DNA from: an uncultured Gemmatimonadota bacterium
GTDB lineage: Bacteria > JAAXHH01
Length of the DNA: 64,000 bases
Reading direction: 5' to 3'
Assembly: GCA_951812955.1 (NCBI GenBank)
Contig: OX638340.1
Coordinates: 2,304,001-2,368,000 of the forward strand
This document shows, piece by piece, positions 1-64,000 of this stretch (positions are counted from its first letter, which is position 1; each line of letters opens with the position of its first letter). Position numbers and translations under genes: made by a program. The notes beneath the pieces were generated by a model, which saw only the letters and a program-made list of their open reading frames with translations, did no database searches and had not been told where the DNA came from.

Positions 1-126
1 GCTTCCAGGGGAGTCCGCTGGCCGGTTTCAGCGACTGTATCCGTTGCGGAGGATTGGGCCTGTAGGCGACCCTGCATGAGTAAAACGAGCAGCACCGCTA
101 CCAGAAGAACAGGGTATCTGGTCATG
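1..126 (-). CDS. Partial CDS: N-terminal ~42 aa (signal-peptide-like MTRYPVLLVAVLL...) of a small secreted protein that continues beyond the window start
   Basis: Reverse-strand ATG at 124-126. It is a near-identical copy of the N-terminus of the chimeric ORF at 4935..5057. The N-terminus is hydrophobic. Confidence 0.35.
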
Positions 127-237
127 CCAAACCAACTTGTAGGGGGAAATGACGAAAAGAGATGGAACCTGCTTTAACAGATCCAGGTAATGCCTGCAAC
201 CTACCCTTATTCGCGGCCACAGTCAAACAAAAGCGGC

Positions 238-2610
238 CTAATCTCGCCGCAGGGTGTCCGCCGGGTTGAGCATGGCGCTTCGGAAGGTATGCACGCTCAC
301 GGTGAGCAGGGCGGTGGCCAGGACAACCAGTCCCGCCGCGACGAAAGGCGCAGCACCGATCTCCGTCCGGTAGGCGAAGTCCGCCAGCCACTCGTTCATG
401 AGCCACCAGGCGGCCGGCCAGGCGAGGACGTTGCCGATCACCACGAGGACGACGAACTGCCTCGACAGCAGGCCGACTATATCTGAGACCGCGGCGCCCA
501 TCACCTTGCGGATGCCGACTTCCCGCGTGCGGCGCGCGATGTCCAGCGACACGAGTCCATATACACCCAGGCAGGCGATCAGCAGGGCGAATACCGCGGA
601 ATAGGTGAAAATGCGCGCAAGGTTGGCTTCACCCTCGTAGAATCGGGCGATGTCGTCATCAAGGAAGGAATACTCGAAAAGCGATTCCGGGGCGATCTCC
701 ATCCATGCCGCTCTCAACAGATCCAACGTGGCAGGCAGGTCCCGCCCGCTGACGCGTACCAGGAGGAAATTAACACCACCCTGGGTTTCCTCCCCGAAGG
801 AAGCGGGATTCATCGTCAGGATTACCGGCTCTATTTCTTGATGCATCGACTGGTAGTGGTAGTCCTCCAACACGCCGATGACCGTATATCCGTGGGGCAG
901 GGTCCGTCCGAGGGGGTCGTCCCATTCCATCACCCTGGCCGCGGCTTGGTTGATTATACATGACCCGGATTCGTCGTTGCCGAACTCCCGGGAAAAATCT
1001 CGTCCTGAGACCAGGTTCAGCTCTAGCGCCTTCACGTAATCGTAATCCACCGTGAACATATATGCTTCAAGCTTGTTCCCGTCCTTATCTGTATAGGCGG
1101 ACTGACCCAGGCCCCGACCGAAGGTGTTGGAAGCTCCCGTCACCAGGATTACGTTCTCATACGAGTTTATCCTGGATTTATAGACGTCCGCGGAGTTGGA
1201 ATTGGGCCCCATGTGGATGACGATGACGTTTTCCTTGTTGTATCCCAGATCTGTGTTCATGACGAAGTCCAACTGTCGGGTCATGACGAGTATGGAAACA
1301 ACGAGTAAGGCAGACAGGCCGAACTGGACGACCATCAGGCCGCGGATAACCAGGTTTGGGCTCCCGATCCGAACCTGATGTCTGAATACGGCAACGGGAT
1401 TGAAACGGGAGAGGATCAGGGCGGGATAGCTCCCGGACGCCAGGGCAACCAGGCCAGTCAACACTAGTAGCGCGGCGATCGTAGAGCCGTTGGAGAGATA
1501 ATCTAGGACGTATGAGCTTCCCGCCAGCGTGTTGAATACAGGAAGAAACAGGTGGGCCAGGATAACGCCTAAGATGAGGGCGAAGCAACTCAACACCGCG
1601 GTCTCACCCAGGAACTGTTTCATGATCTGGGTTTTCTGCGCACCGAACACCTTCCGCAGTCCAACCTCCCTGGCGCGCGAAGACGATCGGCAGAAGGCCA
1701 GGTTCATGAAATTCACGCAGGCGATGAAAAGAACGAAAAGCGCCGTGCAAATCAGTATGTAAGACCTGTTGGGATCGCTCGTGGTACCCTGGCCAAACCT
1801 CACACCCTGAGCAAGATACATGTCCGTTAAAGGCTGCAATTCCAGGTATGGCGATCCCATCTGTGAAAAATGAGTCTCGACAAAACCCGGCAACTGGTTT
1901 TCAAGCATGTCTGCCATTTCCGGATCCGACAGCTCGACGTAGGTTGAGGAGACACTGTAGTTCCAATTGCCGATCGCCTGATTCGTCCAGTTGTCGATAG
2001 CAAACATTTTGTCGAAGGGGATCAGGAAATCGAACCGTATGCTGGAATTAACCGGAGTGTTCTCTGCTACCCCGGCCACCAAAAACGGTTCACCTCGTAT
2101 CGTGAGTTGCCTGCCCAGGGGGCTTCCCGTCCCAAAATACTTCTCGGCGGCGGACTGGCTGATCACCACCGAGTTCAGTTCGTTCAGGACCGTCCCGGGA
2201 TCACCTTCGATCAATGGGAAGGAGAACACGCTGAATATCGATGGATCGCTATACAGAACGTGTTCTTCCCGGAACACATCATTACCAACACGGACTTCCG
2301 CCCCTCCGGTGGTTCGTATTCGCACGGTCTGTTCGACGCCGGGATACTGTTCCTTAAAGGCAGCGGCAAGTGGAAGAGGGGTAATCCCACTGGTATATAA
2401 GTTATCCTCGAAACCTGATCCACCGACGTTGACCCGGTAGATCCGGTCCGCCTTCTCGTGAAAGGCGTCGTAGGTCCACTCCTGGCGCACGAAGAGAAAT
2501 ACGAGGAGGCTGCAGGCGATGCCGGTGGACAGGCCCAGCGTGTTGATGAAGAAGTAGCCCTTGTTGCCGAACAGGTGCCGAAACGCGATGACAAGGTGGT
2601 TTTTCAGCAT
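238..2610 (-). CDS. ABC transporter permease, FtsX/MacB-like with duplicated FtsX domains (790 aa)
   Basis: N-terminus MLKNHLVIAFRHLFGNKGYFFINTLGLSTGIAC... is typical of MacB/FtsX permeases. A large periplasmic domain lies between TM helices. Two FtsX-type C-terminal TM bundles are present (...IARRTREVGIRKVMGA...). Confidence 0.85.
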   Translation of the reverse strand: MLKNHLVIAFRHLFGNKGYFFINTLGLSTGIACSLLVFLFVRQEWTYDAFHEKADRIYRVNVGGSGFEDNLYTSGITPLPLAAAFKEQYPGVEQTVRIRTTGGAEVRVGNDVFREEHVLYSDPSIFSVFSFPLIEGDPGTVLNELNSVVISQSAAEKYFGTGSPLGRQLTIRGEPFLVAGVAENTPVNSSIRFDFLIPFDKMFAIDNWTNQAIGNWNYSVSSTYVELSDPEMADMLENQLPGFVETHFSQMGSPYLELQPLTDMYLAQGVRFGQGTTSDPNRSYILICTALFVLFIACVNFMNLAFCRSSSRAREVGLRKVFGAQKTQIMKQFLGETAVLSCFALILGVILAHLFLPVFNTLAGSSYVLDYLSNGSTIAALLVLTGLVALASGSYPALILSRFNPVAVFRHQVRIGSPNLVIRGLMVVQFGLSALLVVSILVMTRQLDFVMNTDLGYNKENVIVIHMGPNSNSADVYKSRINSYENVILVTGASNTFGRGLGQSAYTDKDGNKLEAYMFTVDYDYVKALELNLVSGRDFSREFGNDESGSCIINQAAARVMEWDDPLGRTLPHGYTVIGVLEDYHYQSMHQEIEPVILTMNPASFGEETQGGVNFLLVRVSGRDLPATLDLLRAAWMEIAPESLFEYSFLDDDIARFYEGEANLARIFTYSAVFALLIACLGVYGLVSLDIARRTREVGIRKVMGAAVSDIVGLLSRQFVVLVVIGNVLAWPAAWWLMNEWLADFAYRTEIGAAPFVAAGLVVLATALLTVSVHTFRSAMLNPADTLRRD

Positions 2611-2779
2611 GATCGTTTTGCCTCCTGTCGCTTACGAGCTGTAAGCCGGAAAACGTTCCTGAGGAAACACGATCTTGGAATGGCAAAGGGGATCTACGGT
2701 TTCGACCCGTCGATCCCCTGAAAAGTTGCATGTTGGTAACTATTGCGATGCCGGAACTTACGTAGTGCATTCCCGACTG

Positions 2780-4381
2780 TCAGTCAACGACAAACGTGTT
2801 TTCACTACGGCGAAAACTCCTATCATCGCCAAACGAAACATCATAAACCAGTCTATACTCACCGGCGACTTCCGGATCGTATGGGCAAGCGTCGAATTCC
2901 ACCCGTGTGGCCTCGATGTCTTCCCATGTACTGCCCATATCGTCGCTTCGCTGCCATACGGAGTAATGGACCGTCATGGGGATACCTAACGGCTGAGTTG
3001 GGTAGTTGTTTAGTTCAGCACGAAAGAGTGAACTTGCACAGTATTCTATAGTTATAGGAGTATATCCTGGTCCCGTGAATATCAACTTACCGGGCTCGAC
3101 CTTCCAACCTTCCCACGGGACATAGACTATCTCGTCGACTGGCTCGTCGACGCCTTCGCCGCCATCCCCGCCATCCCCGCCTTCACCACCTTCCCCTTCA
3201 GTCGGAACCATGACCGTGATACTCACCATGGCCGACACGTCGCCGGACGCGGCCGTGACTACGGCCATGCCGTTGCCCACCGCTTCTACCAATCCATCCT
3301 CGTCCACGGTGATCACGTTTTCGTCACCGCTCGTCCACGTGACGGCCGGTTCGGCAATGGCATTGTCGTTCCCGTCGCTGACGGAAACCATGAGTTGCAG
3401 GGTCTGTTCGATCTCGGTCAGCGTGGTGGCATCGGGTGCGACCTCGATGCTGATGCCGGCCGGAACCTGGGCGACGGTGATCGACGCAGTCCCCATAGCG
3501 TCTCCGGCCTGTGCCGTGATCTCCGCCATGCCGTTGTCCACCGCGGTCACAAGCCCGTTCTCGTCCACGGTGGCCACGGCGTCATCGGCGCTTGACCAGG
3601 TCACCATCACGTCCTCCATCGCGTTTTCGTGCTGGTCCAGCACGACGGCCGCGAGTTCCACGGTGTCGCCGATCGCTTCCAGCGTGTGCGCAGCGGGCTC
3701 GATCGTCAGGCTCGTCGGCACGGATACGGATACCGTGATGGACGCACTGGCGGACAGGCTGCCGGATGTGGCCGTGATCTCAGCCATCCCGTTACTCACC
3801 GCCGTTACAAGGCCCGCCCCGCTCACGGTCGCCACGGCGTCGTCGCCGCTCGACCAGGTGATGGACTGGCCGGACATGATGTTGTTCCGCTGATCCCGCA
3901 CCGTAGCCGACAACTGTACCGTTTCCCCGATCGCCTTCAGCGTATGGGACGTCGGTGCGACCGTGATCCGGGTCGGCACCGGCTCGGCCACCGTGATGTT
4001 CGCAGTGCCCGTCGCGTTGCCGGACTGCGCCCTTATTTGCGCGGCGCCGTTGGCCACGGCCGTCACCAGGCCATTTCCGCTGACAGTCGCCACCGCGGTA
4101 TTGCTGCTCGACCAAGTCACCGCCTGGCCGGTCATCGGATTGTTGTTCTGGTCCCTCACCATGGCCATCAGTTGCACGGTCGCGCCAATCGTCGCCAGCG
4201 TGTGCGAAGACGGCGTGACAGAAATGCTCGTCGCAACGGGCGCAGGCGGTGGAGCAGGCGGGGTCGGTGTGGACGGCTCGGGACTCGTCGGGCTGCTGTC
4301 CCCGCCACCGCATCCCGCCAGAAAAACCAGGTACAAGGATGCCGTGATCTTGGCGAACACGCGACTGTATGGACCAAACAC
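2780..4381 (-). CDS. Surface lipoprotein with 4 bacterial Ig-like (Big-2) repeats and a distinct C-terminal domain (533 aa)
   Basis: Lipobox LVFLAGC is followed by a Pro/Thr-rich linker. There are four ~85-aa repeats of the type VTPSSHTLATIGATVQL...VTWSS...ATVSGNGLVTAV.NG.A.I.A. A Gly/Glu-rich linker follows, then a ~120-aa C-terminal domain. Confidence 0.8.
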   Translation of the reverse strand: MFGPYSRVFAKITASLYLVFLAGCGGGDSSPTSPEPSTPTPPAPPPAPVATSISVTPSSHTLATIGATVQLMAMVRDQNNNPMTGQAVTWSSSNTAVATVSGNGLVTAVANGAAQIRAQSGNATGTANITVAEPVPTRITVAPTSHTLKAIGETVQLSATVRDQRNNIMSGQSITWSSGDDAVATVSGAGLVTAVSNGMAEITATSGSLSASASITVSVSVPTSLTIEPAAHTLEAIGDTVELAAVVLDQHENAMEDVMVTWSSADDAVATVDENGLVTAVDNGMAEITAQAGDAMGTASITVAQVPAGISIEVAPDATTLTEIEQTLQLMVSVSDGNDNAIAEPAVTWTSGDENVITVDEDGLVEAVGNGMAVVTAASGDVSAMVSITVMVPTEGEGGEGGDGGDGGEGVDEPVDEIVYVPWEGWKVEPGKLIFTGPGYTPITIEYCASSLFRAELNNYPTQPLGIPMTVHYSVWQRSDDMGSTWEDIEATRVEFDACPYDPEVAGEYRLVYDVSFGDDRSFRRSENTFVVD

Positions 4382-4463
4382 TGCTGTCTCCTTTCGGCTA
4401 ATTACTGAAAAGCGGTTCGTTGTAATCTACCGTTCTTGATCTCGATGAACAGATTATCTGACT

Positions 4464-5057
4464 TCATGCACGCAGGCCCTTCATACTCTCCCGGGCCGCT
4501 TCGAGGGTCCGGTCGATGTCTTCTTCGGTATGGGCCAGGGACACAAACCCCGTTTCAAGGCGCGAAGGCGCCAGGTAGACGCCCCGGTCCAGCATATTCC
4601 AGAAGTATCGCCCGTACGTATCCGCGTCTGACGTGGAAGCTGCATCGAAATTGTTGACGGTCTGATCTGTGAAGAAGGTACACATCATGGAGCCCACACG
4701 GGTCAGGCAGGCCGGGACGCCGGCCGCTTCCGCCGCGGCGCGAAGGCCGTCGCCGAGGCGGGCGGCCAGGGATTCCAGCCGGTCGTAGACCCCGGGTTCC
4801 TGAAGCTGCCGCACCGTTTCATATCCAGCGGTCATGGCAAGCGGATTGCCGGACAGCGTGCCGGCCTGGTAAACCTCACCGGCGGGCGCCACGGTTTCCA
4901 TGAACTTTTCCTGGTCGAATAGCGCACGTCCCGCTTCCAGGGGAGTCCGCTGGCCGGTTTCAGCGACTGTATCATCTGCGGTGGATTGGGCCTGGAGGCG
5001 ACCCTGCATGAGAAAAACGAGCAGGACCGCTACCAGAAGTACAGGGTATCTGGTCAT
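4464..5057 (-). pseudogene. Chimeric duplication-junction ORF: signal peptide of the small secreted protein fused in frame to the C-terminal 145 aa of glutamate-1-semialdehyde aminomutase (hemL fragment)
   Basis: Residues METVAPAGEVYQAGTLSGNPL...ESMKGLRA are identical to the C-terminus of hemL at 9855..11144. The N-terminal 50 aa matches the ORF at 1..126. Similarity to unit 2 stops abruptly at ~4903. Confidence 0.6.
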
Positions 5058-5169
5058 GGCAAACCAACTCGTAGGGGGAAATGACGGAAAGAAATGGAAC
5101 CTGCTTTAACATATGCAGGTAATGCCTGCAACCTACCCTTATTCGCGGCCTCAGTCAAACAAATGCGGC

Positions 5170-7541
5170 CTACTCGCTCCGCAGGGTGTCCGCCGGGTTG
5201 AGCATAGCGCTTCGGAAAGTATGCACGCTCACGGTGAGCAGGGCGGTGGCCAGGACAACTAGTCCCGCCGCGACGAAAGGCGCAGCACCGATCTCCGTCC
5301 GGTAGGCGAAGTCCGCCAGCCACTCGTTCATGAGCCACCAGGCGGCCGGCCAGGCCAGGACGTTGCCGATCACCACGAGGACGACGAACTGCCTCGACAG
5401 CAGGCCGACTATATCTGAGACCGCGGCGCCCATCACCTTGCGGATGCCGACTTCCCGCGTGCGGCGCGCGATGTCCAGCGACACGAGTCCATATACGCCG
5501 AGGCAGGCGATCAGCAGGGCGAATACCGCGGAATAGGTGAAAATCAGCGCCAGGTTGTTCTCATCCTGGTAGAACCGTTCTATATCGTCTTCCATGAAGA
5601 AATACTCGTAGGGCGTCTCAGGCGCTGTCCCCTTCCACGCGTCCTCGAGCAGGGAAAGCGTGGTTGGCAGATCCCTGCCGCTGACCCGGACCAGGAGGAA
5701 GCCGTAACTGACCGAAGTGTTACCCATGGATGTGGGATTGAGGGAGAGTATAATCGGATCGATCTCCTGGTGCAGCGACTGGAAATGGAAGTCCTTGACT
5801 ACGCCGATTACCGTATACCCATGGGGCAGTTTGCGCCCGATCGGATCTTCCCATTCCAGCTTCTTTGCCGCGGCCTCGTTGATGATGCACGATTGGAACT
5901 CGTCGTTTACGAATTCGCTGGAAAAATCACGGCCACGGACGAGGTTCAGTTCAAGCGTCTCCAGGTAATCGCGGTCCACGGTCGCCATGAACGCTTCCAG
6001 CTTGTTTCCGTCCGGTCGGTGTAGGCAACCTGGGGCAAGAAATGCCCCTGACCAAAGGTGCTGGAAGTGCCGGAAACCAGGAGTATGTCTTCGTACGGTA
6101 TCACTTTGCTGCGAAAGATCTCCAGGTCGTTTGAATTGAAGGGGGCCTGGATGACTACCACGTTGTGCGGGTTGAACCCCAAATCCCCCGTCCGCACAAA
6201 GTCCAGCTGCCGGGTCATGATGAGAATTGAAATGACGAGCAACGCGGACAACCCGAACTGCACGACCATCAAGCCGCGCACGAAGAGATTCGGCCCTCCG
6301 ATCTGAACCTGTTGCCGGAAGATGGTGACGGGGTTGTAGTGTGAGAGCACCAGGGAAGGATAACTGCCGGAAACCAGGGCGACCAGCACGGTCAAACCCG
6401 TCAGCGCGGCCAGCGTGGATCCGTTCGTCAGGTAGTCCAGCACGAGGGACTTTCCCGCCAGCATATTGAAAACCGGAAGGAACAGGTGGGCCAGGGCCAC
6501 GCTCAGCACCAGGGCGAAGCAGCACAGCGCCGCGGTTTCGCCCAAGTGCTGTCCCATGATCTGGGTTCGGCGCGCGCCGTAAACTTTCCTGACACCGACC
6601 TCTTTCACACGCGAAGACGAACGGCAGACGGCCAGGTTCATGAAGTTGACGCAGGCGATGAATAGTACGAGCAGCGCCGTGCAAATCAGGATGTAGGACC
6701 GGTTGGGATCGCTGGTGGGACCCAGCCCGAATTTGACTTCCTGATCCAGGTAGATATCGGTGATGGGTTGCAGGATCAGATAGGGCGACGAGTAGGCCGG
6801 GAAATGGGTTTCGACGAATTCCGGCAGTTGACTGAGGAGCGATTCTACTCGATCCGGATCCCCGAGTTCGATGAAAGTGGCCGTGGACGAATAGTTCCAC
6901 TTTCCGATGGCATTCGATATCCAGGGGTTTATTTCCGGCGCCTTGTCAAAGGGTATGAGCAGGTCGAACCGAATACTGGAGTTATCCGGTCCGTTCTCCG
7001 CGACGCCGGTTACGGTCAGCGGAATGCCCTGTACCAGGAGCGTCCTGCCCGTCGGAGACTCCTGGCCGAAGTACTTCGCCGCGGCGGATTTGCTGACGAC
7101 CACTGAATTCGCCTCGCCGAGGGCCGTACCGGGATCGCCTTCGATCATCGTGAAGGAGAACATCTCGAAGAAGGACGGATCGCAGAAAAGGGCGTTCTCC
7201 TTGCGGAACGTATCTTCTCCGATGCGAATATCGGATGGATATTCCGTTATGCGCACGGTCCGGACCACGTCGGGATATTGCTGCTCCAGGGTAGCCGCGA
7301 GCGGGAGGGGAGTTCTCGCGCTTATGAACGGGTTGTCGTCGAAATCCACTCCACCGGCTGCGACCTGGTAGATCCGGTCCGATTTCTCGTGGAAGGCGTC
7401 GTAGGTCCACTCGTGGCGGACGAAGAGAAAGATCAGGAGGCAGCACGCGATACCGGTCGACAGGCCAAAAGTATTGATGAAGAAATAACCCTTGTTGGCG
7501 AACAGGTACCGCAACGCGATGACGAGGTTGTTTTTCACCAT
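5170..7541 (-). pseudogene. Second copy of the FtsX/MacB-like ABC permease, apparently frameshifted (two overlapping ORFs 5946..7541 and 5170..6900)
   Basis: The N-terminal 531-aa ORF and the C-terminal 576-aa ORF together align to the 790-aa permease at 238..2610. The reading frame is lost around 6010-6030, where ...AYTDR(T)ETSW in this copy replaces AYTDKDGNKLE in copy 1, consistent with a 1-bp indel. This could be a genuine pseudogene or a sequencing error. Confidence 0.55.
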
Positions 7542-7708
7542 GATCGTATTGCCTCCTGTCGCTTACGCATGCAAGCAGGAAAACGCACCTGGGGAAAGAC
7601 GATCCTGCAATGGCAAAGGGGATCTACGGTTTCGACCCGTCGATCCCCTTAAAGGTTGCATGTTGGTAACTATTGCGATTGGGAACTTACGTTGTGCATT
7701 CCTGACTG

Positions 7709-9772
7709 TCAGGGGATGACAAACGTATTCTCACTACGGCGAAAACTCCTATCATCGTCAAGCGAAATATCACCAACCAGTCTATACTCACCGGCGACTT
7801 CCGGATTGTATGGGCAAGCGTCGAATTCCACCCGTGTGTCCTCGATGTCTTCCCATGTACTGCCCATATCGTCGCTTCGCTGCCATACGGAGTAATGGAC
7901 CGTAATGGTGACACCTAACGGAGTTGGGCGGTTGTTTAGTTCTCCACCTAAGAGTGAACTTGCGCAGTTTACTATAGGTATTGTAGCAAGTCCTGGGACC
8001 GTAAAAACCAACCGACCGGGCTCGACCCGCACACCTTCCCACGGGACGTAGGTGACTTCATCCACCGTAATGGTCACCGTGATGCTCACCATGGCCGACA
8101 CGTCGCCGGACGCGGCCGTAACTTCGGTCATGCCGTTGCCCACAGCTTCTACCAACCCATCCTCGTCCACGGTGACCACGTTCTCGTCACCGCTCGTCCA
8201 CGTGACGGCCGGTTCGGCAATGGCATTGTCGTTCCCGTCGCTGACGGAAACCATGAGTTGCAGGGTCTGTTCGATCTCGGTCAGCGTGGTGGCATCGGGT
8301 GCGACCTCGATGCTGATGCCGGCCGGAACCTGGGCGACGGTGATCGACGCAGTCCCCATAGCGCCTCCGGCCTGGGCCGTGATCTCCGCCATGCCGTTGT
8401 CCACCGCGGTGACCACGCCGTTCTCGTCCACGGTGGCCACGGCGTCGTCGCCGCTCGACCAGGTCACCATCACGTCCTCCATCGCGTTTTCGTGCTGGTC
8501 CAGTACGACGGCCGCGAGTTCCACGGTGTCGCCGATCGCTCCCAGCGTGTGCGCGGCTGGCTCGATCGTGATGCTCGTTGCCACGGGCTCGGATATCACC
8601 ATGACCGTGATACTCACCATGGCCGATACGTCGCCGGATGCGGCCGTAACTGCGGCCATGCCGTTCCCCACCGCTTCTACCAAACCATCCTCGTCCACGG
8701 TGGCCACGTTTTCGTCACCGCTCGTCCACGTGACGGCCGGTTCGGCAATGGCATTGTCGTTCCCGTCGCTGACGGAAACCATGAGTTGCAGGGTCTGTTC
8801 GATCTCGGTCAGCGTGGTGGCATCGGGTGCGACCTCGATGCTGATGCCGGCCGGAACCTGGGCGACGGTGATCGACGCAGTCCCCATAGCGTCTCCGGCC
8901 TGTGCCGTGATCTCCGCCATGCCGTTGTCCACCGCGGTCACAAGCCCGTTCTCGTCCACGGTGGCCACGGCGTCATCGGCGCTTGACCAGGTCACCATCA
9001 CGTCCTCCATCGCGTTTTCGTGCTGGTCCAGCACGACGGCCGCGAGTTCCACGGTGTCGCCGATCGCTTCCAGCGTGTGCGCAGCGGGCTCGATCGTCAG
9101 GCTCGTCGGCACGGATACGGATACCGTGATGGACGCACTGGCGGACAGGCTGCCGGATGTGGCCGTGATCTCAGCCATCCCGTTACTCACCGCCGTTACA
9201 AGGCCCGCCCCGCTCACGGTCGCCACGGCGTCGTCGCCGCTCGACCAGGTGATGGACTGGCCGGACATGATGTTGTTCCGCTGATCCCGCACCGTAGCCG
9301 ACAACTGTACCGTTTCCCCGATCGCCTTCAGCGTATGGGACGTCGGTGCGACCGTGATCCGGGTCGGCACCGGCTCGGCCACCGTGATGTTCGCAGTGCC
9401 CGTCGCGTTGCCGGACTGCGCCCTTATTTGCGCGGCGCCGTTGGCCACGGCCGTCACCAGGCCATTTCCGCTGACAGTCGCCACCGCGGTATTGCTGCTC
9501 GACCAAGTCACCGCCTGGCCGGTCATCGGATTGTTGTTCTGGTCCCTCACCATGGCCATCAGTTGCACGGTCGCGCCAATCGTCGCCAGCGTGTGCGAAG
9601 ACGGCGTGACAGAAATGCTCGTCGCAACGGGCGCAGGCGGTGGAGCAGGCGGGGTCGGTGTGGACGGCTCGGGACTCGTCGGGCTGCTGTCCCCGCCACC
9701 GCATCCCGCCAGAAAAACCAGGTACAAGGATGCCGTGATCTTGGCGAACACGCGACTGTATGGACCAAACAC
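7709..9772 (-). CDS. Surface lipoprotein with 6 Big-2 repeats (paralogue of 2780..4381; 687 aa)
   Basis: The N-terminal ~380 aa are identical to copy 1. There are two extra Big-2 repeats (an internal tandem duplication of repeats 3-4). The C-terminal domain is diverged from copy 1 and the Gly/Glu linker is absent. Confidence 0.8.
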   Translation of the reverse strand: MFGPYSRVFAKITASLYLVFLAGCGGGDSSPTSPEPSTPTPPAPPPAPVATSISVTPSSHTLATIGATVQLMAMVRDQNNNPMTGQAVTWSSSNTAVATVSGNGLVTAVANGAAQIRAQSGNATGTANITVAEPVPTRITVAPTSHTLKAIGETVQLSATVRDQRNNIMSGQSITWSSGDDAVATVSGAGLVTAVSNGMAEITATSGSLSASASITVSVSVPTSLTIEPAAHTLEAIGDTVELAAVVLDQHENAMEDVMVTWSSADDAVATVDENGLVTAVDNGMAEITAQAGDAMGTASITVAQVPAGISIEVAPDATTLTEIEQTLQLMVSVSDGNDNAIAEPAVTWTSGDENVATVDEDGLVEAVGNGMAAVTAASGDVSAMVSITVMVISEPVATSITIEPAAHTLGAIGDTVELAAVVLDQHENAMEDVMVTWSSGDDAVATVDENGVVTAVDNGMAEITAQAGGAMGTASITVAQVPAGISIEVAPDATTLTEIEQTLQLMVSVSDGNDNAIAEPAVTWTSGDENVVTVDEDGLVEAVGNGMTEVTAASGDVSAMVSITVTITVDEVTYVPWEGVRVEPGRLVFTVPGLATIPIVNCASSLLGGELNNRPTPLGVTITVHYSVWQRSDDMGSTWEDIEDTRVEFDACPYNPEVAGEYRLVGDISLDDDRSFRRSENTFVIP

Positions 9773-9854
9773 TGCTGTCTCCTTTCGGCTAATTACTGAA
9801 AAGCGGTTCGTTGTAATCTACCGTTCTTGATCTCGATGAACAGATTATCTGACT

Positions 9855-11144
9855 TCATGCACGCAGGCCCTTCATACTCTCCCGGGCCGCTTCGAGGGTC
9901 CGGTCGATGTCTTCTTCGGTATGGGCCAGGGACACAAACCCCGTTTCAAGGCGCGAAGGCGCCAGGTAGACGCCCCGGTCCAGCATATTCCAGAAGTATC
10001 GCCCGTACGTATCCGCGTCTGACGTGGAAGCTGCATCGAAATTGTTGACGGTCTGATCTGTGAAGAAGGTACACATCATGGAGCCCACACGGGTCAGGCA
10101 GGCCGGGACGCCGGCCGCTTCCGCCGCGGCGCGAAGGCCGTCGCCGAGGCGGGCGGCCAGGGATTCCAGCCGGTCGTAGACCCCGGGTTCCTGAAGCTGC
10201 CGCACCGTTTCATATCCAGCGGTCATGGCAAGCGGATTGCCGGACAGCGTGCCGGCCTGGTAAACCTCACCGGCGGGCGCCACGGTTTCCATGATTTCCC
10301 TGCGACCGCCATAGGCCCCCACGGGAAGTCCTCCCCCGATGATCTTGCCCAGGCAGGTCATGTCGGCCGAGATGCCGAATCGTTCCTGCGCTCCGCCGAA
10401 TGCGATCCTGAATCCCGTGATGACCTCGTCAAAAATCAGAATGATCCCCCGCTTCTCCGTCTCTTCCCGAATGGTTTCGAGAAAGCCTTCGGCCGGAGGG
10501 ATCATGCCCATGTTGCCGGCGACCGGCTCTACGATCACGCAGGCGACGTCGCCGCCCCGCTCCGCCAGGGTGCGCCGGACGGCCTCGACGTCGTTGTAGG
10601 GTAGATTGATGGTCATCTTCGCCAGGTCCGCAGGCACGCCGGGACTGTCGGGGATGCCGAATGTCGCGGCGCCGGAACCGGCCTGGATGAGAAAGCTGTC
10701 TCCGTGGCCGTGGTATCCCGCCTCGAATTTGACCGCCAGGTCGCGCCCCGTGTATCCGCGGGCGACGCGCAGGGCGCTCATGGTCGCTTCCGTGCCGGAG
10801 TTGACCATGCGTATCAGGTCGATGGACGGGAAGGCGGTCCTGACCAGTTCCGCCAGCCTGATCTCGGCTTCGGTGGGCGTGCCGAAACTCGTACCCCGTT
10901 CACAGGCCTTCTTCAGGGCCTCGACCACGGCGGGATGGCCGTGGCCCAGGATCAGCGGTCCCCAGGATCCCAGGTAATCGATGTACTCGTTGCCGTCCAC
11001 GTCGTAGACCCTGGAACCCGCGCCCCGGTCCATGAAGACGGGGCTTCCTCCAACCCGCCCGAAATTCCGCACGGGGCTGTTCACCCCGCCGGGCATGGAT
11101 CGCTGGGCCTGGTCGAAGAGGGTACTGGATCGGGAACGGTTCAT
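9855..11144 (-). CDS. hemL: Glutamate-1-semialdehyde 2,1-aminomutase
   Basis: Full-length class III PLP aminotransferase of 429 aa. Motifs are typical of HemL (e.g. YNDVEAV, GGLPVGAYGGRREIM). Confidence 0.95.
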   Translation of the reverse strand: MNRSRSSTLFDQAQRSMPGGVNSPVRNFGRVGGSPVFMDRGAGSRVYDVDGNEYIDYLGSWGPLILGHGHPAVVEALKKACERGTSFGTPTEAEIRLAELVRTAFPSIDLIRMVNSGTEATMSALRVARGYTGRDLAVKFEAGYHGHGDSFLIQAGSGAATFGIPDSPGVPADLAKMTINLPYNDVEAVRRTLAERGGDVACVIVEPVAGNMGMIPPAEGFLETIREETEKRGIILIFDEVITGFRIAFGGAQERFGISADMTCLGKIIGGGLPVGAYGGRREIMETVAPAGEVYQAGTLSGNPLAMTAGYETVRQLQEPGVYDRLESLAARLGDGLRAAAEAAGVPACLTRVGSMMCTFFTDQTVNNFDAASTSDADTYGRYFWNMLDRGVYLAPSRLETGFVSLAHTEEDIDRTLEAARESMKGLRA

Positions 11145-11159
11145 ACGATTTATTCCATT

Positions 11160-12128
11160 TCAGAGTCTTCGGGCGACATCCATCGCGAAATAAGTGAGGA
11201 TCATGTCGGCGCCGGCGCGTTTTATGGCGGTCAGCGACTCCAGGACGATCCGTTCTTCGTCGATCCAGCCTTTCTGTCCTGCCGCCTTGATCATGGCGTA
11301 TTCCCCGCTCACGTTGTAGGCGGCCACCGGCACTTCAAAGGCCGATTTGACTCGTTGTATCACGTCGAGATAGGCCAGGGCCGGCTTGACCATGACGATA
11401 TCGGCGCCTTCCTCAAGGTCGAGTTCTACTTCCCGCAGCGCTTCGGTGGCGTTCGCCGGGTCCATCTGGTAGGAACGGCGGTCGCCGAATTGCGGGACCG
11501 AGTCCGCGGCGTCGCGAAAGGGCCCGTAATACGCCGAAGCGTACTTGGCGGAATAGGCCAGGATCGGGACATGCCCGAGGTGTTCGCCGTCCAGACCCTC
11601 CCGGATCGCACGCACGCGGCCGTCCATCATGTCCGACGGCGCAACCAGGTCCGCGCCGGCGCGGGCCTGCGAGAGCGCGGTCCTGACGAGCAGGCGAAGC
11701 GTGGCATCGTTCTCCACGTCGCCGTCCCGGATCACGCCGCAGTGCCCGTGATCGGTGTACTCGCAGAGGCATACGTCGCCGATGACGGTCAGTTCCGGTA
11801 CCGCTTGCTTGATCGCGCCAATGGCCCGTTGCACGATGCCGTCGTCCGCATAGGCTCCGGAACCGTAGGCGTCCTTGCTCTCCGGGATGCCGAAGAGCAT
11901 GACGGCCGGGATACCCAGGTCCACGACTTCACGGCAGGCCTCCACGGCCTGGTCAACCGACTGCCGGTCCACGCCGGGCATCGAATCTACCGGGGAACGT
12001 ACGCCTTCGCCCGGGCAGATGAACATGGGATAGACCAGGTCGTCCACGGAGAGCCGGGTCTCGCCGATCATGGCGCGCAGGCTTCCGGTCCGCCGCAGGC
12101 GCCGTAGCCGATGTACGGGAAATGCCAT
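11160..12128 (-). CDS. hemB: Porphobilinogen synthase (delta-aminolevulinate dehydratase), Zn-type
   Basis: Collinear match to E. coli HemB along the full length. It includes the Cys-rich zinc site [14 protein letters not shown] and the active-site region [10 protein letters not shown]. Confidence 0.95.
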
Positions 12129-12154
12129 GAGTTATCCTGCCCGCCGCCGGGACA

Positions 12155-12772
12155 TCAGTACCCCCCGCAGTTGGCGCAACCGCCGCTGTCAAATCCGTTC
12201 AAAGCACTGCAGCGTTCACACTGGAACAGGAGATGCCCGGCGTCTATGGACCGTGACGCCATCAAATTCAGCGCCGTCGCCCGGAGTTTCGAGGGCACGA
12301 TGATCCTCGCCGACTCGTCCGAACATGGACCGGTAAGCAGGCCGGAGTCCTGCTTGGTCGAGAACACCCGGCTGTCCACACCCTGCTGTGCGAGGAAACG
12401 CTGGTAGCTCAGCGCTTCACGGTCTTCGGCCCGATAGAGGATTTCCTCCTTCGGAAACTCTTCTACCAATCCATGTCTTTCACAGAAATACCGGCCATGA
12501 CGGCGTATCCCGCAGTCCTCGCACACGTGCCGTCCGCAGACGACGCACAGGCCGTGCGCAGGTCCGGCCGGATGGTTCAGGCATCGAAGATCGTCGATGA
12601 ATACTGTGCCGCAGACCGGGCAGGACCCCAGGTCGCCCGGGATCTCCTCCTTGCACTCGTCGCAAACCCACGTCGACACCTCATTCAGGGCGTTAACCAG
12701 GGTGGACGCGCAGATAGGGCATTTTTCCTCGCCGCGGGCGTATTCACATTCGCATTCCGGGCAGAAAGGCAT
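12155..12772 (-). CDS. Cysteine-rich zinc-ribbon protein (about 8 CxxC pairs), unknown function, embedded in the haem operon
   Basis: 205 aa with repeated CxxC pairs (CPEC, CPIC, CDEC, CPVC, CVVC, CEDC, CERC, CANC). No similarity to known Hem enzymes was recognised. Confidence 0.55.
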   Translation of the reverse strand: MPFCPECECEYARGEEKCPICASTLVNALNEVSTWVCDECKEEIPGDLGSCPVCGTVFIDDLRCLNHPAGPAHGLCVVCGRHVCEDCGIRRHGRYFCERHGLVEEFPKEEILYRAEDREALSYQRFLAQQGVDSRVFSTKQDSGLLTGPCSDESARIIVPSKLRATALNLMASRSIDAGHLLFQCERCSALNGFDSGGCANCGGY

Positions 12773-12967
12773 AGAAGTCCGCTCATATCAACAGGATGGT
12801 GCCATGACGGGCGCGGTGAAGCCACTGGCCCGATGCCGGAAAGTATACGAACCCGATGCCGGATAGTTTACTGGTCCAAAGTCGGCCGCGCGTCGTATTT
12901 CACACGGATATGTCCCTTATTCACGGACCCGACAAATATACACCGGGCCGCAAAGTCATGGCAATCG

Positions 12968-14539
12968 TTATTCCGTGTGCTGCTTTCCCGCGGCCAGCCG
13001 GTCGCGCACGATCGCGGCCACGAGCGCTGAGACGGTGGCCTGAGCGGGCACAATGTCCACGGACAGGCCTGCTTCCGCGGCGGTTTTGGCCGTGGCCGGA
13101 CCTATGCAGGCGATGCGGACGCCCCCGGCCAGCCGCTTAAGGCGATCCGGCCCCGCGGCCTTCGTAAACGCCGACACGGCCGACGAACTCGCGAATACGG
13201 CGAGATGGATCTTCCGGTCTTCCAGCATGGACGCGATGCCGTCCGGCAACCTCTCTTCCATGACCGTTCGATAGACCGTTATCCTCGTCACGGACGCACC
13301 GGCGCGGGCAAGTCCCTCCACGACGGCTGGCCCCGCGATATCCGCCGCGGGAAAGAGGATCCGTGCATCCAGCAGGTCGCGGTTTCCGGCCAGGGTTTCC
13401 ACCAGGTTTTCGGCCCGGAAGACATCGGGTTGGCAGTCCGCTTCAATCCCGCAGTTTCGCAGCGCGCCGGCCGTGGCCCGGCCTACCGCGGCGACGCGAA
13501 CTCCGCCCAGGGCCCTGGCGTCCAGGCCCTGTTCGACTAAACGCGAGAAAAACGCCTTCACGGCGTTACCGCTGGTGAAAACCACGTAATCGAATCCGGA
13601 AAGGTCGGACAGCGCGGCATCGGTTTCCGACCAGTCATCGGGCGCTTCGATCCGTATCAGCGGAGCTTCGACCGGCTCCGCGCCCTGCCGGACGAGAGAT
13701 TCCGACAGTTCGCCGGCCTGGTCGCGGGCGCGTGTTACCAGTGCTCGGACCCCGAAAAGCGGTTTCGATTCGAACCAATCGAGCTGCGAACGCAGCGAAA
13801 CGACTTCGCCCACGACGATCAGTACGGGCGGGGTGAAGGAAGCCGGACGGGACCTGGATACGATATCGTCCAAAGTGCCGACGAGGGTCCTTTGCTTCGG
13901 CGTCGTGCCCCACTGGATCAGCGCGATGGGCGTATCCTTCGGCCGCCCGTGTTCGATCAACCGTTCCACGATGAAGGGCAGGTTCCGCGCGCCCATGTAG
14001 AAGATCAGCGTGCCGATCCGTTTGGCGAAAGCCTCCCAGTCTAGATCCGTCCGGGACTTGTCCGGCGATTCGTGGCCGGTGACCACGGTCATCGTCGAGG
14101 TGATCTCACGATGGGTCACCGGTATGCCGGCGTAGGCCGGGACCGCGACGGCCGCCGTGACGCCGGGAACGACCTCGAATGGGATTCCGTGGCGTTGCAG
14201 GTGCAGTCCTTCTTCGCCTCCCCGGCCGAACACGAATGGGTCGCCGCCCTTCAACCGGACCACGGTCTTCCCGGCCTCGCTGTGACGCACCAGCAGGTTG
14301 TTGATCTCCTCCTGCCGTCCGGGACGCCAGGGAACGCGGATGCGCACGGCCTGTGAAGGCGCCTCCGCCACCAGCCGGTCATCGGCGAGGAAATCGGCAA
14401 CGACGACGTCGGCCCGGCGCACGCATTCCAGGCCCTTCACGGTAATCAGTCCGGGGTCGCCGGGACCCGCGCCCACCAGGTAAACGATTCCTGCGGACCG
14501 CGGGGTGGATACGCGCTTGGTCGGGGATTCGCCGTTCAT
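12968..14539 (-). CDS. cobA/hemD: Bifunctional uroporphyrinogen-III C-methyltransferase / uroporphyrinogen-III synthase
   Basis: The N-terminal half carries the SUMT signature VYLVGAGPGDPGLITVKG...VVRLKGGDPFVFGRGGEE. The C-terminal half is HemD-like (...LFGVRALVTRARDQ...). The 3' end overlaps hemC by 4 bp. Confidence 0.9.
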   Translation of the reverse strand: MNGESPTKRVSTPRSAGIVYLVGAGPGDPGLITVKGLECVRRADVVVADFLADDRLVAEAPSQAVRIRVPWRPGRQEEINNLLVRHSEAGKTVVRLKGGDPFVFGRGGEEGLHLQRHGIPFEVVPGVTAAVAVPAYAGIPVTHREITSTMTVVTGHESPDKSRTDLDWEAFAKRIGTLIFYMGARNLPFIVERLIEHGRPKDTPIALIQWGTTPKQRTLVGTLDDIVSRSRPASFTPPVLIVVGEVVSLRSQLDWFESKPLFGVRALVTRARDQAGELSESLVRQGAEPVEAPLIRIEAPDDWSETDAALSDLSGFDYVVFTSGNAVKAFFSRLVEQGLDARALGGVRVAAVGRATAGALRNCGIEADCQPDVFRAENLVETLAGNRDLLDARILFPAADIAGPAVVEGLARAGASVTRITVYRTVMEERLPDGIASMLEDRKIHLAVFASSSAVSAFTKAAGPDRLKRLAGGVRIACIGPATAKTAAEAGLSVDIVPAQATVSALVAAIVRDRLAAGKQHTE

Positions 14540-15516
14540 TGGGATTCCGTGGTCCGCCTGGTCGGCCCGGACGACTTGGACTGCGTGTTACCTTCGGCCT
14601 GCTCGGCCTGCTCGGCTTGTTCGGCCCGTGCCATCACCGCTTCCGCCAGCCGGCGGCCCAGTTCCGGTCCTTCTTCCGGCAGTCCCCGCAGGCCGTGGCG
14701 CGCGATCCAGCTGCCGTCATCGGCGGCCAGCACGGCGTCCAGCTCCAGGCAATCGTCCCGGATTCTCCCCCAGGCGCCAACCGGGGTATGGCAACCGCCG
14801 CCTATACGATAGAGAAAAGACCGCTCCGCCATCACCGCCTGCCTGGCCGGGAGGTCCTCGATTCGCCTTGCCGCTTCCAAGGTGGGATGATCGTCCTTAC
14901 GGGTTTCAATCGCGAGCGCCGCCTGGCCGACGGCCGGCATGCAGACCTCCGGCGGCAATATCTCGGATATGCGGTCATTCCAGCCCAGTCGCTGCAATCC
15001 CGCCACGGCCAGCACGATGGCGTCCGGACCGTCCGGTTCTTCCAGTTTCTTCAACCTGGTGTCTATATTCCCTCGAATGCCCGAAAAGCGCAGATCCGGC
15101 CGGTAATGTTGAAGCTGCGAGCGCCGCCTCGGACTCCCCGTGGCGACCAGGGCGCCCGATGGGAGCTCGTCGAGTCTGGCGCTGTCGCGGCTGATCAGGG
15201 CGTCCCGCACGTCCACGCGCTCCGGCACCGCGGCGATCGCCAATCCATCGGGAAGGGACGTGGGCAGGTCCTTGAGACTGTGTACGGCCATGTCGATCTC
15301 TCCCGAGACCAGGGCCCGTTCCAGTTCCTTGACGAAGACGCCCTCGCCGCCGAAGGTGTCCAGGGAAGCGCTTCTGTCAGAATCGCCCTTCGTCTTGATG
15401 ACGCGCACCTGTACGGACAGGCCGCCCTGGCCCGCTTCCAGGTCCTTGGCCACCGAATGGGCCTGGACGAGGGCCAGCCTGCTGCCGCGGGTGCCTATGA
15501 TCAATGAAGAAGCCAT
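14536..15516 (-). CDS. hemC: Hydroxymethylbilane synthase (porphobilinogen deaminase)
   Basis: N-terminal LIIGTRGSRLALVQA motif. The length and domain order are typical of HemC. Confidence 0.93.
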   Translation of the reverse strand: MASSLIIGTRGSRLALVQAHSVAKDLEAGQGGLSVQVRVIKTKGDSDRSASLDTFGGEGVFVKELERALVSGEIDMAVHSLKDLPTSLPDGLAIAAVPERVDVRDALISRDSARLDELPSGALVATGSPRRRSQLQHYRPDLRFSGIRGNIDTRLKKLEEPDGPDAIVLAVAGLQRLGWNDRISEILPPEVCMPAVGQAALAIETRKDDHPTLEAARRIEDLPARQAVMAERSFLYRIGGGCHTPVGAWGRIRDDCLELDAVLAADDGSWIARHGLRGLPEEGPELGRRLAEAVMARAEQAEQAEQAEGNTQSKSSGPTRRTTESQ

Positions 15517-15555
15517 GGGAAGGGATCGACGTCCCGGACGCCTGGACTCGCCGCG

Positions 15556-16854
15556 CTATTCGTTTCCGGCGCCGTTCTTTTCGTTCCCGTGTTCGTCGAG
15601 TCCGAAGAGGTGTCGCAGGCTGTAGAGGTGGTAGTCCTTGTGCTCCGGATCGGTAGTGTTTCTGAGCTGGACCGTCGGTTGATGCAGCAGCTTGTTTACG
15701 ATGGCGCGGGTCATCTTGTCCACGGTCTCGCGGTCCTCTTCGGAAAGATGACCGAGTTGCGCGAAGGCGCGGCCGACTTCCTGGTGCCGGACGTCGTCCG
15801 CGAAGTGGCGGAGTTGGGCAATGGTGGGCGTGATGGAGAGATTCTGGTACCATGCGAGTAGCCGTTCTACCTCTGTCTCGACAATCGCCTCCACCTTCTG
15901 CGCTTCCACCTTACGCGCCTCTGCGTTGTCGTCCACCACCGATTGCAGGTCGTCCATGTCGTAAAGGATCACATTATAGAGATCACGCACGCGGGGGTCG
16001 ATATCCCGTGGCGCGGCGATGTCGATCAGGAAAATGGGCCGGTTATGACGATCGTGCATGATGTCGATCATCCGGTCCCTTCCCAGCACCGGTTCGGTGG
16101 CGCCGGTGGAACTGATGACGATATCGACATCGGAGATCATCTGCAGTCCGTCGTGCAGGGAAACGGCGATCCCGTCGAAGCGGTGGGCCAGGTCGGCAGC
16201 CCGGTCGTAGGTCCTGTTGGCGACGATGAGCCGCTTCACGCCCTGGTCGACGAGGTACTCCGCGGTGCGTTCGCCGGTCTCTCCCGCCCCGATCAACATG
16301 GCCGTATGCTGCCGCAGATCCTTGAAGATCTTCCGGGCGAGTTCGACCGCCACGGAACTGACGGAAACCGAACCCGACCCGATCTCCGTTGTCTCCCGCA
16401 CCTGCTTGCCCACGGCCAGCGCCTTTTCAAACAACCGGTTGAGGACCAGTCCCGTGGTCTTCGTATTCAGCGACTGCATGTAGGCCTCTCTGACCTGGCC
16501 GAGGATCTGCTGTTCCCCGACGACCATCGAGTCCAGGCTGGAGACGACCCGGAACAGGTGCCGGATGACCGCCTCGTCCCTCCGGTGATAGAGGTAAGGA
16601 GACAGTACGCCTTTGTCCACGCCGTGGATCTCGTGAAACCACGCTTCGATCGGACCGGGATCGGTATGTTCCTCATCGGTGGTCGCGTACATTTCACTGC
16701 GGTTGCACGTGGAAAGCAGTACCGCTTCCAAAATGCCGGTCGAAGTCTTCACGAAGGAAAGGGCCTTATCCTGGAGCGACTTCGTCAGTACCGCCTGGTC
16801 GCGTACATCCACAGGCGCGGTATGGTGACTCAGTCCGACGAGTGTAAGATGCAT
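15556..16854 (-). CDS. hemA: Glutamyl-tRNA reductase
   Basis: The conserved HemA N-terminus MHLTLVGLSHHTAPVDVRDQ starts at the reverse-strand ATG at 16852-16854. The tracked ORF start at 17148 is a GC-rich, out-of-context extension that overlaps sirC. Residues ...TCNRSEMY... and the NADPH-binding GAGETG motif are present. Confidence 0.9.
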   Translation of the reverse strand: MHLTLVGLSHHTAPVDVRDQAVLTKSLQDKALSFVKTSTGILEAVLLSTCNRSEMYATTDEEHTDPGPIEAWFHEIHGVDKGVLSPYLYHRRDEAVIRHLFRVVSSLDSMVVGEQQILGQVREAYMQSLNTKTTGLVLNRLFEKALAVGKQVRETTEIGSGSVSVSSVAVELARKIFKDLRQHTAMLIGAGETGERTAEYLVDQGVKRLIVANRTYDRAADLAHRFDGIAVSLHDGLQMISDVDIVISSTGATEPVLGRDRMIDIMHDRHNRPIFLIDIAAPRDIDPRVRDLYNVILYDMDDLQSVVDDNAEARKVEAQKVEAIVETEVERLLAWYQNLSITPTIAQLRHFADDVRHQEVGRAFAQLGHLSEEDRETVDKMTRAIVNKLLHQPTVQLRNTTDPEHKDYHLYSLRHLFGLDEHGNEKNGAGNE

Positions 16855-17507
16855 GACTCCACCCTGTCGCGTGCTTCTTCCGCGCGTCCGGCGCGTATGA
16901 GATCGAGGAGGTCGGAATCTACCAGGGACGTCCACAACCTCGCGCGTGTTTCGATTTCGTCGGGGTGCCTGTCCTTCATCCGGGGACGGAACTCCCCCAG
17001 CAGGTCGAGCAGGACGGCGTACTCGGCCCCGAATGCCTCTTCCAGCTGCCCACGGATCTTCTTCGCCAGCGCGGGGCTCTTGCCCCCTGTGGATATGGCG
17101 ATGCACAGGTCGCCCTGTCGAACGATGGATGGCACGATGTACCTGCACAGTTCGGGCACGTCCACCACGTTGACCATGATGCCTTCCGTCTCGGCATCCA
17201 CGTAGACCCGCTCGTTGACTTCCGCGGAGTCGGTCGCGGAGATGACCAGCCTGAAATCCCGGACGTCGCCGGGTTCGTACCGCCTTGCGAGCCAGCGCAA
17301 TTCGCTATTGTCCGCCCGGTCACGCAGTTCCTCCGTCAGATCGGGGCTGATCACGGTTACAACCCCTCCGCATTCGAGCAACGATCCAGCCTTCTCAGCC
17401 GCGATCGCGCCGCCGCCTACCACCAGGCACGGCTGTCCTTCGATGTCAACGAAAGCGGGGTAGTATTTCTTCATGGCCTTTCTTCCATCTTTCACCGGAT
17501 CGGTCAC
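16830..17507 (-). CDS. sirC: Precorrin-2 dehydrogenase / sirohydrochlorin ferrochelatase (siroheme synthase N-terminal domain, CysG-N/SirC/Met8-like)
   Basis: The Rossmann motif VVGGGAIAAEKA is typical of CysG-N/Met8. The 225-aa length fits. It sits directly upstream of hemA and overlaps it by ~25 bp. Confidence 0.8.
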   Translation of the reverse strand: MTDPVKDGRKAMKKYYPAFVDIEGQPCLVVGGGAIAAEKAGSLLECGGVVTVISPDLTEELRDRADNSELRWLARRYEPGDVRDFRLVISATDSAEVNERVYVDAETEGIMVNVVDVPELCRYIVPSIVRQGDLCIAISTGGKSPALAKKIRGQLEEAFGAEYAVLLDLLGEFRPRMKDRHPDEIETRARLWTSLVDSDLLDLIRAGRAEEARDRVESCILHSSD

Positions 17508-17537
17508 CGAAATCTCTCGCCGGCATCAGGCTTCGGA

Positions 17538-18359
17538 TCAGTCGAATATATGCAGGTTGGTCCATAGTCCGGCGCCGAGATAGGCCAGCAGCACGGACGC
17601 GAACCCGGCCATGGAAATGATGGCCGCCCTTTCGCCCTGCCAACCCGCGGTATAGCGCGTAATCAGCTGGGAAGTGTAGATAACCCAGGTCAGCATCACG
17701 CACAGTACTTTCGGATCCAGCAGCCAGGGCATTATCGAATCCCACGCGGCCGTCGCCCACCAGATCCCCGTTGCGATACCCGCGGACAGGAATACCCATC
17801 CGATGAGCGTTGCCTTCAGGTTCATCTCGTCCAGCATGCCCAGCGCGGGCAGCCGCGAAAACACCAGGCCCACGCGCCGGTGGTGGATGTAGTACATCTG
17901 CATGACGTACAACAGCCCGGTGATGAATGTGAAGGAAAACGCCGCGTATGCCAGGAAACTCGCCGTTACGTGGAAATTGAACCATGGGCTCTGGAGGAGT
18001 GGCGGCAACGGATCGACTGGACTCATGAACGCCGTGGAGGCTGTCTGCGCCGCCAGGATCAGGGGCAGGACGAACACCCCCAGCGACCGGTCGTGGAAAC
18101 GGCGCTCCAGGAACAGGTAGACCACGGCGATGAGCCATGCGAAGAAGCTCATCGACTCGTGAAGGCCGACGAAAGGCGCGTGGCTGGATTCGACGGCGCG
18201 GGCGATCAGAAAGGCGCTGTGGCAGGCCAGCGCCAGCACCAGGCACAGGCTGGCGTAGAACCCTGACCTGGGTTGCTTCGTCCAGAAATGGCGGAAGTAG
18301 ATCACCGTGGCGACCGCGTAACCCGCCAGAATCAATCCATGCAGAATATAGATGCCCAA
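17538..18359 (-). CDS. Cytochrome c assembly (CcsA/ResC)-family membrane protein; HemX-like first gene of the hem operon
   Basis: Polytopic membrane protein with a Trp-rich WWD-like motif (GIWWATAAWDSIMPW). Its position upstream of hemA mirrors Bacillus hemAXCDBL. Confidence 0.7.
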   Translation of the reverse strand: MGIYILHGLILAGYAVATVIYFRHFWTKQPRSGFYASLCLVLALACHSAFLIARAVESSHAPFVGLHESMSFFAWLIAVVYLFLERRFHDRSLGVFVLPLILAAQTASTAFMSPVDPLPPLLQSPWFNFHVTASFLAYAAFSFTFITGLLYVMQMYYIHHRRVGLVFSRLPALGMLDEMNLKATLIGWVFLSAGIATGIWWATAAWDSIMPWLLDPKVLCVMLTWVIYTSQLITRYTAGWQGERAAIISMAGFASVLLAYLGAGLWTNLHIFD

Positions 18360-18507
18360 GGATGTAACCTCGAAGTGATACCGCCTCGATAATTCAGACC
18401 CGATAAGATACCGTAAAATACCGTCCTATCATGTATTTATCAAGTCGAAAGGGGTGCGGGCCGGGTCGCCTGGGTCGCACGCGCCTGGATCGCCTCGCTA
18501 GGGTCGC

Positions 18508-19425
18508 CTAGTCCACGTTTCTCATTTGTGCCAGTATATCCATGCCTACGCTTCGGCCCCACGCCTCCATGACCCGCGCGAACAGTGGGCCGGGCTTGCC
18601 GTCGCCGATGGGCGTGTTGTTGATGCGCGTACAAGGCGCGAGACAATACGGCGTACTCGTCAGCCACGCCTCGTCGGCATTGACGGCGTCGTATGGCTGA
18701 AGATCCTTCTCGACCCAGTCCAGCCCCAGGTCGGGCGCTAGTTCCCGCAGCGTGACCAGACTTACGCCTTCGAGGATGTTCCGGCTGGTGGGCGTATAGA
18801 TAGTATCATTTTCCACCACGACGAAGTTGGCCCCCGAGCACTCGGTGAGGTTGCCGTCCAGGTCGAGCAGCAGCGAGGTGGCGGAGGGGTCGACGGACTG
18901 CGTCTGCCGATCGGCCAGCCAGTAGTGCAGGCGCGAGCGGTTTTTCGTCTTGGGATCGACGCACTGGGGCGGTACGTGCCGGATGGAGGGTGTGACCACG
19001 TGGACGCCCTGCTCGAAGAAGGGGCGCCACACGGTGAAGGGCAGCGGAAAGGAGTGGATGCACAAGGTAGGCGAAAGGCGCACCGGCTTACCGGCGCTGC
19101 CCGCGTAGATCTGGTTTTCCCCGGGGGTTACGAAGTGGACGACGCCCAGGTCCTGCTCCGGGCCGATCAGCCTGCAGTTGGTCTCGATGAGGCTTCGTGT
19201 GCGTTCGACCAGGCCATCGTGGTCCGTATCCAGCTCGAAACCGGCGTATTTGCACGACCGCAGGAGCCGCCGCACATGCTCTTCCAGGCGAAACGGCGCA
19301 TGCCCGAAAGTGCGGGTCATTTCGGTCACGGTGGCCCCCAGGACAATCCCCAGGTCATAGATATTCAAATGGGCCTCGGAAGCTGGGACGAATCCATCGT
19401 TGAGATAGACGACCGGTTCATTCAT
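18508..19425 (-). CDS. Class IV aminotransferase (branched-chain amino acid / D-amino acid aminotransferase or ADC lyase family)
   Basis: 305 aa with fold-type IV PLP enzyme features. The N-terminus VYLNDGFVPASEAHLNIYDLG is typical of BCAT/DAAT/PabC. Confidence 0.8.
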   Translation of the reverse strand: MNEPVVYLNDGFVPASEAHLNIYDLGIVLGATVTEMTRTFGHAPFRLEEHVRRLLRSCKYAGFELDTDHDGLVERTRSLIETNCRLIGPEQDLGVVHFVTPGENQIYAGSAGKPVRLSPTLCIHSFPLPFTVWRPFFEQGVHVVTPSIRHVPPQCVDPKTKNRSRLHYWLADRQTQSVDPSATSLLLDLDGNLTECSGANFVVVENDTIYTPTSRNILEGVSLVTLRELAPDLGLDWVEKDLQPYDAVNADEAWLTSTPYCLAPCTRINNTPIGDGKPGPLFARVMEAWGRSVGMDILAQMRNVD

Positions 19426-19491
19426 AACGCGTTTTTCTCCTGTCTATAAAACCGTAACTCATGGGTCTTCAGTGCAACGGGTCCACGCCGG

Positions 19492-19545
19492 ATGGCGCCT
19501 TTCGTTCGCCGCGCCAGATGGCGCCTTTCGTTCGCCGCGCCCCGT
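19492..19545. repeat. Perfect 27-bp direct tandem repeat (x2) in the divergent intergenic region between the class IV aminotransferase and era
   Basis: Sequence ggatggcgcctttcgttcgccgcgcc agatggcgcctttcgttcgccgcgcc. Confidence 0.8.
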
Positions 19546-19862
19546 ATTCACGTCGCATTCGAAATACAAACTACACCCTCGGCCGTGACAATTAAACAGC
19601 GAATGATAAAAACATCCGGTTCACGGTCGCGCGGGCAGCCGTAACAGGCCGTTCGCGGGCAGGCCTTCAGTGGCCTGTACACGGGAAGGCCGTAACTGCC
19701 CGTGACAGGCCGATACTGGCAATTATCGGGCATGTCCCACCTGTTCCCGTCGTGCGGCCAACAGTCTTTTCTCTTTTGTTAAATCATAGTATTACGTATA
19801 AAGAACGTTCCAGTCCTATCTTGACTCATCGTACGCCCCTGGCTGTCAAACGGCAGTTTCTC

Positions 19863-20792
19863 ATGGCACCCACTGAACATATGGAAAGCACGGACAGCGC
19901 CGGATCGCATCGCGCAGGCTTCGTCGCCCTGGTCGGGAAACCGAATGTGGGCAAGTCCACCCTGATGAACGCGTTCCTTCAGCACCGGCTTTCCATCGTC
20001 ACCCCCAGGCCCCAGACCACCCGTCAACGGGTGCTTGGCATTCTGACGAAGGATACCTGCCAGGTCCTGATCCTGGATACGCCCGGGTTGCTCGAACCCG
20101 GCTACCGGCTCCAGGAATACATGCTGCAGTCCGCGGTCCATACGCTGCACGACTCCGATGCGGCCGTGGCCATCGTCGACGCCACCCGTTTCGAACGCGA
20201 TCTCGACGACCGCGTCGTCGGGTTCCTCGAGCATAGCCGCGGACCGGTGATCCTGGCCATAAACAAAATCGACAGGGCATCCAGAACTTCCCTGCTTCCC
20301 ATGATCGACCGGGCCGCAGGCCGTTTCCCCTTTGCCGAGATCGTACCCGTGTCCGCCCTCAAGGGAGACGGTCTCGACCCTTTGCTCTCCGCCGTCATCC
20401 GCCTGCTCCCATCCGGGCCGGCACTGTATCCCGCCGACATGCTCACCGATCAACCGGAACGGTTCTTCGTGGGTGAAATCATCCGGGAGCACCTGTTTCT
20501 GGCCCTGCACGAGGAACTGCCCTACGCATCGGCCGTGATCGTGGAGGACTTCACGGACCGGCCCAACGGCACAGCCTTCATACAGGCGGGTATCATTATC
20601 GAGCGGACATCCCAGAAGGGCATCATCATCGGCAGGAACGGCCGCATGCTGAAGCGCATCGGCACGTCCGCGAGGAAGGCAATCGTCGAATTCCTCGACC
20701 GTCCCGTCTATCTCGACCTGCGGGTCAAGGTCAGGCCGTCCTGGCGTAAGAAAGAACAGGATCTGAAGCGTCTGGGCTACACCACGAGGTGA
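19863..20792 (+). CDS. era: GTPase Era
   Basis: G1 motif GKPNVGKS, then TTR and DTPG motifs. The C-terminal KH domain is present (...GIIIGRNGRMLKRIG...). The start was chosen at the internal ATG (MAPTEH...) rather than the track start at 19752. Confidence 0.9.
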   Translation: MAPTEHMESTDSAGSHRAGFVALVGKPNVGKSTLMNAFLQHRLSIVTPRPQTTRQRVLGILTKDTCQVLILDTPGLLEPGYRLQEYMLQSAVHTLHDSDAAVAIVDATRFERDLDDRVVGFLEHSRGPVILAINKIDRASRTSLLPMIDRAAGRFPFAEIVPVSALKGDGLDPLLSAVIRLLPSGPALYPADMLTDQPERFFVGEIIREHLFLALHEELPYASAVIVEDFTDRPNGTAFIQAGIIIERTSQKGIIIGRNGRMLKRIGTSARKAIVEFLDRPVYLDLRVKVRPSWRKKEQDLKRLGYTTR

Positions 20793-20856
20793 GCGTCGCC
20801 GAGGCGAGCATCTGGGCTACACCGCGAGGTGAGTGTCGCCGAGGTGAGCGTCGCCG
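20771..20856. repeat. Tandem degenerate duplication of the era 3' end (~40-bp unit x2 plus a partial unit) including the stop codon
   Basis: tctgggctacaccacgaggtgagcgtcgccgaggcgagca is followed by tctgggctacaccgcgaggtgagtgtcgccgaggtgagcg tcgccg. The first unit encodes ...LGYTTR* and the second ...LGYTAR*. Confidence 0.75.
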
Positions 20857-20858
20857 CA

Positions 20859-20877
20859 GGGACCTTAAACCGGTCCC
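20859..20877. terminator. Short hairpin (gggacc-ttaaacc-ggtccc) between convergent era and the phosphotransferase gene
   Basis: Visible 6-bp inverted repeat. No clear U-tract. It overlaps the stop codon of the minus-strand gene. Confidence 0.3.
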
Positions 20878-21953
20878 CGCAGCGCTGTGCCTAGTCTCTT
20901 GCCGGCGAGCCCGGCGTACCGTTCCAGATCCTCCCACAACGCCTCCAGCGGCCGGAGTTCGTTCCAGGGCCGGACTGCCTGACGGTCGTATCCTTCGATC
21001 AGGGACAGGATCCGCACGCACCACTGCACGGGCAGGATGGCTTGGTATACGTCCATCTTCTCGAAGGCGTGGGGATCGGCGCTTTTTTCGCAGTAAACCG
21101 CGATCATCTCTTCCCGCAAACCAGACGCCAGCGCCGCGCTCTCCGGATGCCAGAAAAAACCGGCGATCTCGTAAAAAGGGTCCATGATCCCCGCGTGTTC
21201 CCAGTCTACCAGCCCGACGACGTCCCGTTCCGCCTTGATCACATTGGCCGGCCGTAAATCTCCATGACACAGGCGTGGCGGGGCATCTGCCCATAACGCG
21301 GGCTGCAGGTCCGCCATGGCCAGGCACCGCCTCAGGTCGAGCAACCTGTCCACGGTCCGGCAGAAAGACGGATCGTTCATGGCGGGCGATGCGGACATGG
21401 CGCGCATTGTCTCGTCCATATACGCGAGGCAGTCAGCGGGACGGGACGGCCCCGCCGGTGGGGCCAGTAAGGGATCTCCGGGATCCCTATGGCCATGCAC
21501 CGCGACCGCGATTCCGAGGAGCAGGGCCAGGTCCTCCCTGGTCATGCTTGCGGGTACCACCGCCGACCCCGGTAGTTTATCGTAGATCAGCACGGGGGCG
21601 TTCAGAACCGCTGCCAAGGAATCCGCAAAAACGGCATTCGGCACTTCTTCCAGGCTGGCAAGCCGGGTCAACGCCGCAAACTCCCGTTCGAGGCGCCGTG
21701 CGCGATCACCCGGATATACCTTAAGGAGAAAGATGCCTGCGGATGTATCTACTTCGTATATAAGGTTGTTGAATCCGCCGGCCAGAGACCGGACACGGCG
21801 TGGGCCCATGGCGAACCCGTGCCCTTCCTCGGCCAGCCGCCGGAGGTAGCGCGATACGGCCGCCAGGTCCGCGGACTCACCTTCACGGAGCGGCGGCGTT
21901 CCCCGATCGTCCCTGGATTCAGTCATCATCGAGCGATACATAGGACGATACAT
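20865..21953 (-). CDS. Phosphotransferase enzyme family protein (aminoglycoside/choline-kinase-like, APH fold)
   Basis: Kinase-like catalytic loop HGDLRPANVI. Brenner-type motif context LVDWEHAG. Confidence 0.7.
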   Translation of the reverse strand: MYRPMYRSMMTESRDDRGTPPLREGESADLAAVSRYLRRLAEEGHGFAMGPRRVRSLAGGFNNLIYEVDTSAGIFLLKVYPGDRARRLEREFAALTRLASLEEVPNAVFADSLAAVLNAPVLIYDKLPGSAVVPASMTREDLALLLGIAVAVHGHRDPGDPLLAPPAGPSRPADCLAYMDETMRAMSASPAMNDPSFCRTVDRLLDLRRCLAMADLQPALWADAPPRLCHGDLRPANVIKAERDVVGLVDWEHAGIMDPFYEIAGFFWHPESAALASGLREEMIAVYCEKSADPHAFEKMDVYQAILPVQWCVRILSLIEGYDRQAVRPWNELRPLEALWEDLERYAGLAGKRLGTALRGPV

Positions 21954-22109
21954 GACCGGCTGTTCCCTCCTGGCCTTTTCCGATTGCCCGCGGGTCTGCC
22001 CGTTCGTATCTTCATTACTCGGAACCCATCATCCGGCGCACCCCGGAACACAGGTTTCCGAGTGTCCCGTTCCACGTCCGGCTCATCCCTTATACCGGTG
22101 TGATGCAAG

Positions 22110-23012
22110 ATGAAACCCCTTTGCCGGCTCCGGTTTGCCGCAAAGAACCTGTCCCGGTACCTGTCGCTCCTGTCGCTCAGACAGGCCACCGCGTCGATCT
22201 CCGTCCTGCTGCTGACGACCCTGGGTTGCGGAAGCGCCTTCCAGAATATCAACGTCCTCAGCGAGTCGGATGAAATAGCGCTCGGCCGCGAGTTTTCGAG
22301 AGAAATCGAAAGAGAGATCAAACTGTTCACGGACCCGGAGGTGGTCCGCTACGTCGACGAACTGGGGCAGACCCTCGTCCGGCATTCCAAACGGTCCAAT
22401 TTACAATACTACATAAAAGTCGTGGATACGGATGAAGTCAACGCCTTTGCCCTTCCCGGCGGCTTTCTCTATGTCAATCGGGGCCTCATCTCCTTAGCGA
22501 ACACCGAATCGGAACTGGCGGGGGTGATCTCCCACGAAATCGGGCACGTGGTGGGGCGTCACGGCGCCAAGGCCCTGACCCGGCAACTCGGGCTGGAGAT
22601 CGTGCTGGGCATGATATCGGGAAGGAACTCCACCGGCGTCCAGCGCGTCGCTTCGCAACTGGCGGGAATCGGCGGCATCCTCTCCATGTTGCACTACTCC
22701 CGGGAAGCGGAACGGGAAGCGGACGCCCTAGCGGTCGAGAACCTCCGGGAGGCCGGCTACGATCCCGATGGCGTCTCGGCGTTCTTCGAGAAGCTCCTGG
22801 AAATCAACGACCGTGAACCCGGCGCGCTGGCCCTGCTGTTCTCGACTCATCCACCGAGCAGGGAACGCATCGATCAAACCAGGAAACAGATCGCCGGACT
22901 ACCGGTCCTGGACGGACTGATTACCGATTCGGAACGGTTTCATCAGATCAAGAGCCGGCTGCCGCCGCTTAAGAAGAACCCGCTGGACAATGAAGTACCA
23001 ACTGGACAATAA
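22110..23012 (+). CDS. M48-family zinc metallopeptidase (HtpX/BepA-like), lipoprotein
   Basis: HEIGHVVGRHG (HExxH) zinc motif. The signal/lipobox LLLTTLGCGSA is present. Confidence 0.85.
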   Translation: MKPLCRLRFAAKNLSRYLSLLSLRQATASISVLLLTTLGCGSAFQNINVLSESDEIALGREFSREIEREIKLFTDPEVVRYVDELGQTLVRHSKRSNLQYYIKVVDTDEVNAFALPGGFLYVNRGLISLANTESELAGVISHEIGHVVGRHGAKALTRQLGLEIVLGMISGRNSTGVQRVASQLAGIGGILSMLHYSREAEREADALAVENLREAGYDPDGVSAFFEKLLEINDREPGALALLFSTHPPSRERIDQTRKQIAGLPVLDGLITDSERFHQIKSRLPPLKKNPLDNEVPTGQ

Positions 23013-23050
23013 GGAATAAGCGCAACCGCTCCGCACGCACCGATCAGCCC

Positions 23051-24244
23051 ATGCCGCCATCAAACCTCGAAAACAGCCCTGGCCTCCTCCTGCGTGGGGG
23101 GACCGTCGTGGACCCGTCGCAGGATCTGAACCGGGTATGCGATGTCTCCATTTGCGGCGGTTCGATTTCGGCCGTAGGCGACGGCCTGCCAGTGGAGGGC
23201 CGACGCGTCCTCGACGTATCCGGCCGCTACGTCTTTCCCGGACTGGTCGACCTGCACGCCCACATCTGCTGGGGATTCACCGACATCGGCCTGGTTCCCG
23301 ACGACGTCTGTCCCTCCACCGGCGTAACCGCTATCGTGGACGCCGGAAGCTCTAGCTGGCCCAGCCAGGAGGCCTTCCGCCGCAACGTTGCGGAACCTTC
23401 CAGGACCCGGGTTTTCGGCTTCTCCAACATCTCGAGCGTGGGCATCCCGACGGCGGGCACTCCCGAACTGGCCAGCCTGCGGTTCGTGGACGTGGACCGT
23501 TCCGTGACCGCCGTAGCCGGCAATCGGGACCTGATGACCGGTATCAAGGTAAGACAGGGCCGGCACCTGGTGGGCGACAATGGCGTCGAGCCGACGCGCC
23601 TGGCGGTAGAGGCCGCCGAACAGCTCGGCGTCCCGGTCATGGTCCACGTGGGCAATACGCCGTGTCCCCTCGGCGGCATTATGGACCTGCTTCGGCCAGG
23701 CGACATCATCACGCACGCCTATCACGGCCATCCCCACGGCATTCTGGACGACCACCGGGCCATTTGGGAGGACGTCATCGAGGGACGTTCCCGGGGCATC
23801 CTGATGGACGTGGGACACGGCGCAGGCAGTTTCAGCTTCGACGTGGCCAAAGCGGCCTTCGAGCGGGGGTTCTTCCCGGACGCCATCAGCACGGACCTGT
23901 ACACCGTAAACGTCAATGGCCCGGTTTTCGACTTGCCGACCACCATGTCCAAGATGCTTAACCTGGGCATGCCCCTCACGGACATCGTGGAGAGTACGAC
24001 CACCATACCGGCCGCGGCGATCGGGCGCACGGAACTCGGCACGCTCCGGCCGGGCGCGTCGGCCGACGTGGCGGTCTTCGTAAAGGAGGAGGGCGAGTTC
24101 GAATTCACCGATTCGCACGGGGAACGCCGGATATGGCCGCGGCGCCTGGCCTGTGAAATGACCCTGCTGGACGGGGAGATCGTATTTGACCGGGAACGAT
24201 CCGCACGTCCGTCATTGGACGTCAACAACGGGGAAAACGCGTAA
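23051..24244 (+). CDS. Amidohydrolase-family metal-dependent hydrolase (dihydroorotase/deacylase-like)
   Basis: Metal-binding signature VDLHAHICWG early in the sequence. A later His/Asp pattern is typical of the amidohydrolase superfamily. Confidence 0.7.
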   Translation: MPPSNLENSPGLLLRGGTVVDPSQDLNRVCDVSICGGSISAVGDGLPVEGRRVLDVSGRYVFPGLVDLHAHICWGFTDIGLVPDDVCPSTGVTAIVDAGSSSWPSQEAFRRNVAEPSRTRVFGFSNISSVGIPTAGTPELASLRFVDVDRSVTAVAGNRDLMTGIKVRQGRHLVGDNGVEPTRLAVEAAEQLGVPVMVHVGNTPCPLGGIMDLLRPGDIITHAYHGHPHGILDDHRAIWEDVIEGRSRGILMDVGHGAGSFSFDVAKAAFERGFFPDAISTDLYTVNVNGPVFDLPTTMSKMLNLGMPLTDIVESTTTIPAAAIGRTELGTLRPGASADVAVFVKEEGEFEFTDSHGERRIWPRRLACEMTLLDGEIVFDRERSARPSLDVNNGENA

Positions 24245-24879
24245 TGAAAACCAGATACTGGGTGGGCGGTTGTCTATCCGCGATCATTCTGCTCGCCGTA
24301 ATCGCAGGCGCAACCTACTATTTTCTCCTCCAGGCGAGCGATGAACTGGTCGAGACTTACACGAGTCCGGAGCCCCGCGATTTCTCCCGCACTGAGTCCC
24401 GTGTAGAGAAGGGTCGGGAAGAAGCGCTGTCGGCAATCGAACGGTTCAGGGATTTCATCTTTGCGCTTGAGACGGGCGAAGATACCGAAAGCTTTTCGCT
24501 GTCTGCGGACGATATCAATGCCCTCCTCGAGCAAGAGGATCTGTTCAAAGAAATCCACGGGATGGCGCGCGTGGACATCCAGGATGACAAGCTTCAGGCC
24601 GAGATCAGCGTGCCCCTCGGCTTGTTCAACGATCGATTCGAAGGCCAATACCTGAACGGTACAGGCGAACTCTCCATCGAGATGAAGGACGACCGGCTGG
24701 AGGTCACCATCGACCGGCTGGAGGTCGGCGGCAGAGACATTCCTGCAGAATTCATGAATGAAATCCGTAAAAACAACCTGGTGGAAACCCTGTACCGGGA
24801 GCCGGCTCTGGATCGATTTCTACAAATGGTGAAGGACGTGAAGATCGAAGACGGCCGGCTCGTTATCCAACCCAGGTAG
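24244..24879 (+). CDS. Hypothetical N-terminally membrane-anchored protein
   Basis: Single N-terminal TM helix (WVGGCLSAIILLAVIAGATYYFLL). The start overlaps the preceding stop codon (taATGa). Confidence 0.5.
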   Translation: MKTRYWVGGCLSAIILLAVIAGATYYFLLQASDELVETYTSPEPRDFSRTESRVEKGREEALSAIERFRDFIFALETGEDTESFSLSADDINALLEQEDLFKEIHGMARVDIQDDKLQAEISVPLGLFNDRFEGQYLNGTGELSIEMKDDRLEVTIDRLEVGGRDIPAEFMNEIRKNNLVETLYREPALDRFLQMVKDVKIEDGRLVIQPR

Positions 24880-24911
24880 GATCCGGACCCTCGCGCCGTG
24901 GAAACAACGCC

Positions 24912-25757
24912 ATGCCCATCCTCCTCGCCATCGCCCTGCACGCGGAAGCGCGGCCTGTGATCGAGCGATTCCGATTGAAGCAGGACGCATCCTTCGACCT
25001 GCCCGTTTTCCGGCGGGACGAGGTCTGGCTTACCGTGACCGGTACGGGACGCATGAAGTCCGCCATCGCGACCACCTGCCTGGTCACCCGGATTGAAAGA
25101 GATGAGCGAACGGTCATCTTCAACCTCGGCGTCGCCGGCCATACGCAGAAGGCGGAGGAGGGACCCGTCAAGGTCGGGGACCGGTTCCTCGCGAACAAGA
25201 TCACGGAGCAAAGCACCGGCCGATCCTTCTATCCCGACCTGCTGGCGAGGACGCCCCTGGCGGAATCCGCGGTCACGACCGTGGAACGTCCCCTGGACCG
25301 GGCGGACGCCGGCGCCGTCGAGCCGGGCCTGGCCGACATGGAAGCGGCCGGATTCTTCCAGGCGGCGGCGACCTTCCTCCCGCCCCACCGGATCGGCTGC
25401 GTCAAGGTCGTTTCCGACCACCTGGAAACGAGACGCTTCGACAAGGACTGGATAAGTGAACTGATCGCGGGATCCCTGGACGATTTCGAGGCAGCGATCG
25501 CGGCTTACAGGACGATCTCCGACGGGGAACCGGACGCGTTGACCGACGCGGACGTGCGCGTCGTGGAAGACATCCGCGACCGGCTGCGACTGACGGCCAG
25601 CCGGCACCGGATGCTGTCCGACCTGGTGCGGTCTTACAAGCTACACACCGGCTCGGACCTGCCTGACCTCACACGGATCTCCCAGGTCTCCGTCAAGACG
25701 AAACAGGAAGGCGATGCAGAATTTGAAAGACTACGCGGCATCCTCTCGGTGGAATAA
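24912..25757 (+). CDS. PNP/UDP-1 family nucleosidase (MTA/SAH nucleosidase or futalosine hydrolase-like)
   Basis: Collinear with E. coli MTAN motif blocks: IGAMEEE to ILLAIALHAEARP, GIGKVAAA to GTGRMKSAIA, INTGSAGG to FNLGVAGH, VEMEATA to ADMEAAG, VRAISD to VKVVSD. Confidence 0.6.
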   Translation: MPILLAIALHAEARPVIERFRLKQDASFDLPVFRRDEVWLTVTGTGRMKSAIATTCLVTRIERDERTVIFNLGVAGHTQKAEEGPVKVGDRFLANKITEQSTGRSFYPDLLARTPLAESAVTTVERPLDRADAGAVEPGLADMEAAGFFQAAATFLPPHRIGCVKVVSDHLETRRFDKDWISELIAGSLDDFEAAIAAYRTISDGEPDALTDADVRVVEDIRDRLRLTASRHRMLSDLVRSYKLHTGSDLPDLTRISQVSVKTKQEGDAEFERLRGILSVE

Positions 25758-26754
25758 CTTCTCCCACCTCTATGTCGAGCGCGGCGCAGACGAATACTCG
25801 CTCACCCGGCGCATACGGGATCGTTTTTCGAAAGCCCGCGTGGTGGAGATCGACGACTACAAGGCGGTCTTCGCCCGGCCGCGTCAGCGGTTCCAGGCAC
25901 AAAAGGAGACCATGAAACTGATCCTGGCCGTGAAGAAGGACCGGTTCCTGTACGAAGGGTCGGGGAACAGCCAGAACTTCAACCTCGAGGATTTCTACTA
26001 CAACACGCTTATGTTCAATTGCGTGTACAACTGCGACTACTGCTACCTGCAGGGCATGTATCCATCGGCGAATATCGTGGTTTTCGTGAACCTGGAGGAC
26101 TACTTTAAGGCGACGCGCAGGGCCATACGCGAGAGGTCGAACCCCTCGCAGCCGTTTTACCTGTGTATCTCTTACGACACCGACCTGCTCGCTTTCGAGT
26201 CGGTCGTGCCCTATTGCCGCGCCTGGATAGAATTCGCCCGCGAGGAGCCGGACCTGCTCGTTGAAATCCGTACCAAGAGCGCCGCGTACCGCGCCATCGG
26301 GGACCTGTCGCCTTCAGAACGCGTCATCCTGGCGTGGACCCTGTCCCCCGAACCGGTCGCCGCACGCTTCGAACACGGGACGGCGCCGCTCAATCAGAGG
26401 CTGGACGCCGCCCGGTCGGCCATTGACGACGGCTGGCCGGTCCGTCTCTGCTTCGACCCGGTCCTCGCCGTTCCGTCCTGGGAGTCCGTTTACGGAGACC
26501 TGGTCGAGGAGGTCGTCCGGCGGATCGAGCCGGCCGCCGTTCGAGACGTGACCGTGGGCGTCTTCCGATTGTCGAAGATCCATTATCAGCGCATGAGACG
26601 TTTGCGGCGGGATACGCCGCTTCTGTACGACGAATACGTACAGGAGGGCACGACCGTGACCTACACGGCCGAACGGCGGGAGGAGATGACCGCCTTCATG
26701 CGGCAGCGCCTGGGAGACCACTTCGAAGAGGAGCGAATCGTCACATGGACGTAG
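25714..26754 (+). CDS. Radical SAM protein, SPL (spore photoproduct lyase)/COG1533-like family
   Basis: C-x3-C-x2-C motif in the family-typical context FNCVYNCDYCYLQG. Length is ~346 aa. It overlaps the upstream gene by ~44 bp and the downstream SDR by ~10 bp, which suggests an operon. Confidence 0.7.
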   Translation: MQNLKDYAASSRWNNFSHLYVERGADEYSLTRRIRDRFSKARVVEIDDYKAVFARPRQRFQAQKETMKLILAVKKDRFLYEGSGNSQNFNLEDFYYNTLMFNCVYNCDYCYLQGMYPSANIVVFVNLEDYFKATRRAIRERSNPSQPFYLCISYDTDLLAFESVVPYCRAWIEFAREEPDLLVEIRTKSAAYRAIGDLSPSERVILAWTLSPEPVAARFEHGTAPLNQRLDAARSAIDDGWPVRLCFDPVLAVPSWESVYGDLVEEVVRRIEPAAVRDVTVGVFRLSKIHYQRMRRLRRDTPLLYDEYVQEGTTVTYTAERREEMTAFMRQRLGDHFEEERIVTWT

Positions 26755-27464
26755 CACTGGTCACCGGCGCTTCATCCGGAATCGGCCTGGCCATCGCCGC
26801 GCGCCTGGTCGAGTCGGGCTACAACGTATACGGGTATGCCCGCGACCACGGGAAGACCTCCTACCGCCACGCCCGGTACAAACCCGTCGAATGTGACGTG
26901 ACCGATACCCGGGTGCTGCTGGATCGCACCGAGGATTTGCTCAAGGAAACCGGGGGACTGAAGGTCCTGGTCAACAACGCCGGTGTGGGGTTCTTCGGTC
27001 CCCATGCCACCATGGCGCCCGGGCGGATAGAAACCATGGTGCGGACCAACCTGATCGCGCCCATGGTCCTGACCCGGGCGACCCTGCGGCACCTGGAGGC
27101 CTCGCGGGGGTATGTCGTCAACATCGCTTCCACCGCCGCGTTGAATCCCGGTCCCTTCGGCGCGGCCTACGGCGCCACGAAGGCCGGCCTCCACCAGTTC
27201 GGCCAGGCGCTCTTCAGCGAGGTGCGGAAGAGCGGCGTCCGGGTGGTGACCCTGTACCCGGACATGACACGGACGCCGTTTTACGACGGGGCCGACTTCG
27301 AACCCGGCGAGGAACCCGGCACCCACATCACGCCCGAGTGCGTGGCCGACGCCGTTGCACAGGCCGTGGACCAGCGGGAGGGGACGGTGATCACGCAGAT
27401 CGTCATCAGGCCTCAGCGGACGCAAGTCGTCCGCAAGGGAAAGCCGCGGCGGGAGAAGGATTAA
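26745..27464 (+). CDS. SDR-family short-chain dehydrogenase/reductase
   Basis: Cofactor motif TGASSGIGLAIA. Catalytic YxxxK is present (YGATKAG). Confidence 0.9.
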   Translation: MDVALVTGASSGIGLAIAARLVESGYNVYGYARDHGKTSYRHARYKPVECDVTDTRVLLDRTEDLLKETGGLKVLVNNAGVGFFGPHATMAPGRIETMVRTNLIAPMVLTRATLRHLEASRGYVVNIASTAALNPGPFGAAYGATKAGLHQFGQALFSEVRKSGVRVVTLYPDMTRTPFYDGADFEPGEEPGTHITPECVADAVAQAVDQREGTVITQIVIRPQRTQVVRKGKPRREKD

Positions 27465-27508
27465 GCGTCCGTCGGCTCAAGCAGCGGAATGGACTGCCCC
27501 GTGAAACC

Positions 27509-27575
27509 GCGCGAAACCATGCCAACGAATCCGCGCAAACGAGATTCCGCAAACGAACGAAATCCCCTGGCCCGG
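27509..27575. repeat. Degenerate ~20-bp tandem repeats (x3) downstream of the SDR gene, resembling its 3' end
   Basis: gtgaaaccgcgcgaaaccatgc / caacgaatccgcgcaaacgaga / ttccgcaaacgaacgaaatccc. Compare the SDR 3' end ...ccgcaagggaaagccgcggcgggagaagg. Confidence 0.5.
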
Positions 27576-27632
27576 TGTTTTGGCACATGAATGAATTGCC
27601 CATCCGGTAGCTCATTTGCGAAAGGAACATTC

Positions 27633-28445
27633 ATGCCCTACATATCCTCCCTCCACGTCTATCCCATCAAGTCCTGCGCCGGACACGAGGTAAATCGGGC
27701 GGAGCTTGACGCCCGGGGGATCCTCTACGACCGGTCGTGGATCGTCGTCGGCAGTGGCGGCGGAATGCTCACCCAGCGCGACACGCCCGCCCTGGCGCTC
27801 GTTCGGCCTGCCGTGGAAAACGGCGGGCTGGTCCTTTCGGCACCGGGGATGGAGGACCTCGCGGTGCCGCGAACCGAGGAGGGCAATATACGGAACGTGG
27901 AAGTATGGGGAGATGCCTGCGACGGGATCGACCAGGGCGACGACGCGGCGGACTGGTTCAGCTCGTACCTAGACACTGCCAGCCGCCTGCTGTATTTCAA
28001 ACCGGGCTTCGTGCGTCCCGTAGACCCGGATTACGCGACCCGGCCAGGCGACCAGGTGGGCTTCGCGGACGGCTTTCCGCTGTTGATGATCTCCGAAGCC
28101 TCCCTGGCGGACCTGAATGCGCGGCTCGCATCGCCTGTCCGCATGAACCGCTTCAGACCCAATGTCGTCGTGGCAGACTGTCCGCCCTACGCGGAGGACA
28201 CGTGGAAGCACGTTCGCGCAGGGAACCTGGAACTCGACCTGGTAAAACCCTGCGGCCGGTGCGCCACGATCCTAGTGGAGCAGGAGAGCGGGACACCGGG
28301 CAAGGAACCGCTGCGCACGCTGGCGACCTACCGCAAACTCGGTCGGCCAACCCCGTCTTTCGGCCATAACGCCGTGCACCGGTCGCCCGGCGTGTTGGAA
28401 GCGGGCATGGCCATTCAGATTCTCGACATGCGGCAGAGCGCATAA
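27633..28445 (+). CDS. MOSC domain-containing protein (YcbX-like)
   Basis: MOSC N-terminal beta-barrel start MPYISSLHVYPIKSC. The conserved C-terminal cysteine context KPCGRCA is present. Confidence 0.8.
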   Translation: MPYISSLHVYPIKSCAGHEVNRAELDARGILYDRSWIVVGSGGGMLTQRDTPALALVRPAVENGGLVLSAPGMEDLAVPRTEEGNIRNVEVWGDACDGIDQGDDAADWFSSYLDTASRLLYFKPGFVRPVDPDYATRPGDQVGFADGFPLLMISEASLADLNARLASPVRMNRFRPNVVVADCPPYAEDTWKHVRAGNLELDLVKPCGRCATILVEQESGTPGKEPLRTLATYRKLGRPTPSFGHNAVHRSPGVLEAGMAIQILDMRQSA

Positions 28446-28465
28446 TAGTCAAGGAGGAGGACCCT

Positions 28466-29911
28466 TTGAGTCAGCGTGTAATCGCCATGCCGGCCGGCCG
28501 TTGCGATCTGGGCTTCGCACGGATCGATATCACCCCGCCCGAGGGGATATACCACCGCAGCTGGGGCGCGGCGAAGCATGACGCGTCCACGGGCGCACAC
28601 CGGGAACTGACCGCTTCCGCGCTGGTCTTCGTGGATCCCGGTTCGGGGGTGGAACACGCCCTCGTCGTCCTCGAACTGGGCTGGCTGCAGGCCGTCGACC
28701 TGCAGCGTCTTTCGGATACCGTCTCTTCCGGTTCGGGCCTGCCCGCCGAACGCGTCGTCATCACCTTCTCCCATACCCACGCCGCGGGCAACTACGATCC
28801 GGATCGACTGGAGCACGAGGGCGGCGCGCTGATCCCGGGATACCTGGACGAACTCGGCAAGGGACTGGCCGGCCTCGTGGAAGATGCCAGGGCCGCCGTG
28901 CTGCCGGTCGACCTGGCCTTCGGGCTCGGCCGCTGCGACCTGGCGTTTAACCGTGACTACTGGGACGCGGAAAACCGGCTGTATGCCTGCGGGACCAACC
29001 CGGAACGAGCCGCCGACGACACGGTCGTGGTCACGCGCGCCAGCGACCGGGAAGGCGGGTTGGTCGTCACCCTCGTCAACTATGGCTGCCATCCCACGAC
29101 CCTGGCCTGGGACAATACGCTGATCAGCCCCGACTACCCCGGCGCCATGCGGGAGGTCGTGGAACGGGAAACCGGCGCGCCCTGCGTGTTCATGCTGGGC
29201 GCAAGCGGCGATCTCGGTCCGCGGTACGGGTTCGTGGGCGAAACGGCGGCGGCGGACCGGAACGGCCGTCAGCTGGGCTATGCCGCGCTGTCGGCCATGG
29301 AGTCCCTGCTGCCTGACGGCTCAGAAATGCATTACGACGGCCCCGTGATATCGGGCGCCACCATAGGGGTCTGGCTACACAGCCCCATGGATGCCGGACG
29401 CGCCCGGCGGCTCGAAACCTTCGACTCCTCCGTGATGACGCTGGACCTGCCCCTGCTGGACCTGCCCACGCAGGCGGAACTGGACCGGCAGCTTGCCGAA
29501 TGGATGTCCCGCGAAGAAACCGCCAGGCGGGACGGGCGAAACCGGGAAGCCGCCGATTGTCGCGCCCGCATTGAACGGGTTCGGCGGACCATGCGGCGCG
29601 TCGAAAGCATTCCGCCGGACAGAAAGTCCGCCCCCTACGGTGTCACGCTCTGGCGCATCGGCGAAAGCGTCCTCGTGCTGGTCAGCGGCGAACCCTACAG
29701 CGTGTTCCAGCGCGAACTCAGGGCGCGCTTTCCGGCTACCGCCATCGTCGTGGTCGTCCTGTGCAACAGGGGAACGGGCGGTTACCTGCTGCCCGCGGAC
29801 GACTACGGCAAGGGCCTCTACCAGGAAGAGGCCGCGTCGATCGGTCCGGGCGGGCTCGAAGCGGCGACCGACGCGATTGCGCGGCAGCTTGCAGCCTGGG
29901 GCCTGAAGTAG
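28466..29911 (+). CDS. Hypothetical hydrolase, possibly neutral/alkaline ceramidase-like
   Basis: The N-terminal pattern GFARIDITPPEG resembles the neutral ceramidase N-domain. The assignment is weak. Confidence 0.35.
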   Translation: MSQRVIAMPAGRCDLGFARIDITPPEGIYHRSWGAAKHDASTGAHRELTASALVFVDPGSGVEHALVVLELGWLQAVDLQRLSDTVSSGSGLPAERVVITFSHTHAAGNYDPDRLEHEGGALIPGYLDELGKGLAGLVEDARAAVLPVDLAFGLGRCDLAFNRDYWDAENRLYACGTNPERAADDTVVVTRASDREGGLVVTLVNYGCHPTTLAWDNTLISPDYPGAMREVVERETGAPCVFMLGASGDLGPRYGFVGETAAADRNGRQLGYAALSAMESLLPDGSEMHYDGPVISGATIGVWLHSPMDAGRARRLETFDSSVMTLDLPLLDLPTQAELDRQLAEWMSREETARRDGRNREAADCRARIERVRRTMRRVESIPPDRKSAPYGVTLWRIGESVLVLVSGEPYSVFQRELRARFPATAIVVVVLCNRGTGGYLLPADDYGKGLYQEEAASIGPGGLEAATDAIARQLAAWGLK

Positions 29912-30003
29912 CAGGATGCCCGTCCCCGAGGGCGTCTACGGCCGGGACGGGGCGCAACCAATCGGAACCTGGAACAGGATGCAGATCAGACAGGAGCGGT
30001 GAC

Positions 30004-31146
30004 ATGGCAGCAGGCAACACGGTAGAAGGCAACACGGCAGAAGGCAACATGACAACAGGCAACTTACGTATCGGGCTCATCGGGCTCGGAACGGTGTGCG
30101 AATACGTGCATTACCCTGGGTTCTCCCGTATTCCGGGCGTGGAAATCGCCGGGCTGTGCGAGGTGGACGGGGATCTGCTGGCCCGCAGACAGGCACAGTG
30201 GGGCGTCGCGGATGGTTTCACGGACGTGGACCGGTTCCTGGCCACCGTCAAACCGGACGCCGTGGCCGTCGCCGTGCCGAACGTGTATCACCGCGATATC
30301 GTGATTAAATCCGTCGAGGCGGGTTGTCACGTGCTCTGTGAAAAACCCATCGGCATGACCGTAGCGGAGACCGTGGATATGTACGTATCCGCCAGAAACG
30401 CAGGCGTTCGCCACATGACCGCCTTTACCTACCGGTTCGTACCGGGCATGCGCTACCTGAAGCACCTGGTCGACGAAGGGCAACTCGGCGAGATACGCCA
30501 CGCGCGCTTCCAGCGCCTCCAGGACTGGGGCGAACATTCCGTGGGATGGCGCCAGTACCGGCGCATGGCCGCCACGGGGGAACTCGGGGACATGGGCATA
30601 CACCGCATCGACTTCGCCGAGGACCTGCTCGGTCCGATCAAGTCGGTGTGCGCGTCACTGAAGCAGGTCATTCCCCGGGACCGGACGGAGGACGGAAGGC
30701 CCTGCGAACCGCAGGACGTGGAGGACTGGGTCGCCTGGATCGCCGAATTCGAATCGGGGACCACGGGCGTATTCGAGATGGGAAAACTGACCAAGGGCCA
30801 CGGGCCCGGGGGTGATCACGACATCTGCGAGTTGAACGGGACCATCGGATCCGCCGCCTACCGGCTTCACACGCCCTGTGCCATCCTGGCCGGTCCGCGC
30901 CGCGCCAGATACCGGAGACGCCGTGTGCCTGCGGGCTTCCTCACCGTGCCCGGTTCTCCCCGCGACCCGAAAGAAGGCGATCCTGCACAGACTTTTCGTT
31001 TCGACCAGGCCTGGGAGTTCGTCTGTGCCATCCGCGAGGAACGGGACTGCGTGCCTTCCTTCTACCACGGCATGCGCGCACAGGTCGTCGCGGAGGCTAT
31101 CCTCGAGGCGGCCGAGTCCCGGAGGTGGGTGGACGTGCCGGCTTGA
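30004..31146 (+). CDS. Gfo/Idh/MocA-family NAD(P)-dependent oxidoreductase
   Basis: Rossmann N-terminus LRIGLIGLGTV...YVHYPGF. The conserved EKP motif is present (VLCEKPIGMT). The start was chosen at the ATG with an aggagc SD 7 nt upstream. The N-terminal residues (GNTVEGNTAEGNMTTGN) are encoded by 15-bp tandem repeats. Confidence 0.8.
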   Translation: MAAGNTVEGNTAEGNMTTGNLRIGLIGLGTVCEYVHYPGFSRIPGVEIAGLCEVDGDLLARRQAQWGVADGFTDVDRFLATVKPDAVAVAVPNVYHRDIVIKSVEAGCHVLCEKPIGMTVAETVDMYVSARNAGVRHMTAFTYRFVPGMRYLKHLVDEGQLGEIRHARFQRLQDWGEHSVGWRQYRRMAATGELGDMGIHRIDFAEDLLGPIKSVCASLKQVIPRDRTEDGRPCEPQDVEDWVAWIAEFESGTTGVFEMGKLTKGHGPGGDHDICELNGTIGSAAYRLHTPCAILAGPRRARYRRRRVPAGFLTVPGSPRDPKEGDPAQTFRFDQAWEFVCAIREERDCVPSFYHGMRAQVVAEAILEAAESRRWVDVPA

Positions 31147-31372
31147 ACCGGTATCGGGCCGGTCCGCCTGCCGGACAGGCTGAAATCCCACACCACCGAA
31201 TTTTCATTTCATCGTCATGGTTTCGTCATACTTGGCCCTTATCTTACGACCGTTCTGACGATGGGACACATAGTCCCGGCACAAGCCGGGCATAGTGACC
31301 ACAGATATCGCAGGGTGCCCGTGACCGTTGGGTACCCGATTGTCCTGACGGGTCAATTTTGGAGGAGAAGCC

Positions 31373-32311
31373 GTGAAAGCTCTGAGCTACCTGTTCATCG
31401 CAACGCTACTGGTTTTACCGGTCCAGCGGTCCCAGGCCGGCGTCGGTCAGGCCGGCGGACTGTTCCTGCAGATCGCGCCCGACGCGAGGTCCACGGCCAT
31501 GGGCGAGACCGGCGTTGCCCACGCCCGCGGCGCACAGGTCCCTGCGTGGAATCCCGGCGGACTGGGATACCTCGAGTACAACGGGCTTTCGGGAACCTAT
31601 TTCAAATGGCTGCCTTACCTGGCAGACGATCTCTACTACCTGCATTTCTCCTACGTGCGCCCGGTCGAAGGCATAGGCACATTCGGCGTCAGCGTTCCCT
31701 ATCTTTCATTGGGAGAACAGGAAAGAGTCAATGCGGCAGGGGACAGCCAGGGCACGTTCAGCAGTTCGGACATGGCGGTGTCCCTTTCTTACGGAACCCT
31801 TCTCAACGATCGCCTGGGAATCGGTTCCAATCTGAAGCTCATACGCAGCGCCCTGTCCGATGAGGACAATGGGGTGGGGACGAGTTTCGCCCTGGATATC
31901 GGAGTGACCGCCCGCGTCCTGCCTCGACTCACCTTGGCCGGCGTCGTGCAGAACCTGGGCAAGGATATCAAATATGTTGATCCGGACCAGGGAGATCCGC
32001 TGTACAGGAACCTCAAGATTGGGGCCGCGCTCATGGCGCTGGAAGACGAGTCGAACAGCCTGTTGATTGCCGTCGACCTGAACCGTATGCTCCTGGAGGA
32101 CAGCGGAAACGTCCTGAACCTCGGGCTGGAATACTGGTACCAGGGTATGATCGCGCTGCGTACGGGGTACGTGCACGACCCGGAGGGCGATGTGAAAACA
32201 CCCACCTTCGGCGGCGGCCTGCAGTGGAAGATGTACCGCCTCGACTTCAGCTACACCACGAGTTCGACGCTTCAGGACATTACCAAGTTCACCATTTCAG
32301 CCAGGTTCTGA
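31373..32311 (+). CDS. Outer-membrane beta-barrel protein of the PorV/PorQ-like (T9SS-associated) family
   Basis: Signal peptide is present. The N-terminal signature GGLFLQIAPDARSTAMGETGVAHARGAQVPAWNPGGL matches the PorV/PorQ-type motif (G..FL.i...AR..amG...vA...a....NPAgL). GTG start with a ggaggag SD. Confidence 0.55.
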   Translation: MKALSYLFIATLLVLPVQRSQAGVGQAGGLFLQIAPDARSTAMGETGVAHARGAQVPAWNPGGLGYLEYNGLSGTYFKWLPYLADDLYYLHFSYVRPVEGIGTFGVSVPYLSLGEQERVNAAGDSQGTFSSSDMAVSLSYGTLLNDRLGIGSNLKLIRSALSDEDNGVGTSFALDIGVTARVLPRLTLAGVVQNLGKDIKYVDPDQGDPLYRNLKIGAALMALEDESNSLLIAVDLNRMLLEDSGNVLNLGLEYWYQGMIALRTGYVHDPEGDVKTPTFGGGLQWKMYRLDFSYTTSSTLQDITKFTISARF

Positions 32312-32408
32312 GCAGGCCCGACGAAGCGCGCCGGCAAAGGGCTTTTGGTGAGGACCCGCCGGGCCTTACAGGCAGCAGGCAGAGCGCCGCGCCTGCCAGG
32401 CACGCGTG

Positions 32409-33261
32409 TTACCGGGAAGGGGCCTGCGTTTCGATGAGCCTGATCTGGAAGAGCAGGGGCCACCACTTTCCGGTGACGAAGAGCCGGTCGCCCGCGGCAT
32501 CGAAGGCGATGCCGTTGAGCACGTCTACCGTGCCGCCCCGCAGATCCTGCCCGCCGGCTTCGAGCAATCCCTCCAGGTCGATCCACCCGGTCACCCCGCC
32601 GGTTTCGGGATCGATGCGGGCGATGCGGTCCTCCTGCCAGATGTTGGCGTAGATTTCGCCCTTCACGTACTCCAGTTCGTTCAGAAAACGCACCGGGCCG
32701 TTCTCGTCCCGCACGACCACCCTTCCGGTCTCCTCGAAGGTCACCTTGTCACGGAAATACAGGATGGACGACCCGTCGCTCACGATGAACCGCGCGCCGT
32801 CGTACGTTATGCCCCATCCCTCACCGGGATAGGAAACGCTCCGTAACAATTCGAAGGTCTCCATGTCGTAGATAAAACCGACGCCCGATTTCCAGGTGAG
32901 TTGTATGATCTTGTCGTCGTAAAGGGCGAGTCCCTCTCCGAAGATCGTCGCGGAAAGCCGGCGGATCCGTTCCACTTCGCCGGTCTGCAACGCCACCCGG
33001 CGCAGGGTGGATTGGCCGTAGTTCCCCGTGCTCTCGTACAGCGTATCGCCCATAATCGCCAGCCCCTGTGTGAAGGCGCCGGTATCGTGGGGGTACGAAC
33101 GGACCACCTCGTAGGCATAGGTCTTTGCCGCGGCCGCCGTGGTCCCGTTTCCGTCCGGCGTATCGGTGGCGGAACCGGTGCTCGAATTCGTCGGTTCGGT
33201 ACAGGCGGCGATGCCGAACAGGCCCGCCAGGCAGATCCAAACGGCGCAGGTATTCCGGATC
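32409..33261 (-). CDS. Glutamine cyclotransferase (bacterial/plant-type glutaminyl cyclase), lipoprotein
   Basis: ...YPHDTGAFTQGL...STGNYGQSTLRRV...EGWGITYDG... beta-propeller signature. N-terminus MIRNTCAVWICLAGLFGIAAC is a lipobox. The upstream part of the tracked ORF is GC noise. Confidence 0.85.
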
Positions 33262-33760
33262 ATGGGACCCTTTCCTGCAACTTTCGATACATGATGTGGG
33301 CATCGACCAGGCCGTGATCGGGATGACTGAACGCGGCCGGTATGGTGCCGGCTATCGTAAACCCCAGGTCCTGCCAGAGCGCCACGGCCCGGAGGTTCGT
33401 GCTTACGACCATGTTGAACTGCATGGCCAGGAATCCCTCCCGGCGCGCTTCGTCGAGGGCGTGCGCTCCCATCGCCCGTCCCACGCCGCGGCCCTGGAAG
33501 CCCGGATCGACCATGAACCCCGCGTTCGCCACGTGGGCGCCCTGCCCGGGCTGGTTCGGCCGGAGAAAGTAGGTGCCCACCACCTCGCTCCCTTCCAGCG
33601 CGATGTAAGTCAGGTTCGGCGGCGCCATCCACAGCACGCGCGCTTCCTCTCTGCCCGTGTCGGGCGGATAGGGATAGGTGTCCGCCCGCCGGACGACCCG
33701 GTGGAAGATCTGCCAGATGGATTCGAAGTCGTCCTCGCCCGCTTGTCTGATCCGGATCAT
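33260..33760 (-). CDS. GNAT-family N-acetyltransferase
   Basis: Acetyl-CoA binding motif QGRGVGRAMG. Length 166 aa. Confidence 0.85.
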   Translation of the reverse strand: MIRIRQAGEDDFESIWQIFHRVVRRADTYPYPPDTGREEARVLWMAPPNLTYIALEGSEVVGTYFLRPNQPGQGAHVANAGFMVDPGFQGRGVGRAMGAHALDEARREGFLAMQFNMVVSTNLRAVALWQDLGFTIAGTIPAAFSHPDHGLVDAHIMYRKLQERVP

Positions 33761-34824
33761 CCCGCCCCTCTATCCAGTAGCATGGATTCGATCGTCTTCC
33801 TTTTCCGCGCCCGGGCGATGTCCAACGCCGTGGCGCCTTCCAGGTCCCTGATCGACGGATCCGCCCCCTGGTCGAACAGATACTGGACGAAGTCTCTACC
33901 TGCACCGCGGACGGCGGCCCAATGGAGCGCGGTGCGCCCGCGGTGATCGTCGGCGCCGTTCACACTGGCGCCGCGGTCGATCAGGAACCGGGCCATTTTG
34001 TACGAACCGTACTGCACCAGTTCGCTCAAGGTGTCGTCCACCGCGGGATGCCGGATGTCCGCTCCGGCCGCCAGCAGCATTTCCACGGAATCGTAATCCA
34101 CGCTCCACAGTGCGTTGATCAGGCCGGGATCGGGTTTCGCCCCGGCGTCCAGCAACGCCTGCATCATGGCCGGGTTTCCGATGGCGGAAGTCAACGCGGG
34201 AGGAGGCCGGTTTACTTCGGCACCCCGTACAAGGAGCAGCTTGACAATCGCCTCTAGGCGTGCCGCGGTTTCCTCATCATCCCGGCCCGCCTTGGAAGCC
34301 GTACCGTAGTTCAGGGGACGCCACCTGTTCTCGTCCACCGCGTTGACAAGGCCCGCGTCCCCGTCGAGCAGCGTCCTGACACGATCCGCCTCGCCAAGTG
34401 CCACGCTGGTGAAAATATCCCAATCCTCGATGTGCTTCCGGATCACCGGCAGAAACTGGATCTCCCCGCCCACGGCGGCGAGACAGGGCGCCGTCATGCG
34501 GCCGTGACCACCTCGCAGGTCGATACGGGCACCGTGTTCGAGGAGGACGCGGACGGTCTCGACGTGGTGCGGACCCTTGGGAATTGTCTTCTTGTGTTCC
34601 AGCACCCGGTGCAGGGGACGGTGCCGGTGGTTGTTCTTGCTCAGCACGTTGGGATCGGCGCCATGATCCAGCAGGATCCGCACGATCGCCTTGCTCCCCA
34701 CGAAGGCGGCGGTCATGATGGGCTGCCAGTGCGCGGCGGCATCGGGGTCTTCCTTCAACAGGGCTTTCACCGCGTCGAAGTCGCTGGACCAGGCGGCCTG
34801 GGTAAGTTGTTTCTCAACGGCCAT
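33757..34824 (-). CDS. Ankyrin-repeat protein
   Basis: Multiple 33-aa ankyrin repeats (...G.TALH.AA..G....V..LL..GAD...). Confidence 0.85.
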   Translation of the reverse strand: MAVEKQLTQAAWSSDFDAVKALLKEDPDAAAHWQPIMTAAFVGSKAIVRILLDHGADPNVLSKNNHRHRPLHRVLEHKKTIPKGPHHVETVRVLLEHGARIDLRGGHGRMTAPCLAAVGGEIQFLPVIRKHIEDWDIFTSVALGEADRVRTLLDGDAGLVNAVDENRWRPLNYGTASKAGRDDEETAARLEAIVKLLLVRGAEVNRPPPALTSAIGNPAMMQALLDAGAKPDPGLINALWSVDYDSVEMLLAAGADIRHPAVDDTLSELVQYGSYKMARFLIDRGASVNGADDHRGRTALHWAAVRGAGRDFVQYLFDQGADPSIRDLEGATALDIARARKRKTIESMLLDRGAG

Positions 34825-34848
34825 GCGTATTTTACTCCATACTCCTAA

Positions 34849-34966
34849 AGTACCTGGCAGCCACCTTGATCAATACCGTACGGCCACTTCTTCTCAGTAC
34901 CGTACGGCCATCTCGATCAGTACCTGACAGCCACTCGTCCTCAGTACCGTACGGCCACCTTGATCA
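34849..34966. repeat. Five tandem ~24-bp units that are degenerate copies of the last 8 codons plus stop of the Zn-ADH gene
   Basis: Units: agtacctggcagccaccttgatca / ataccgtacggccacttcttctc / agtaccgtacggccatctcgatc / agtacctgacagccactcgtcctc / agtaccgtacggccaccttgatca. The last unit is the true 3' end (I K V A V R Y *). Confidence 0.8.
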
Positions 34967-36002
34967 CCTCGTCGGGCGCGTGGCGCATCTTGCCGTACGC
35001 TTCGGGCAATTCGTCCGGCGTCACGACGGGATCGGGCAGTCCGTGAGGATGGAGCGTGCCGTCCCGGAAGAGGCGTACCAGGGTTTCGAGTATACGGCCT
35101 TCTTCCCAGAACAGGCCGCGCTGCGGATGGCTGCAGGCCCGCGCCGAGACGATATCGATCTGATTGAAATGGAACTCCTCGCCCAGGTACAGGCCCTTCG
35201 CGTCTCCCAGGTAGAAAGCCAGGGGAACGACCTTGCCCGCGTACCGGGTCGCGCGGATGGCTTGATTGAGGGCGTGGTAGCTTCCGCTGGCCTCGATGGT
35301 GACGTCCGCGCCGTGTTCGAGCCACCTGCGCGACGCCATGCCGAAATCGCCGACCTCACCCGGATCGACCGCCAGGGTAGCCCCGTGCTCCCGGGCCAGT
35401 GCCCGCCGCCGCGCGATCGGGTCGACCGCCACCACGTCGACCGCACCGGACAGCCGCGCCAGCTGGACCGTGAAGAGCCCGATGGCGCCCATACCGAATA
35501 CGATGACCCGCTCGCCGATCCGCACCTGTCCGTCCCGCACGGCCGCCAGGGCGAAATTGGCGGGATCCATGCAGCAAGCCGCCGCCTCGGTCAACCCCGG
35601 GAGCAGCGGCTTGAAATGACGGCCCTGGTGGACCGTCCTGAATCCCCCGTAGCCATATACCCGGTCTCCTTCCTTCAGACCTTCGACTTCCTTGCCAGCG
35701 GCCATGACCGTCCCCACCGTCGTATTGCCCACCGGCTTCCAGGTCGTCGGGTCGTAAGGGTTCAGGCGTGACCGGTCGAAGACCCTGCCTTCCTGGTCCA
35801 TGGGTACGTTCGAGTATATGGACTCACCCGTGATCTCGCCCTTTTCCGTCCCGTGTTTCGCCGCGGAGAACTCGCTGCGGACACGGACTTCATCGGGGCC
35901 GAGTTCGCCCAGCGTATAGTGTTCCCAGCGGGGTTTAAAGGCGTTGTTGCAAACCAGTTGCAGCAGTTCGATGCCATCCACGGCGGCCATTCCGTCCTCC
36001 AT
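34941..36002 (-). CDS. Zinc-dependent alcohol dehydrogenase / MDR superfamily (threonine dehydrogenase-like)
   Basis: MDR fold with an NAD-binding GxGxxG region (VIVFGMGAIG). Length ~353 aa. Confidence 0.8.
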   Translation of the reverse strand: MEDGMAAVDGIELLQLVCNNAFKPRWEHYTLGELGPDEVRVRSEFSAAKHGTEKGEITGESIYSNVPMDQEGRVFDRSRLNPYDPTTWKPVGNTTVGTVMAAGKEVEGLKEGDRVYGYGGFRTVHQGRHFKPLLPGLTEAAACCMDPANFALAAVRDGQVRIGERVIVFGMGAIGLFTVQLARLSGAVDVVAVDPIARRRALAREHGATLAVDPGEVGDFGMASRRWLEHGADVTIEASGSYHALNQAIRATRYAGKVVPLAFYLGDAKGLYLGEEFHFNQIDIVSARACSHPQRGLFWEEGRILETLVRLFRDGTLHPHGLPDPVVTPDELPEAYGKMRHAPDEVIKVAVRY

Positions 36003-36094
36003 TATCGCTTCTTACGTCTATGCCCAACTGCCCTTCGATGTTGCGGTGATGCCAGGCTGCCCCTCGATGTTGCGGTGATGCCAGGACGGTTTCA

Positions 36095-37636
36095 TCAGGT
36101 CCAAATCGACTTCATACGGTATGCGTCGAGCGACAGGACCCGGCTGCCGATGCCCTGGGAGCGGAAGGACACGCCTGTGCTGTCCGGCCGGTCGGGATAG
36201 ACCCGCAGCGCGACGCACTGGCGGCCATTGGCGAATACCTCCACGACGCTTCGATCGACGAACACCCGCAGTTTCAGCGTCTCGTCCTCCTCCAGGGCCA
36301 GCTGCGCCGTCTCCGGCGCACGGGACAGAACGTCGGGTGCCGTAGACGCGTAGGAGGTGTCTACGGATAGCAGGCTCTTGCCCCGGAACCCGCGCTCCCG
36401 GAAGAAGGCGATGCGTGTGAATTCCTCCCGGTCCGGCGACCTCAGCACGTTCATCTCCACCATGGGCGACGAACCCGGGTCGATCTCCACCTCGAACTCC
36501 ATGGTGTTGCCGCCCTCCAGCGCCGGGAGCACGACCTCCTGGTTGGCCGGAAGGGCTATGGCGCCGAAATGCCTCGGCGTCTCGCGCAGCGACTTCAGAG
36601 CCTCGACCGGTTCCTGGTAAAGGTCGTCGCCGTCCGCAGTCATGCGCCGGGGCAGAGACATGATCTGGTTCCATCCCTTTGTAGGCTTGCCGTGGTTCAT
36701 GTTGAAGATAACGGCAAGACCTCCCTTCCCGTCCGGCGTGGCCGTAGGGGCGTGAAGTCCGGAAGGTTTGAACGCACCGAAATTGAACTTGGCGCCGTAG
36801 GTCACCACGAACTTGTCCCGTTCCGTGTCGTAGTCCCCGAGCAGGTACTGGGGGCCGCTCATGTGGCTGAAAAAAAGAAGGATGTGCCGGTCGCCGATGG
36901 GCCAGAAGTAGGGACAGGCGCCGTCGTCTCCCACCAGGGTGTAGTCGTCGTCCTCGACGAAGGGATGCAGGTAGGTCCAGCGGGCCAGGTCCTCGGAACG
37001 GAACAGGTAGTTCGCGCGCCTCGGCTTGCCGGCCGGGCCTTCGGGCTTCGTGCCCCCCGAGAGCGAATAGTAGACACCGTCCTTCTTCCAGATGCAAGGA
37101 TCGAAAACGTTGTACGGCGCGGGCGGACCGTCCTTTGGCGGCATGGGGATGACGGGGCCGCCGGTTACCTTCACCCAGTTGAGGAGCAGGGGATCGCTGG
37201 ATAAGGCGACCATGTTCCCCGCGACCGTGCCGTGGTACATGGCAATCACGCGGTCTTCCTCCACCAGTGCGGCGCCCGAGTAACAGCAACGCTCCGGGTT
37301 GGGATAAATGCAGTATGGCAGATCGCGCCAGCGGACGAGATCGTCCGAAATGGCATGTCCCCAGTGCTGTCGCGTGTCCTCGGGCGGATAGGCCTGGTAG
37401 AACAGGTGCCATCGTCCCTGCCAGAAGCACAGTCCGTTGGGGTCGTTGAGCATCGCCTCGGGATTCACGTAATGGTACTGCGGCCGGTGGGGATCTCCTT
37501 CGTAGCTTTTACGGGACGTGTGGAGCCGCAGCAGGAGGGGGTTGGACTCAAGCGCGGCCTCCTGCGCCTCGACGGAATCCTCTGGGAATGTGTAGTAAGG
37601 GACGAGGGATGTATAGTCTTCCATGGTGTGCTCCAT
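36095..37636 (-). CDS. Glycoside hydrolase family 32-like (clan GH-J, beta-fructofuranosidase-like) protein with divergent catalytic motifs
   Basis: NDPNG nucleophile motif and WHLFYQ block are present. YSGAAL corresponds to WSGSA. The RDP and EC motifs are altered (SDP and DGACP). Confidence 0.6.
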   Translation of the reverse strand: MEHTMEDYTSLVPYYTFPEDSVEAQEAALESNPLLLRLHTSRKSYEGDPHRPQYHYVNPEAMLNDPNGLCFWQGRWHLFYQAYPPEDTRQHWGHAISDDLVRWRDLPYCIYPNPERCCYSGAALVEEDRVIAMYHGTVAGNMVALSSDPLLLNWVKVTGGPVIPMPPKDGPPAPYNVFDPCIWKKDGVYYSLSGGTKPEGPAGKPRRANYLFRSEDLARWTYLHPFVEDDDYTLVGDDGACPYFWPIGDRHILLFFSHMSGPQYLLGDYDTERDKFVVTYGAKFNFGAFKPSGLHAPTATPDGKGGLAVIFNMNHGKPTKGWNQIMSLPRRMTADGDDLYQEPVEALKSLRETPRHFGAIALPANQEVVLPALEGGNTMEFEVEIDPGSSPMVEMNVLRSPDREEFTRIAFFRERGFRGKSLLSVDTSYASTAPDVLSRAPETAQLALEEDETLKLRVFVDRSVVEVFANGRQCVALRVYPDRPDSTGVSFRSQGIGSRVLSLDAYRMKSIWT

Positions 37637-37644
37637 GATTGGAA

Positions 37645-37810
37645 TCAGTGGCGCCTGGCGGTTTTATATGCCTCTACCGGTTTGGGTTGTCTCGGCCTGG
37701 CACGGGGCTGCCTCCGCCCGTCCGGGGTTGTCTCGGCCGGTTCCAGCTGTTTCGGCCCGGCTCCGGTTGTCTCGGCCTGGCACGGGGCTGCCTCCGCCCG
37801 TCCGGGTCCT
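37645..37810. repeat. Intergenic GC-rich tandem repeat (~41-bp unit gttgtctcggcctggcacggggctgcctccgcccgtccggg x2 with a related unit in between)
   Basis: The direct repeat is visible between the GH32-like start and the NudC stop. Confidence 0.6.
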
Positions 37811-37816
37811 GTTTCG

Positions 37817-38782
37817 TCATTGTGCGGATACCTCGGAAACCCAGGAATCGACCAGAAACCGGGCGATGGAATCCCGTCGGGGCAAGGCGTACGCCACCGA
37901 TTCGTCGCCCCATTCGCCGAAGGCCCGTACTTCCTCCGCGGTGAACCAGCGGGCATCCACGAGTTCATCGGGGTTCACCGTGATCCCGGTGGTTTCGGCC
38001 CGCGCGCGGAAACCCAGCATCAGCGAAGACGGAAAAGGCCAGGGCTGCGACGCCTGGTAGTATGCTGAGCGCACGCGAACGCCGACCTCTTCGAACACTT
38101 CCCGGGCTACCGTTTCCTCCAGACTTTCACCCGGCTCCGAGTAGCCGGAAAGGGTGGAATACACGTTTGGCGGCGGACGGTGGTGGTTTCCCAAAAGGCA
38201 TCTGGGCGGGCCTCCGCCGTCCGGGCGGAACTCCACCAGCGTTATCACCGCGGGGTCAATACGGGGAAACAGGGTCCGCCCACAGCCCTTCCGCGTACAC
38301 CGGCGACGGTGACCTCCGTCCCGGCTTTCGGTGTGGTGTCCGCAGCGGCCGCAGTGCCGGTTCTGGCGGTGCCAGTATAGCATGCCCCGCGCGTACGCCA
38401 TCAGCGCCGCGCCGCGCGTCTCGATAGACGGACCGGCACGCCACAGGTCCTGGAACGTCCCCCGGCTTCCGGCCGCTGCCGTAGCGTCCCCTTCGTCGGC
38501 ATCGGACAGGTCCGCTGCGAAAACAGCCCGGCCGTCCTCCATGCCCAGGAACACGGTTTCGCAACTCGCTACCAGCACGTCCGCGGCGGCAGGTTGCGTG
38601 CAGATGACGGCGCATGGGCGGGCCGGCGCTTCCCCGTCGCCGATCAGGTTAAGATCGCGCCAGACGGGTATGACGCGGGTATCCTCCCGGCTCAGCTGAG
38701 CGGTCAGCCAGTTCGCATCGCTCCGCCGGTCCGCCGGCCGCGCCAGCGGGACGTCCGCGAATTTCAGTACGGGATTCGTCAT
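37817..38782 (-). CDS. nudC: NAD+ diphosphatase (NudC-type NUDIX hydrolase with zinc ribbon)
   Basis: Zn-ribbon C-x2-C...C-x2-C (CGRCGHHT...CTRKGC) lies before the NUDIX box GYSEPGESLEETVAREVFEEVGV. Confidence 0.8.
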   Translation of the reverse strand: MTNPVLKFADVPLARPADRRSDANWLTAQLSREDTRVIPVWRDLNLIGDGEAPARPCAVICTQPAAADVLVASCETVFLGMEDGRAVFAADLSDADEGDATAAAGSRGTFQDLWRAGPSIETRGAALMAYARGMLYWHRQNRHCGRCGHHTESRDGGHRRRCTRKGCGRTLFPRIDPAVITLVEFRPDGGGPPRCLLGNHHRPPPNVYSTLSGYSEPGESLEETVAREVFEEVGVRVRSAYYQASQPWPFPSSLMLGFRARAETTGITVNPDELVDARWFTAEEVRAFGEWGDESVAYALPRRDSIARFLVDSWVSEVSAQ

Positions 38783-38873
38783 AAGGCACTCGCACCGAGC
38801 CGGTTGCATTTATGGTATTTACTTCGTGCGGGCGGCCCCGGCTTCTGCCGCGGCGCAACCGCCCGGTATTATC

Positions 38874-40127
38874 CTACAACAGGGTTTCCAGCGTGTTGAC
38901 GAAGGCCTCGTTCTCATCCGGCGTGCCGACGGTCACGCGCAAATACCCCTTCAGCCCCCACCACATGGCGTCGCCGATCCAGACCTTCCGCTCCTGGAGC
39001 GCATTGAACACGCGCTCGGATTCATCCCCGAGCTGAAACAGGACGAAACAGGAATCGCTGGGCGTATACGGGATGCCCAGCCGATCGAAGGCCTTGCCCA
39101 GGTACGCCTTGCCTTCCTCCACCGTCCTGCGGCTCCGCTCGTAATGGGCGTCGTCGTCCAGCGCGGCGATGGCGGCATGCAGACCCAGGTTGCTCGGGGG
39201 ACCGCCCAGGTTGTAGAGCGACAGTTTTCTTCTCAACCGGGGCGAAAGCACCGCGTATCCCACGCGCAGTCCAGCGAGGCCGTACACCTTGGAGAACGTC
39301 CGGGATACGATGACGTTTTCTTGCTCGAGGGCCAGGTATATGGCGTCGCGGTAGTCCGGGTCGGTCGTGTAATCGATATACGCTTCGTCGATGAACACCG
39401 TAACGCGTTCGGGCACGGACCGCACGAAATCCGCCAGTACGTCATGGTCCACCACCGTGCTGGTCGGGTTGTTGGGATTCGTCACGACCACGACCGTCGT
39501 GTTGTCGTTGATCCGCTCGTACATGGCGTCCAGGTTGTGCCGAAGGTCCCGGGTCAGACGTACGTTATTGACCTTGATGTCGGCCCCTTCTTCTTCCTTG
39601 AACCGCCTCCAGACGTCCGCGGTGTCGAAGTAGGCGGGCTGGGCCTGGACCAGCTCCGCCTTGTCCCGGACCGTCGCCAGGCCCACTGCGTGAAGAATCA
39701 TGCTGGAACCCGCGCTGAGCGCCACCCGACGGTTTTTCGTGACCTCTTCCCAGTTGTCCCACGTCGTCTCGGTTACCGGCAAGCCGTGTTTTCGCTCGAG
39801 GGCGTTGATCAGGACTTCCGACGGGTCCGGCATGGAACTCCAGTGGTAACGGTTCACGCCGAACATGCGGGCTGCGACGGCTGCGACGGCCCTGGGGGAC
39901 GGTCCCAGGGGGTTTTCGTTGGACGACAGGTTCACGTAGCCCGGCTCGATGCCGAATCCCTGTATGTCTTCCGGTTTCTTGCCCGAAAGCAGCGCTTGCG
40001 CCATGACCATGGGATCGGCGGCTAAGGCCCCCAAGCCCCCCAGCAGCGATCCCGCAATGAATCCGCGCCGCGTCAGGTTGGATTCTGGTTTCATTATATC
40101 CCACTCCCTTAGTTCTGGCCTCTTCAA
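38874..40127 (-). CDS. Class I/II-fold PLP aminotransferase (histidinol-phosphate aminotransferase family) with twin-arginine (Tat) signal peptide
   Basis: Tat motif LTRRGFIAGS with an h-region and AQA cleavage site. The domain is HisC/CobD-like (..YVNLSSNENPLGPSP.. and a ..SRTFSKVYGLAGLRVGY.. lysine motif). Confidence 0.75.
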   Translation of the reverse strand: MKRPELREWDIMKPESNLTRRGFIAGSLLGGLGALAADPMVMAQALLSGKKPEDIQGFGIEPGYVNLSSNENPLGPSPRAVAAVAARMFGVNRYHWSSMPDPSEVLINALERKHGLPVTETTWDNWEEVTKNRRVALSAGSSMILHAVGLATVRDKAELVQAQPAYFDTADVWRRFKEEEGADIKVNNVRLTRDLRHNLDAMYERINDNTTVVVVTNPNNPTSTVVDHDVLADFVRSVPERVTVFIDEAYIDYTTDPDYRDAIYLALEQENVIVSRTFSKVYGLAGLRVGYAVLSPRLRRKLSLYNLGGPPSNLGLHAAIAALDDDAHYERSRRTVEEGKAYLGKAFDRLGIPYTPSDSCFVLFQLGDESERVFNALQERKVWIGDAMWWGLKGYLRVTVGTPDENEAFVNTLETLL

Positions 40128-40148
40128 CCAGGTGGTTTCTGTTGGGAT

Positions 40149-41549
40149 TTAAGCCCGTATCTTCTTAACCACTTCCCGGATGCTGTCCCGGAGCAGATCC
40201 AACATGAGGTCGGTCTCTTCCCGGCTGATAACGAGGGGCGGCGCCAGGGCGATCCAGCCAGGGTCGAAACGGGTCAGCAACCCCTTCTCCAGCGCGGTCT
40301 GCCCTACCTGCACGCCGAACTTCAGCGAAGGATCGAAAGGCACGCCAGTCTCGGAATCCTCGACGAATTCAATCCCGGCCAGCAGGCCGCAACCCCGGAT
40401 ATCGCCCACGATCCCCAGTTCCCGGAGGTCCTCCAGGCGCTCGCGGAGGTATGCCCCCTCCTCTCTCGCACGTGTACAGAGATCCCGTTCCTGGATCTCC
40501 GCCAGGTTCGCCAGGCCGGCCGCCGCGGCCAGCGGGTTTCCGCCGAAGGTATGGCCGTGAGAGAACTCGACCTCGTCTTCTTCCCGGCCGAGAAAGGCGG
40601 CGGCGATGGAATCCCGGAAGGCAATCCCGGCCAGGGGCACGTATCCGCTGGACATGCCCTTGCCCATGCACAGGATGTCGGGCGTCGCATCGAAGGTCTG
40701 GGCCGCGAACATGTTGCCCGTGCGGCCGAAACCGGTGATGATCTCATCGTAGATCAGGAGAATCTCGTGCCGGGTGCATATGTCCCTGAGCGTTGAGAGG
40801 TAGCCCGGCGGCGGCATGATGATGCCCCCGGTGTTCCCCACGGGTTCCAGGATGAGCGCCGCGATGGTCTCGGCTCCTTCCAGCTCGACCAGGTCCTCCA
40901 CCGTACGCGCGCAGAAGATCTCGCAATCCGGGAAAGTCTTTTCGTAGGGACATCGGAAACAGGTAGGGGGGTGGACGTGCAGGAAACCGTGCAGCGTGGG
41001 TTCGAACATGGTCTTGCGCCGGCGCGTGCCCGTGGCCGACAGGGCGCCCATCGTCGCGCCGTGGTACCCGTGAAAACGGGAGATCACCTTGAACTTGCCC
41101 GGGTTGCCGGTCTGCCGATGGTACTGCCGCGCCAGCTTCATGGCTGACTCGGTGGCCTCCGAACCGCCGGATAGCAACTTGATCGTGTTCAGGTCCTCCG
41201 GCGTGACTTCCGAGAGCCGCCGGACAAGCTCGATGGCCGGGGGGCTGGTGGCGTGGAGCGGAGGAGCGAAGGCCATGGTGTCCAGCTGCGCCTTGATCGC
41301 CTCGATGATCCGCCGGTTGCCGTGGCCGGCGTTTACGGTGAAGATGCCCGATATGCCGTCCAGGATCCGCCGCCCGTTTACATCCTCGTACCAGACCCCG
41401 TCCGCCTTCCGAATGACGAGGGGATCTTCGATGAAGGTCTCCATCTGGCGCAGGTCGAGGACCAGCCGCCGGAGGGATTCGGGCGCTGTGAGCAGTTGGG
41501 AATCCATGGCGCTTCTCTTGAAATCGGGCAGACCAGGGAACGCTTGCAA
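40149..41549 (-). CDS. Class III PLP aminotransferase (omega-aminotransferase family)
   Basis: 466 aa with ...GSEATESAMKLAR... and the ...DEIITGFGRTG... class III signature. Confidence 0.9.
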   Translation of the reverse strand: MQAFPGLPDFKRSAMDSQLLTAPESLRRLVLDLRQMETFIEDPLVIRKADGVWYEDVNGRRILDGISGIFTVNAGHGNRRIIEAIKAQLDTMAFAPPLHATSPPAIELVRRLSEVTPEDLNTIKLLSGGSEATESAMKLARQYHRQTGNPGKFKVISRFHGYHGATMGALSATGTRRRKTMFEPTLHGFLHVHPPTCFRCPYEKTFPDCEIFCARTVEDLVELEGAETIAALILEPVGNTGGIIMPPPGYLSTLRDICTRHEILLIYDEIITGFGRTGNMFAAQTFDATPDILCMGKGMSSGYVPLAGIAFRDSIAAAFLGREEDEVEFSHGHTFGGNPLAAAAGLANLAEIQERDLCTRAREEGAYLRERLEDLRELGIVGDIRGCGLLAGIEFVEDSETGVPFDPSLKFGVQVGQTALEKGLLTRFDPGWIALAPPLVISREETDLMLDLLRDSIREVVKKIRA

Positions 41550-41576
41550 AGGACGATCGGGGGAGACCGCCCGGCA

Positions 41577-41725
41577 TATGGCCGACGACTAGTACAGCCG
41601 GTCGATCACGACGTCCGCTCCGGAGTATGGCCGACGACTAGTACAGCCGGTCGATCACGACGTCCGCTCCGGAGTATGGCCGACGACTAGTACAGCCGGT
41701 CGATGACGACGTCCGCTCCGGATTC
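41577..41725. repeat. Three tandem 50-bp units, each encoding the last 11 codons plus stop (SGADVVIDRLY*) of the hypothetical secreted protein gene
   Basis: tatggccgacgactagtacagccggtcgatcacgacgtccgctccggag x2 nearly perfect. The third unit has c>g and is the true gene end. Confidence 0.85.
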
Positions 41726-42307
41726 TCCGATGACCACCCTAGGGATGACCCCTTCCATATCGCCGGCCTGCGGTACGCCGGCGTTTCCGTCCAAGTCGAT
41801 GCGCGCGACAATGGTGACTTCACCGGTGAAAGAAGGGCCCTGGACCGCCTGGTCCGCACCCGTCAGCGTGTACGGCATGGGAAACCGCAGGCTTCTGAAT
41901 CGCTTGACGGCAAGGGGCGGGCCGTTCTCGCCCCGTCTCGCCATGACGTACATGGTCTCCGAGCCTCTGAGCCGTGAGAAAAGTCCCGGCGTGATGTCGA
42001 TGGTTCCCGATACGCTTTCTCCGCTTACCGGGACTGCGGTGGGTTGTCCTTCCTCGAAGCTTCGGCCGGCTATCCGGCTGCCATCCATCGGCTGTTGCCG
42101 TTCCACGAAGGATCTGCCGGACGCCATTCCGCCGTCTTCGGGCAAGGGACGCAGGTTCTGATCGCATCCGCACCAGATCAGCAGGCCCAGCAATATCGAT
42201 TCAAGATGGAATTTGCGCATATTCAAATGGGATTCGACCGCCGGGAATACTCCGTTTTGCGGGTGTTTTTCGTCGTCCGAATACTCCGGATAGTCTAGGC
42301 GAACCAC
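41687..42307 (-). CDS. Hypothetical secreted protein
   Basis: N-terminal signal-like hydrophobic segment (LESILLGLLIWCGC). No recognisable domain. Confidence 0.45.
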   Translation of the reverse strand: MVRLDYPEYSDDEKHPQNGVFPAVESHLNMRKFHLESILLGLLIWCGCDQNLRPLPEDGGMASGRSFVERQQPMDGSRIAGRSFEEGQPTAVPVSGESVSGTIDITPGLFSRLRGSETMYVMARRGENGPPLAVKRFRSLRFPMPYTLTGADQAVQGPSFTGEVTIVARIDLDGNAGVPQAGDMEGVIPRVVIGESGADVVIDRLY

Positions 42308-42570
42308 CGGTTGTTGTCAACCTCTATGTACCTGTGCGCGGTAGAATAAAGTGCTTGACTAGACCCGTTGCGTAAATCTAACATGGAACTTCGTCGGCGG
42401 CTCCGTTCTCGGGGATCGGCCGGCACGATAGTTCAGGCAAGCGAAGCACGAGCGCACCACTCCTTTGCCGTGCCTGCCGCGGGTGGTATGGTCTCGCCAG
42501 ATTCCACCTTCTCTTTGCGATAAACCGGGTATTATACGCAACGGTTCCCCGGAACCAGGACGGAACAGTC

Positions 42571-43203
42571 ATGCCGCAGGGTACGATAACCAGGCTGAAC
42601 CACACCAGGGGATACGGATTCATCAACACGCCGGAGAACGAGGACCTGTTTTTTCATCGATCCAATATAATGGATGCGCAGTTTTCTCTATTGCAGGTCG
42701 GCGACCAGGTGACCTATACGGTTCAGTTCACTTCCCGCGGTCCACGGGCCGACCAGGTCCAGGTCGAGAGTCCGTCCGTGAAGCTCCAGGTCAACCTGGC
42801 CGTGAAGGACCTGCGTGTGTCCGCAGCATTCTACACCGAGACCTTCGATTTCAAGGAACTTTCTAACAATCCCGGCTATATCCTCCTTAAACGGAACGAT
42901 CTGATAATCGGATTGAAGACGGACGAACTGCTCTGGCATCCGGACCCTGGGGAACAGCCCGATGCGGCGCTCGTTCGGGGCGTGGGGGTCGAACTGGTCC
43001 TGGAAATCTCGGATATCGGCCAGTTTCACGCAAGGATGCAACAGGCCGGCGTGACCATACACGAACCGTTGAAAGAACAGCCGTGGGGCGCCACGGACTT
43101 CCGCATGCTGGATCCGGACGGGTACTACTGGCGGATCACGTCTCCCCGCGACCGCGATGTCGTCCACGCCGAAGAAGAACCGACGGAAGGTGAACCCGCG
43201 TGA
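42571..43203 (+). CDS. Cold-shock domain (CSD) fused to a glyoxalase/VOC-fold domain
   Basis: N-terminus [28 protein letters not shown] is a CspA-like RNP motif. The C-terminal ~130 aa have the VOC pattern (..[21 protein letters not shown].. then ..[10 protein letters not shown]). Confidence 0.7.
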
Positions 43204-43937
43204 GACTACTGGGAATCGATATCGGCGGATCGGGTATTAAGGGCGCGCCGGTCTGTCTGGAATCCGGGAAACTCGAGACGGAACGGTTCAGGATCGCGAC
43301 CCCCCAACCGGCCACCCCCGGTAAAGTCATCAAGACCGCGGCGGAAATCGTCCGGCACTTCGACCTCGAGGGTCCCGTGGGTTTCGGCTTTCCCGCGGTG
43401 ATCAAGAACGGCACGGTAAGGACCGCGGCGAACATCGACTCGTCCTGGATCGGCGTGAACGCGGCCGAACGCCTGGCGGAGGCAACGGGCCGTCCGGTCG
43501 TTCTCGTGAACGACGCCGATGCGGCGGGTATAGCGGAAATGCATTACGGCTCGGGCAGGGGCAGGGACGGCGTGGTGGTCATCGCGACCCTCGGAACCGG
43601 TATCGGAACCTCCCTGTTTGTCGACGGCAAGCTCGTGCCCAGCACGGAATTCGGCCACATCGAGATGAAAGGGCGCGTGGCGGAGAAATACGCCGCCGAC
43701 AGCGTGCGGAATGAGAAGCGGCTGGGCTGGCGGGAATGGGGCGGGCGCGTAAACGAGTACCTTTGCAAGCTGAACGAGCTGATCCGGCCGGACCTGATCA
43801 TCGTGGGCGGCGGCGCCAGCAACAAGTACGAAAAGTTTTCCCCGTGCTTCACCGTGGATACCGAGGTCGTACCCGCCCGGCTGAGAAACCAGGCCGGGAT
43901 CATCGGGGCGGCCCTGGCCGCGCAGACCGCCGCGTGA
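43200..43937 (+). CDS. ppgK: Polyphosphate glucokinase / ROK-family sugar kinase
   Basis: [17 protein letters not shown]-terminus. ...EFGHIEM... and the overall ~245-aa PPGK architecture. The start overlaps the upstream stop. Confidence 0.8.
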
Positions 43938-43964
43938 CCCGCGAGAACGACGAAAGCGCCGTAC

Positions 43965-44840
43965 ATGTCCATTCTCACCAAGTCGAAACTGTTTCCCCTG
44001 CTGCCCGACGGCGTCCGCGGACGCGTGACTGAGAAACACCGGCTTTCCCCGTCCGGCCGCCTTAAGAGCAGGAAACAGGCCGGAGAGTTCATCCTGGAAC
44101 GGTGTTTCGTTTCGGTATACTCCGGTACCGAACTTCCCAGTATCCAGGAGGCCATTGACGGCAGGACCGACCTTTCCGATCGCGGTGACCGGATAAGCAC
44201 GGGACAAGGCATCGCCAGCATCTGGATGGGCGACCTGACGGAAGCCGTACCCTGCCTTGTCGGCACGTTCGTGAAGCGAAAGCCCACGCTGGTCGCCCGA
44301 AAGCACTGGGCAGCGCTGCTGGCCATGGAACGGGAGGGTTTCAAGGGCGCCCGGGAACGCAACCGGATATCCCCGGCGGCATACCACCTGGCCGACTGCA
44401 TCGAACGAGACGGTCCGGCCACGGGTCAAACCCTCCGCGATCGACTCGCCGAATCCGTCCGCATGGACAGGCGGACATTCCGCAAGGCATTGCTGGAGCT
44501 CGAGAAACTGTGGTTGATCGTTCCCGGACGTATCGAAAGGAGCATGCACGACGCGGCTTCGTGCGTATGGGAGTTGACGAAGCGATGGGTGCCTGCCGAC
44601 ACGGCGAGGGAAGCCGTCTCCATGACCCGCCGTCACGCCATGCGCAGCCTGCTCCTGGGCGCCGTGGATTCCGCGGGGGCCGTCGACGAGAAGGCGGTCT
44701 ACAGCTGGTTCGGCTGGCCCCGGTCCATGACGGGCGTCCTCATGCAGGAAGCCCTGTCGGCGGAAGCGTGCTTCCGGGTAGCCGGCCCCAATCCCGTGAT
44801 CATTTCGAGTGACCTGGCCGAAATCTGGCCGGAAGCCTAG
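43965..44840 (+). CDS. Hypothetical protein (possibly winged-helix, AlkZ/YcaQ-like)
   Basis: No confident motif. Helical and basic. The assignment is speculative. Confidence 0.3.
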   Translation: MSILTKSKLFPLLPDGVRGRVTEKHRLSPSGRLKSRKQAGEFILERCFVSVYSGTELPSIQEAIDGRTDLSDRGDRISTGQGIASIWMGDLTEAVPCLVGTFVKRKPTLVARKHWAALLAMEREGFKGARERNRISPAAYHLADCIERDGPATGQTLRDRLAESVRMDRRTFRKALLELEKLWLIVPGRIERSMHDAASCVWELTKRWVPADTAREAVSMTRRHAMRSLLLGAVDSAGAVDEKAVYSWFGWPRSMTGVLMQEALSAEACFRVAGPNPVIISSDLAEIWPEA

Positions 44841-44964
44841 CACGGCTGGTCCGATCGGCGGCGGAACTTCCGCCCAGCCTACGGGGGAACGCCCGTCCGA
44901 CCGGCGGCGCATCCCCACGGCCAACCTGTGAGCCGAATCCCATCCCTAAGGAACCCGTCCCGAT

Positions 44965-45735
44965 ATGCGCCTATACCACGATGACGACCAGGCCCGGCTC
45001 TGGCTGGGCGACGCGCGCAGGATGGACCCGATCCCCGACGGGTGCGCCAGCCTGGTGCTGACGTGTCCGCCCTGGTGGGACGGCGGCGACTACGGCCACC
45101 CGGACCAGATCGGCTTCGGCCAGACCTATGCTGGGTTTCTAACCTCCCTCTCCGAGGTCTGGGCGCATTGCCGACGGTGCCTGATGCCCGGCAGGGCGAT
45201 GATCGTCTGGATCGCAGATCTGCTCTGGCGGGAAGAACCGGTCGCGCTTGTGGCGGACGCGCACCGCGGTCTCCAGGAGGCCGGGTTTCTGTACGAGGCG
45301 ACCTGGTACTGGTTCGATCCGCGGAAGGAAACGAGGAAGGAAGAGGCGGATGCCCGCGTGCCGCTCGGATGCCGGCCCAAGGCGCACGCCGAGACCATCC
45401 TGGTCTACCGTAAGCCTGGCGCCGCCGAAACGCCCGCACCCGGCGTCATACAAAAAAGCCGCGTACCCGCGGAAGAATGGCGGGCGGGCCGCCAGGCCGT
45501 ATGGATGCCCGACGAGAACCTGGAACCCCCATACCAACGCCTGATTCGCCTCTGGTCATACGCGGGAGAAACGGTCCTGGATCCCTTTGCCGGGCAGGGC
45601 ATGATCGCGCTGGCGGCGCGTGCGCTCGAGCGCCGCAGCATCTCCGTGGAACTGAATTCCGATTCCTGCCGGCAGATCGTCTCGCTCCTCGCGGAGCCTC
45701 ACATGCCGTGTTCGTCCAGCAGCCGCCGCAGGTAG
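44965..45735 (+). CDS. DNA methyltransferase, N4/N6 family (beta-class order: motif IV then motif I); atypical CPPW catalytic motif
   Basis: SLVLTCPPWW lies where (D/S)PPY sits in the N6_N4_Mtase family. The C-terminal SAM motif is VLDPFAGQGMIALAA. No restriction endonuclease was recognised nearby. Confidence 0.7.
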   Translation: MRLYHDDDQARLWLGDARRMDPIPDGCASLVLTCPPWWDGGDYGHPDQIGFGQTYAGFLTSLSEVWAHCRRCLMPGRAMIVWIADLLWREEPVALVADAHRGLQEAGFLYEATWYWFDPRKETRKEEADARVPLGCRPKAHAETILVYRKPGAAETPAPGVIQKSRVPAEEWRAGRQAVWMPDENLEPPYQRLIRLWSYAGETVLDPFAGQGMIALAARALERRSISVELNSDSCRQIVSLLAEPHMPCSSSSRRR

Positions 45736-46535
45736 GCGACGGCCTTGGGTACCGCCGTCTCCTCGGCTTCAACGTCCTGCCCTTCGTAAACGACCGACAT
45801 CCAGCCATTGAAACCGACCTGCTTCAGGATCCCGAGAATGCGTGGATAGTCCAGCCACGCTTCCTCGCCGGACTGGACGCGGTAGAACTTCGCCCGGACG
45901 TGCGCGGCGTGCGGCGCGCTTTTCTCCATACTTCCGTAGAAATCGTATGCGGGATCGGGATTGCCTCTCGCTCCCGATGCGCCCGGTGACCCGGCGTACT
46001 GGCCCGTGTCCAGTATATGGGTGAAGGAAGGGTGGTTCACTTCGGTGAGAATCCGCACAACGTCATCGCCCGTGCGGGTCACGCACCCGTGGTTGTGGTT
46101 GTGCAGTCCCACGGCGACGCCCCGGGCGGCCCCGTGGGCGACGACCTCCGAAATCGCGTGGATCATGCGGGTCCACGTAACGTCGGCGGGCGTATCGTCC
46201 CGGTCCCACGCGGCGAAGATGCGCACCATCGGCACGTGCATACGCGCGGCCACGTCGATCCAGTGGTTGACCATCCCGATCTCTTCGGCGATCTCACCGG
46301 CCGGCTTTCCGAAGTTGTTGCTGATGCCGAGGTAGGAGATGGCCAGCCCCCGCTGCAGGCATCGCATGCGCACGTCCCCCAGGTACGCGTCGTCTTCCGA
46401 CGCCAGCGCCCGGGTATGGATGTCGATCCCGTCGAGTTCCATTTCCCGGGCGCGGTCGATGAAGTCGAAAAGGTCCATGCGGCCTTCCGAAATGGCGTGA
46501 CCATAGCTTAAGGACATGCAACCGAGTTTAATCAC
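45699..46535 (-). CDS. Sugar phosphate isomerase/epimerase (xylose isomerase-like TIM barrel)
   Basis: AP_endonuc_2/xylose-isomerase-like TIM pattern with conserved His/Glu/Asp positions (..LHNHNHG.., ..HILDTGQ..). Confidence 0.75.
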   Translation of the reverse strand: MIKLGCMSLSYGHAISEGRMDLFDFIDRAREMELDGIDIHTRALASEDDAYLGDVRMRCLQRGLAISYLGISNNFGKPAGEIAEEIGMVNHWIDVAARMHVPMVRIFAAWDRDDTPADVTWTRMIHAISEVVAHGAARGVAVGLHNHNHGCVTRTGDDVVRILTEVNHPSFTHILDTGQYAGSPGASGARGNPDPAYDFYGSMEKSAPHAAHVRAKFYRVQSGEEAWLDYPRILGILKQVGFNGWMSVVYEGQDVEAEETAVPKAVAYLRRLLDEHGM

Positions 46536-47652
46536 TGCGCGTCTTCCTCTCTCCCGGTGGATGTGCTGTCGCCGGGCTGACTGTCGCCGGGCTGGCTGTC
46601 GCCGGACGGGCGGTCGCCGGGCTGGCTGTCGTCCATCGTGCAGGACTGCTCCAGGAAATAGACCATCACGTACTCTTCCGCCGTACGCTTGGGGCCGGGC
46701 AGGTTTCGGATCCGCCGAGCGTGGGCTTCGAGGTGGCGCTTGACGAAGAACAGATATAGCTGGGTGACGAAATCGGTCGCCGTATGATTGTAGAGGTACG
46801 TGGGCGACAGGGAAAGGGTGGTATCAACGCCCGGATAGGCCGCTGTTTGATGGCCTTCCAGCATTTCCTTGTTTATCGATTCGAGCTCCTCGGTGGACAC
46901 GCTGAACAGGAATTCGCGAAAGGCCTGCAACTCCTCCGGCGGACAGGTTTTCCTGGAGAAGTAATCGAGGAACTGGATGTCGCCGCCGGCGCGCATCAGG
47001 GCGAAGATCTCGGACACTCCCATGAGCGTGCCCAGTTGCACGGTGGTCTGCCGCCGAGCTTCCCAGGTGGTCTCCAGCACGGGCAGGAAGGCTTCGATGC
47101 GCCGGGAAAACCGGTCTTCCCAGAGTAAGGTCAGGGCGGTGGCCGCCTTGGTTCGGACGGCGCGGCCGAGACTGTCGTCGCAGACAATGGCGGTCAGTAG
47201 CGATTCGATCACCTTATTGTGTATGCTCTGGCTGATCCGGTTGCCGATTGCGTCTTCCACGGTCGTGAAATCCTTCCTGCCGCCCAGCGCCTCCTGGGCG
47301 ACCTGGTGCAGCAGCCGGAACAGATTGAGTCGCGCCATGACGTACACCTGCCCGACCGCGGCACGCATGGGCAGCAGCATGTCGACCGTGAACAGCGTGG
47401 CGTTGGAAAGCGCTTCGATCAGGGACGAGGCGTCTCTCCGCTGCTGGCCCAGGGACTGGCTTTGCAGCAGGGAGGGATAGGCGTTCATGACCTTTGCTAG
47501 ATCATTCAGCCGGGCGATGGATTCACAGATCGCCTGGTCGAGGTGCGCGGCGTGGGGATTTCTGCTTTCCTTCAGCGAATCGGTGATATCACAGATCAGC
47601 CGTTTGTCGTCGTGAGTCAGGACGGGCGTATCGAGGGTGGTTGTGTCCAACG
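46532..47652 (-). CDS. Hypothetical alpha-helical protein with C-terminal SQPGD pentapeptide repeats
   Basis: C-terminus DDSQPGDRPSGDSQPGDSQPGDS is encoded by a ctgtcgccgggctgg tandem DNA repeat at 46545-46640. The start is uncertain (TTG near 47650 or ATG near 47490) because the tracked 5' extension overlaps rhaM. Confidence 0.4.
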
Positions 47653-47693
47653 TAATTTTGTTTACCCCGCGCGCGGGGGGCGCGCTTTGCCTG

Positions 47694-48029
47694 CTATTCC
47701 AAGTAGAATACCTGCTCCAGCGGCACCATGTTCTCGTCGGCGTGCTTGCCGCCGAGGTTCTCGAAGTAGGGCGCCATGAACTCCTGCCATCGCGTGTTGA
47801 CGTCTTTTTCGGCCATGGTGGCCAGCGCTTTCTCGAAATCCGGTGTCTCGCAATATCCGAAGAGCAGCCCGTCCTCGCGCATGAAAAGCGAGTAGTTGTG
47901 CCATCCCGCTTCACGCAGGGCGTCCAGCAACTCCGGCCACACCTCCCGGTGGTGCTTCTTGTAGTCTTCGATCATGCCTTCCTTGACCTTCAGGATGAAT
48001 CCCACCCTTTGCATGGCGATCTCCTTCAT
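47694..48029 (-). CDS. rhaM: L-rhamnose mutarotase
   Basis: 111-aa YiiL/RhaM family: ...VGFILKVKEG...YKKHH..VWPEL...GW.NYSLF... signature. Confidence 0.85.
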   Translation of the reverse strand: MKEIAMQRVGFILKVKEGMIEDYKKHHREVWPELLDALREAGWHNYSLFMREDGLLFGYCETPDFEKALATMAEKDVNTRWQEFMAPYFENLGGKHADENMVPLEQVFYLE

Positions 48030-48065
48030 GCTTCGCGCATTATGCCTTGTAACTGACTATTTCTG

Positions 48066-48926
48066 TCACGCCTCGTGCTTGTAACTGACTATCTCGATGT
48101 TCTCGTGGTCCGACCTGCGGGCCCGCTCGAGGGCGTAGGACGTGACCGGGAAATAATAGTGGGTTTCGGCGTTGAGCGAAATGAACCCCTCGGCGTAGGC
48201 GACGTTTCCCGCGCTGCCGAAAGCGCCATCGGAGGTCTCGATGCGTTTCCGCGCGTACGCGCCGCCGTAGCCCTGGCTCACGAGGGCGTCCAGCGAAGCC
48301 AGTTTTTTGTCGACCACGTCGGTGATATCGATGAAAACGTCGTTGTAATACCCGCCGCGGGCGTCCCACACGTTGCGCGGAAGACTCGCCGCGCCGCATC
48401 CCCAATAAAACACCTGTGCGACCTGGTGGGGCGGACGCCGGTCGCCCGGGTCGACGGAGCCGGCCAGTCCCATGGCGAGCATCACAATGCGGCCGGCCAC
48501 GGCGTGGGGGTTCCACGTGCCCCCGCCCTCGTCGGGGAAATGGGTGAGGATGATGTCCGGCTTCAATTCTCGCAGCAGGCGGGCAAGCTGGCGTACGATC
48601 GGCTTCTCGGGCAGCAGTACCGCGTCGTCGGCGCCCAGGAAATAGACGTCTTCCACACCGAGGGCGCGGCAGGCCGAGCGCACTTCTTCCGCCTTCACGT
48701 CGGACCGTTCCGCCATCATCTGTTTCAGCGTTTCCCCCTCCGGCACCTCCTCCGCGTGGAACATCTCGTCGCTGATCACCTTGTCGTGCACGCGGGCCCC
48801 ATGGGTCAATACCACGCAACCTACCCAGTCTCCCCTGGCCGCATGATGGGCCATGGCGCCGCCTGATTGATCGAAAATGTCGGCCGGATGAGCGCCGATG
48901 GACAATATCCGAAGCCGATCACTCAT
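48066..48926 (-). CDS. PIG-L/LmbE-family N-acetylglucosaminyl deacetylase
   Basis: N-terminal ILSIGAHPADIFDQSGGAMA (HPDDE-type motif region). HxxH is downstream. Confidence 0.8.
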   Translation of the reverse strand: MSDRLRILSIGAHPADIFDQSGGAMAHHAARGDWVGCVVLTHGARVHDKVISDEMFHAEEVPEGETLKQMMAERSDVKAEEVRSACRALGVEDVYFLGADDAVLLPEKPIVRQLARLLRELKPDIILTHFPDEGGGTWNPHAVAGRIVMLAMGLAGSVDPGDRRPPHQVAQVFYWGCGAASLPRNVWDARGGYYNDVFIDITDVVDKKLASLDALVSQGYGGAYARKRIETSDGAFGSAGNVAYAEGFISLNAETHYYFPVTSYALERARRSDHENIEIVSYKHEA

Positions 48927-49147
48927 GTAGATACACTCATTCTTCGAAAGGGCGCAATCAACAGGTGTTACGGGTATGTTGTACGCTTGACTGTGGCCGA
49001 TTGAAAGGCTTTCTTGTCCCAGGCTACCGACGGGCCGGATGGTCGGAGACGACGAGGGATTCCGGTTTCGGCGGTGCCTGTAGTTTCGATATCCCGGAAT
49101 ATAGATCGTCGCACCTGCCCGTCAACAGGATTTTCCACAGGGCGCCC

Positions 49148-50377
49148 ATGCTCGCGCGGCTTGGCTCACGCTGGAAAGCGGCCGGTCTGCTTTCCATTAC
49201 CGATTTCCGTTACCTCTGGATATCCAGCAGCATCTGGTGGCAGACGCGCTGGATGGATGAGCTGATCGTCGGCTGGGTCGTGCTGGAGCTGACCGACTCG
49301 GCCGGGATGGTGGCGCTGGTCAGTTTCTGCCGCATGGCGCCGTTCATGCTCTTCGGCCCTTTCTTCAGCACCGTGGTGCGGTACGTGAGCTACCGGTGGC
49401 TGATCGTCAACGCCCAGTTTATCAACTGTACCGTCAGCGGCCTCTTCTGGGCCCTCGCCTTCTTCGGCGATCTCGCCTTCTGGCACATCGTCGTCGGTTC
49501 CATCCTCATCGGCATGGGCAGCGCCTACGACTGGTCCTCCCGCCGGGCGCTCATCCCGGACCTGGTAGGCAAGGACCGGACGACGGACGCCATGGTCATG
49601 GAGACGGTACCGCAGAACATCTCACGGCTGATCGGGCCGCTCATGAGCGGCATCCTGCTCGAGTTTACAGGTACGAAGGGGGGATTCCTTGCCCTCTTCC
49701 TCCTTCAGATCGTCCAGATCGCCGTCATCGTCCGGCTTTCCTCCGACACGGACCGAACCGACCGGAAGAAGAGCCGGCTGGCCCCGTGGAAGGACCTGCT
49801 GCTCGCCTACCGGTATTCCCGCCGGAACCCCCGGATCTCGGGCGTGCTGATCATCACCTTCCTCATGAACGCCTTCGCCTTCTCCTACCAGGTGCTGCTG
49901 CCCGTTTTCGTGCGGGACGTCCTCTTCCTGGGCCCCATGGAACTGGGCCTCCTCGGCGCGGGCACCGGGATCGGATCGATCTTGGGCATCGCCCTGATAG
50001 ACCGACTGGGCAGGTACTACCGGGAAGGCATCATCTTCACCATCAGTTCCCTGCTCAACGCCGTGGCCACGCTGATATTCGCCCTCTCCATGTCATTTTC
50101 CCTCTCCCTGGCCATGCTGATCCTGGTAGGCATCGGCCAGACCGGGTTCAGCATCATGCAGTCTTCGATCATTCTCCGCTCCTCCATAGACGCCATGCGG
50201 GCCCGGGTCATGGGCCTGCTCGTGCTCGCCATCGGCGGAGGTCCGCCGGGACGGCTGCTGGTCGGTTCGCTGGCCGGCGTCGTCGGCGCGCCCCTTGCCC
50301 TGGCTACATGCGCCGGGGTTGCCAGCATGGGCGTCGTGAGTGTGCTGTGGCGGTTGGGGGGAATGCGGCGAAATTGA
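49148..50377 (+). CDS. MFS transporter
   Basis: 12-TM hydropathy. A DR/K motif follows TM2 (..GPFFSTVVRYVSYRW..). The start was chosen at an internal Met preceding TM1. The tracked 5' extension is likely non-coding. Confidence 0.75.
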   Translation: MLARLGSRWKAAGLLSITDFRYLWISSSIWWQTRWMDELIVGWVVLELTDSAGMVALVSFCRMAPFMLFGPFFSTVVRYVSYRWLIVNAQFINCTVSGLFWALAFFGDLAFWHIVVGSILIGMGSAYDWSSRRALIPDLVGKDRTTDAMVMETVPQNISRLIGPLMSGILLEFTGTKGGFLALFLLQIVQIAVIVRLSSDTDRTDRKKSRLAPWKDLLLAYRYSRRNPRISGVLIITFLMNAFAFSYQVLLPVFVRDVLFLGPMELGLLGAGTGIGSILGIALIDRLGRYYREGIIFTISSLLNAVATLIFALSMSFSLSLAMLILVGIGQTGFSIMQSSIILRSSIDAMRARVMGLLVLAIGGGPPGRLLVGSLAGVVGAPLALATCAGVASMGVVSVLWRLGGMRRN

Positions 50378-50500
50378 TGGTTGGGCCGCCGCGGAGAAAT
50401 TGATGGACGCGGCATAATTGACGGGCGCGGGAATTGTGGGACGCGGAGAGACCGGCGCGGAATGATGGGCGCGGGAATTTGACGGGCGCGGCGGCCGCGG
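50378..50500. repeat. Five to six degenerate tandem copies of the MFS gene 3' end (...gcggcgaaattga) filling the convergent intergenic region
   Basis: ggccgccgcggagaaattga / ggacgcggcataattga / cgggcgcgggaattgtg / ...ggcgcggaatgatg / ggcgcgggaatttga / cgggcgcggcggccgcgg. Confidence 0.7.
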
Positions 50501-51883
50501 CTACCTGAGCCAGCCCATACGGTCCTTGCGCCAGCCCAGCCTGTCGAGATGATTTGCGCGGATGGCCTCGATATGCCGGGTGTGCAGTGCCTGCTTCTCC
50601 TCGGTCCACCTGTATTCCTCCAGGCGATCGGCATCGAGCTCGACCCCCAGCCCGGGTCCCTCGGGAACGCGCAGGCACCCGTCCTCGTAGCGCATCTTGC
50701 CGCCCTCGATGACGTCGCCGACCCACTGGTTGTAATGGGCGTCGATTCCGTGCAGCGACATGGGCATGGTCCCGTTGCCGTGTACGATGTGGTAGGGGAT
50801 GTTGTAAGGGAAGGAGAAGGCGGCCACGTGGAGGCGAATGGCCGTGCCCGGGCCCAGTTCGTAGGCGCTGTGCATGCCCAGTTCCATGCCCATGTACCGG
50901 GCGGTGTCGTAATAACGCTTCAGGGAAAGCGGCCCGGCGTAGGCGTCCGGCGCGGAAACGTCGGCGGGCACGTGGCGGCGCATGACATCGAGATCCAGCG
51001 GCTGGTCCAGGGTCTCGTCGCCGTAACGGCCGGAAACCGGGGCGCCGTAGGGACGAGGCGCCGCGTCCCGCTTCAGCGGCGGTAGCCAGGCGTGGGAGGA
51101 TATGGGTATGCTGCTCATGTGGCGCAGGCGGTGGCCGGCGCGGAAGATGTTCTCGAACCGGCCGCCCACCGGTTCCTCGATCCATTCTATCCGGCAATCA
51201 TCGACGCCCTGCATGAACCTGAGCGCCTCGTTCTCGCTCCAGGACGCGTGGGGATCGACGCGGATATCCACGTCGTAACCCACCAGGTCGCGGATATTGT
51301 GCACGAGTTCGATGTATCGCACGGGCTCGAAGTCGCACATGGACAGCTTGATAATGCGGAATGTCTCGTCCTCCATGAGCGACTTCACGTGCCGGGGATA
51401 GGTGTCGAAGGTCACTTCGTTCTCGCCGTTGACGTCAGGGAAACGGTACCAGGTATAGGCCGCGATGGGGATCTTCGTAACAAGGGGTGTATCGAGGTCG
51501 AAGACGTCGCGCAGGTACCGGTAGAGGGGCTTGCCCGCGATCTTGCCGGCGAAGTCCCAGTAGGCGAGACCCAGCAGGCCCCGAATTTCCGGATCGAAGG
51601 GGTTTTTACCCAGGACCTGGGAACGCAGCTCGTCGGCCTCGCTGGAAGAGCCTTCGGCCACGCCCACCAGGCCCTGGTTTGTTTCGAATTCGGCGAAAGA
51701 GAACCCCTCGGCAGACCCGTCCCATCGCTTCGTGCCCCGCCACGGCATCAAAACCCGCCAGGTCCGCACGTCCGTGATTTTCAGCCCGGCCGCCCGTCCG
51801 TTTTCGTTAATCAGATCCTGCCGGGCCTTGATGTCCGCCACGTTCTCCCGGTCGAAGGCGGCGATGGCGTCCACGTTATACAT
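50501..51883 (-). CDS. Enolase-superfamily (mandelate racemase/muconate lactonizing enzyme-like) protein, possibly a sugar-acid dehydratase
   Basis: Length ~460 aa. The assignment rests on overall MR/MLE-like pattern similarity. The specific function is inferred only from context. Confidence 0.5.
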   Translation of the reverse strand: MYNVDAIAAFDRENVADIKARQDLINENGRAAGLKITDVRTWRVLMPWRGTKRWDGSAEGFSFAEFETNQGLVGVAEGSSSEADELRSQVLGKNPFDPEIRGLLGLAYWDFAGKIAGKPLYRYLRDVFDLDTPLVTKIPIAAYTWYRFPDVNGENEVTFDTYPRHVKSLMEDETFRIIKLSMCDFEPVRYIELVHNIRDLVGYDVDIRVDPHASWSENEALRFMQGVDDCRIEWIEEPVGGRFENIFRAGHRLRHMSSIPISSHAWLPPLKRDAAPRPYGAPVSGRYGDETLDQPLDLDVMRRHVPADVSAPDAYAGPLSLKRYYDTARYMGMELGMHSAYELGPGTAIRLHVAAFSFPYNIPYHIVHGNGTMPMSLHGIDAHYNQWVGDVIEGGKMRYEDGCLRVPEGPGLGVELDADRLEEYRWTEEKQALHTRHIEAIRANHLDRLGWRKDRMGWLR

Positions 51884-52295
51884 GGTCGTTTCCCTCTTCG
51901 TATGGATTCAACGTCTCCACGCCGAGCCGGTCATAGACTTGCGGATTCCCGGTGACCACAATCAGCCGGTGCAACACGGCCGTCGCCGCGATCATGGCGT
52001 CTGTCATCCGGGTATTCCATCGCCGGTACAGGAGCCTTCCCCACACGCGGAAGGCGGCCGGATCCATGGGAAGAATACGGTGGGTATCGACCATCTTTCC
52101 CAGCCAGGACTCCAGTTCCGCCGCTTCGGAGGCATCCTTTACGCGGGAAAACTCGATACCCGTCTGGATCTCGCCCACGGTCACGGCGGAAAGATACACA
52201 TGATCGGGGGCGACTCCCGAAAGCCACCCCAACACACGCTGGTGCGGCTGTTTTCGGCGTAGTTCCGATACGACTTCCGTATCGAGGAGATACAT
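51876..52295 (-). CDS. vapC: Type II toxin VapC (PIN-domain ribonuclease)
   Basis: Start MYLLDTEVVSEL (PIN Asp at position 5). ...TDAMIAATA... and TGN motifs are present. Paired with an upstream antitoxin gene. Confidence 0.8.
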   Translation of the reverse strand: MYLLDTEVVSELRRKQPHQRVLGWLSGVAPDHVYLSAVTVGEIQTGIEFSRVKDASEAAELESWLGKMVDTHRILPMDPAAFRVWGRLLYRRWNTRMTDAMIAATAVLHRLIVVTGNPQVYDRLGVETLNPYEEGNDHV

Positions 52296-52299
52296 GGGC

Positions 52300-52560
52300 T
52301 TATTCCATGCTCGTCTCGTCCCGTGTCCTGCTTTTCTCACGCAGTGGCGTCAGGGAGTCCGTACGCGCGTCGGGCGAGAGCAGCAGGTCTTTGAGGCCGG
52401 TTCTGGCCAATCGCTTCATCTGTTCCCACTTGTCGATGGAAACCAGGACCGCCTCCGCGACGCCCCGCCTGGTCACGATCTGAGGGCCCTCTTCCCGGCT
52501 CGTTTCCAGGAATTCGCTGAACTTTGCTTTCGCTTCCTGGACCTGCCAAGCCTTGCCCAT
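52300..52560 (-). CDS. Type II antitoxin, Phd/YefM-like
   Basis: 86 aa. The N-terminus WQVQEAKAKFSEFLETSREEGPQIVTRRGVAEAVLVSIDKWEQM matches the Phd/YefM consensus. The stop abuts the vapC start. Confidence 0.7.
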   Translation of the reverse strand: MGKAWQVQEAKAKFSEFLETSREEGPQIVTRRGVAEAVLVSIDKWEQMKRLARTGLKDLLLSPDARTDSLTPLREKSRTRDETSME

Positions 52561-52777
52561 AGAGTCTCCCGGATCGAAAGTTATATATACTAACTAGTCA
52601 GATAACTAGTTATTTACTGTATGTCAAGTGAAATTCGATCCGCTGCCGTTGCATACGCCACAAAGGGGGCACGGACTTATCCCTTGCCTTGTCGTTCCCG
52701 CCGGGTTTTATTCGAAGCTACGTACTCCCGAACACACTCGCTTGGTACGTGAACTTACACCTCAATACGGAAACGGC

Positions 52778-53581
52778 ATGACCACCGATACAATCCCCCT
52801 GGGTGGCAGGGTCGTTGAACCGGCGCAGATCGGTGAATGGGTCGATGCGTTCAACCGCCAGGGCTTCCTATTTCTGGAAAGCGTGTTGCCGCCCGACTGG
52901 TGCGAATCCCTGCGCAACGACCTGGAATACGGTCTTCGCGAGAACCCGAACGGTTTGAATTCAGTCAGCGAGAACATGGCGCTGTGCCACCGTATGTTCG
53001 AATTCAGCGAGACGAACCGCCGCCTTTTCGACCTCGAACCCATCGTCAGCTTCGCCGAGGCGCTTGTGGCCGAGAACTGCCACGTGATCCACAATAACTC
53101 CTTCGTCACCCGTCCCGGCGGTTTCTTCCGGTGGCACCAGGACGACGCGCCGCATTTCCTGCTGACGGACGGAGAGCCTCCGGAGAACATTCGTCTCCCG
53201 GTTCTCTTCTTCACGTGCAACTACTACCTGACCGACGTCACCGAACCCGAACACGGCGGTACGGAGGTCATACCCGGTTCCCACCTGTTCGGACGCCCCT
53301 GTCCCGATTCGCTGGAAGGGACGGAGTGGGAGGATCGGATTCACTACAACCTCGGTCCGGCCGGCAGCGTCACCATGTTCAACAACCAGGTCTGGCATCG
53401 CGGGGGGCCGAACCGGAGCGACCGGACGCGGTACATTACCCAGATCACCTACGCCCGACGGGTGATCGGCCATAAGTACTACCCCTTTATCAATTACACC
53501 ATGCCCGAACACGTGTACCGGGATGCCGATCCGCGCCGAAAACGCCTGCTCGGATTCCTGGATCACGGCGCGTACGGGTGA
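52778..53581 (+). CDS. Phytanoyl-CoA dioxygenase (PhyH)-family Fe(II)/2-oxoglutarate oxygenase
   Basis: HxD...H facial triad context (WHQDDAP...HRGGPN). PhyH-like length. Confidence 0.7.
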   Translation: MTTDTIPLGGRVVEPAQIGEWVDAFNRQGFLFLESVLPPDWCESLRNDLEYGLRENPNGLNSVSENMALCHRMFEFSETNRRLFDLEPIVSFAEALVAENCHVIHNNSFVTRPGGFFRWHQDDAPHFLLTDGEPPENIRLPVLFFTCNYYLTDVTEPEHGGTEVIPGSHLFGRPCPDSLEGTEWEDRIHYNLGPAGSVTMFNNQVWHRGGPNRSDRTRYITQITYARRVIGHKYYPFINYTMPEHVYRDADPRRKRLLGFLDHGAYG

Positions 53582-53735
53582 GCCGCGCGTCGGGGGATGC
53601 CGCGTTCGGGGGATGCCGCGGAGGAAAAAAGCGCGTCGAAAAATATGGCGTGACGGACAGTCCGCGCGGCCAGAGCTTGTTTGACAACGGGAAAAACCAC
53701 GCACAGAACGGAATTCGTAACTCGAGGAGATATGA

Positions 53736-54497
53736 ATGGGAACGATCCGCCAATCCATCTGCTTCGGATGCTTCAATCGAAACGGAGCCACCCCCGAATC
53801 TGTGATCCGGGAAGCCGCGCGAATCGGCTACGCTTCCGTGGAGATGCTGCCCCGGGAGCACTGGAACCAGGTCCGCGACGCGGGCATGGACATCGCCATC
53901 GTGGTGGGGCACGCCTCCCTGCCCGACGGCCTGAACAAGCCCGAGAACCATGACCGCATCGAGGACGAATTGCTGGCCAACATGGACCTGGCCGTCGAGT
54001 ACGGCATTCCCGGCCTGATCTGTTTCTCCGGCAACCGGGAGGGCAGGTCTGACGATGAAGGCCGTGACAACTGCATCCAGGGCCTGCTGCGCGTCGCGAA
54101 GGCCGCCGAGGAGAAGGGCGTCACGCTGAATATGGAACTGCTGAACAGCAAGGTGAACCATCCGGACTACCAGTGCGACTACACGGACTGGGGCGTGTCC
54201 GTCTGCGAGGGCGTCGGATCGCCTCGGGTCAAGTTGCTCTACGACATCTACCACATGCAGATCATGGAGGGCGATCTGATCCGGACGATCCGGGACAACA
54301 TCGAACACATCGGGCACTTCCACACCGCGGGCAATCCCGGCCGGAACGACATCGACGAAACGCAGGAGATCTATTATCCGCCCGTCATGCAGGCCATCGC
54401 CGAGACCGGTTATACCGGGTTCGTCGGCCACGAGTTCGTCCCGGTTGGCGACCCCCTGGCGGCGATGCAGGCGGCCTACGACACCTGCAACGTCTGA
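53736..54497 (+). CDS. Sugar phosphate isomerase/epimerase, hydroxypyruvate isomerase (Hyi)-like TIM barrel
   Basis: The N-terminus QSICFGCFN and the HFHTAGNPGRNDID (..H.H....P.R.E..) block are typical of Hyi/OtnI-like enzymes. Confidence 0.75.
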   Translation: MGTIRQSICFGCFNRNGATPESVIREAARIGYASVEMLPREHWNQVRDAGMDIAIVVGHASLPDGLNKPENHDRIEDELLANMDLAVEYGIPGLICFSGNREGRSDDEGRDNCIQGLLRVAKAAEEKGVTLNMELLNSKVNHPDYQCDYTDWGVSVCEGVGSPRVKLLYDIYHMQIMEGDLIRTIRDNIEHIGHFHTAGNPGRNDIDETQEIYYPPVMQAIAETGYTGFVGHEFVPVGDPLAAMQAAYDTCNV

Positions 54498-55409
54498 GTG
54501 GATTTCCCGTGCAATGAGCACTTTGATTTACACCGGTTGCGCCATTCGCGAAAGGATCCCATCCTGATCGTAGATACGCACGTACACGTCTGGGAGATCG
54601 ACCCGCCCCGGTACCCGGTGGGTCCCACCGCGCCGTCGTGGACTTCGGAGCCGGACGAACCCGGTACGGCGGATGAACTGGTCGCCGACATGGACGCCAA
54701 TGGCGTGGACATGAGCGTGCTGGTGCAGACTTCGTGGTCGACGTGGGACAATGGGTACATGTCCGATTCCGTGGCCCGTTTTCCCGACCGGTTCGTGGGG
54801 CATGGCCTGATCGACCCGCAGGATACGGCCGGCAACGCGGAACAGGTCCGCTACTGGATGGAGGAACGGGGCCTGGTTGGCTTCCGATTCCATCCCTTCT
54901 ACTATCCGGACGAGCAGATCCTCGTGAAAGCGTCCAACCGGCCCATGTGGGAAGAGCTCGCTTCGCGGGAAGCCGTGGTCCAGTTCCACATGAAGCCCTG
55001 GGACGCCGGTCAGATCGACGAGATCGCACGGCGCCATCCCAATTTGCCACTGATCATCGATCACATGGGATATCCCGACCCGGACGGCAGCATGGACGAC
55101 TTCCAGCCCATTCTGGAGCTGGCCCGTCATGAGCGGATGTTCGTGAAGATCTCCGATGTGAAGGGCCGGTCCCGGGCAGACTTCCCGTTCCGCGACGTTC
55201 ATCCCTACATCCGGGCGCTGCTTGACGCCTTCGGCGTGGAACGCGCCATGTGGGGTACCGGGTTTCCGGGCCATCACCGGGAGAAGCACAACTGGCTTTC
55301 GCTCGAAGATGAACTGCGCCTGGTCCGCGAGGGATACGACTTTCTGAACGACACGCAGAAGGACCGGTTGCTTGGGGGAACGGCGGTGGAGGTATGGGGG
55401 CTGGGGTGA
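54498..55409 (+). CDS. Amidohydrolase_2 (COG3618-type) TIM-barrel metal hydrolase, lactonase-like
   Basis: N-terminal DTHVHVWE metal site. C-terminal D...W after HPNLPLIIDHMGYPD. Confidence 0.75.
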   Translation: MDFPCNEHFDLHRLRHSRKDPILIVDTHVHVWEIDPPRYPVGPTAPSWTSEPDEPGTADELVADMDANGVDMSVLVQTSWSTWDNGYMSDSVARFPDRFVGHGLIDPQDTAGNAEQVRYWMEERGLVGFRFHPFYYPDEQILVKASNRPMWEELASREAVVQFHMKPWDAGQIDEIARRHPNLPLIIDHMGYPDPDGSMDDFQPILELARHERMFVKISDVKGRSRADFPFRDVHPYIRALLDAFGVERAMWGTGFPGHHREKHNWLSLEDELRLVREGYDFLNDTQKDRLLGGTAVEVWGLG

Positions 55410-55620
55410 CTGTGCACAGGCAATCCGGAAATAGGGAACCTCAGATCAACGAGCATTTACATGCAAATCTCGATACAGTCGTACCGGATTTCGACTATAT
55501 GGAATAAGGAAGTCAATACTGGGGGATGGCTGACCTGATTGGGATAGTCCCTTCAGGACCAGTCGTTCCCATGAACCGGGTGCGTGGAATGCGTCCGATT
55601 CATCAGAAGGAGGTAAGAAA

Positions 55621-55992
55621 ATGGGTGCGACCCATGTCAAGGTCAGGGTCACCAACCCCGCGGATGCGCAGAAGTACTGGGAGGGGATGTTCTTGGTAGA
55701 CACAGGCGCCACCGACACCCTGGTCCCCGGTCCGCATCTCGAAGGTATCGGTCTGAAGCCGGAGGCGACACGACTTTATGAGTTGGCGGACGGCAGCGAA
55801 ATCTCGGTGGATGTCACCGTGGCAATGCTTGAACTGATGCACGAGAAGGTCGGGGGTACGGTTATTTTTGGCGAACCTGGTGCCGAACCATTGCTCGGAG
55901 TCACCGCACTGGAATCCGCAGGCATTGAAGTGGACCCGGTCAATCAACGTTTGAAGAAACTCCCGTCCGTCCGGTTGAAAGCGATAGCGTAA
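55621..55992 (+). CDS. Retropepsin-like (clan AA) aspartic protease, bacterial single-domain form
   Basis: FLVDTGATDTLV carries the DTGA catalytic motif. Length ~123 aa is typical of Asp_protease_2 family proteins. Confidence 0.65.
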   Translation: MGATHVKVRVTNPADAQKYWEGMFLVDTGATDTLVPGPHLEGIGLKPEATRLYELADGSEISVDVTVAMLELMHEKVGGTVIFGEPGAEPLLGVTALESAGIEVDPVNQRLKKLPSVRLKAIA

Positions 55993-56049
55993 GAATCCCG
56001 CACGCACATGTACATAATAGTCTGGCGAGCCGGATGTGGAGCCTCTTCT

Positions 56050-56163
56050 AAGTGTTACCGCTCTGGATTCCGTCGGTATCGAGGTAGACCCGCTGATCCA
56101 GCAGACCCGCTGATCCAGCAATTGAAAAGGCTTCCCGCAGTTCTATTGAAAACAGTAGCATAA
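56050..56163 (+). pseudogene. Degenerate duplicate of the 3' ~100 bp of the retropepsin-like gene (with internal 17-bp duplication), ending in taa
   Basis: About 70% nucleotide identity to 55897..55992. gacccgctgatccagca occurs twice in tandem. Conceptual translation ..VTALDSVGIEVDPLIQQ.. mirrors ..VTALESAGIEVDPVNQR.. Confidence 0.6.
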
Positions 56164-56245
56164 TGCAGAATCCTCCCGTCTAGGCCGGGTCTGGCTTACC
56201 TGAGAGCTAGCCCGATAGGTGCTAAACGGTGCGACAGGGTACACC

Positions 56246-57136
56246 ATGGTCATCGACATCCACGCCCACGTCTTGCGCTGGCCGGTACTGAAGAAGTTTA
56301 ACAACGGCCTCCCCCTCATGTCGGCCGAGGAGCAAATCAGGCGCATGGACGAGAAGGGGATCGACAAGGCGGTCATCCTGCCCCTGACATCGGCCGAAGT
56401 GATCGGAGAGCCCCAGAGCATGGGCGAAGTCTTCGATATCTGCCGCCTGTATCCGGGAAGGTTCATCCCCTTCTGCGATTTCGACGTGCGGCGATACGAC
56501 CTGAACAGCCCGGACCGGTTCCGCGACGTGCTGGAGCAGTACGTGGCCCGCGGCGCCAGGGGCGTGGGGGAACTGACCTGCCGGGTGTACTGGGACGATC
56601 CCCGACTTTGGGATCTCTTCACGGCAAGCGAGGAACTGGGCCTGCCGGTGACCTTCCACACCTCGCCGCCCGAAGTGGTCACCTACGGGCTGATCGACGA
56701 GTTGGGGTTTCCCCGGTTTGAAAAAGCGCTGCAGCGGTTTCCGAGCCTTCGATTCTTCGGCCACAGCGCCTCCTTCTGGAGCGAGATCAGCGGCGACCTG
56801 ACGGCCGACCAGAAGGAAGGTTACCCCAAGACGCCCGTCGCGCCAGGGGGAACGATTCTCCGGCTGTTCAGGACCTATCCGAACCTGTGCGGCGATCTGT
56901 CCGCAGGCTCAGGGTTCAATGCGCTGACCCGCGACCCGGATTTCACCTACGAATTCCTGGATGAGTTCCAGGACCGCCTGATGCTGGGGCTCGATCACAC
57001 CGACGCCGAACTCGACTTCCAGCATATCGAATGGCTGCGGGCCCGGCGGGACGAGGGACACATCACCCCCGAAGTCTGTGAGAAGATCCTCTGGCGAAAC
57101 GCCGACCGGATCATCGGGTTGGGCATCGCCGAGTGA
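56246..57136 (+). CDS. Amidohydrolase_2 family metal-dependent hydrolase
   Basis: MVIDIHAHV N-terminal metal site. The pattern is TIM-barrel amidohydrolase. The 3' end ...IIGLGIAE* is partially repeated downstream (atggggttgggcatcgtgcaaggggtctga at ~57170-57205). Confidence 0.75.
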   Translation: MVIDIHAHVLRWPVLKKFNNGLPLMSAEEQIRRMDEKGIDKAVILPLTSAEVIGEPQSMGEVFDICRLYPGRFIPFCDFDVRRYDLNSPDRFRDVLEQYVARGARGVGELTCRVYWDDPRLWDLFTASEELGLPVTFHTSPPEVVTYGLIDELGFPRFEKALQRFPSLRFFGHSASFWSEISGDLTADQKEGYPKTPVAPGGTILRLFRTYPNLCGDLSAGSGFNALTRDPDFTYEFLDEFQDRLMLGLDHTDAELDFQHIEWLRARRDEGHITPEVCEKILWRNADRIIGLGIAE

Positions 57137-57245
57137 CTTTGTCGGATACCAGGCCGGGACCCGGTACGTCGCGATGATGGGGTTGGGCATCGTGCAAGGG
57201 GTCTGAGCGCCATCCCGGAGCAGATTCTCAGGCCGGCGCACATGA

Positions 57246-57257
57246 TTAACGCGTTAA
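57246..57257. promoter_or_regulatory. Perfect 12-bp palindrome ttaacgcgttaa upstream of the APC permease gene (candidate operator)
   Basis: Seen directly in the sequence, ~95 bp upstream of the ATG at 57351. Confidence 0.3.
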
Positions 57258-57350
57258 ACGCCTTTTATCGTTTACACGCGCCGAAATAAAGACCACATTA
57301 AACACATCACCACTTAACACTCTACCCGGAAAACCTAATTCGAGGCAGCC

Positions 57351-58748
57351 ATGAGCGATGCTCAGAAGGATGCCCGCCCGGATTCTTTCGGAGAGGAAAC
57401 CGAACTCAAGCGTGACCTGGGTCCGGTTTCGGCGACGGCCGTGATTGTCGGTTCCATCATCGGTTCCGGCATCTTTGCGGGTCCCGCCATCGTGGCCGGA
57501 TACGCGGGAACTTCAGGCTGGAATCTCATGGTCTGGGTCATCTGCGCCGTGATGGCCTTCTGCGGCGCGGTGACTTTCGCCGAACTGGGCGGCATCATGC
57601 CGCGCTCGGGCGGGGTTTTCGTTTTCCTGAGTCAAGCCTACGGGCGGCTGTGGGGTTTTCTCTTCGGGTGGACTTCGCTCCTGGTCATACGTCCCTGCGA
57701 CCTGGCGGCCATCTCCATCGTCTTCGCCACCTACCTGGGTTATTTCGTCACCCAGTTCAGCCCATACCCGGACTGGGCCATGCGGGGCATGGCGATCATC
57801 ATCCTGATCATTCTCGCCTTCATCAACTACGTGGGCGTCCGGTTCGGCGGACTCGTACAGAACCTGTCTTCCTTCCTCAAGGTGGGCGGGTTGCTTCTTA
57901 TGGTCGCACTGGCCTTCGGGATCACGCCCGACACGAGCCAGTTCGAACCGGTCTGGCCTTCCGATTCCACCCTGACCATCAGTTTCTTGAGTATGATCAG
58001 CCTCGGCATGATGGCGTCCTTCGGCGCCTACGACGGGTGGGACGCGTCGACTTACGTGGCCGAGGAAATCAAAAATCCGAGACGCTGGGTGCCCCTGTCC
58101 ATCATCCTGGGCCTCGCCATCACCACCGTCGTCTATCTGCTGGTGAACAGCGCCTACTTGCTGGTGCTCTCCAACACGGGCGTCGCCGACAGTGAACGCG
58201 TCGCTTCCGAGACCATGCAAATACTCATCGGACCGATCGGAGCGATTTTTATCGCGGGAACCGCCATGATCTCCACCTTAGGCACCGTGAACGCAGGCTT
58301 GTTGACCGGGCCGCGCGTCTTTTTCGCCATGGCCCGCGAAAAGCTGTTCATCTCGTGGGTGGGCCGGGTCCATCCGCGTTACCGTACACCTGCCAACGCC
58401 GTCATTTTCATGGCCGCGCTGGGCATCCTCAATATCATCTTCCTGGGCGACTGGGGCGCTATCATTGCGGCGCGCACCGGCTCCCTGTGGCTCTTCTACA
58501 TAACGACCACCTTCAGCGTATTCATCTTCCGGCGCACCCGTCCCGACGTGCCGCGACCCTACCGTACCTTCGGATATCCCATCACGCCCGCGATCTTCGT
58601 GCTCATCGGCGTGATCTTCTTCACGTCCATCGTCATCAGCGATCCAGGGCACACCCTGATCGGATTGACCATCACCGCGTTGGGCATCCCGGCCTACTGG
58701 ATCTGGACGCGGAGCGGACGGTCGGAGGAATCAGGCAAGGAAAGCTGA
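57351..58748 (+). CDS. APC-superfamily amino acid permease
   Basis: 12-TM hydropathy. The N-terminal consensus GSIIGSGIFAGPA is typical of APC transporters. Confidence 0.85.
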   Translation: MSDAQKDARPDSFGEETELKRDLGPVSATAVIVGSIIGSGIFAGPAIVAGYAGTSGWNLMVWVICAVMAFCGAVTFAELGGIMPRSGGVFVFLSQAYGRLWGFLFGWTSLLVIRPCDLAAISIVFATYLGYFVTQFSPYPDWAMRGMAIIILIILAFINYVGVRFGGLVQNLSSFLKVGGLLLMVALAFGITPDTSQFEPVWPSDSTLTISFLSMISLGMMASFGAYDGWDASTYVAEEIKNPRRWVPLSIILGLAITTVVYLLVNSAYLLVLSNTGVADSERVASETMQILIGPIGAIFIAGTAMISTLGTVNAGLLTGPRVFFAMAREKLFISWVGRVHPRYRTPANAVIFMAALGILNIIFLGDWGAIIAARTGSLWLFYITTTFSVFIFRRTRPDVPRPYRTFGYPITPAIFVLIGVIFFTSIVISDPGHTLIGLTITALGIPAYWIWTRSGRSEESGKES

Positions 58749-59164
58749 TTCGCACCTGGCAGCCTTCCGGCTCATCACTCACTGCCATACTTTAACCACA
58801 ATCGAAACGACACCAGCCAACAGGACTGCAAGTAACGAAAAGCCCACCCTTTCTATCGTCCCCAATCTCTTGTCAATTTGCTCGATAATCCCCTCTAGTC
58901 GGCTTTTCCTGCCTTCATGGCTCAAAGATTCGGACATTGATGTATCTGCCTTTCTTCAGCGGTGTGCATAGTCAATATACTTCATCTATATACTTCAATC
59001 TGAGACTGAAAACCAACTCGAACCGTAAACCAGAGCCTATGCTTACACCTCGGGGCAAGGGGTTCGTTCCTGGTCCAGCAAAGCGCAGGTCGTGCCATAC
59101 TACAGGTATAACCGAGTCCGTCTATCAATACAGTGTGAAAAACGGCCCGGATCTCGTACACTTA

Positions 59165-59312
59165 GTGCTCGTTATTTTTAATTTTACTATATTGATCAAC
59201 ATTGTTATTTTTCTGTTGACAGCCCATTTCAAGGCCGATATCATGAGAGTCGTTTTACGATTCTTTTGTTCTGAAATCTTCTGTCCTAAAGTTACATATT
59301 CGGAGCGTAAAA
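59165..59312 (+). promoter_or_regulatory. AT-rich promoter region of the sulfite reductase operon with a ttgaca -35-like hexamer and a gatcaacattg motif shared with the AT-rich region at 63819
   Basis: The local AT content is much higher than the flanks. ttgaca at 59215-59220. gatcaacattg at 59194-59204. Confidence 0.35.
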
Positions 59313-60968
59313 ATGGCGAAAGCGGTCCGCAGACCCCGTCGCGAGCAGCCGGAACCCACCTGGGGCCTGGTCCGGAAGCGCAACTACGTGGAGCGGCTCA
59401 AGCACGAGAAGGCGCCGATGGAGGTCATAAACGACATCCCGGACCTGATCGACCAGGGCTACGAGGAGATTTCGGAAGAGGACGTGGTGCGCCTGCAGTG
59501 GTACGGACTGTACCACGACAAGCCCAAGGTGGGCCACTTCATGATGCGGGTCAAGTTGCCGGGCGGCCACCTGACGCCACACAAGCTGCGCACCATCGGC
59601 CGTGTTTCCCAGGATTACGGCGGCGACTACGGCGAGTTGACCACGCGACAGAACATCCAGCTCCACGGGATGAAGCTGAACGACCTGCCCGAGATCTTCG
59701 AGACGCTCAACCAGGCCGGACTGTCCACGAGCGGGGGATGCGGGGACACCGTGCGGAACATCACGGGCTGCCCGGTCGCGGGACTGGCCGCCGATGAACT
59801 TTTCAACGCCCGTCCGGTCATCGAGGCGGCGGCCGATTTCTTCTACGGCAATCCCGATTACTGCGACCTGCCACGCAAGCACAAGATCACCATCTCCTGC
59901 TGCCCCAACCAGTGCAACGCGCCTGAAATCAACTGCATCAGCCTGATGGGGCTCGTCCGGGAGGGAAGCCCCGGGTTCGCGATCCGCATCGGCGGCGGCC
60001 TGTCCACCTGGCCCCGGCTTTCCAGCGACCTCGGCGTCTTCGTCCCCGTGGACGACGTGATCCCGGTGCTGCGCGCCATCATCGATACATGGAAAGAAGA
60101 CCTCAAGTACCGCATGTCCCGGGTCAAAGCCAGGCTGAAGTTCATGGTCGCAGACCTGGGACCGGAAGCCTATCGGGAACGGGTGGAAGCCCGCCTGGGG
60201 TACCGGCTGGCAGATGGCGCTGCGCCGGCCCCTCCGGAGACAGAGCACGACCACACCGGGATCCATGAACAGGTACAGGAAGGACGGTATTTCGCCGGCT
60301 TCCCCGTGTTCCTTGGGCTGTGCACCGGCACCCAGATGATCCGGCTGGCCGACCTGGCCGACGAATACGGCTGTGAATTCAGACTCACCCGGCGCCAGAA
60401 CGTCATCCTGACGGACATTCCCGAGGACAGACTGGAGTCCGTCACCGGAGCGGTGGCCGACATCGGCTTCCCCATGGAGGTAAACGACCTGCGGGGGACC
60501 AGCATCGCCTGCACGGGCGAGCCCTTCTGCAACTACTCCGTCGGGGAGACCAAGACCCGGATGGCGGAGATTGTCGAGCACATGGAACGGGTCTTCGGCG
60601 ACAAGGCGAAGGGCCTGCGGCTGAACCTGGACGGCTGTCCCCACGCCTGCGCCCATCACTGGATCGGCGACATCGGGTTCCAGGCCACGACGCTCCGCGA
60701 ACGGGGCGAGGGCGGCGAGCGGTTGCGGGGGTACGACCTGTTCCTCCGCGGCGGCCTGAGCGGCCAGGCCGGCATCGGACAACCGGTGCTGCGCCGCGTG
60801 CCGGCGGAGTCCGTGCACCTCTACACCGAAAGGCTCTTTCAGACTTACCTGGATCAGAAAACGGACGACGAGACCATACAACACTTCTTTCACCGCCATA
60901 GCGATGACGAGTTGACCGCGATCGCCACGGGGCTCGAAGTCGCCGCAACAGTAACAGGAGAGGAATGA
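59313..60968 (+). CDS. sir: Assimilatory ferredoxin-dependent sulfite (or nitrite) reductase, siroheme/[4Fe-4S] hemoprotein
   Basis: Two NIR_SIR ferredoxin-like half-domains. Cys cluster ...IACTGEPFCNYSVGE...DGCPHACAHHW... Located directly upstream of APS reductase. Confidence 0.8.
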   Translation: MAKAVRRPRREQPEPTWGLVRKRNYVERLKHEKAPMEVINDIPDLIDQGYEEISEEDVVRLQWYGLYHDKPKVGHFMMRVKLPGGHLTPHKLRTIGRVSQDYGGDYGELTTRQNIQLHGMKLNDLPEIFETLNQAGLSTSGGCGDTVRNITGCPVAGLAADELFNARPVIEAAADFFYGNPDYCDLPRKHKITISCCPNQCNAPEINCISLMGLVREGSPGFAIRIGGGLSTWPRLSSDLGVFVPVDDVIPVLRAIIDTWKEDLKYRMSRVKARLKFMVADLGPEAYRERVEARLGYRLADGAAPAPPETEHDHTGIHEQVQEGRYFAGFPVFLGLCTGTQMIRLADLADEYGCEFRLTRRQNVILTDIPEDRLESVTGAVADIGFPMEVNDLRGTSIACTGEPFCNYSVGETKTRMAEIVEHMERVFGDKAKGLRLNLDGCPHACAHHWIGDIGFQATTLRERGEGGERLRGYDLFLRGGLSGQAGIGQPVLRRVPAESVHLYTERLFQTYLDQKTDDETIQHFFHRHSDDELTAIATGLEVAATVTGEE

Positions 60969-61792
60969 CCGCCATGGACCGCCCGGAACACCTGGACTGC
61001 CTGGACAGCTCGGACCGCGACTTCCTGGATGAGTTCGAAGCCGGACAGCTTGCCATCGAGTTCGACGGGGAATCCCCCGAAGCCGTGATCGAATGGGCCC
61101 TGGACCGCTGGGGCAGGCGCGCCGGAATCTGCACCAGTTTCCAGGCGGAGGGGATGGTCCTGCTGGACATGGCGTGGCAGATCGATCCCAATATCCACGT
61201 ATTCACGGTAGACACGGGCCGGCTGCACCAGGAGACCTACGACTTCATCGACCGGGTCCGGGACCACTACGACATCGATATCCAGGTCTATTTCCCCGAT
61301 CTGCTCCAGGTGGAGAACATGGTGGGCGCCCACGGGATGAACCTGTTCTACAAGTCCGTGGAATCTCGGTTCAAGTGCTGCAACGTACGCAAGGTGGAAC
61401 CGATCCGCCGTGCCCTCGAGGGGCTGGACGGGTGGTTCACCGGATTGCGGCGCGACCAGTGGGCCAGCCGGGCGAACATCCGCAAGATCGAGATCGACCA
61501 CGACCATGGCGGCCTCGCGAAGATCAGTCCCCTGGCGGATTGGACCGAGGAAGAGGTCTGGGACTACATCGAGCTCTACGACGTCCCGAAGCACCCGCTG
61601 TATGAGAAAGGCTATACCAGCATCGGCTGTATGCCGTGCACACGAGTCACAAAGCCCGGCGAGGACTCGCGCGCGGGTCGCTGGTGGTGGGAGAAGAACG
61701 CGCCCAAGGAATGCGGGATGCATTGCCCGGTGGAGACCGGCGGCTTCGAGCACGAAATGGAAGCGCTGGTGGCCGAGGAGGCAGAAAAATGA
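60965..61792 (+). CDS. cysH: Adenylyl-sulfate (APS) reductase, thioredoxin-dependent, Fe-S cluster type
   Basis: PAPS_reduct fold with a CC...CxxC iron-sulfur signature (FKCCNVRK ... GCMPCT) and the C-terminal KECGMH (ECGLH-type) catalytic Cys motif. Confidence 0.8.
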   Translation: MTAMDRPEHLDCLDSSDRDFLDEFEAGQLAIEFDGESPEAVIEWALDRWGRRAGICTSFQAEGMVLLDMAWQIDPNIHVFTVDTGRLHQETYDFIDRVRDHYDIDIQVYFPDLLQVENMVGAHGMNLFYKSVESRFKCCNVRKVEPIRRALEGLDGWFTGLRRDQWASRANIRKIEIDHDHGGLAKISPLADWTEEEVWDYIELYDVPKHPLYEKGYTSIGCMPCTRVTKPGEDSRAGRWWWEKNAPKECGMHCPVETGGFEHEMEALVAEEAEK

Positions 61793-61898
61793 GCAACTTG
61801 GCGACCGATATCAGGTGCGCAGTGATGATCGCATCCGGGGAGGCCGCGAATGAATAGTATGGCGATACGCTACCTGCGTTTATTGCGAAAGATCGTCC

Positions 61899-62495
61899 GT
61901 GAATCCGCATGCCGGCTCGGCGGGTCCGAAGAGCGCTTCCTGGTATCGGGATTCGAAAGCGCCGGCCAGACTTCCGTACGAAGAGTGTGGAACGATCTTC
62001 CCAAGGAAAGGACCGGACGTGCCCGAGACTGAATTCGAATTGACCAGGCTCGACGAACAGGAACGGGAACTGCTGCTGGAAGCACTGGACGCCTTTACCT
62101 CTTCTCTGGCCGATACCGAATCGAAATTGCCCTACCTCGCCCTCCGCCGGGATATCGAAGAAGGCGGAGTTTCCCCCGTAAACGTCCCCTGTCTCGAGAA
62201 TCTCCTCGAACTGACCCTTCAGTCAGGCCGCGCAAGGCGGCGCCAGAGTCCCCAGGCGGAGAAGCGGCTCCTTCGGCTGTTCCATGGCACGCCTCGGGGC
62301 GGCGCCGTCAAGCAGGCGGTACGGGAAACCAACGAGGCCCTCGCATCCCTGAAGGGACAGGTCCTGGACACAGTTTCCTTCACCCCGAATACGCCGGGCG
62401 CCTACCGGCTCCTCATCGACACGGATGCGTGCCGGATCGACCTCGAGATCACGCGCCAGGGCGTGTCGGTCAAGGGCGTCGAAATCGGCATCTGA
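61899..62495 (+). CDS. Hypothetical protein
   Basis: ORF of ~198 aa with no recognised motif. The start is uncertain. Confidence 0.3.
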   Translation: MNPHAGSAGPKSASWYRDSKAPARLPYEECGTIFPRKGPDVPETEFELTRLDEQERELLLEALDAFTSSLADTESKLPYLALRRDIEEGGVSPVNVPCLENLLELTLQSGRARRRQSPQAEKRLLRLFHGTPRGGAVKQAVRETNEALASLKGQVLDTVSFTPNTPGAYRLLIDTDACRIDLEITRQGVSVKGVEIGI

Positions 62496-62618
62496 TCTCC
62501 AGTTCGATATCCGTTCGTGCACCGCCCGAAAAAAGTTGGCGCGTCCCGCGCCGGGAGTATATTAGCCTTCAGGCAGGCGATCTTCTCCTCCAGTATAACT
62601 CCCCGAGAATGGACAACC

Positions 62619-63728
62619 ATGGGCTACCCGCACTTCGATAGCCGCAGGGTGAAGGTTAAACCCCTGGCGGAACGGGAAAGCAAGCACGGTATCGGCGAGA
62701 TCAGCGTCGATCCGGACGGTCCGCTGCTCCCGGCTTCATCCCGCCAGGCCGCACAGATCAGGACGATAGCGGACCGCATGCGCGCGGCCCGTTCCAGCGG
62801 CGCGTCCGTCATGCTGGCCTACGGCGCCCACCTCGTGAAGAACGGGCTCGCCCCTGTGGTCACGCGCATGATGGAAGGCGGCTGGATTACCCACCTGGCC
62901 ACCAACGGCGCTGGGGTCATCCACGACTGGGAGTACGCCTTCCATGGCCGTTCCGAGGAAGACGTACGCGGCCACGTCGCGAGAGGATGTTTCGGCACGT
63001 GGGACGAAACGGGCCGGCATACGGCCCTGGCGGTGCTCGCCGGCGCGGTGGACGGCCTGGGATATGGGGAATCGATAGGAAGGATGATCGTCGAGGACGG
63101 GTACGAAATCCCGGACATTGCCAAACTTCGCAAGGCGCTCGCGGACTGGTCCGGCGATCCGGAAGACGACGAGGCCATGCCCGCCCGCGCCGACCTGCTG
63201 CAGACCATCGTGCGCCACGGAATTGAGCCGGGCCGCCACGCCGTCGATCATCCACACAAGGCGTACTCGCTGACCGGGAACGCCTGCCGGCTCGGAGTGC
63301 CCCTCACCGTGCATCCTGGGATCGGGTACGATATAGTCTACACCCATCCCCTTGCCAGCGGCGGCGCCTATGGACGAGGCGGGATGATCGACTTCCAGGT
63401 CTTCGCCGAGGGCGTCTCGCGCATCGACGGCGGCGTGTTCCTGTCCGTCGGCTCCTCCATCATGGCACCTCAGGTATTCGAGAAATCCATGTCCATCGCC
63501 AACAACCTCAGGCGACAGGACGGGCTCGGACCCCTGCGGCCCTTCATCGCGGTGAACGACCTGACGGAGGAGGACTGGGACTGGAATGCCGGCGAACCGC
63601 CCATGGACAATCCGGCATACTACAACCGCATGGGCAAGAGTTTCAGCCGCATGGGGGGTGAGTTGATCTACACGGCGGCCGACAACCGGGTGTTCATTCC
63701 CCATCTCTGCCGGATGCTGAGCGAATGA
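62619..63728 (+). CDS. Deoxyhypusine synthase-like (DHS/homospermidine synthase-fold) protein
   Basis: The block MLAYGAHLVKNGLAPVVTRMMEGGWITHLATNGAGVIHD parallels the DHS signature FLGYTSNLVSSGLRE..VD.IVTTAGGIEED. The length is ~370 aa. The start was chosen at MGYPHF. Confidence 0.45.
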   Translation: MGYPHFDSRRVKVKPLAERESKHGIGEISVDPDGPLLPASSRQAAQIRTIADRMRAARSSGASVMLAYGAHLVKNGLAPVVTRMMEGGWITHLATNGAGVIHDWEYAFHGRSEEDVRGHVARGCFGTWDETGRHTALAVLAGAVDGLGYGESIGRMIVEDGYEIPDIAKLRKALADWSGDPEDDEAMPARADLLQTIVRHGIEPGRHAVDHPHKAYSLTGNACRLGVPLTVHPGIGYDIVYTHPLASGGAYGRGGMIDFQVFAEGVSRIDGGVFLSVGSSIMAPQVFEKSMSIANNLRRQDGLGPLRPFIAVNDLTEEDWDWNAGEPPMDNPAYYNRMGKSFSRMGGELIYTAADNRVFIPHLCRMLSE

Positions 63729-63801
63729 AACCAGATCCGATGACGCGTCCGGCATACGCGTCCGGGTCGCGTCCGGCATATATATATCAAATCAGGATAA
63801 T

Positions 63802-63829
63802 ATGTTGATTTTTATTTCGATCAACATTG
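63802..63829. promoter_or_regulatory. Inverted repeat atgttgat-N10-atcaacat in an AT-rich intergenic region; shares gatcaacattg with the sir promoter region
   Basis: Palindromic arms at 63802-63809 and 63820-63827. gatcaacattg at 63819-63829. Confidence 0.3.
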
Positions 63830-64000
63830 ACAATATAATTTTGCACTCAAATAACAACACACCGCCTACCTGTTTATTCGGGTTGCTCTATGGACCCCGA
63901 CTCGAAACGATCTGGGTGTGCCCGGCTATCAAATCGGCTGGTTCGAGCGAGCTGGCGGTGGGCGGATTTACGCTGTCCTTACCGACCGGTCGAGCGTCGT

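Follow-up and report, generated by a model that had tools for sequence, protein, structure and literature searches.

An early-haem and sirohaem operon with one additional gene

We analysed a 64,000-nucleotide stretch of DNA (the window) from an uncultured lineage that carries the labels Latescibacterota or Gemmatimonadota and occurs in sponges and corals as well as in metagenomes of marine or freshwater origin. Genes were called from open reading frames and assigned with Pfam and NCBIfam. Eight of them, encoding a HemX-like protein, SirC/CysG-N, HemA, HemC, CobA-HemD, ZnR, HemB and HemL, occupy positions 9855-18359 on the minus strand. The features considered here are as follows.

18415-18443, minus strand: P1, putative sigma70-like promoter (TTGATA-17-TATTTT; consensus scan), 5' of the hemX-like gene and within a conserved block of ~45 nt
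17538-18359, minus strand: HemX-like integral membrane protein of the cytochrome c assembly family, 273 aa (PF01578, E=4e-37)
16830-17507, minus strand: SirC or CysG N-terminal-type precorrin-2 dehydrogenase, 225 aa (NAD_binding_7, Sirohm_synth_M and CysG_dimeriser)
15556-16854, minus strand: hemA, glutamyl-tRNA reductase, 432 aa (GlutR_N, Shikimate_DH and GlutR_dimer; TIGR01035, 454 bits)
14536-15516, minus strand: hemC, hydroxymethylbilane synthase, 326 aa (Porphobil_deam and Porphobil_deamC; TIGR00212, 318 bits)
12968-14539, minus strand: cobA-hemD fusion, uroporphyrinogen-III C-methyltransferase and uroporphyrinogen-III synthase, 523 aa (Pfam; TIGR01469, 296 bits)
12935-12964, minus strand: P2, putative sigma70-like promoter (TTGCCA-18-TATATT; consensus scan), 5 nt past the hemD stop and upstream of ZnR-hemB-hemL
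12155-12772, minus strand: ZnR, acidic cytoplasmic protein, 205 aa (homologues, invariant cysteines, dN/dS and synteny)
11160-12128, minus strand: hemB, porphobilinogen synthase of the zinc type, 322 aa (ALAD, E=1e-151; NF006762, 518 bits)
9855-11144, minus strand: hemL, glutamate-1-semialdehyde 2,1-aminomutase, 429 aa (TIGR00713, 620 bits; cutoff 527)
59313-60968, plus strand: assimilatory sulfite/nitrite reductase, a sirohaem consumer (NIR_SIR and NIR_SIR_ferr)
60965-61792, plus strand: PAPS reductase (PAPS_reduct), directly after the sulfite/nitrite reductase

The locus is an ordinary early-haem and sirohaem operon with one extra gene, which encodes the five-zinc-finger protein ZnR; it is a lineage-specific variant of a known operon, and ZnR is its uncharacterised component. 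HemA, a HemX-family protein, HemC, HemD, HemB and HemL are all clustered and co-oriented, so that six functions are held in common with the hemAXCDBL cluster of Bacillus subtilis and Staphylococcus aureus (PMC5801465; PMC10991733). The first-pass annotation had described the gene order itself as hemAXCDBL; the gene set is indeed of this type, but the order is the variant X-sirC-A-C-(cobA-D)-ZnR-B-L and not the canonical A-X-C-D-B-L free of other genes. The operon differs further in the fusion of hemD with cobA, in an apparent internal promoter and in the ZnR gene, which has no counterpart in the described operons. In addition, sirC and cobA-hemD had been put forward as notable divergences from the classical layout, which we do not retain: clustering of hemX-gtrR with cysG and sirohaem genes has already been documented across many phyla (PMC5801465), and an arrangement with hemX near hemA and cysG-type genes alongside is therefore not unusual.

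The HemX-like gene is the first of the operon, as had been annotated, and is parted from hemA by sirC alone. Its product is a membrane protein of PF01578, about 270 aa long and encoded near hemA/gtrR, and probably belongs with HemX, the member of this family that controls GtrR abundance; it would then reduce the amount of HemA protein. Its place beside hemA would match that of HemX (PMC5801465). Within the cluster, residual rate covariation with HemA is highest for the HemX-like protein (r=0.64), which is suggestive only. We rejected an assignment as the System II synthase CcsA/CcsB: the protein reaches 151.8 bits with TIGR03144 (CcsB), below the cutoff of 187.6, and the adjoining genes are sirC and a class IV aminotransferase gene, with no ResB neighbour. 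SirC scores 170 bits with TIGR01470 (cutoff 62), which places it among SirC/CysG-N proteins; it is possibly a ferrochelatase as well. The hemA start lies at 16854 (MHLTLVG), not at the GTG further upstream at 17148, and the orthologues are 432 aa long. With this corrected start, hemA shares 25 nt with the end of sirC, and the overlap proposed earlier thus stands. The reported fusion of hemD to cobA is likewise real, since TP_methylase (residues 19-226) and HEM4 (277-508) lie in a single open reading frame, which overlaps hemC by 4 nt; a fusion of identical length (523 aa) is encoded at locus L003, and the cobA and hemD matches abut in most related loci. A sirohaem-type sulfite reductase had been named as the consumer of this branch elsewhere in the window, and the NIR_SIR gene is present there.

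The block around P1, GACTTGATAAATACATGATAAGACGGTATTTTAnGGTATCTT, is kept across 16-17 aligned loci while its flanks vary. At P2, the block CGATTGCCnTG..GACGCCCCGGTGTATATTTGTCGGG is conserved in an alignment of 20 loci and is followed by a variable 5' leader of about 45 to 190 nt; an Rfam search of the P2 and leader region gave no match. Both blocks probably act as promoters, and the operon genes are presumably co-transcribed.

ZnR is a genuine gene built of zinc-finger modules

The first-pass annotation had reckoned with the cysteine-rich frame being spurious, that is, lacking homologues at this position and any coding signal. This was not what we found: ZnR is a genuine gene, positionally conserved, with 31 direct homologues, full-length ones among them down to 41% identity, and with a dN/dS of 0.16-0.30 against its relatives, similar to that of hemC. 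Its GC3 is 0.72, against 0.77-0.81 in the neighbouring genes. The "about eight" CxxC pairs ascribed to it are exactly eight (4-7, 18-21, 37-40, 51-54, 76-79, 84-87, 185-188 and 199-202) and are joined by two CxxH motifs (64-67 and 97-100). Of 20 cysteines, 18 are invariant zinc ligands, and the hemB-linked clade conserves these 18 cysteines together with two histidine ligands.

The ligands fall into two N-terminal zinc ribbons (C4, C7, C18, C21 and C37, C40, C51, C54), a B-box-like two-zinc finger (C64, H67, C76, C79, C84, C87, C97, H100), and, beyond a DUF2007/GlnB-like domain at about 105-178, a C-terminal ribbon (C185, C188, C199, C202). The prediction for ZnR is thus four finger modules, with five structural zinc ions between them, strung around a small GlnB-like domain; its Cys4 ribbons look structural. 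The N-terminal ribbons match DZR (PF12773) at 16.5 bits (E=0.0096), below the gathering score of 27.3; DZR matches at E<0.01 occur in 11 of 12 members of the clade (best 1e-7), in which the four CxxC knuckles are invariant. The central finger matches the B-box (PF00643) at 18.0 bits (gathering score 24.1; PDB profile E=0.013), with some relatives reaching the threshold (P0210, 24.1 bits; P0122, 31.6 bits). C64, C76, C79, C84, C87 and C97 do not vary across 50 sequences, at least 90% of which also have H67; H100 reaches at least 90% within the hemB-linked clade only and is substituted in distant relatives. The first six ligands are spaced as in the eukaryotic B-box (C-x2-H/C-x8-C-x2-C-x4-C-x2-C; Midline-1 B-box1, 2JUN/2FFW), and the eight together imply a cross-braced two-zinc site; B-boxes serve in protein-protein contacts. 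The similarity is weak, the last ligand pair is spaced differently (x9, x2), and the RING and coiled-coil context of TRIM proteins is missing.

ZnR aligns over about 170 residues with a DZR+DUF2007 relative (hhalign probability 99.6%), and this homology places its fourth segment in DUF2007 (PF09413, GlnB-like clan; solved example 2HFV). PF09413 is not detected by Pfam in the window ZnR itself, as the DUF2007 part of this clade has diverged. The order ribbon, ribbon, eight-ligand finger, DUF2007 and an acidic character are common to ZnR and the other DUF2007/DZR proteins, whereas the ZnR clade has the added C-terminal CxxC...CxxC ribbon. An AF2 model has high local and low global confidence (mean pLDDT 89, pTM 0.47), which suggests beads on a string. 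Comparison with the PDB by sequence and structure yielded no solved relative of ZnR and no match that offers mechanistic guidance, and no DUF2007 ligand is known. ZnR has a pI of 5.07 and its family is acidic throughout (pI 4.0-5.5), the B-box segment alone being near neutral; this favours protein over nucleic-acid partners.

ZnR is tied to hemB in its own clade and to other genes elsewhere

ZnR lies directly upstream of hemB in 42 of the 42 related loci that have sequence downstream of ZnR (41-99% identity). The gap is short throughout, about 3-170 nt, and measures 26 nt in the window, with an AGGA ribosome-binding site. The pair is retained in loci devoid of sirC/cobA (L001, L022, L024-26, L029, L052-55), at L002 despite different flanks (Lon protease, PcRGLX), and where a GGR-like gene is inserted between hemD and ZnR (L002, L030, L031, L057); in no sampled locus of the hemB-linked clade does ZnR occur at another position. 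Since sirC and cobA come and go while ZnR-hemB is constant, the link of ZnR is with hemB, not with the sirohaem branch. Part of this adjacency is simple inheritance, because most of the 42 loci form a single lineage with shared synteny, where the era, aminotransferase and Big_2 genes on the flanks are conserved too. Rate covariation does not discriminate, ZnR covarying no more strongly with HemB (residual r=0.34) than with HemC (0.45). Zinc-dependent porphobilinogen synthases carry the active-site motif DxCxCx(Y/F)x3G(H/Q)CG (Jaffe classification), and this cysteine-rich Cys3 site is present in HemB of the window and of all 41 related loci.

The wider family, in Ignavibacteria-type MAGs, has no link to haem genes. 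Of 9 non-haem contexts sampled, 8 place the ZnR relative, with overlapping stop and start codons, after or before a gene for a CPBP intramembrane protease on one side and cdsA on the other, in place of the hemB link; the dominant arrangement is GT9-DUF3108-CPBP-ZnR-CdsA, and a further one is TPR-ZnR-DUF512-Der-PlsY-GpsA. Other relatives are fused to SecY-like, TPM or DUF2569 membrane proteins. This embedding and these fusions are the behaviour of a partner-directed accessory module.

Possible roles of ZnR

ZnR probably regulates or assists porphobilinogen synthase, as a presumed physical partner. We tentatively propose that it is a portable protein-binding sensor or adaptor recruited to act on HemB, a reading that is possible though well short of assured. 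P1 would drive the hemX-like gene, sirC, hemA, hemC and cobA-hemD, a unit supplying input to the ALA pathway and uroporphyrinogen III; part of the latter would be turned by way of precorrin-2 into sirohaem, which the sulfite reductase needs. ZnR, hemB and hemL would be driven from P2. Members of the ZnR family would be portable cytoplasmic modules encoded beside, or fused to, their presumed targets, which in other phyla may be the CPBP protease/CdsA pair, SecY-like channels and other membrane proteins; in this lineage one such module would have been recruited in front of hemB. In the mechanism that we favour, the ZnR zinc fingers would bind porphobilinogen synthase, or HemB plus HemL. Bound ZnR could then tune the activity, assembly state or stability of HemB in response to a signal, either a ligand sensed by the DUF2007 domain or the oxidation of Zn-thiolate sites, and control would act at a second point, beyond that of HemX/HemA.

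As the wider family lacks a haem link, the function of ZnR may instead be generic and unrelated to HemB, for instance the one that its relatives have beside CPBP protease/CdsA or on SecY-like proteins: having landed upstream of hemB in an ancestor, the gene would have been kept because it supplies or shares the hemB-hemL promoter. The haem-free contexts of its relatives, the conservation as a whole of the synteny around the operon in close relatives and the non-specific covariation agree with such a passenger. Yet the adjacency holds down to 41% identity with both flanks changed, sirC/cobA lost or a gene inserted upstream, the hemB-linked clade never shows ZnR elsewhere in the sampled loci, and the putative promoter lies upstream of ZnR, not in the short gap to hemB; we consider this explanation somewhat unlikely. 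A regulatory role for the zinc ribbons at the level of expression, through binding to P2 or to the hemB-hemL mRNA leader, would fit the frequent use of such ribbons in DNA or RNA binding and the strongly conserved non-coding block just upstream of ZnR. That block, however, is adequately explained by its -35/-10 elements, the leader is unconserved in length and sequence and without an Rfam match, and acidic proteins, some of them fused to membrane proteins, are ill-suited to the task, making this the most improbable of the roles considered.

Two further explanations turn on zinc itself. Hsp33 and RsrA-type switches release zinc on oxidation, and ZnR, with its many thiolate ligands, might do likewise and change conformation, coupling porphobilinogen synthesis to oxidative stress or protecting the Cys3 site of HemB, which is prone to oxidation and present in all 41 linked loci. 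In Bacillus, PerR places hem operons under the control of peroxide (PMC10991733). CPxC/CxxC ribbons and B-box fingers, however, usually have a structural part and are inert, the same fingers recur beside CdsA and SecY-like proteins, and comparison with Pfam, NCBIfam and the PDB gave no redox-switch family signature, so a switch of this kind seems quite improbable. The first-pass annotation had suggested a metal or redox sensor, or a chaperone for HemB; storage of Zn(II), or its passage to the enzyme, would accord with five predicted sites in 205 aa and with the zinc-type HemB found alongside ZnR in every locus. But zinc in Cys4 ribbons is bound too tightly to be passed on, and the association of homologous modules with CdsA and SecY-like proteins, which have no obvious zinc link, weakens a zinc-specific role. 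COG0523-type zinc metallochaperones (ZigA/ZagA/YeiR/Zng1) combine a CobW/P-loop GTPase domain and a CxCC metal motif. ZnR has neither, Pfam and NCBIfam scans having given no such domain and no match to any metallochaperone family; it is also without sequence or fold similarity to these proteins and is not one of them, and the sole point in common is the proposed service to a zinc enzyme. Zinc supply is therefore very unlikely, and less likely than an adaptor acting on HemB.

To our knowledge, nearly all that is known of how bacteria control haem synthesis concerns the first enzyme, HemA/GtrR (by haem, proteolysis and HemX), and the literature searched describes no protein partner of porphobilinogen synthase. 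ZnR, which appears to be expressed with hemB-hemL from a promoter of their own, is a concrete and testable candidate for one. If control through a partner is the true reading, bacterial tetrapyrrole synthesis would have a second checkpoint besides the one exerted by HemX/GtrR; if ZnR is a passenger, the locus is simply a normal hem/sirohaem operon from an uncultured lineage of symbionts. The fullest version, in which ZnR would regulate porphobilinogen synthase post-translationally as its dedicated function and be the founding haem-linked member of an unrecognised family of portable cytoplasmic zinc-finger/DUF2007 partner-control modules, its relatives acting likewise on the CPBP protease/CdsA pair and SecY-like channels, is speculative and on balance unlikely. 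DUF2007 multi-zinc-finger proteins occur in several FCB-group lineages, and ZnR also offers a starting point for working out what they do. In Ignavibacteria and Bacteroidota MAGs, its DUF2007/DZR relatives are annotated merely as 'DUF2007 domain-containing protein'.

The haem gene cluster

ORF calls together with Pfam and NCBIfam searches placed eight genes in a row on the minus strand of the window (9855-18359), and bore out the gene list and coordinates of the first-pass annotation.

Genes of the cluster, in order of transcription (window coordinates, strand, product, basis)
17538-18359, minus, HemX-like cytochrome c assembly-family integral membrane protein, 273 aa; PF01578, E=4e-37
16830-17507, minus, CysG-N-terminal/SirC-type precorrin-2 dehydrogenase; TIGR01470, 170 bits against a cutoff of 62
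15556-16854, minus, HemA; TIGR01035, 454 bits
14536-15516, minus, HemC; Porphobil_deam and Porphobil_deamC, TIGR00212, 318 bits
12968-14539, minus, CobA-HemD fusion; TP_methylase and HEM4
12155-12772, minus, Cys-rich protein of 205 aa (ZnR); homologues, constraint and zinc-ligand pattern
11160-12128, minus, HemB; ALAD, E=1e-151
9855-11144, minus, HemL; TIGR00713, 620 bits

The first gene scores under the CcsB equivalog cutoff (151.8 against 187.6 bits), has no ResB partner gene nearby, and its place next to hemA is the HemX signature. HemX is a PF01578 member found across bacterial phyla, which adjoins gtrR/hemA in 94% of HemX-carrying genomes and commonly clusters with hmbS, uroS, pbgS, gsaM and cysG (Choby et al., PMC5801465). 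Because such clustering has been described across phyla in that work, the HemX/SirC/CobA-HemD layout, initially put forward as a notable divergence, belongs to an already-known style of hem cluster. The proposed link to sirohaem demand is sound, since a NIR_SIR sulfite/nitrite reductase and a PAPS reductase are present at 59313-61792. Among 24 related loci, no pair in the cluster had higher residual rate covariation than the HemX-like protein and HemA (r=0.64), which fits the reported functional link between HemX and GtrR. With its start at 16854, HemA carries the GlutR_N domain from residue 6, so the first 25 nt of hemA overlap the end of sirC; a longer hemA ORF with an upstream extension was rejected as spurious, the orthologues being 432 aa long. 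A further overlap of 4 nt joins hemC to cobA-hemD. At 326 aa, HemC is longer here than in several relatives, where it has 302 aa; within its added tail (14536-14640), an AEQAEQAEQAE repeat precedes a low-complexity segment, which other loci do not conserve.

ZnR is a constrained gene with a multi-domain, predicted zinc-binding architecture

The Cys-rich ORF, for which a spurious call had initially been considered, is a real and constrained gene. A single-sequence search returned 31 homologues, full-length down to 41% identity; dN/dS against ten relatives ranged from 0.16 to 0.30, about that of hemC and above those of hemA, hemB and hemL; and the codon-position GC pattern agrees with that of the neighbouring genes. 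Of the 18 ligand cysteines, 17 do not vary within the clade, while the remaining one (C4) and the histidines H67 and H100 are each kept in at least 90% of members. The ligands fall into ribbon 1 (C4, C7, C18, C21), ribbon 2 (C37, C40, C51, C54), an eight-ligand B-box-like finger (C64, H67, C76, C79, C84, C87, C97, H100) and a C-terminal ribbon (C185, C188, C199, C202), a grouping from which five bound zinc ions are predicted. About 75 residues between the B-box-like finger and the last ribbon make up an alpha/beta domain, which the clade profile aligned with DUF2007 (PF09413) relatives at 99.6% alignment probability. The double zinc ribbon (DZR) and B-box Pfam matches of the ZnR in the window are weak, and DZR was matched by 11 of 12 clade members. 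An AlphaFold2 model built on a 50-sequence alignment (mean pLDDT 89, pTM 0.47) suggests well-defined small domains whose mutual arrangement is undefined. A sequence profile search of the PDB gave nothing significant, the best match being the Midline-1 B-box (E=0.013). The whole family, ZnR included, is acidic (pI 4.0-5.5). As it is acidic and Cys-rich and has no hydrophobic segment, the protein was judged on sequence inspection to be neither membrane-bound nor secreted; a reading of its CPxC knuckles as haem-regulatory CP motifs was likewise set aside, CPxC being the usual form of a zinc knuckle.

ZnR is tied to hemB-hemL

We scanned related genomes with the clade alignment A2 and, with tblastn, mapped the genes of the operon at 46 loci taken from species-representative genomes, ENA/Logan assemblies and JGI metagenomes. 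For the gene-neighbourhood check proposed in the first-pass annotation, hemB directly follows ZnR in 42 of the 42 loci with sequence beyond ZnR, some of them redundant, and hemL comes after hemB wherever the locus sequence reaches far enough. The adjacency is kept where sirC and the cobA half are missing (L001, L022, L024-26, L029, L052-55), in one locus with wholly different outer flanks (L002; Lon protease and PcRGLX), and in four divergent loci with an FAD gene inserted upstream. Thus, the link of ZnR is with hemB-hemL, not with the sirohaem branch. The inserted gene, seen in the most divergent of the hemB-linked loci, encodes an FAD oxidoreductase of the geranylgeranyl reductase (GGR) family, of about 393 aa, lies between (cobA-)hemD and ZnR, and abuts the ZnR start.

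GGR-family insertions (locus and coordinates)
L002, 6743-7924
L030, 3890-5068
L031/L058, 1693-2889 (coordinates in L031)
L057, 3820-4983

There is no GGR-like gene in the window.

Promoter-like blocks and non-coding sequence

The spacer between hemD and ZnR holds a block, CGATTGCCnTG...GACGCCCCGGTGTATATTTGTCGGG, that is conserved in 20 loci. Within it, a consensus scan identified a putative promoter, P2 (TTGCCA-18-TATATT, 12964-12935). A second putative promoter, P1 (TTGATA-17-TATTTT, 18443-18415), precedes the hemX-like gene and is better conserved than P2. From these two conserved promoter-like blocks, the cluster appears to be transcribed as two units, with ZnR-hemB-hemL as the second. Beyond P2 the leader varies from about 45 to 190 nt between loci, and this lack of conserved length argues against a structured RNA. 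An Rfam scan of 9500-19800 (E<=1) gave no match, hence no known riboswitch or leader, and a terminator scan gave nothing beyond shuffled expectation. Around P1, conservation extends over about 45 nt (18395-18450, minus strand), well beyond the -35 and -10 hexamers; this block holds a pair of direct TGATAA repeats spaced 11 nt apart, and an inverted repeat (TGATAAGA...TCTTGTCA), which may form a candidate operator, perhaps Fur/PerR-like.

The wider family occurs in non-haem contexts

Profile searches found about 200 relatives in a word-indexed database, which are DZR/B-box/DUF2007 proteins of 150-200 aa, and 591 clusters at E<=1e-10 among 1.84 billion representatives. The few relatives with source names come from MAGs labelled Bacteroidota or Ignavibacteria and are annotated as 'DUF2007 domain-containing protein' or 'zinc ribbon domain-containing protein'. 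Of nine sampled contexts of the wider family, eight had the gene order heptosyltransferase-family GT9, DUF3108, (ArgZ-like), CPBP/Rce1-like intramembrane protease, ZnR homologue and CdsA, in which stop and start codons mostly overlap or nearly abut. This CPBP-ZnR-CdsA cluster, from Ignavibacteria/Bacteroidota-type MAGs (L036-L043, L045, L046 and L064-L066, each with the ZnR homologue at about 5001-6600), ties the family to the biogenesis of membranes and lipids and not to haem. A GGR-like gene also lies near the cluster in L046 (362-1528); a search of the window for CPBP and CdsA homologues found none. One further context reads TPR, ZnR homologue, DUF512, Der, PlsY and GpsA. The ribbon/B-box/DUF2007 module also forms the C-terminus of divergent SecY-like proteins of about 550-570 aa (P0185, P0188, P0211 and P0249; hhalign E=1e-23 for P0185). 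Other membrane proteins also carry it as a fusion, P0208 with a TPM domain and P0235 with DUF2569. None of these fusions came up in the literature searched, by queries not aimed at them. Given these varied contexts and fusions, the module behaves as a portable cytoplasmic unit joined, genetically or covalently, to varied partners.

Possible roles of ZnR

We tentatively propose that ZnR would bind protein as a zinc-stabilised adaptor or sensor, and would have been recruited in this lineage to work on porphobilinogen synthase (HemB), possibly together with HemL, with signal input from the DUF2007 domain or from the Zn-thiolate sites; we hold this reading as a possibility well short of probable. 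It is also conceivable, if doubtful, that ZnR is a passenger with a generic role, which stays in place through sharing the hemB-hemL promoter; the non-haem contexts of the family and the inherited synteny of close relatives both speak for this. Residual rate covariation, computed over 24 related loci with the shared phylogenetic signal removed, does not discriminate among the readings, since it is positive for ZnR and HemB (r=0.34) but also for ZnR and HemC (r=0.45).

The many conserved cysteines of ZnR would suit a Zn/thiol redox switch, but the fingers look structural and we regard such a switch as unlikely. Zinc supply to HemB, as initially suggested, is consistent with all 41 linked HemB proteins being of the Cys3 zinc type; it seems improbable, however, since ZnR lacks the features of a metallochaperone, Cys4 ribbons do not give up zinc readily, and the module is also found with proteins that have no evident connection to zinc. 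Zinc fingers binding nucleic acid, in an autoregulator, would sit poorly with an acidic family, a variable leader and a module fused to membrane proteins, and we give this role the smallest chance.

In the literature searched, we found no earlier account of a zinc-ribbon or DUF2007 protein tied to hemB and no function for DUF2007; a review of haem regulation (PMC10991733) names none among partners of PbgS. What this lineage has is its own variant of a well-known operon, with a conserved, uncharacterised accessory gene; as it stands it is not a major surprise, and ZnR merits a targeted interaction test.

Host lineage and other features of the window

The ZnR locus is 99% identical between the window and the MAG chromosome OY762445.1. 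MAGs of the relatives are labelled Latescibacterota, Gemmatimonadetes/Gemmatimonadota and once Zixiibacteriota; those named APA_bin, IRC1_bin, SB0665_bin and Plut_ we read, from their names, as sponge- or coral-derived, and others are marine, groundwater and lake MAGs. The FCB group is the Fibrobacterota-Chlorobiota-Bacteroidota superphylum. An ankyrin-repeat protein and a PorV homologue are consistent with a sponge symbiont lifestyle and an FCB-group affiliation.

Other features (window coordinates, product)
33757-34824, ankyrin-repeat protein, 355 aa
31373-32311, PorV (type IX secretion) homologue
238-2610 and 2780-4381, minus, MacB/FtsX-type permease and multi-Big_2 surface protein, one copy
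5170-7541 and 7709-9772, minus, the same pair, other copy

The two permease and surface-protein pairs form a tandem duplicated two-gene module (238-9772, minus). In the second pair, the permease is broken into two overlapping ORFs (5170-6900 and 5946-7541), which suggests a frameshift or an assembly error. At 42571-43203, a single ORF joins an N-terminal cold-shock domain to a glyoxalase/VOC domain, an uncommon fusion.

Follow-up and report, generated by a model that had tools for sequence, protein, structure and literature searches.

Clade-wide excess of short tandem duplications, some of them spanning stop codons, at syntenic loci of Latescibacterota

Short tandem arrays recur throughout a 64,000-nt stretch of DNA (here called the window) from an uncultured Candidatus Latescibacterota bacterium, and several of them repeat the last codons of a gene together with its stop codon. 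As originally predicted, these arrays result from genuine duplication of local sequence; they are best read as a known type of feature that one lineage carries in excess. We consider it likely that they reflect untargeted short tandem duplication by slippage combined with selective filtering, and not a new mechanism targeting gene ends; replication slippage is the most likely molecular route. Slippage surviving outside coding sequence was the first of the two causes offered in the original prediction, and it is the one favoured by the evidence.

Arrays in the window were detected using Tandem Repeats Finder and by direct reading of the sequence (Table 1). For the chance test, the 40-nt tail of each gene was aligned to the next 250 nt, with the downstream regions of other genes as the null. 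Tail scores above all ~2,800 controls were obtained for five of the 54 window genes, i.e., era (21), the Zn-ADH-like gene, the Ig_CycH-like gene, the amidohydrolase gene (15; shuffle maximum 13) and the PIG-L gene (15.5, copies at ~48026–48065); no gene head scored above all controls in the same test. Tail copies at era, Zn-ADH, the secreted hypothetical protein (Ig_CycH-like) and the amidohydrolase had been predicted and were all recovered, while the PIG-L case and the stop-spanning PhyH array are additions to that list. In the era unit, the final 22 nt of the gene are joined to the TGA and 15 nt of spacer; a nested 15-nt duplication (x2) follows. Behind the Zn-ADH-like gene lie 4–5 degenerate copies of GTGGCCGTACGGTACTGA (VAVRY*), detected at periods of 24 nt (x3.8, 73%) and 47 nt (x2.3, 81%). 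All three copies of the Ig_CycH-like array still encode SGADVVIDRLY plus stop, and all 18 homologues of this protein end in ..LY, mostly DRLY. The single amidohydrolase copy sits ~64 nt downstream.

Table 1. Tandem duplications in the window, by position
Feature	Position	Strand	Unit, copy number, identity or context
Large tandem duplication	1–10294	-	~4.9–5.4 kb; FtsX/MacB permease, Big_2 protein, last 440 nt of hemL
In-frame array near hemC C-terminus	14594–14626	-	9 nt x3.7 (AEQ repeats)
Purely intergenic array	19486–19541	.	26 nt x2.2, 96%; divergent promoter region
era 3′ end	20767–20856	+	40 nt x2.1, 90%
Intergenic array	27524–27557	.	14 nt x2.5; 60 nt past SDR stop; no tail copy
Gfo/Idh/MocA N-terminal in-frame expansion	30002–30063	+	15 nt x3–4; GNTVE-GNTAE-GNMTT; MAAGNTVEGNTAEGNMTTGN...
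Zn-ADH-like gene (34941–36002), tail	34860–34966	-	periods 24 and 47
Purely intergenic array	36028–36085	.	29 nt x2.0, 96%; between GH32 and ADH-like genes
Purely intergenic composite array	37684–37806	.	~41 nt x3; downstream of NUDIX gene
Ig_CycH-like gene (41687–42307), tail	41577–41722	-	49 nt x3.0, 98%
In-frame array near C-terminus of gene 46532–47914	46565–46631	-	15 nt x4.5 (SQPGD repeats)
PIG-L gene (48066–48926), tail	48026–48094	-	~1.5 degenerate downstream copies; ATAGTCAGTTACAAG...stop
MFS gene (48965–50377), tail	50365–50500	+	~6–7 degenerate 14–16-nt units; CGCGG..AATTGA..-like
PhyH-family gene (52628–53581), stop-spanning	53568–53620	+	16–17 nt x3.2, 86%
Retropepsin-like gene (55621–55992), 3′ part	55869–56176	+	degenerate duplication, ~154 nt
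Amidohydrolase gene (56219–57136), tail	57111–57205	+	one 20-nt copy; GATGATGGGGTTGGGCATCG
Purely intergenic array	63743–63780	.	13 nt x3.1

Other predicted cases fared unevenly. The MFS array, which fills the spacer between two convergent genes, is readable by eye and was found by Tandem Repeats Finder (14 nt x4.9, 66%), but its tail match is statistically weak (p ~0.02). The predicted ~110-bp copy of the retropepsin-like 3′ end is confirmed in part, as a 70-nt stretch of ~70% identity 154 nt downstream that exceeds all shuffles; a young, perfect 17-nt duplication (x2.1, 56086–56120) is nested inside this degenerate one. The 5′ repeat of the Gfo/Idh/MocA gene is real and in frame, whereas the tail copy attributed to the SDR gene (26745–27464) did not stand (score 7, p = 0.54). 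The 5.4-kb duplication is also real, with one edge lying inside hemL, 440 nt before the stop. It follows the logic of the short arrays on a larger scale: it begins in one gene and ends in another, and one intact copy of each survives. Its two copies are 99.5% identical between 3207–4903 and 8598–10294, with flanks of 80–86%.

To place these arrays in context, we compared the window plus 12 syntenic loci of related Latescibacterota (295 kb) with 73 outgroup loci, 16 of them high-GC. The clade contained 54 non-coding arrays in ~37.5 kb (1.4 per kb), compared with 38 in 185 kb for the 73 outgroup loci (0.2 per kb) and 2 in 42 kb for the high-GC outgroups (0.05 per kb), corresponding to a ~7–25-fold higher density in the clade. 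Start-spanning and in-frame intragenic arrays were likewise in excess. Tail self-matches scoring at least 15 occurred in 14 of 273 clade genes vs none of 969 outgroup genes (Fisher p = 8e-9 for the first set alone), and head self-matches in 6 of the 273 clade genes. The frequency is therefore far above that of other genomes, as the original prediction had anticipated; however, it is not genome-specific but clade-wide, extending to all 12 related loci, which come from independent assemblies.

Comparison of orthologous sites revealed turnover, with arrays differing between relatives in unit and presence. "Empty" sites were found for era, ADH, PIG-L, MFS/MR_MLE, NUDIX, GH32, hemA, hemC and cobA/hemD. 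The same gene ends in relatives often hold independent arrays with differing units, and other relatives keep empty spacers of 11–20 nt. At the ADH end, four of the six genomes with a comparable end have been hit, with independent arrays of 11 nt (x3.2, L084), 10–11 nt (x5, L086) and 18 nt (x2, L087), and 20-nt spacers in L085 and L088. The convergent MFS/MR_MLE spacer was hit in six of seven genomes; it measures 12 nt in L087 and holds 45–178 nt of differing arrays in other relatives. At era (four of seven), other arrays occur in L003, L004 and L005 and none in L001 and L002, and the PIG-L end carries an independent x3 array in L085 and an 11-nt spacer in four relatives. The intergenic array between the GH32 and ADH-like genes corresponds to one unit or to other arrays in relatives, and the Gfo/Idh/MocA expansion is missing in all five relatives compared, which have only MSxGN. 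Copies turn over even between near-identical genomes: the near-conspecific L081 (97% identical) shares the Ig_CycH-like 49-nt x3 array, in which the identical copy pair differs from that of the window. L001 and L005 both carry hemA arrays in which copies 1 and 2 are identical within each species.

Such repeated independent hits on the same ends could point to a mutational process focused on gene 3′ ends, e.g., slippage where replication meets terminating transcription or terminator hairpins, a reading that we regard as unlikely. Under a uniform-placement model, in which arrays were collapsed to one unit before counting, stop-spanning arrays made up 15 of the 54 non-coding arrays (28% vs 14.1% expected, ~2-fold, p = 0.0066), and start-spanning arrays met expectation (5/54 vs 11.9%). 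Self-matching tails also outnumbered heads in the clade, 14 vs 6, but this difference was not significant in one set (9/144 vs 2/143, p = 0.06), and neither was the stop-spanning excess among young arrays alone (5/20, p = 0.14). Most arrays touch no stop codon: we counted 34 purely intergenic, 5 start-spanning and 43 intragenic (39 of them in frame) vs 15 stop-spanning arrays over the 295 kb, so that the original placement at gene boundaries and 3′ termini does not describe the set. Start-spanning and intragenic arrays share in the clade excess, and the arrays lack a consistent secondary structure (z-scores -2.6 to +2.0). The stop-spanning excess could be a real 3′ preference, but it can also be explained by constraint on the other spacer sequence (promoters, ribosome-binding sites, missed small genes), by longer detectability, since the gene-tail copy is conserved, or by the gene caller, which was imperfect for half of the loci; constraint and detectability would each yield such an excess.

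Inside genes, arrays are filtered by reading frame. Unit lengths are multiples of 3 in 39 of 43 intragenic arrays, compared with 8 of 34 intergenic and only 2 of 15 stop-spanning ones; copied stops are therefore mostly out of frame, and the several in-frame stops that the original prediction saw behind each gene are not borne out. This bears on a function kept by selection, be it as back-up stops, terminators, spacers between packed or convergent genes, or protein-binding iterons, which we hold to be very improbable. Each tail copy does carry a stop codon, spacers once 11–12 nt long now measure 45–178 nt, and a 42-nt copy behind a Zn-ribbon gene keeps the frame, with CANCGGS/P-stop still encoded in two species (L001 and L004). 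However, copies decay freely, with 66–81% identity in old arrays and loss of the stop in copy 3 of the L081 Ig_CycH-like array, and presence alternates with absence among close relatives without a compensating feature. The arrays show no consistent RNA structure, and a search against Rfam returned no family and no tRNA.

The second cause originally offered was repeated integration and excision, in which an integrating element targets gene 3′ ends, brings a replacement tail and leaves a duplicate on excision, so that successive rounds build arrays. Insertion of an integrative element is known to leave the target gene with a duplicated 3′ end, so that the tail including the stop is present twice as it is here, and a Y1 transposase gene lies ~9 kb from the compared sites in L086. 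Nevertheless, att-like scars are extremely unlikely and were rejected as an explanation. A Pfam scan of 20 window proteins revealed no integrase, recombinase or reverse transcriptase, and none appeared in the Pfam lists for six array-bearing syntenic loci. Copies at att sites contain a fixed core, enclose kilobases of foreign DNA and are accompanied by an integrase, whereas the units here are contiguous, with nothing foreign in between, and vary in length (10–65 nt) and sequence from locus to locus, even at the same locus across species. Similarity between array units did not exceed the shuffle maximum, and no unit was dispersed elsewhere in the window. Arrays are present in spacers and inside genes too, and genuine tRNA targets are missing, the ARAGORN hits falling inside Big_2 repeats.

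Every genome considered is metagenome-derived, and the 5.4-kb duplication looks suspect in mixing stretches of 99.5% and 80% identity, so that errors of assembly or binning had to be weighed; we assign them next to no probability. The same kind of array occurs in 13 independent assemblies, on short-read contigs as well as on megabase contigs (2.9 and 3.9 Mb) that, to judge by their names, were assembled from long reads. Orthologous arrays are common to independent assemblies (window and L081, L001 and L005, L001 and L004), and repeat mis-assembly does not give diverged copies.

Untargeted duplication with selective filtering would account for these observations as follows. Local sequence of any kind would be duplicated in short tandem (10–65 nt), probably by replication slippage or template switching that involves microhomology little or not at all, genome-wide and throughout the Latescibacterota clade, and existing copies would later expand, contract and decay. 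Selection would purge duplications that break reading frames. Arrays would then survive in spacers, where they keep the frame in tolerant parts of proteins, and where they reach beyond a gene at one end or both. A stop-spanning duplication would leave the protein unchanged because its first copy stays intact, and its second copy would mimic the gene's last codons and stop repeated downstream. As ancestral spacers in the clade are very short (11–40 nt), many tolerated duplications would necessarily include a gene tail. The ~7–25-fold excess may mean that arrays form at a raised rate (e.g., through weak processing by flap or single-strand exonucleases) or that they are removed slowly.

Microhomology-mediated tandem duplications (MTDs) arise often, can revert and, in essential genes, are filtered by reading frame; in E. 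coli they were detected at 1/20 of the yeast rate (PMC8639346). The arrays resemble them in being head-to-tail, tens of nt long, derived from local sequence, genome-wide and reversible by expansion and contraction, with frame-shifting events purged from genes and no frame bias in intergenic DNA. At one site the fit to the microhomology model is exact: the 11-nt unit at the ADH end of L084 sits precisely between an AAGGT...AAGGT pair that pre-exists in the empty sites. In contrast, junction microhomology in five perfect young arrays was only 0–2 nt, so a classical microhomology-mediated route is not demonstrated by these junctions, and fixed arrays are abundant in this bacterial clade despite the low rate in E. 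coli. Tandem repeats were also found to be enriched in prokaryotic intergenic space beside start and stop codons in a survey of ~5,400 genomes (PMC12418385), so the original view that the feature had not been described is only partly true. Here, too, repeats are commoner just outside than inside coding regions, and units are continually replaced. The trend in that survey is general and modest, without mention of gene-tail copies with stop codons, whereas the present clade exceeds outgroup loci 7–25-fold and its arrays can be seen to overlap stop codons.

Like the arrays, the MIRU/VNTR minisatellites of Mycobacterium tuberculosis reportedly consist of tandem units of 10–100 nt in short operon spacers, with copy numbers that vary between strains, and some extend over stop and start codons of neighbouring genes. 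MIRUs, however, form one family scattered over ~40 loci and share a consensus, whereas the units here are unrelated between loci. Finally, duplication mutator phenotypes are said to arise in yeast rad27/FEN1 and in E. coli polA 5′-nuclease mutants. Those duplications match the arrays in size (~5–100 nt) and in having flanking homology that is short or lacking; a flap-endonuclease-type defect is a candidate cause of the clade-wide excess.

Copies of gene tails were confirmed downstream of several genes in the window (see table). Tandem Repeats Finder (TRF) returned 55 rows in the 64-kb window, and the sites of the original prediction were also read directly. For a chance test, the terminal 40 nt of 54 genes were each aligned to the next 250 nt, with the same tails against other genes' downstream regions as the null. 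Five of the 54 genes had self-match scores of 15–33.5, above the null maximum of 14.5, and no gene head in the window matched its own upstream region at the level of these five tails. Of the six cases listed in the original prediction, the copies at the era, Zn-ADH-like, Ig_CycH-like and amidohydrolase genes stood and the MFS units turned out to be poor; the supposed threefold array of the SDR tail is a 14-nt array beyond the stop that does not resemble that tail. Two further cases absent from the list, PIG-L and PhyH, were added. The two era copies differ at four positions, all transitions and in both directions (G/A, A/G, C/T, C/T).

Arrays, duplications and other features of the window and of related loci
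Feature	Locus	Position	Remarks
era 3′ array	window	20767-20856	gene end 20792; last 22 nt + TGA + 15 nt spacer, one further copy, 90% identity; nested 15-nt repeat after
Zn-ADH-like gene (ADH_zinc_N)	window	gene 34941-36002 (-); array 34860-34966	ends ...VAVRY-stop; 4-5 decayed copies of GTGGCCGTACGGTACTGA
Ig_CycH-like gene	window	gene 41687-42307 (-); array 41577-41722	two extra 49-nt copies, 98% identity; every copy encodes SGADVVIDRLY + stop
MFS gene tail	window		about seven 14-16-nt units downstream, similar to the gene's CGGCGAAATTGA end
Amidohydrolase gene	window		single 20-nt tail copy, ~64 nt downstream
Retropepsin-like gene	window		70-nt copy, ~70% identical, 154 nt downstream
PIG-L gene	window	48066-48926	tail copies
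PhyH gene	window	52628-53581	stop inside 16-17-nt ×3.2 array
14-nt array near SDR gene	window	27524-27557	60 nt beyond stop
Pure spacer arrays	window	19486-19541, 36028-36085, 37684-37806, 63743-63780	
Gfo/Idh/MocA gene, in-frame N-terminal expansion	window		MAAGNTVEGNTAEGNMTTGNLRIGL, vs MSxGNIRIGL in relatives; no relative has the expansion
In-frame C-terminal arrays	window	hemC; gene 46532-47914	
AP_endonuc_2 (xylose-isomerase-like) gene, across stop	L085	7540-7671	perfect 65-nt ×2.0
Zn-ribbon gene, 42-nt downstream copy	L001; L004	~2350-2432; ~2533-2601	window orthologue 12155-12772
MR_MLE (enolase-superfamily) gene, across start	L084	356-474	47-nt ×2.5, 95% identity; includes ...GTGCCATGTATGACG...
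Large tandem duplication	window	1-10294	
Core of large duplication	window	3207-4903 vs 8598-10294	99.5% match
Flanks of large duplication	window	1-1789 vs 4933-6723; 2401-3125 vs 7332-8051	80-86%
Second FtsX/MacB copy	window	5946-7541 and 5170-6900	two overlapping frames
ARAGORN tRNA-Gly(ccc) calls	window	3335-3427, 8198-8290, 8726-8818 (+)	93 nt each, inside (-)-strand Big_2 repeats
Ankyrin-repeat protein	window	33757-34824 (-)	355 aa
AlkZ-like DNA glycosylase and N6/N4 DNA methylase genes	window	43965-45735	adjoining
PIN-domain toxin + small upstream gene	window	51876-52560	PhdYeFM in relatives
GH32 glycoside hydrolase	L088	14334-15863 and 15919-17448	two tandem full-length copies
ADH-like gene	L086	15899-16870	apparently frame-shifted

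An era-based scan with one genome per species grouped the window with Candidatus Latescibacterota; era identity to the window is 86–90% in the relatives' loci L001–L005 and 61–68% in the more distant L006 and L007. At the era stop site, AAGCGGTGAACGGCG occurs twice in L003, L004 holds a copy of GGGTAYAC...GA, L005 has the convergent gene's tail in three copies, and neither L001 nor L002 has an array. Searching for homologues of the Ig_CycH-like protein, together with contig look-ups, yielded seven further loci syntenic with window positions ~32–52 kb, several of them on contigs of 0.7–3.9 Mb. All 18 aligned Ig_CycH-like homologues end in ..LY, mostly DRLY, and therefore the extra copies in the window are additions outside the gene proper. 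This 49-nt ×3 array is common to the window and L081, a near-conspecific relative (97% identical). Copies 1 and 2 are identical in L081, where copy 3 has lost its stop, and copies 2 and 3 are identical in the window; these differing identical pairs mark an array that is still expanding and contracting.

Among the loci, the same gene ends bear different, independent arrays. At the ADH end, the units measure 24/47 nt in the window, 11 nt (×3.2) in L084, 10–11 nt (×5) in L086 and 18 nt (×2) in L087, and the site is empty in L085 and L088, with a 20-nt spacer. The PIG-L end carries an array in the window and in L085 and a spacer of 11 nt in four others; the MFS/MR_MLE convergent spacer is 12 nt long in L087 and elsewhere 45–178 nt of unrelated arrays. 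At the NUDIX end, L086 has a perfect 17-nt ×2 array. Spacers at GH32 and at the aminotransferase vary among the syntenic loci, and on the era side hemA, hemC, cobA/hemD, the Zn-ribbon gene and a ccsA-like gene behave in the same variable way. The youngest and longest stop-spanning case found is the 65-nt event at the AP_endonuc_2 gene of L085, where the window and four relatives are unduplicated. Behind the Zn-ribbon gene, L001 and L004 have an in-frame 42-nt copy that still reads CAN(C/T)GG..-stop in both of these species, between which the protein is only ~75% identical; the window, L002, L003 and L005 are without it. Either slow decay after common descent or an extension by read-through could account for this copy. 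Unit-number variation among close relatives is thus borne out, in copy number and in copy identity and with empty sites, and the suggestion of a process specific to a single genome gives way, as relatives carry independent arrays at the same gene ends. As separate observations on genes of these loci, GH32 is present in L088 as two tandem full-length copies, and the called ADH-like gene of L086 ends early, with the ancestral tail downstream.

Some of the duplication events shifted the working stop codon. The ADH C-terminus has changed from VAVRY-stop to VAVRWP-stop in L084, and cobA/hemD has a new TGA upstream of the ancestral GAATAA|CAATTGCC end in L002 and L003. PIG-L in L085 ends in a diverged first copy, and the last copy still joins the ribosome-binding site of the following gene as in the ancestral arrangement.

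Arrays were counted by class in the clade (the window plus 12 related Latescibacterota loci; 295 kb, ~37.5 kb non-coding) with TRF at a period of at least 10 and a score of at least 40. Gene calls for the window, L001–L005 and the outgroups came from our own simple codon-usage caller, which mis-handles a few genes, e.g., Gfo/Idh/MocA, and those for L081–L088 were as supplied with the loci. The emphasis of the original prediction on 3′ ends was too narrow: 34 arrays are purely intergenic, 5 span a start and 43 are intragenic, against 15 across a stop. The unit is a multiple of 3 in 39 of 43 intragenic arrays vs 2 of 15 stop-spanning and 8 of 34 intergenic ones, so frame-disrupting events have evidently been purged from coding sequence. 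From the unit lengths of the stop-spanning arrays we reject a role as in-frame back-up stops. Among intragenic cases, two Ig_CycH-like homologues (P0007 and P0008) show an in-frame 13-residue duplication (…RSFEEGQPTPVPERSFVEGQPAA…) in the linker, a further tolerated tandem duplication within a gene. The start-spanning array at the MR_MLE gene of L084 places candidate start sites in tandem. With L085 and L087, three genomes in all score at this start, so the duplication may be common by descent.

Strong adjacent self-copies were found at 14 of 273 gene tails and 6 of 273 heads in the pooled clade. For a placement model, arrays were collapsed to one unit and duplications of the observed lengths were placed uniformly, rather than on present-day spacer lengths. 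The stop-spanning share was 28% (15/54) vs 14.1% expected (p = 0.0066), and the start-spanning share was 9% vs 11.9%; among arrays with at least 93% matches, 5 of 20 span a stop, an excess that is not significant (p = 0.14). We attribute this roughly twofold excess at stops mainly to constraint on spacers (promoters, ribosome-binding sites, missed genes), gene-calling noise and slower decay of stop-spanning arrays, where selection on the protein preserves one of the copies. A true 3′ bias is conceivable, and would be modest.

The clade is unusual in its array load, with 7–25 times that of the outgroup bacteria. It has 1.4 arrays per kb of non-coding DNA vs 0.2 per kb in the 73 outgroup loci (1.08 Mb), a value that rises to 0.35 per kb if every out-of-frame "intragenic" array there is treated as a mis-called spacer; in the 16 outgroups with GC above 55% the density is 0.05 per kb. 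No non-coding arrays occur in the 38 kb of L006 and L007 (50–53% GC). None of 969 outgroup genes has a strong tail self-copy (first set of clade loci vs outgroup, Fisher p = 8e-9; p = 5e-5 without the window), which upholds the expectation of a raised rate of 3′-end self-similarity relative to other genomes.

The arrays consist of head-to-tail copies of local sequence with nothing between them and unit lengths of 10–65 nt. The best similarity score between arrays was 9.5 vs a shuffle maximum of 10, and no array unit of at least 17 nt was found elsewhere in the window. Adjacency, locus-specific units, variation among relatives and the in-frame filter place the arrays among slippage-type tandem duplications or minisatellites (VNTR-like). 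At the ADH site the 11-nt unit lies between a 5-nt AAGGT pair that pre-exists at the empty sites, an exact fit to microhomology-mediated duplication (MTD). In the strict sense, MTD calls for a direct repeat of at least 4 nt on both sides of the segment before its duplication; five perfect young arrays have junction homology of only 0–2 nt. The precise route, be it slippage, template switching or unprocessed flaps, is therefore inferred. We propose that the arrays arise by untargeted duplication of local sequence, which would harm a gene only when both endpoints fall inside it; a duplication crossing the stop codon would leave the first copy intact, hence the conspicuous gene tails.

The original prediction had offered slippage surviving outside coding damage, which the frame filter and the locus-specific units support, or repeated integration and excision leaving att-like scars. 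The latter is contradicted by directly adjacent copies without foreign DNA, by the absence of any integrase, transposase or reverse transcriptase among 20 window proteins scanned, and by the lack of a fixed core: the ADH-end units measure 11, 18 and 24/47 nt in different species, and the arrays share no motif. REP/BIME, MITE or MIRU-type dispersed repeats fail for want of a shared consensus and of consistent structure: minimum-free-energy z-scores of 13 arrays, against mononucleotide shuffles only, ranged from -2.6 to +2.0, with no consistent folding signal. A diversity-generating retroelement would require the reverse transcriptase missing from the scanned proteins and copies differing mainly at template adenines, and it conflicts with the bidirectional transitions at era and with copies that contain stop and spacer. 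No Rfam family of structured RNAs, be it terminators, riboswitches or small RNAs, matched the 64-kb window at gathering score. With no shared units, no mobile-element enzymes among the scanned proteins, no Rfam match and no consistent fold, att scars, REP/MITE/MIRU repeats, retroelement templates and known RNAs are all excluded.

At the window's left end, the large duplication has a mosaic identity, with a core far more similar than the flanks. This suggests either an assembly that is chimeric between strains or an old duplication that has recently undergone gene conversion. One endpoint of the 5.4-kb duplication falls inside hemL and the other past the FtsX gene, and both genes survive in one intact copy, which is the stop-crossing survival principle at large scale. 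The second FtsX/MacB copy is probably a pseudogene, being split into two frames, and an internal domain repeat of 528 nt distinguishes the Big_2 gene copies. The three tRNA-Gly(ccc) calls, considered as tRNA targets, are almost certainly false positives, with no Rfam tRNA at gathering score. Elsewhere, the ankyrin-repeat protein is kept in all syntenic relatives. Eukaryote-like repeat proteins are often read as a sign of a host-associated lifestyle, e.g., with sponge or coral, and the isolate names of some relatives would fit such a lifestyle. The AlkZ-like/methylase pair and the PIN-domain toxin have no connection to the arrays as far as tested.

We file the clade as a lineage unusually rich in short tandem duplications of the ordinary kind. 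A stronger reading is that the lineage has an inherited mutational bias of its own, caused for instance by faulty flap or single-strand exonuclease processing or by an unusual polymerase. Such a bias would yield 10–65-nt duplications at ~10 times the density usual in bacteria, with a modest but real 3′-end preference, would continually lengthen spacers and rewrite C-termini, and would be a separate way for genomes to evolve in an uncultured phylum; this reading we regard as rather unlikely. Intergenic tandem repeats of prokaryotes are enriched next to start and stop codons, with old units replaced by new ones (PMC12418385), and in yeast short tandem duplications are frequent, reversible and frame-filtered, and were reported to be much rarer in E. 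coli (PMC8639346). Our literature searches turned up neither an account of gene-tail-plus-stop copies as a systematic feature of bacteria nor any work on tandem repeats in Latescibacteria.

Should the excess hold across the genome, the clade would be a naturally occurring example of bacteria that carry a raised load of short tandem duplications. It would aid the study of their formation in bacteria, about which little is known in comparison with yeast, and would also show the pace of spacer growth, from 11–12 nt to >100 nt, and the remodelling of C-termini when a duplication moves the working stop. For annotation, gene-tail copies are open to mis-calling as small genes, pseudogenes or att sites. 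The arrays do not point to a new molecular machine; the point worth following is the reason for the clade's excess. Polymorphic minisatellites in short operon spacers are also known from mycobacteria, but these form a dispersed family, whereas the units of the clade's arrays are unrelated between loci.

Follow-up and report, generated by a model that had tools for sequence, protein, structure and literature searches.

To our knowledge, the only dedicated PNP_UDP_1 nucleosidases known to serve a radical SAM step are HpnG and MqnB, both of which process an adenosylated product and not free 5'-deoxyadenosine, and we know of no dedicated by-product nucleosidase that is tied to a single radical SAM enzyme. 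HpnG takes adenine off the product of HpnH, and a GT2 enzyme, HpnI, comes after it (PMC13459092). MTANs also cleave 5'-deoxyadenosine, and radical SAM enzymes need them in vivo; in rats, 5-deoxyribose is reported to be reduced to 5-deoxyribitol (PMC6079011). Spore photoproduct lyase (SPL) abstracts a hydrogen atom and does not add the adenosyl radical to its substrate (PMC3467042), and H abstraction has been proposed, by analogy with SPL, for gp53 of phage M6 (PMC8989533).

Here we describe a locus from an uncultured Gemmatimonadota bacterium, contained in a window (the whole stretch of DNA that was analysed) of 64,000 nucleotides, in which the gene of an MTAN-like nucleosidase (C) overlaps that of an SPL-like radical SAM enzyme (D), and the latter overlaps the gene of an SDR (E). 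Comparison with other genomes demonstrates that C-D is a real, widespread, large and uncharacterised module.

Layout of the locus and conservation of the C-D pair

The sequence-only reading of this DNA had reported overlaps of 10-44 bp between successive genes, and both are present on the forward strand (Table 1). The longer one, between C and D, is taken as translational coupling. Since the conserved core of D (FSHLY, from residue 16) starts right at the stop codon of C, any usable start of D abuts or overlaps C.

Table 1. Genes, overlaps and functionally aligned codons of the locus (positions in the window)
Feature	Position	Strand	Description	Basis
Gene A	23051-24244	+	amidohydrolase	ORF call
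Gene B	24244-24879	+	membrane protein	ORF call
Gene C	24912-25757	+	281 aa	ORF call
Gene D	25714-26754	+	346 aa	ORF call
Gene E	26745-27464	+	239 aa	ORF call
C/D overlap	25714-25757	+	44 nt; 3' end of C over 5' end of D
D/E overlap	26745-26754	+	10 nt; 3' end of D over 5' end of E
C Glu12 codon	24945-24947	+	E. coli MTAN Glu12, water-activating	hhalign register
C Met143-Glu144 codons (DMEAAG)	25338-25343	+	MTAN Met173-Glu174, ribose 2',3'-OH binding	pairwise alignment
C Ser168-Asp169 codons (KVVSDH)	25413-25418	+	MTAN Ser196-Asp197, general acid on purine N7	pairwise alignment
D cluster motif CxxxCxxC (C103 V Y N C107 D Y C110)	26020-26043	+	aligns with SPL C90/C94/C97

The comparison set consisted of 80 loci from other genomes of about ten phyla, all of them found through D alone. 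Of these 80 genomes, 79 have a C-type gene at the D locus; in 71 of the 79 C-bearing loci it lies directly upstream of D, overlapping it or within 5 nt, with the starts in these loci set as those of the longest open reading frame. An orthologous SDR gene directly follows D in 41 loci, mostly with the same 10-nt or a 4-nt D/E overlap, and is missing beside D in the remaining 39. Because it recurs at these frequencies (C in 79, adjoining in 71, E in 41 of the 80 loci), the C-D-E arrangement is not a product of chance. Pairwise distances among C proteins correlate with those among D proteins (r=0.90), and the distances among E proteins, whose orthologues share a mean identity of 46%, likewise track those of D (r=0.82). 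Even in a distant branch with 29-31% identity the C-D pair is kept, with a 4-nt overlap, and here a gene for a GT2 glycosyltransferase is start/stop-coupled to C. The conserved unit is C-D, which E accompanies in no more than about half of the cases. The co-conservation that had been predicted for all three genes holds for the pair and in part for E.

Start/stop coupling had also been noted for the two upstream genes, and A and B indeed share one base (TGATG), the product of B carrying a hydrophobic helix at its N-terminus. However, both genes lie outside the conserved unit: together with genes for an M48 peptidase, a MOSC protein and a ceramidase-like protein they are common only to the 11-12 closest relatives, and represent merely local synteny of lineage-specific neighbours.

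The nucleosidase and its SPL-like partner

Residues 1 to ~175 of C form an MTAN-fold purine nucleosidase domain (PNP_UDP_1; nucleoside phosphorylase-I fold), and residues 178-278 a family-specific helical domain of four to five helices; the futalosine hydrolases 4bmx and CT263 (4qaq) are among the nearest structures. The residues corresponding to the catalytic positions of MTAN (Table 1) are strongly conserved among the 213 family members, with Glu12, Glu144 and Asp169 identical in all 213, Met143 in 209 and Ser168 in 204. Based on these alignments, C is predicted to be an adenine-releasing nucleosidase with a complete MTAN catalytic set. Loss of the catalytic Glu/Glu/Asp residues, or lack of co-conservation of the genes, had been named as grounds for giving up the sequence-only reading; since C keeps the fold and these residues and C-D is co-conserved, its assignment of C as MTAN-like stands.

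Membership of the MtnN, MqnB and HpnG families was rejected. C scores far below the cut-offs for MtnN (NF004079, 18.9 bits vs 169) and MqnB (TIGR03664, 32.2 bits vs 124.7; NF006087, 16.4 bits vs 213), although the futalosine hydrolase model TIGR03664 is, weakly, its top NCBIfam match, and no mqn genes (MqnA/C/D/E) occur among the conserved or operon-like neighbours of the 80 loci. HpnG was likewise discarded: no NCBIfam HpnG match was obtained at E<0.01, the partner enzyme is of the SPL type, no hpn genes lie near, and neither squalene-hopene cyclase nor other hpn genes are found among the conserved neighbours in the 80 loci. Judged by these profiles, C falls outside every curated MTAN or MqnB family; together with its relatives it makes up a separate, large family marked by the additional domain.

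A further peculiarity of this family is the motif (T/S)G(R/K)xFYPD in the loop 100-116, in which R/K104 is kept in 193/213 and D/E109 in 210/213 members. Secondary-structure mapping of the model puts this loop at that of the MTAN 5'-alkylthio pocket, and its presumed assignment to the pocket follows from the residues that we take to form that pocket in MTAN. So placed, the charged loop would be better suited to a polar group at the 5' position than to the methyl of 5'-deoxyadenosine.

D possesses the SPL fold over its full length (AF2 model pLDDT 93.5; Foldseek to SPL 4rh0/4fhc: E 6e-23, TM 0.82, 22% identity) and matches Pfam SPL with 77 bits, which agrees with its earlier description as a non-sporulation SPL-type radical SAM enzyme; it is indeed found mostly in non-spore-formers. 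With more than 2208 homologues, and with scores well under the cut-offs of the NCBIfam SPL equivalogs (TIGR04070, 85.1 bits vs 400; TIGR03886, 62.5 vs 437), D is a distinct, highly conserved SPL-fold subfamily. Among 193 sequences, the three cysteines of the cluster motif are invariant, and the SAM-binding residues are kept: Y109, D157 and K188 (SPL Tyr96, Asp143 and Lys174) are invariant, T156 (Ser142) occurs in 191, and T209 (Ser195) in 176, with Ser in the rest. By contrast, the position of the H-donor Cys140 of SPL holds Cys in 121 sequences, Ala in 45, Ser in 19, Pro in 6 and Gly in 2, and that of Tyr98 holds Tyr in 170 and Phe in 23 (12%). Arg193 and Glu268, which bind the dihydrothymine in SPL, correspond to Ala207 (184/193) and Gly282 (193/193). 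In turn, the family has an invariant Cys246 and ~40 invariant residues of its own. As the SAM-regeneration relay of SPL is not kept, the residue pattern suggests that D probably consumes SAM stoichiometrically.

These substitutions bear directly on the suggestion that D mends a UV or radical lesion in DNA in the manner of SPL, with C and E as helpers. The full-length SPL fold speaks for it, as do the names 'DNA photolyase' and 'spore photoproduct lyase' under which D appears in public records, and the Tepidibacillus locus has genes for a WYL-type regulator and a HIRAN protein divergently upstream. However, the lesion-binding Arg and Glu are gone, the H-donor Cys is not conserved, the best equivalog score reaches 85 bits against a cut-off of 400, and the protein is near neutral instead of strongly basic (pI 6.2 in the window; median net charge of the family +2). 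The published 'splB' genes under LexA control are members of the Rv2578c/COG1533 family, and an assignment of D to this type was rejected at 17.7 bits (NF038135, cut-off 430); upstream of C, any of five LexA-box patterns gave two isolated matches in 78 loci. The neighbours of C-D are metabolic genes, links of the module to phages, defence systems, SOS regulation or riboswitches were looked for and none were found, and it is not obvious what a hydrolase of free nucleosides and an SDR would do on DNA. We consider a repair of DNA, one of the possibilities named in the sequence-only reading, highly improbable.

That reading also proposed the disposal of a by-product. In the form considered here, D would abstract a hydrogen atom from its substrate in an ordinary reaction and free 5'-deoxyadenosine, C would be a nucleosidase reserved for this 5'-deoxyadenosine, docked perhaps, and would relieve product inhibition, and E would convert the toxic 5-deoxyribose to 5-deoxyribitol. 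The whole MTAN catalytic set in C makes such a function possible, the SPL fold is known for H abstraction, and D, probably devoid of the SAM-regeneration relay, would free 5'-deoxyadenosine at each turnover; the 5-deoxyribitol found in rats even supplies a role for E (PMC6079011). Yet the known routes of disposal involve a housekeeping MTAN or MTAP followed by kinase, isomerase and aldolase. Moreover, these genomes carry many other radical SAM enzymes, such as the MiaB that adjoins the pair, and it is hard to see why D alone would require a nucleosidase to itself in 79 of 80 genomes; the charged loop of C and the GT2 of the distant branch are left without a role, and E, the completing step, is missing from half of the loci. 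By-product disposal is therefore not the best-supported explanation, and we regard it as unlikely, if well conceivable.

Gene E, the neighbouring genes and a proposed pathway

E is a classical SDR with the motifs TGASSGIG, NNAG and YGATK (Pfam adh_short, 143 bits). An Arg after strand beta2 suggests a use of NADP(H). Among solved structures, those of an NADP-type metagenomic SDR and of clavaldehyde dehydrogenase come closest, so that an aldehyde reductase is among the nearest relatives.

Operon-like neighbours of the pair include the RNA-modification genes MiaB (11 Opitutales loci, 458 bits), GluQRS (locus L066) and RlmD (locus L053). They would fit a salvage of nucleosides analogous to that by QueK and QueL, in which RNA turnover would supply a nucleoside or nucleotide whose modified, adenine-type base is freed by C, D would act as an SPL-type radical lyase that cuts a substituent off this base or the nucleoside, and E would reduce the carbonyl or imine fragment so released. 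The characterised SPL-fold enzymes (SPL and phage M6 gp53) act on nucleobase substituents, a 5'-phosphate could find a ligand in the conserved Arg/Lys of the pocket loop of C, and queuosine provides the precedent of a nucleoside hydrolase paired with a radical lyase (PMC11130926, PMC11570991). QueK, however, belongs to the IUNH family IPR023186 (PMC11130926), whereas C is a PNP_UDP_1 protein. No transporter is found as a conserved neighbour of the C-D loci, the GT2 partner is unexplained, and the RNA-modification genes, each limited to a single lineage, may be plain synteny. An MTAN-type catalytic set, furthermore, is typical of enzymes for 5'-deoxy- and 5'-thioadenosines and not for ordinary nucleosides, which also counts against salvage. 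A role in such recycling seems rather unlikely to us.

We tentatively prefer a reading modelled on HpnH/HpnG and MqnE/MqnB, which we hold to be possible without calling it probable: C would process a SAM-derived 5'-adenosyl product of D, and E would then act on the ribosyl product. D would cleave SAM reductively, and the 5'-deoxyadenosyl radical would join a substrate X covalently (radical adenosylation). C would strip adenine from adenosyl-X, leaving 5-X-5-deoxyribose, whose C1 would be reduced or oxidised by E, probably an NADPH-dependent SDR; in the distant branch, the GT2 glycosyltransferase would replace E in the accessory position. The folds, the catalytic residues, the coupling and co-inheritance of the genes and the loss of the lesion-binding residues of SPL are observed; we infer adenosylation rather than H abstraction by D, the sequence of reactions, what E does and all that concerns X. 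A coupling of C and D as tight as the one observed is what a substrate-product relation predicts, and the near-obligate pairing, the charged loop of C and the GT2 of the distant branch fit the processing of a product better than the disposal of a by-product. The accessory enzymes, the SDR E and the GT2, would both act on sugars or carbonyls.

Against radical adenosylation stands the H abstraction by SPL and that proposed for gp53; QueL, too, abstracts a hydrogen atom, and adenosylation by D would be new for the SPL fold. No X can be named, the absence of E beside D in 39 loci has to be accommodated, and the neighbouring MiaB, GluQRS and RlmD suit nucleoside recycling at least equally. Slightly more doubtful, taken as a whole, is a specific version of radical adenosylation in which the SPL fold was recruited so that D adenosylates a common metabolite, or a nucleobase, at an sp2 centre, C, docked via its unique helical domain, removes the adenine, and E reduces the sugar.

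If true, this version would imply that thousands of bacterial lineages make metabolites of a kind not seen before, extended by a C5 polyol (ribityl- or ribosyl-linked), and that adenosylation arose independently once more, in addition to MqnE, HpnH and ArsS. The C-D(-E) module is a good target for experiments.

Comparison with known systems

Compared with the MTANs of the MtnN/Pfs type, C lacks the ~30-residue helix between strands beta6 and beta8, has in addition the helical C-terminal domain of ~100 residues and the charged (T/S)G(R/K)xFYPD loop, and, unlike them, has one particular radical SAM enzyme as its constant genomic partner. D shares with SplB (TIGR04070; PDB 4fhc) the fold over its whole length and the CxxxCxYCY cluster motif, but differs from it in the pairing with a nucleosidase, in its own Cys246 and in the replacement of the lesion-binding Arg and Glu. 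QueK and QueL likewise act in two steps, one as a nucleoside hydrolase and the other as a radical enzyme (PMC11130926, PMC11570991); their genes, however, cluster with QueT/ECF transporters, which have no conserved counterpart in the C-D loci.

Two adenosylating systems resemble the module in organisation. In menaquinone synthesis, MqnE adds the 5'-deoxyadenosyl radical and the MTAN-fold hydrolase MqnB subsequently removes the purine, although D resembles MqnE only at the generic radical SAM level (Foldseek E ~1e-3, TM 0.4). HpnH/HpnG(/HpnI), which builds the side chain of bacteriohopanepolyols, comprises, like C-D, a radical SAM enzyme and a dedicated adenine remover of the PNP_UDP_1 superfamily. 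Unlike D, HpnH is not of the SPL fold, and C carries the extra helical domain; HpnH adenosylates, and for D the same reaction is suggested by analogy. In the HpnH/HpnG pathway ribosyl reduction and a GT2 step come next (PMC13459092), so that its gene content parallels both C-D-E and the GT2-C-D arrangement of the distant branch. The proposed pathway would follow the logic of HpnH to HpnG (to HpnI) and of MqnE to MqnB, carried out by unrelated enzyme lineages.

The module and its distribution

All genes named in the sequence-only reading were recovered on the plus strand in a six-frame ORF list (see table), in which the overlaps measure 44 nt between the genes for the nucleosidase C and the radical SAM enzyme D, 10 nt between those for D and the SDR E, and 1 nt between A and B. 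The conserved part of D sets in at residue 16, immediately at the stop codon of C, so that the C/D junction is no artefact of start choice. An alignment of D homologues served as query against one-genome-per-species contigs and brought up 80 loci, which belong to Gemmatimonadota/Latescibacterota, Zixibacteria, many Opitutales and other Verrucomicrobiota, Lentisphaeria, Bacteroidota including Balneolales, Marinimicrobia, Leptospira, Spirochaetales, Bdellovibrionales, Vulcanimicrobiota and the clostridia Thermobrachium and Caloramator. A C-family profile detected the C gene in 79 of these loci, overlapping D or lying at most 5 nt upstream of it in 71, within 200 nt in six, and displaced in two (in L054 by an ABC-F gene). 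In 41 loci, spread over many phyla, an SDR resembling E (E-values 1e-28 to 1e-152) lies directly 3' of D and usually overlaps it by 10 or 4 nt. Pairwise distances in C and in E correlate with those in D (r = 0.90 and 0.82, respectively), D being far better conserved than C (mean identity 49% vs 32%). The proposal of a co-conserved C-D-E operon thus holds for C and D, but for E in only about half of the loci. E itself is an ordinary classical SDR (Pfam, 143 bits) whose orthologues form a group inherited together with D.

By an exhaustive HMM search (E ≤ 1e-30), the C family comprises no fewer than 2432 clusters (50% identity), from Leptospira, Verrucomicrobiota, Bacteroidota, Marinimicrobia, Gemmatimonadota and Clostridia, and D has more than 2208 homologues. 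All-against-all sequence clustering of the neighbours in the 80 loci revealed no other widespread partner. No gene fusion of C occurs among the best 150 of 6660 matches, all of which are 267-325 aa long, and long ORFs in three loci (L018, L021, L028), considered as fusions, proved to be start-calling artefacts without an extra domain. The SDR ORF after D in Candidatus Moanabacter (L016) has 432 aa, its C-terminal ~230 residues lacking a Pfam match, and could be either a fusion or the product of a miscalled start or stop. In a distant branch (29-31% identity), C and D stay paired and overlap by 4 nt; a GT2 glycosyltransferase gene is start/stop-coupled upstream of C, and no SDR follows downstream. 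In one locus of this branch (L086), the GT2 gene is overlapped by a gene for diaminopimelate decarboxylase.

A, a PRK09237-type metallohydrolase (417 bits, exceeding its cut-off), and B had been noted as a start/stop-coupled pair upstream. Both are restricted to the 11-12 closest relatives, as are the M48 peptidase, the MOSC protein and the ceramidase-like protein, and they were rejected as module members. Judged by these closest relatives, the source is an uncultured bacterium of Gemmatimonadota or Latescibacterota type. The flanks (19752-23012 and 27591-31146) hold ordinary genes common to close relatives only. Elsewhere in the window lies a direct duplication of ~4.9 kb with a third, shorter copy, within which ARAGORN called three identical 93-nt 'tRNA-Gly(ccc)'. 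These are probably false calls inside repeated, likely coding, DNA, because Rfam sees no tRNA anywhere in the window.

Features of the window and of related loci
Feature	Source	Position	Strand	Remark
A	window	23051-24244	+	397 aa; amidohydrolase
B	window	24244-24879	+	211 aa; hydrophobic helix at N-terminus; no family match
C	window	24912-25757	+	281 aa; MTAN-like nucleosidase
D	window	25714-26754	+	346 aa; SPL-like radical SAM enzyme
E	window	26745-27464	+	239 aa; SDR
Era-like GTPase ORF	window	in flanks		judged from translation only
APH-family kinase	window	20865-21953	-	
BepA-like M48 peptidase	window	22110-23012		
MOSC_N+MOSC protein	window	3' flank		true start likely near 27633
Weakly ceramidase-like protein	window	28466-29911		
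Direct duplication	window	1-3500, 4933-8400		71-97% identity
Third copy	window	8598-8897		300 nt
ARAGORN tRNA calls	window	3335-3427, 8198-8290, 8726-8818		in duplication copies
Distant-branch loci	L082; L083; L086	5138-7826; 309-2997; 1271-2906		
SDR ORF	L016	8990-10288		
MiaB	11 Opitutales loci, incl. L016; L025	10735-12150; 9276-10673		bona fide (458 bits); after C-D
GluQRS	L066	9673-10596		overlaps SDR end
RlmD	L053 (Thermobrachium)	5760-7112		before C
CN_hydrolase (nitrilase superfamily)	Leptospira L063; L073; L080	9808-10647;; 		
CN_hydrolase, independent	L013; L015	6376-7146; 3404-4171		
EutQ-like cupin (cupin_3)	Marinimicrobia			operon-like neighbour
Glyoxalase/methylmalonyl-CoA epimerase	Bacteroidota			operon-like neighbour
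HAD phosphatase				operon-like neighbour
HTH-WYL-WCX regulator and HIRAN-domain protein	L084 (Tepidibacillus sp. LV47)	4167-5857		divergent from C-D-E operon

Properties of C and D

C matches PNP_UDP_1 (19.5 bits) and the futalosine hydrolases (32 bits) weakly, below both the Pfam and NCBIfam cut-offs, and by its NCBIfam scores it falls outside the curated MTAN, MqnB and PRK05634 families. Its AF2 model (pLDDT 89) comprises an alpha/beta domain (residues 1 to ~175) followed by four to five helices (178-278), and MTANs and futalosine hydrolases head its list of Foldseek matches (E 3e-13, TMt 0.70). Aligned with E. coli MTAN, its Glu12, Met143-Glu144 and Ser168-Asp169 correspond to Glu12, Met173-Glu174 and Ser196-Asp197, and they recur in 213, 209 and 204 of 213 non-identical family members, so that the catalytic Glu and Asp expected of an MTAN-like enzyme are indeed kept. 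Between its VGD strand and DMEA motif C is short of ~30 residues; secondary-structure mapping suggests that the missing stretch is the MTAN alpha3 helix. Loop 100-116, which we take from MTAN structures to be the loop lining the 5'-alkylthio pocket, carries the family motif (T/S)G(R/K)xFYPD (R/K104 in 193, Pro108 in 208 and D/E109 in 210 of the 213 members).

The earlier assignment of D to the SPL-type radical SAM enzymes is borne out by a Pfam SPL match (77 bits) and by an AF2 model (pLDDT 93.5) that superposes on SPL across its full length (TM 0.82, 22% identity), the next Foldseek matches being generic radical-SAM cores. With the NCBIfam equivalogs, by contrast, D reaches 85 and 62 bits where the cut-offs demand 400 and 437. 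The cluster cysteines C103, C107 and C110 are conserved; of the SAM-binding residues, Y109, D157 and K188 never vary, and 191 of 193 homologues keep T156 and 176 keep T209, the rest having Ser at the latter position. Arg193 and Glu268, which in SPL hold the dihydrothymine of the lesion (PMC3467042), are replaced by Ala207 (184/193) and Gly282 (193/193). Peculiar to D are an invariant Cys246 and ~40 invariant residues. These replacements and residues indicate an SPL-fold enzyme with a different, very constant substrate. The position of the SPL hydrogen donor Cys140 is occupied by C/A/S/P/G in 121/45/19/6/2 homologues and that of Tyr98 by Phe in 23 of 193. D is near neutral (pI 6.2 for the window protein, family median net charge +2). 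The evidence argues against 'DNA photolyase' and 'spore photoproduct lyase', which public records use for D beside 'SPL family radical SAM protein'; C is recorded as 'phosphorylase' or 'MTAN family protein'. The C-D(-E) module is genuine, has a very wide distribution and is wrongly annotated; its function we infer.

Genomic context and unlikely or rejected roles

A Pfam census of 44 operon-like neighbours yielded only small, lineage-limited groups of metabolic or housekeeping character. In two unrelated lineages a CN_hydrolase directly adjoins the module, downstream of E in one and upstream of C in the other, the Leptospira protein being YafV/omega-amidase-like. RNA-modification genes (MiaB, GluQRS, RlmD) neighbour the module in three lineages, which may reflect synteny or else point to a connection with modified nucleosides. 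Recycling of a modified purine nucleoside in the manner of QueK/QueL would agree with these neighbours and with the nucleobase-centred chemistry of the SPL fold, but QueK is from another fold family than C (PMC11130926) and no conserved transporter occurs at C-D loci, and we regard this explanation as unlikely.

Repair of DNA by D, which the sequence-only reading had entertained, appears highly improbable. The sole hint of a DNA-damage link is the HTH-WYL-WCX/HIRAN pair in a single genome, that of Tepidibacillus. SOS regulation was rejected, as five LexA-box patterns gave two isolated matches in 78 upstream regions; the LexA-regulated 'splB' genes belong to the Rv2578c/COG1533 family (PMC3323433, PMC4951493), which D matches with just 17.7 bits. 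Likewise rejected were anti-phage defence (no PADLOC match for B, C, D or E), a phage or mobile origin (2.9 million viral contigs yielded just five relatives, 22-23% identical) and a riboswitch or leader (neither the window nor eight diverse loci contain an Rfam family). No promoter resembling the sigma-70 type turned up, and terminator-like sites did not exceed the shuffled expectation.

A possible pathway and its relation to known systems

Judged from its residues, D probably does not regenerate SAM via the SPL relay, so that every turnover should leave an adenosyl product, and we consider it fairly probable that C acts on the adenosyl moiety produced by SAM cleavage in D. Within this core we prefer, tentatively, the processing by C of an adenosylated product of D. 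Here D would add the 5'-deoxyadenosyl radical to a putative substrate X, C would take adenine off adenosyl-X to give 5-X-5-deoxyribose, and E would reduce or oxidise C1 of the latter; in the distant branch, GT2 would hold the accessory position instead of E. Such a substrate-product relation predicts tight pairing across phyla, as is found; the conserved charged loop of C argues for a polar 5'-substituent, and both accessory enzymes (SDR, GT2) are sugar or carbonyl enzymes. Moreover, the two known precedents for a dedicated PNP_UDP_1 enzyme that serves a radical-SAM reaction process an adenosylated product, and hpnG mutants accumulate adenosylhopane. MqnB does so after MqnE (PDB 6xi9 and 4bmx, both among the Foldseek matches of the C and D models). 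HpnG does so after HpnH and is followed by the GT2 enzyme HpnI (PMC13459092). Against this reading stand the hydrogen abstraction of SPL (PMC3467042), proposed also for phage M6 gp53 (PMC8989533), and the absence of E from half of the loci.

Alternatively, C could clear 5'-deoxyadenosine released by D, as the sequence-only reading had it. This is chemically coherent, since MTAN relieves inhibition by 5'-deoxyadenosine and a reduction of 5-deoxyribose to 5-deoxyribitol is documented (PMC6079011), but it does not explain why D alone among many radical-SAM enzymes should have its own nucleosidase, and it leaves the charged loop of C and the GT2 without a role; we consider it rather doubtful. Of the earlier interpretation, the identities of C and D and their pairing stand, whereas disposal is not preferred.

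SPL-like radical SAM enzymes of organisms that form no spores make up a large blind spot of annotation, and the near-constant pairing with its own nucleosidase turns the D subfamily into a defined, testable system of two or three proteins, of which our literature search found no published description. If C processes an adenosylated product, the module would be a new type of pathway with a reaction new for the SPL fold; if it just clears 5'-deoxyadenosine, C would be the first known nucleosidase devoted to the by-product of one particular radical SAM enzyme. In both cases, thousands of annotations would be corrected. In comparison with known systems, D shares the fold of SPL but differs in score, lesion-binding residues and cysteine relay, while C is predicted to act like MTAN, MqnB and HpnG, yet fails the curated membership scores and possesses an added domain.
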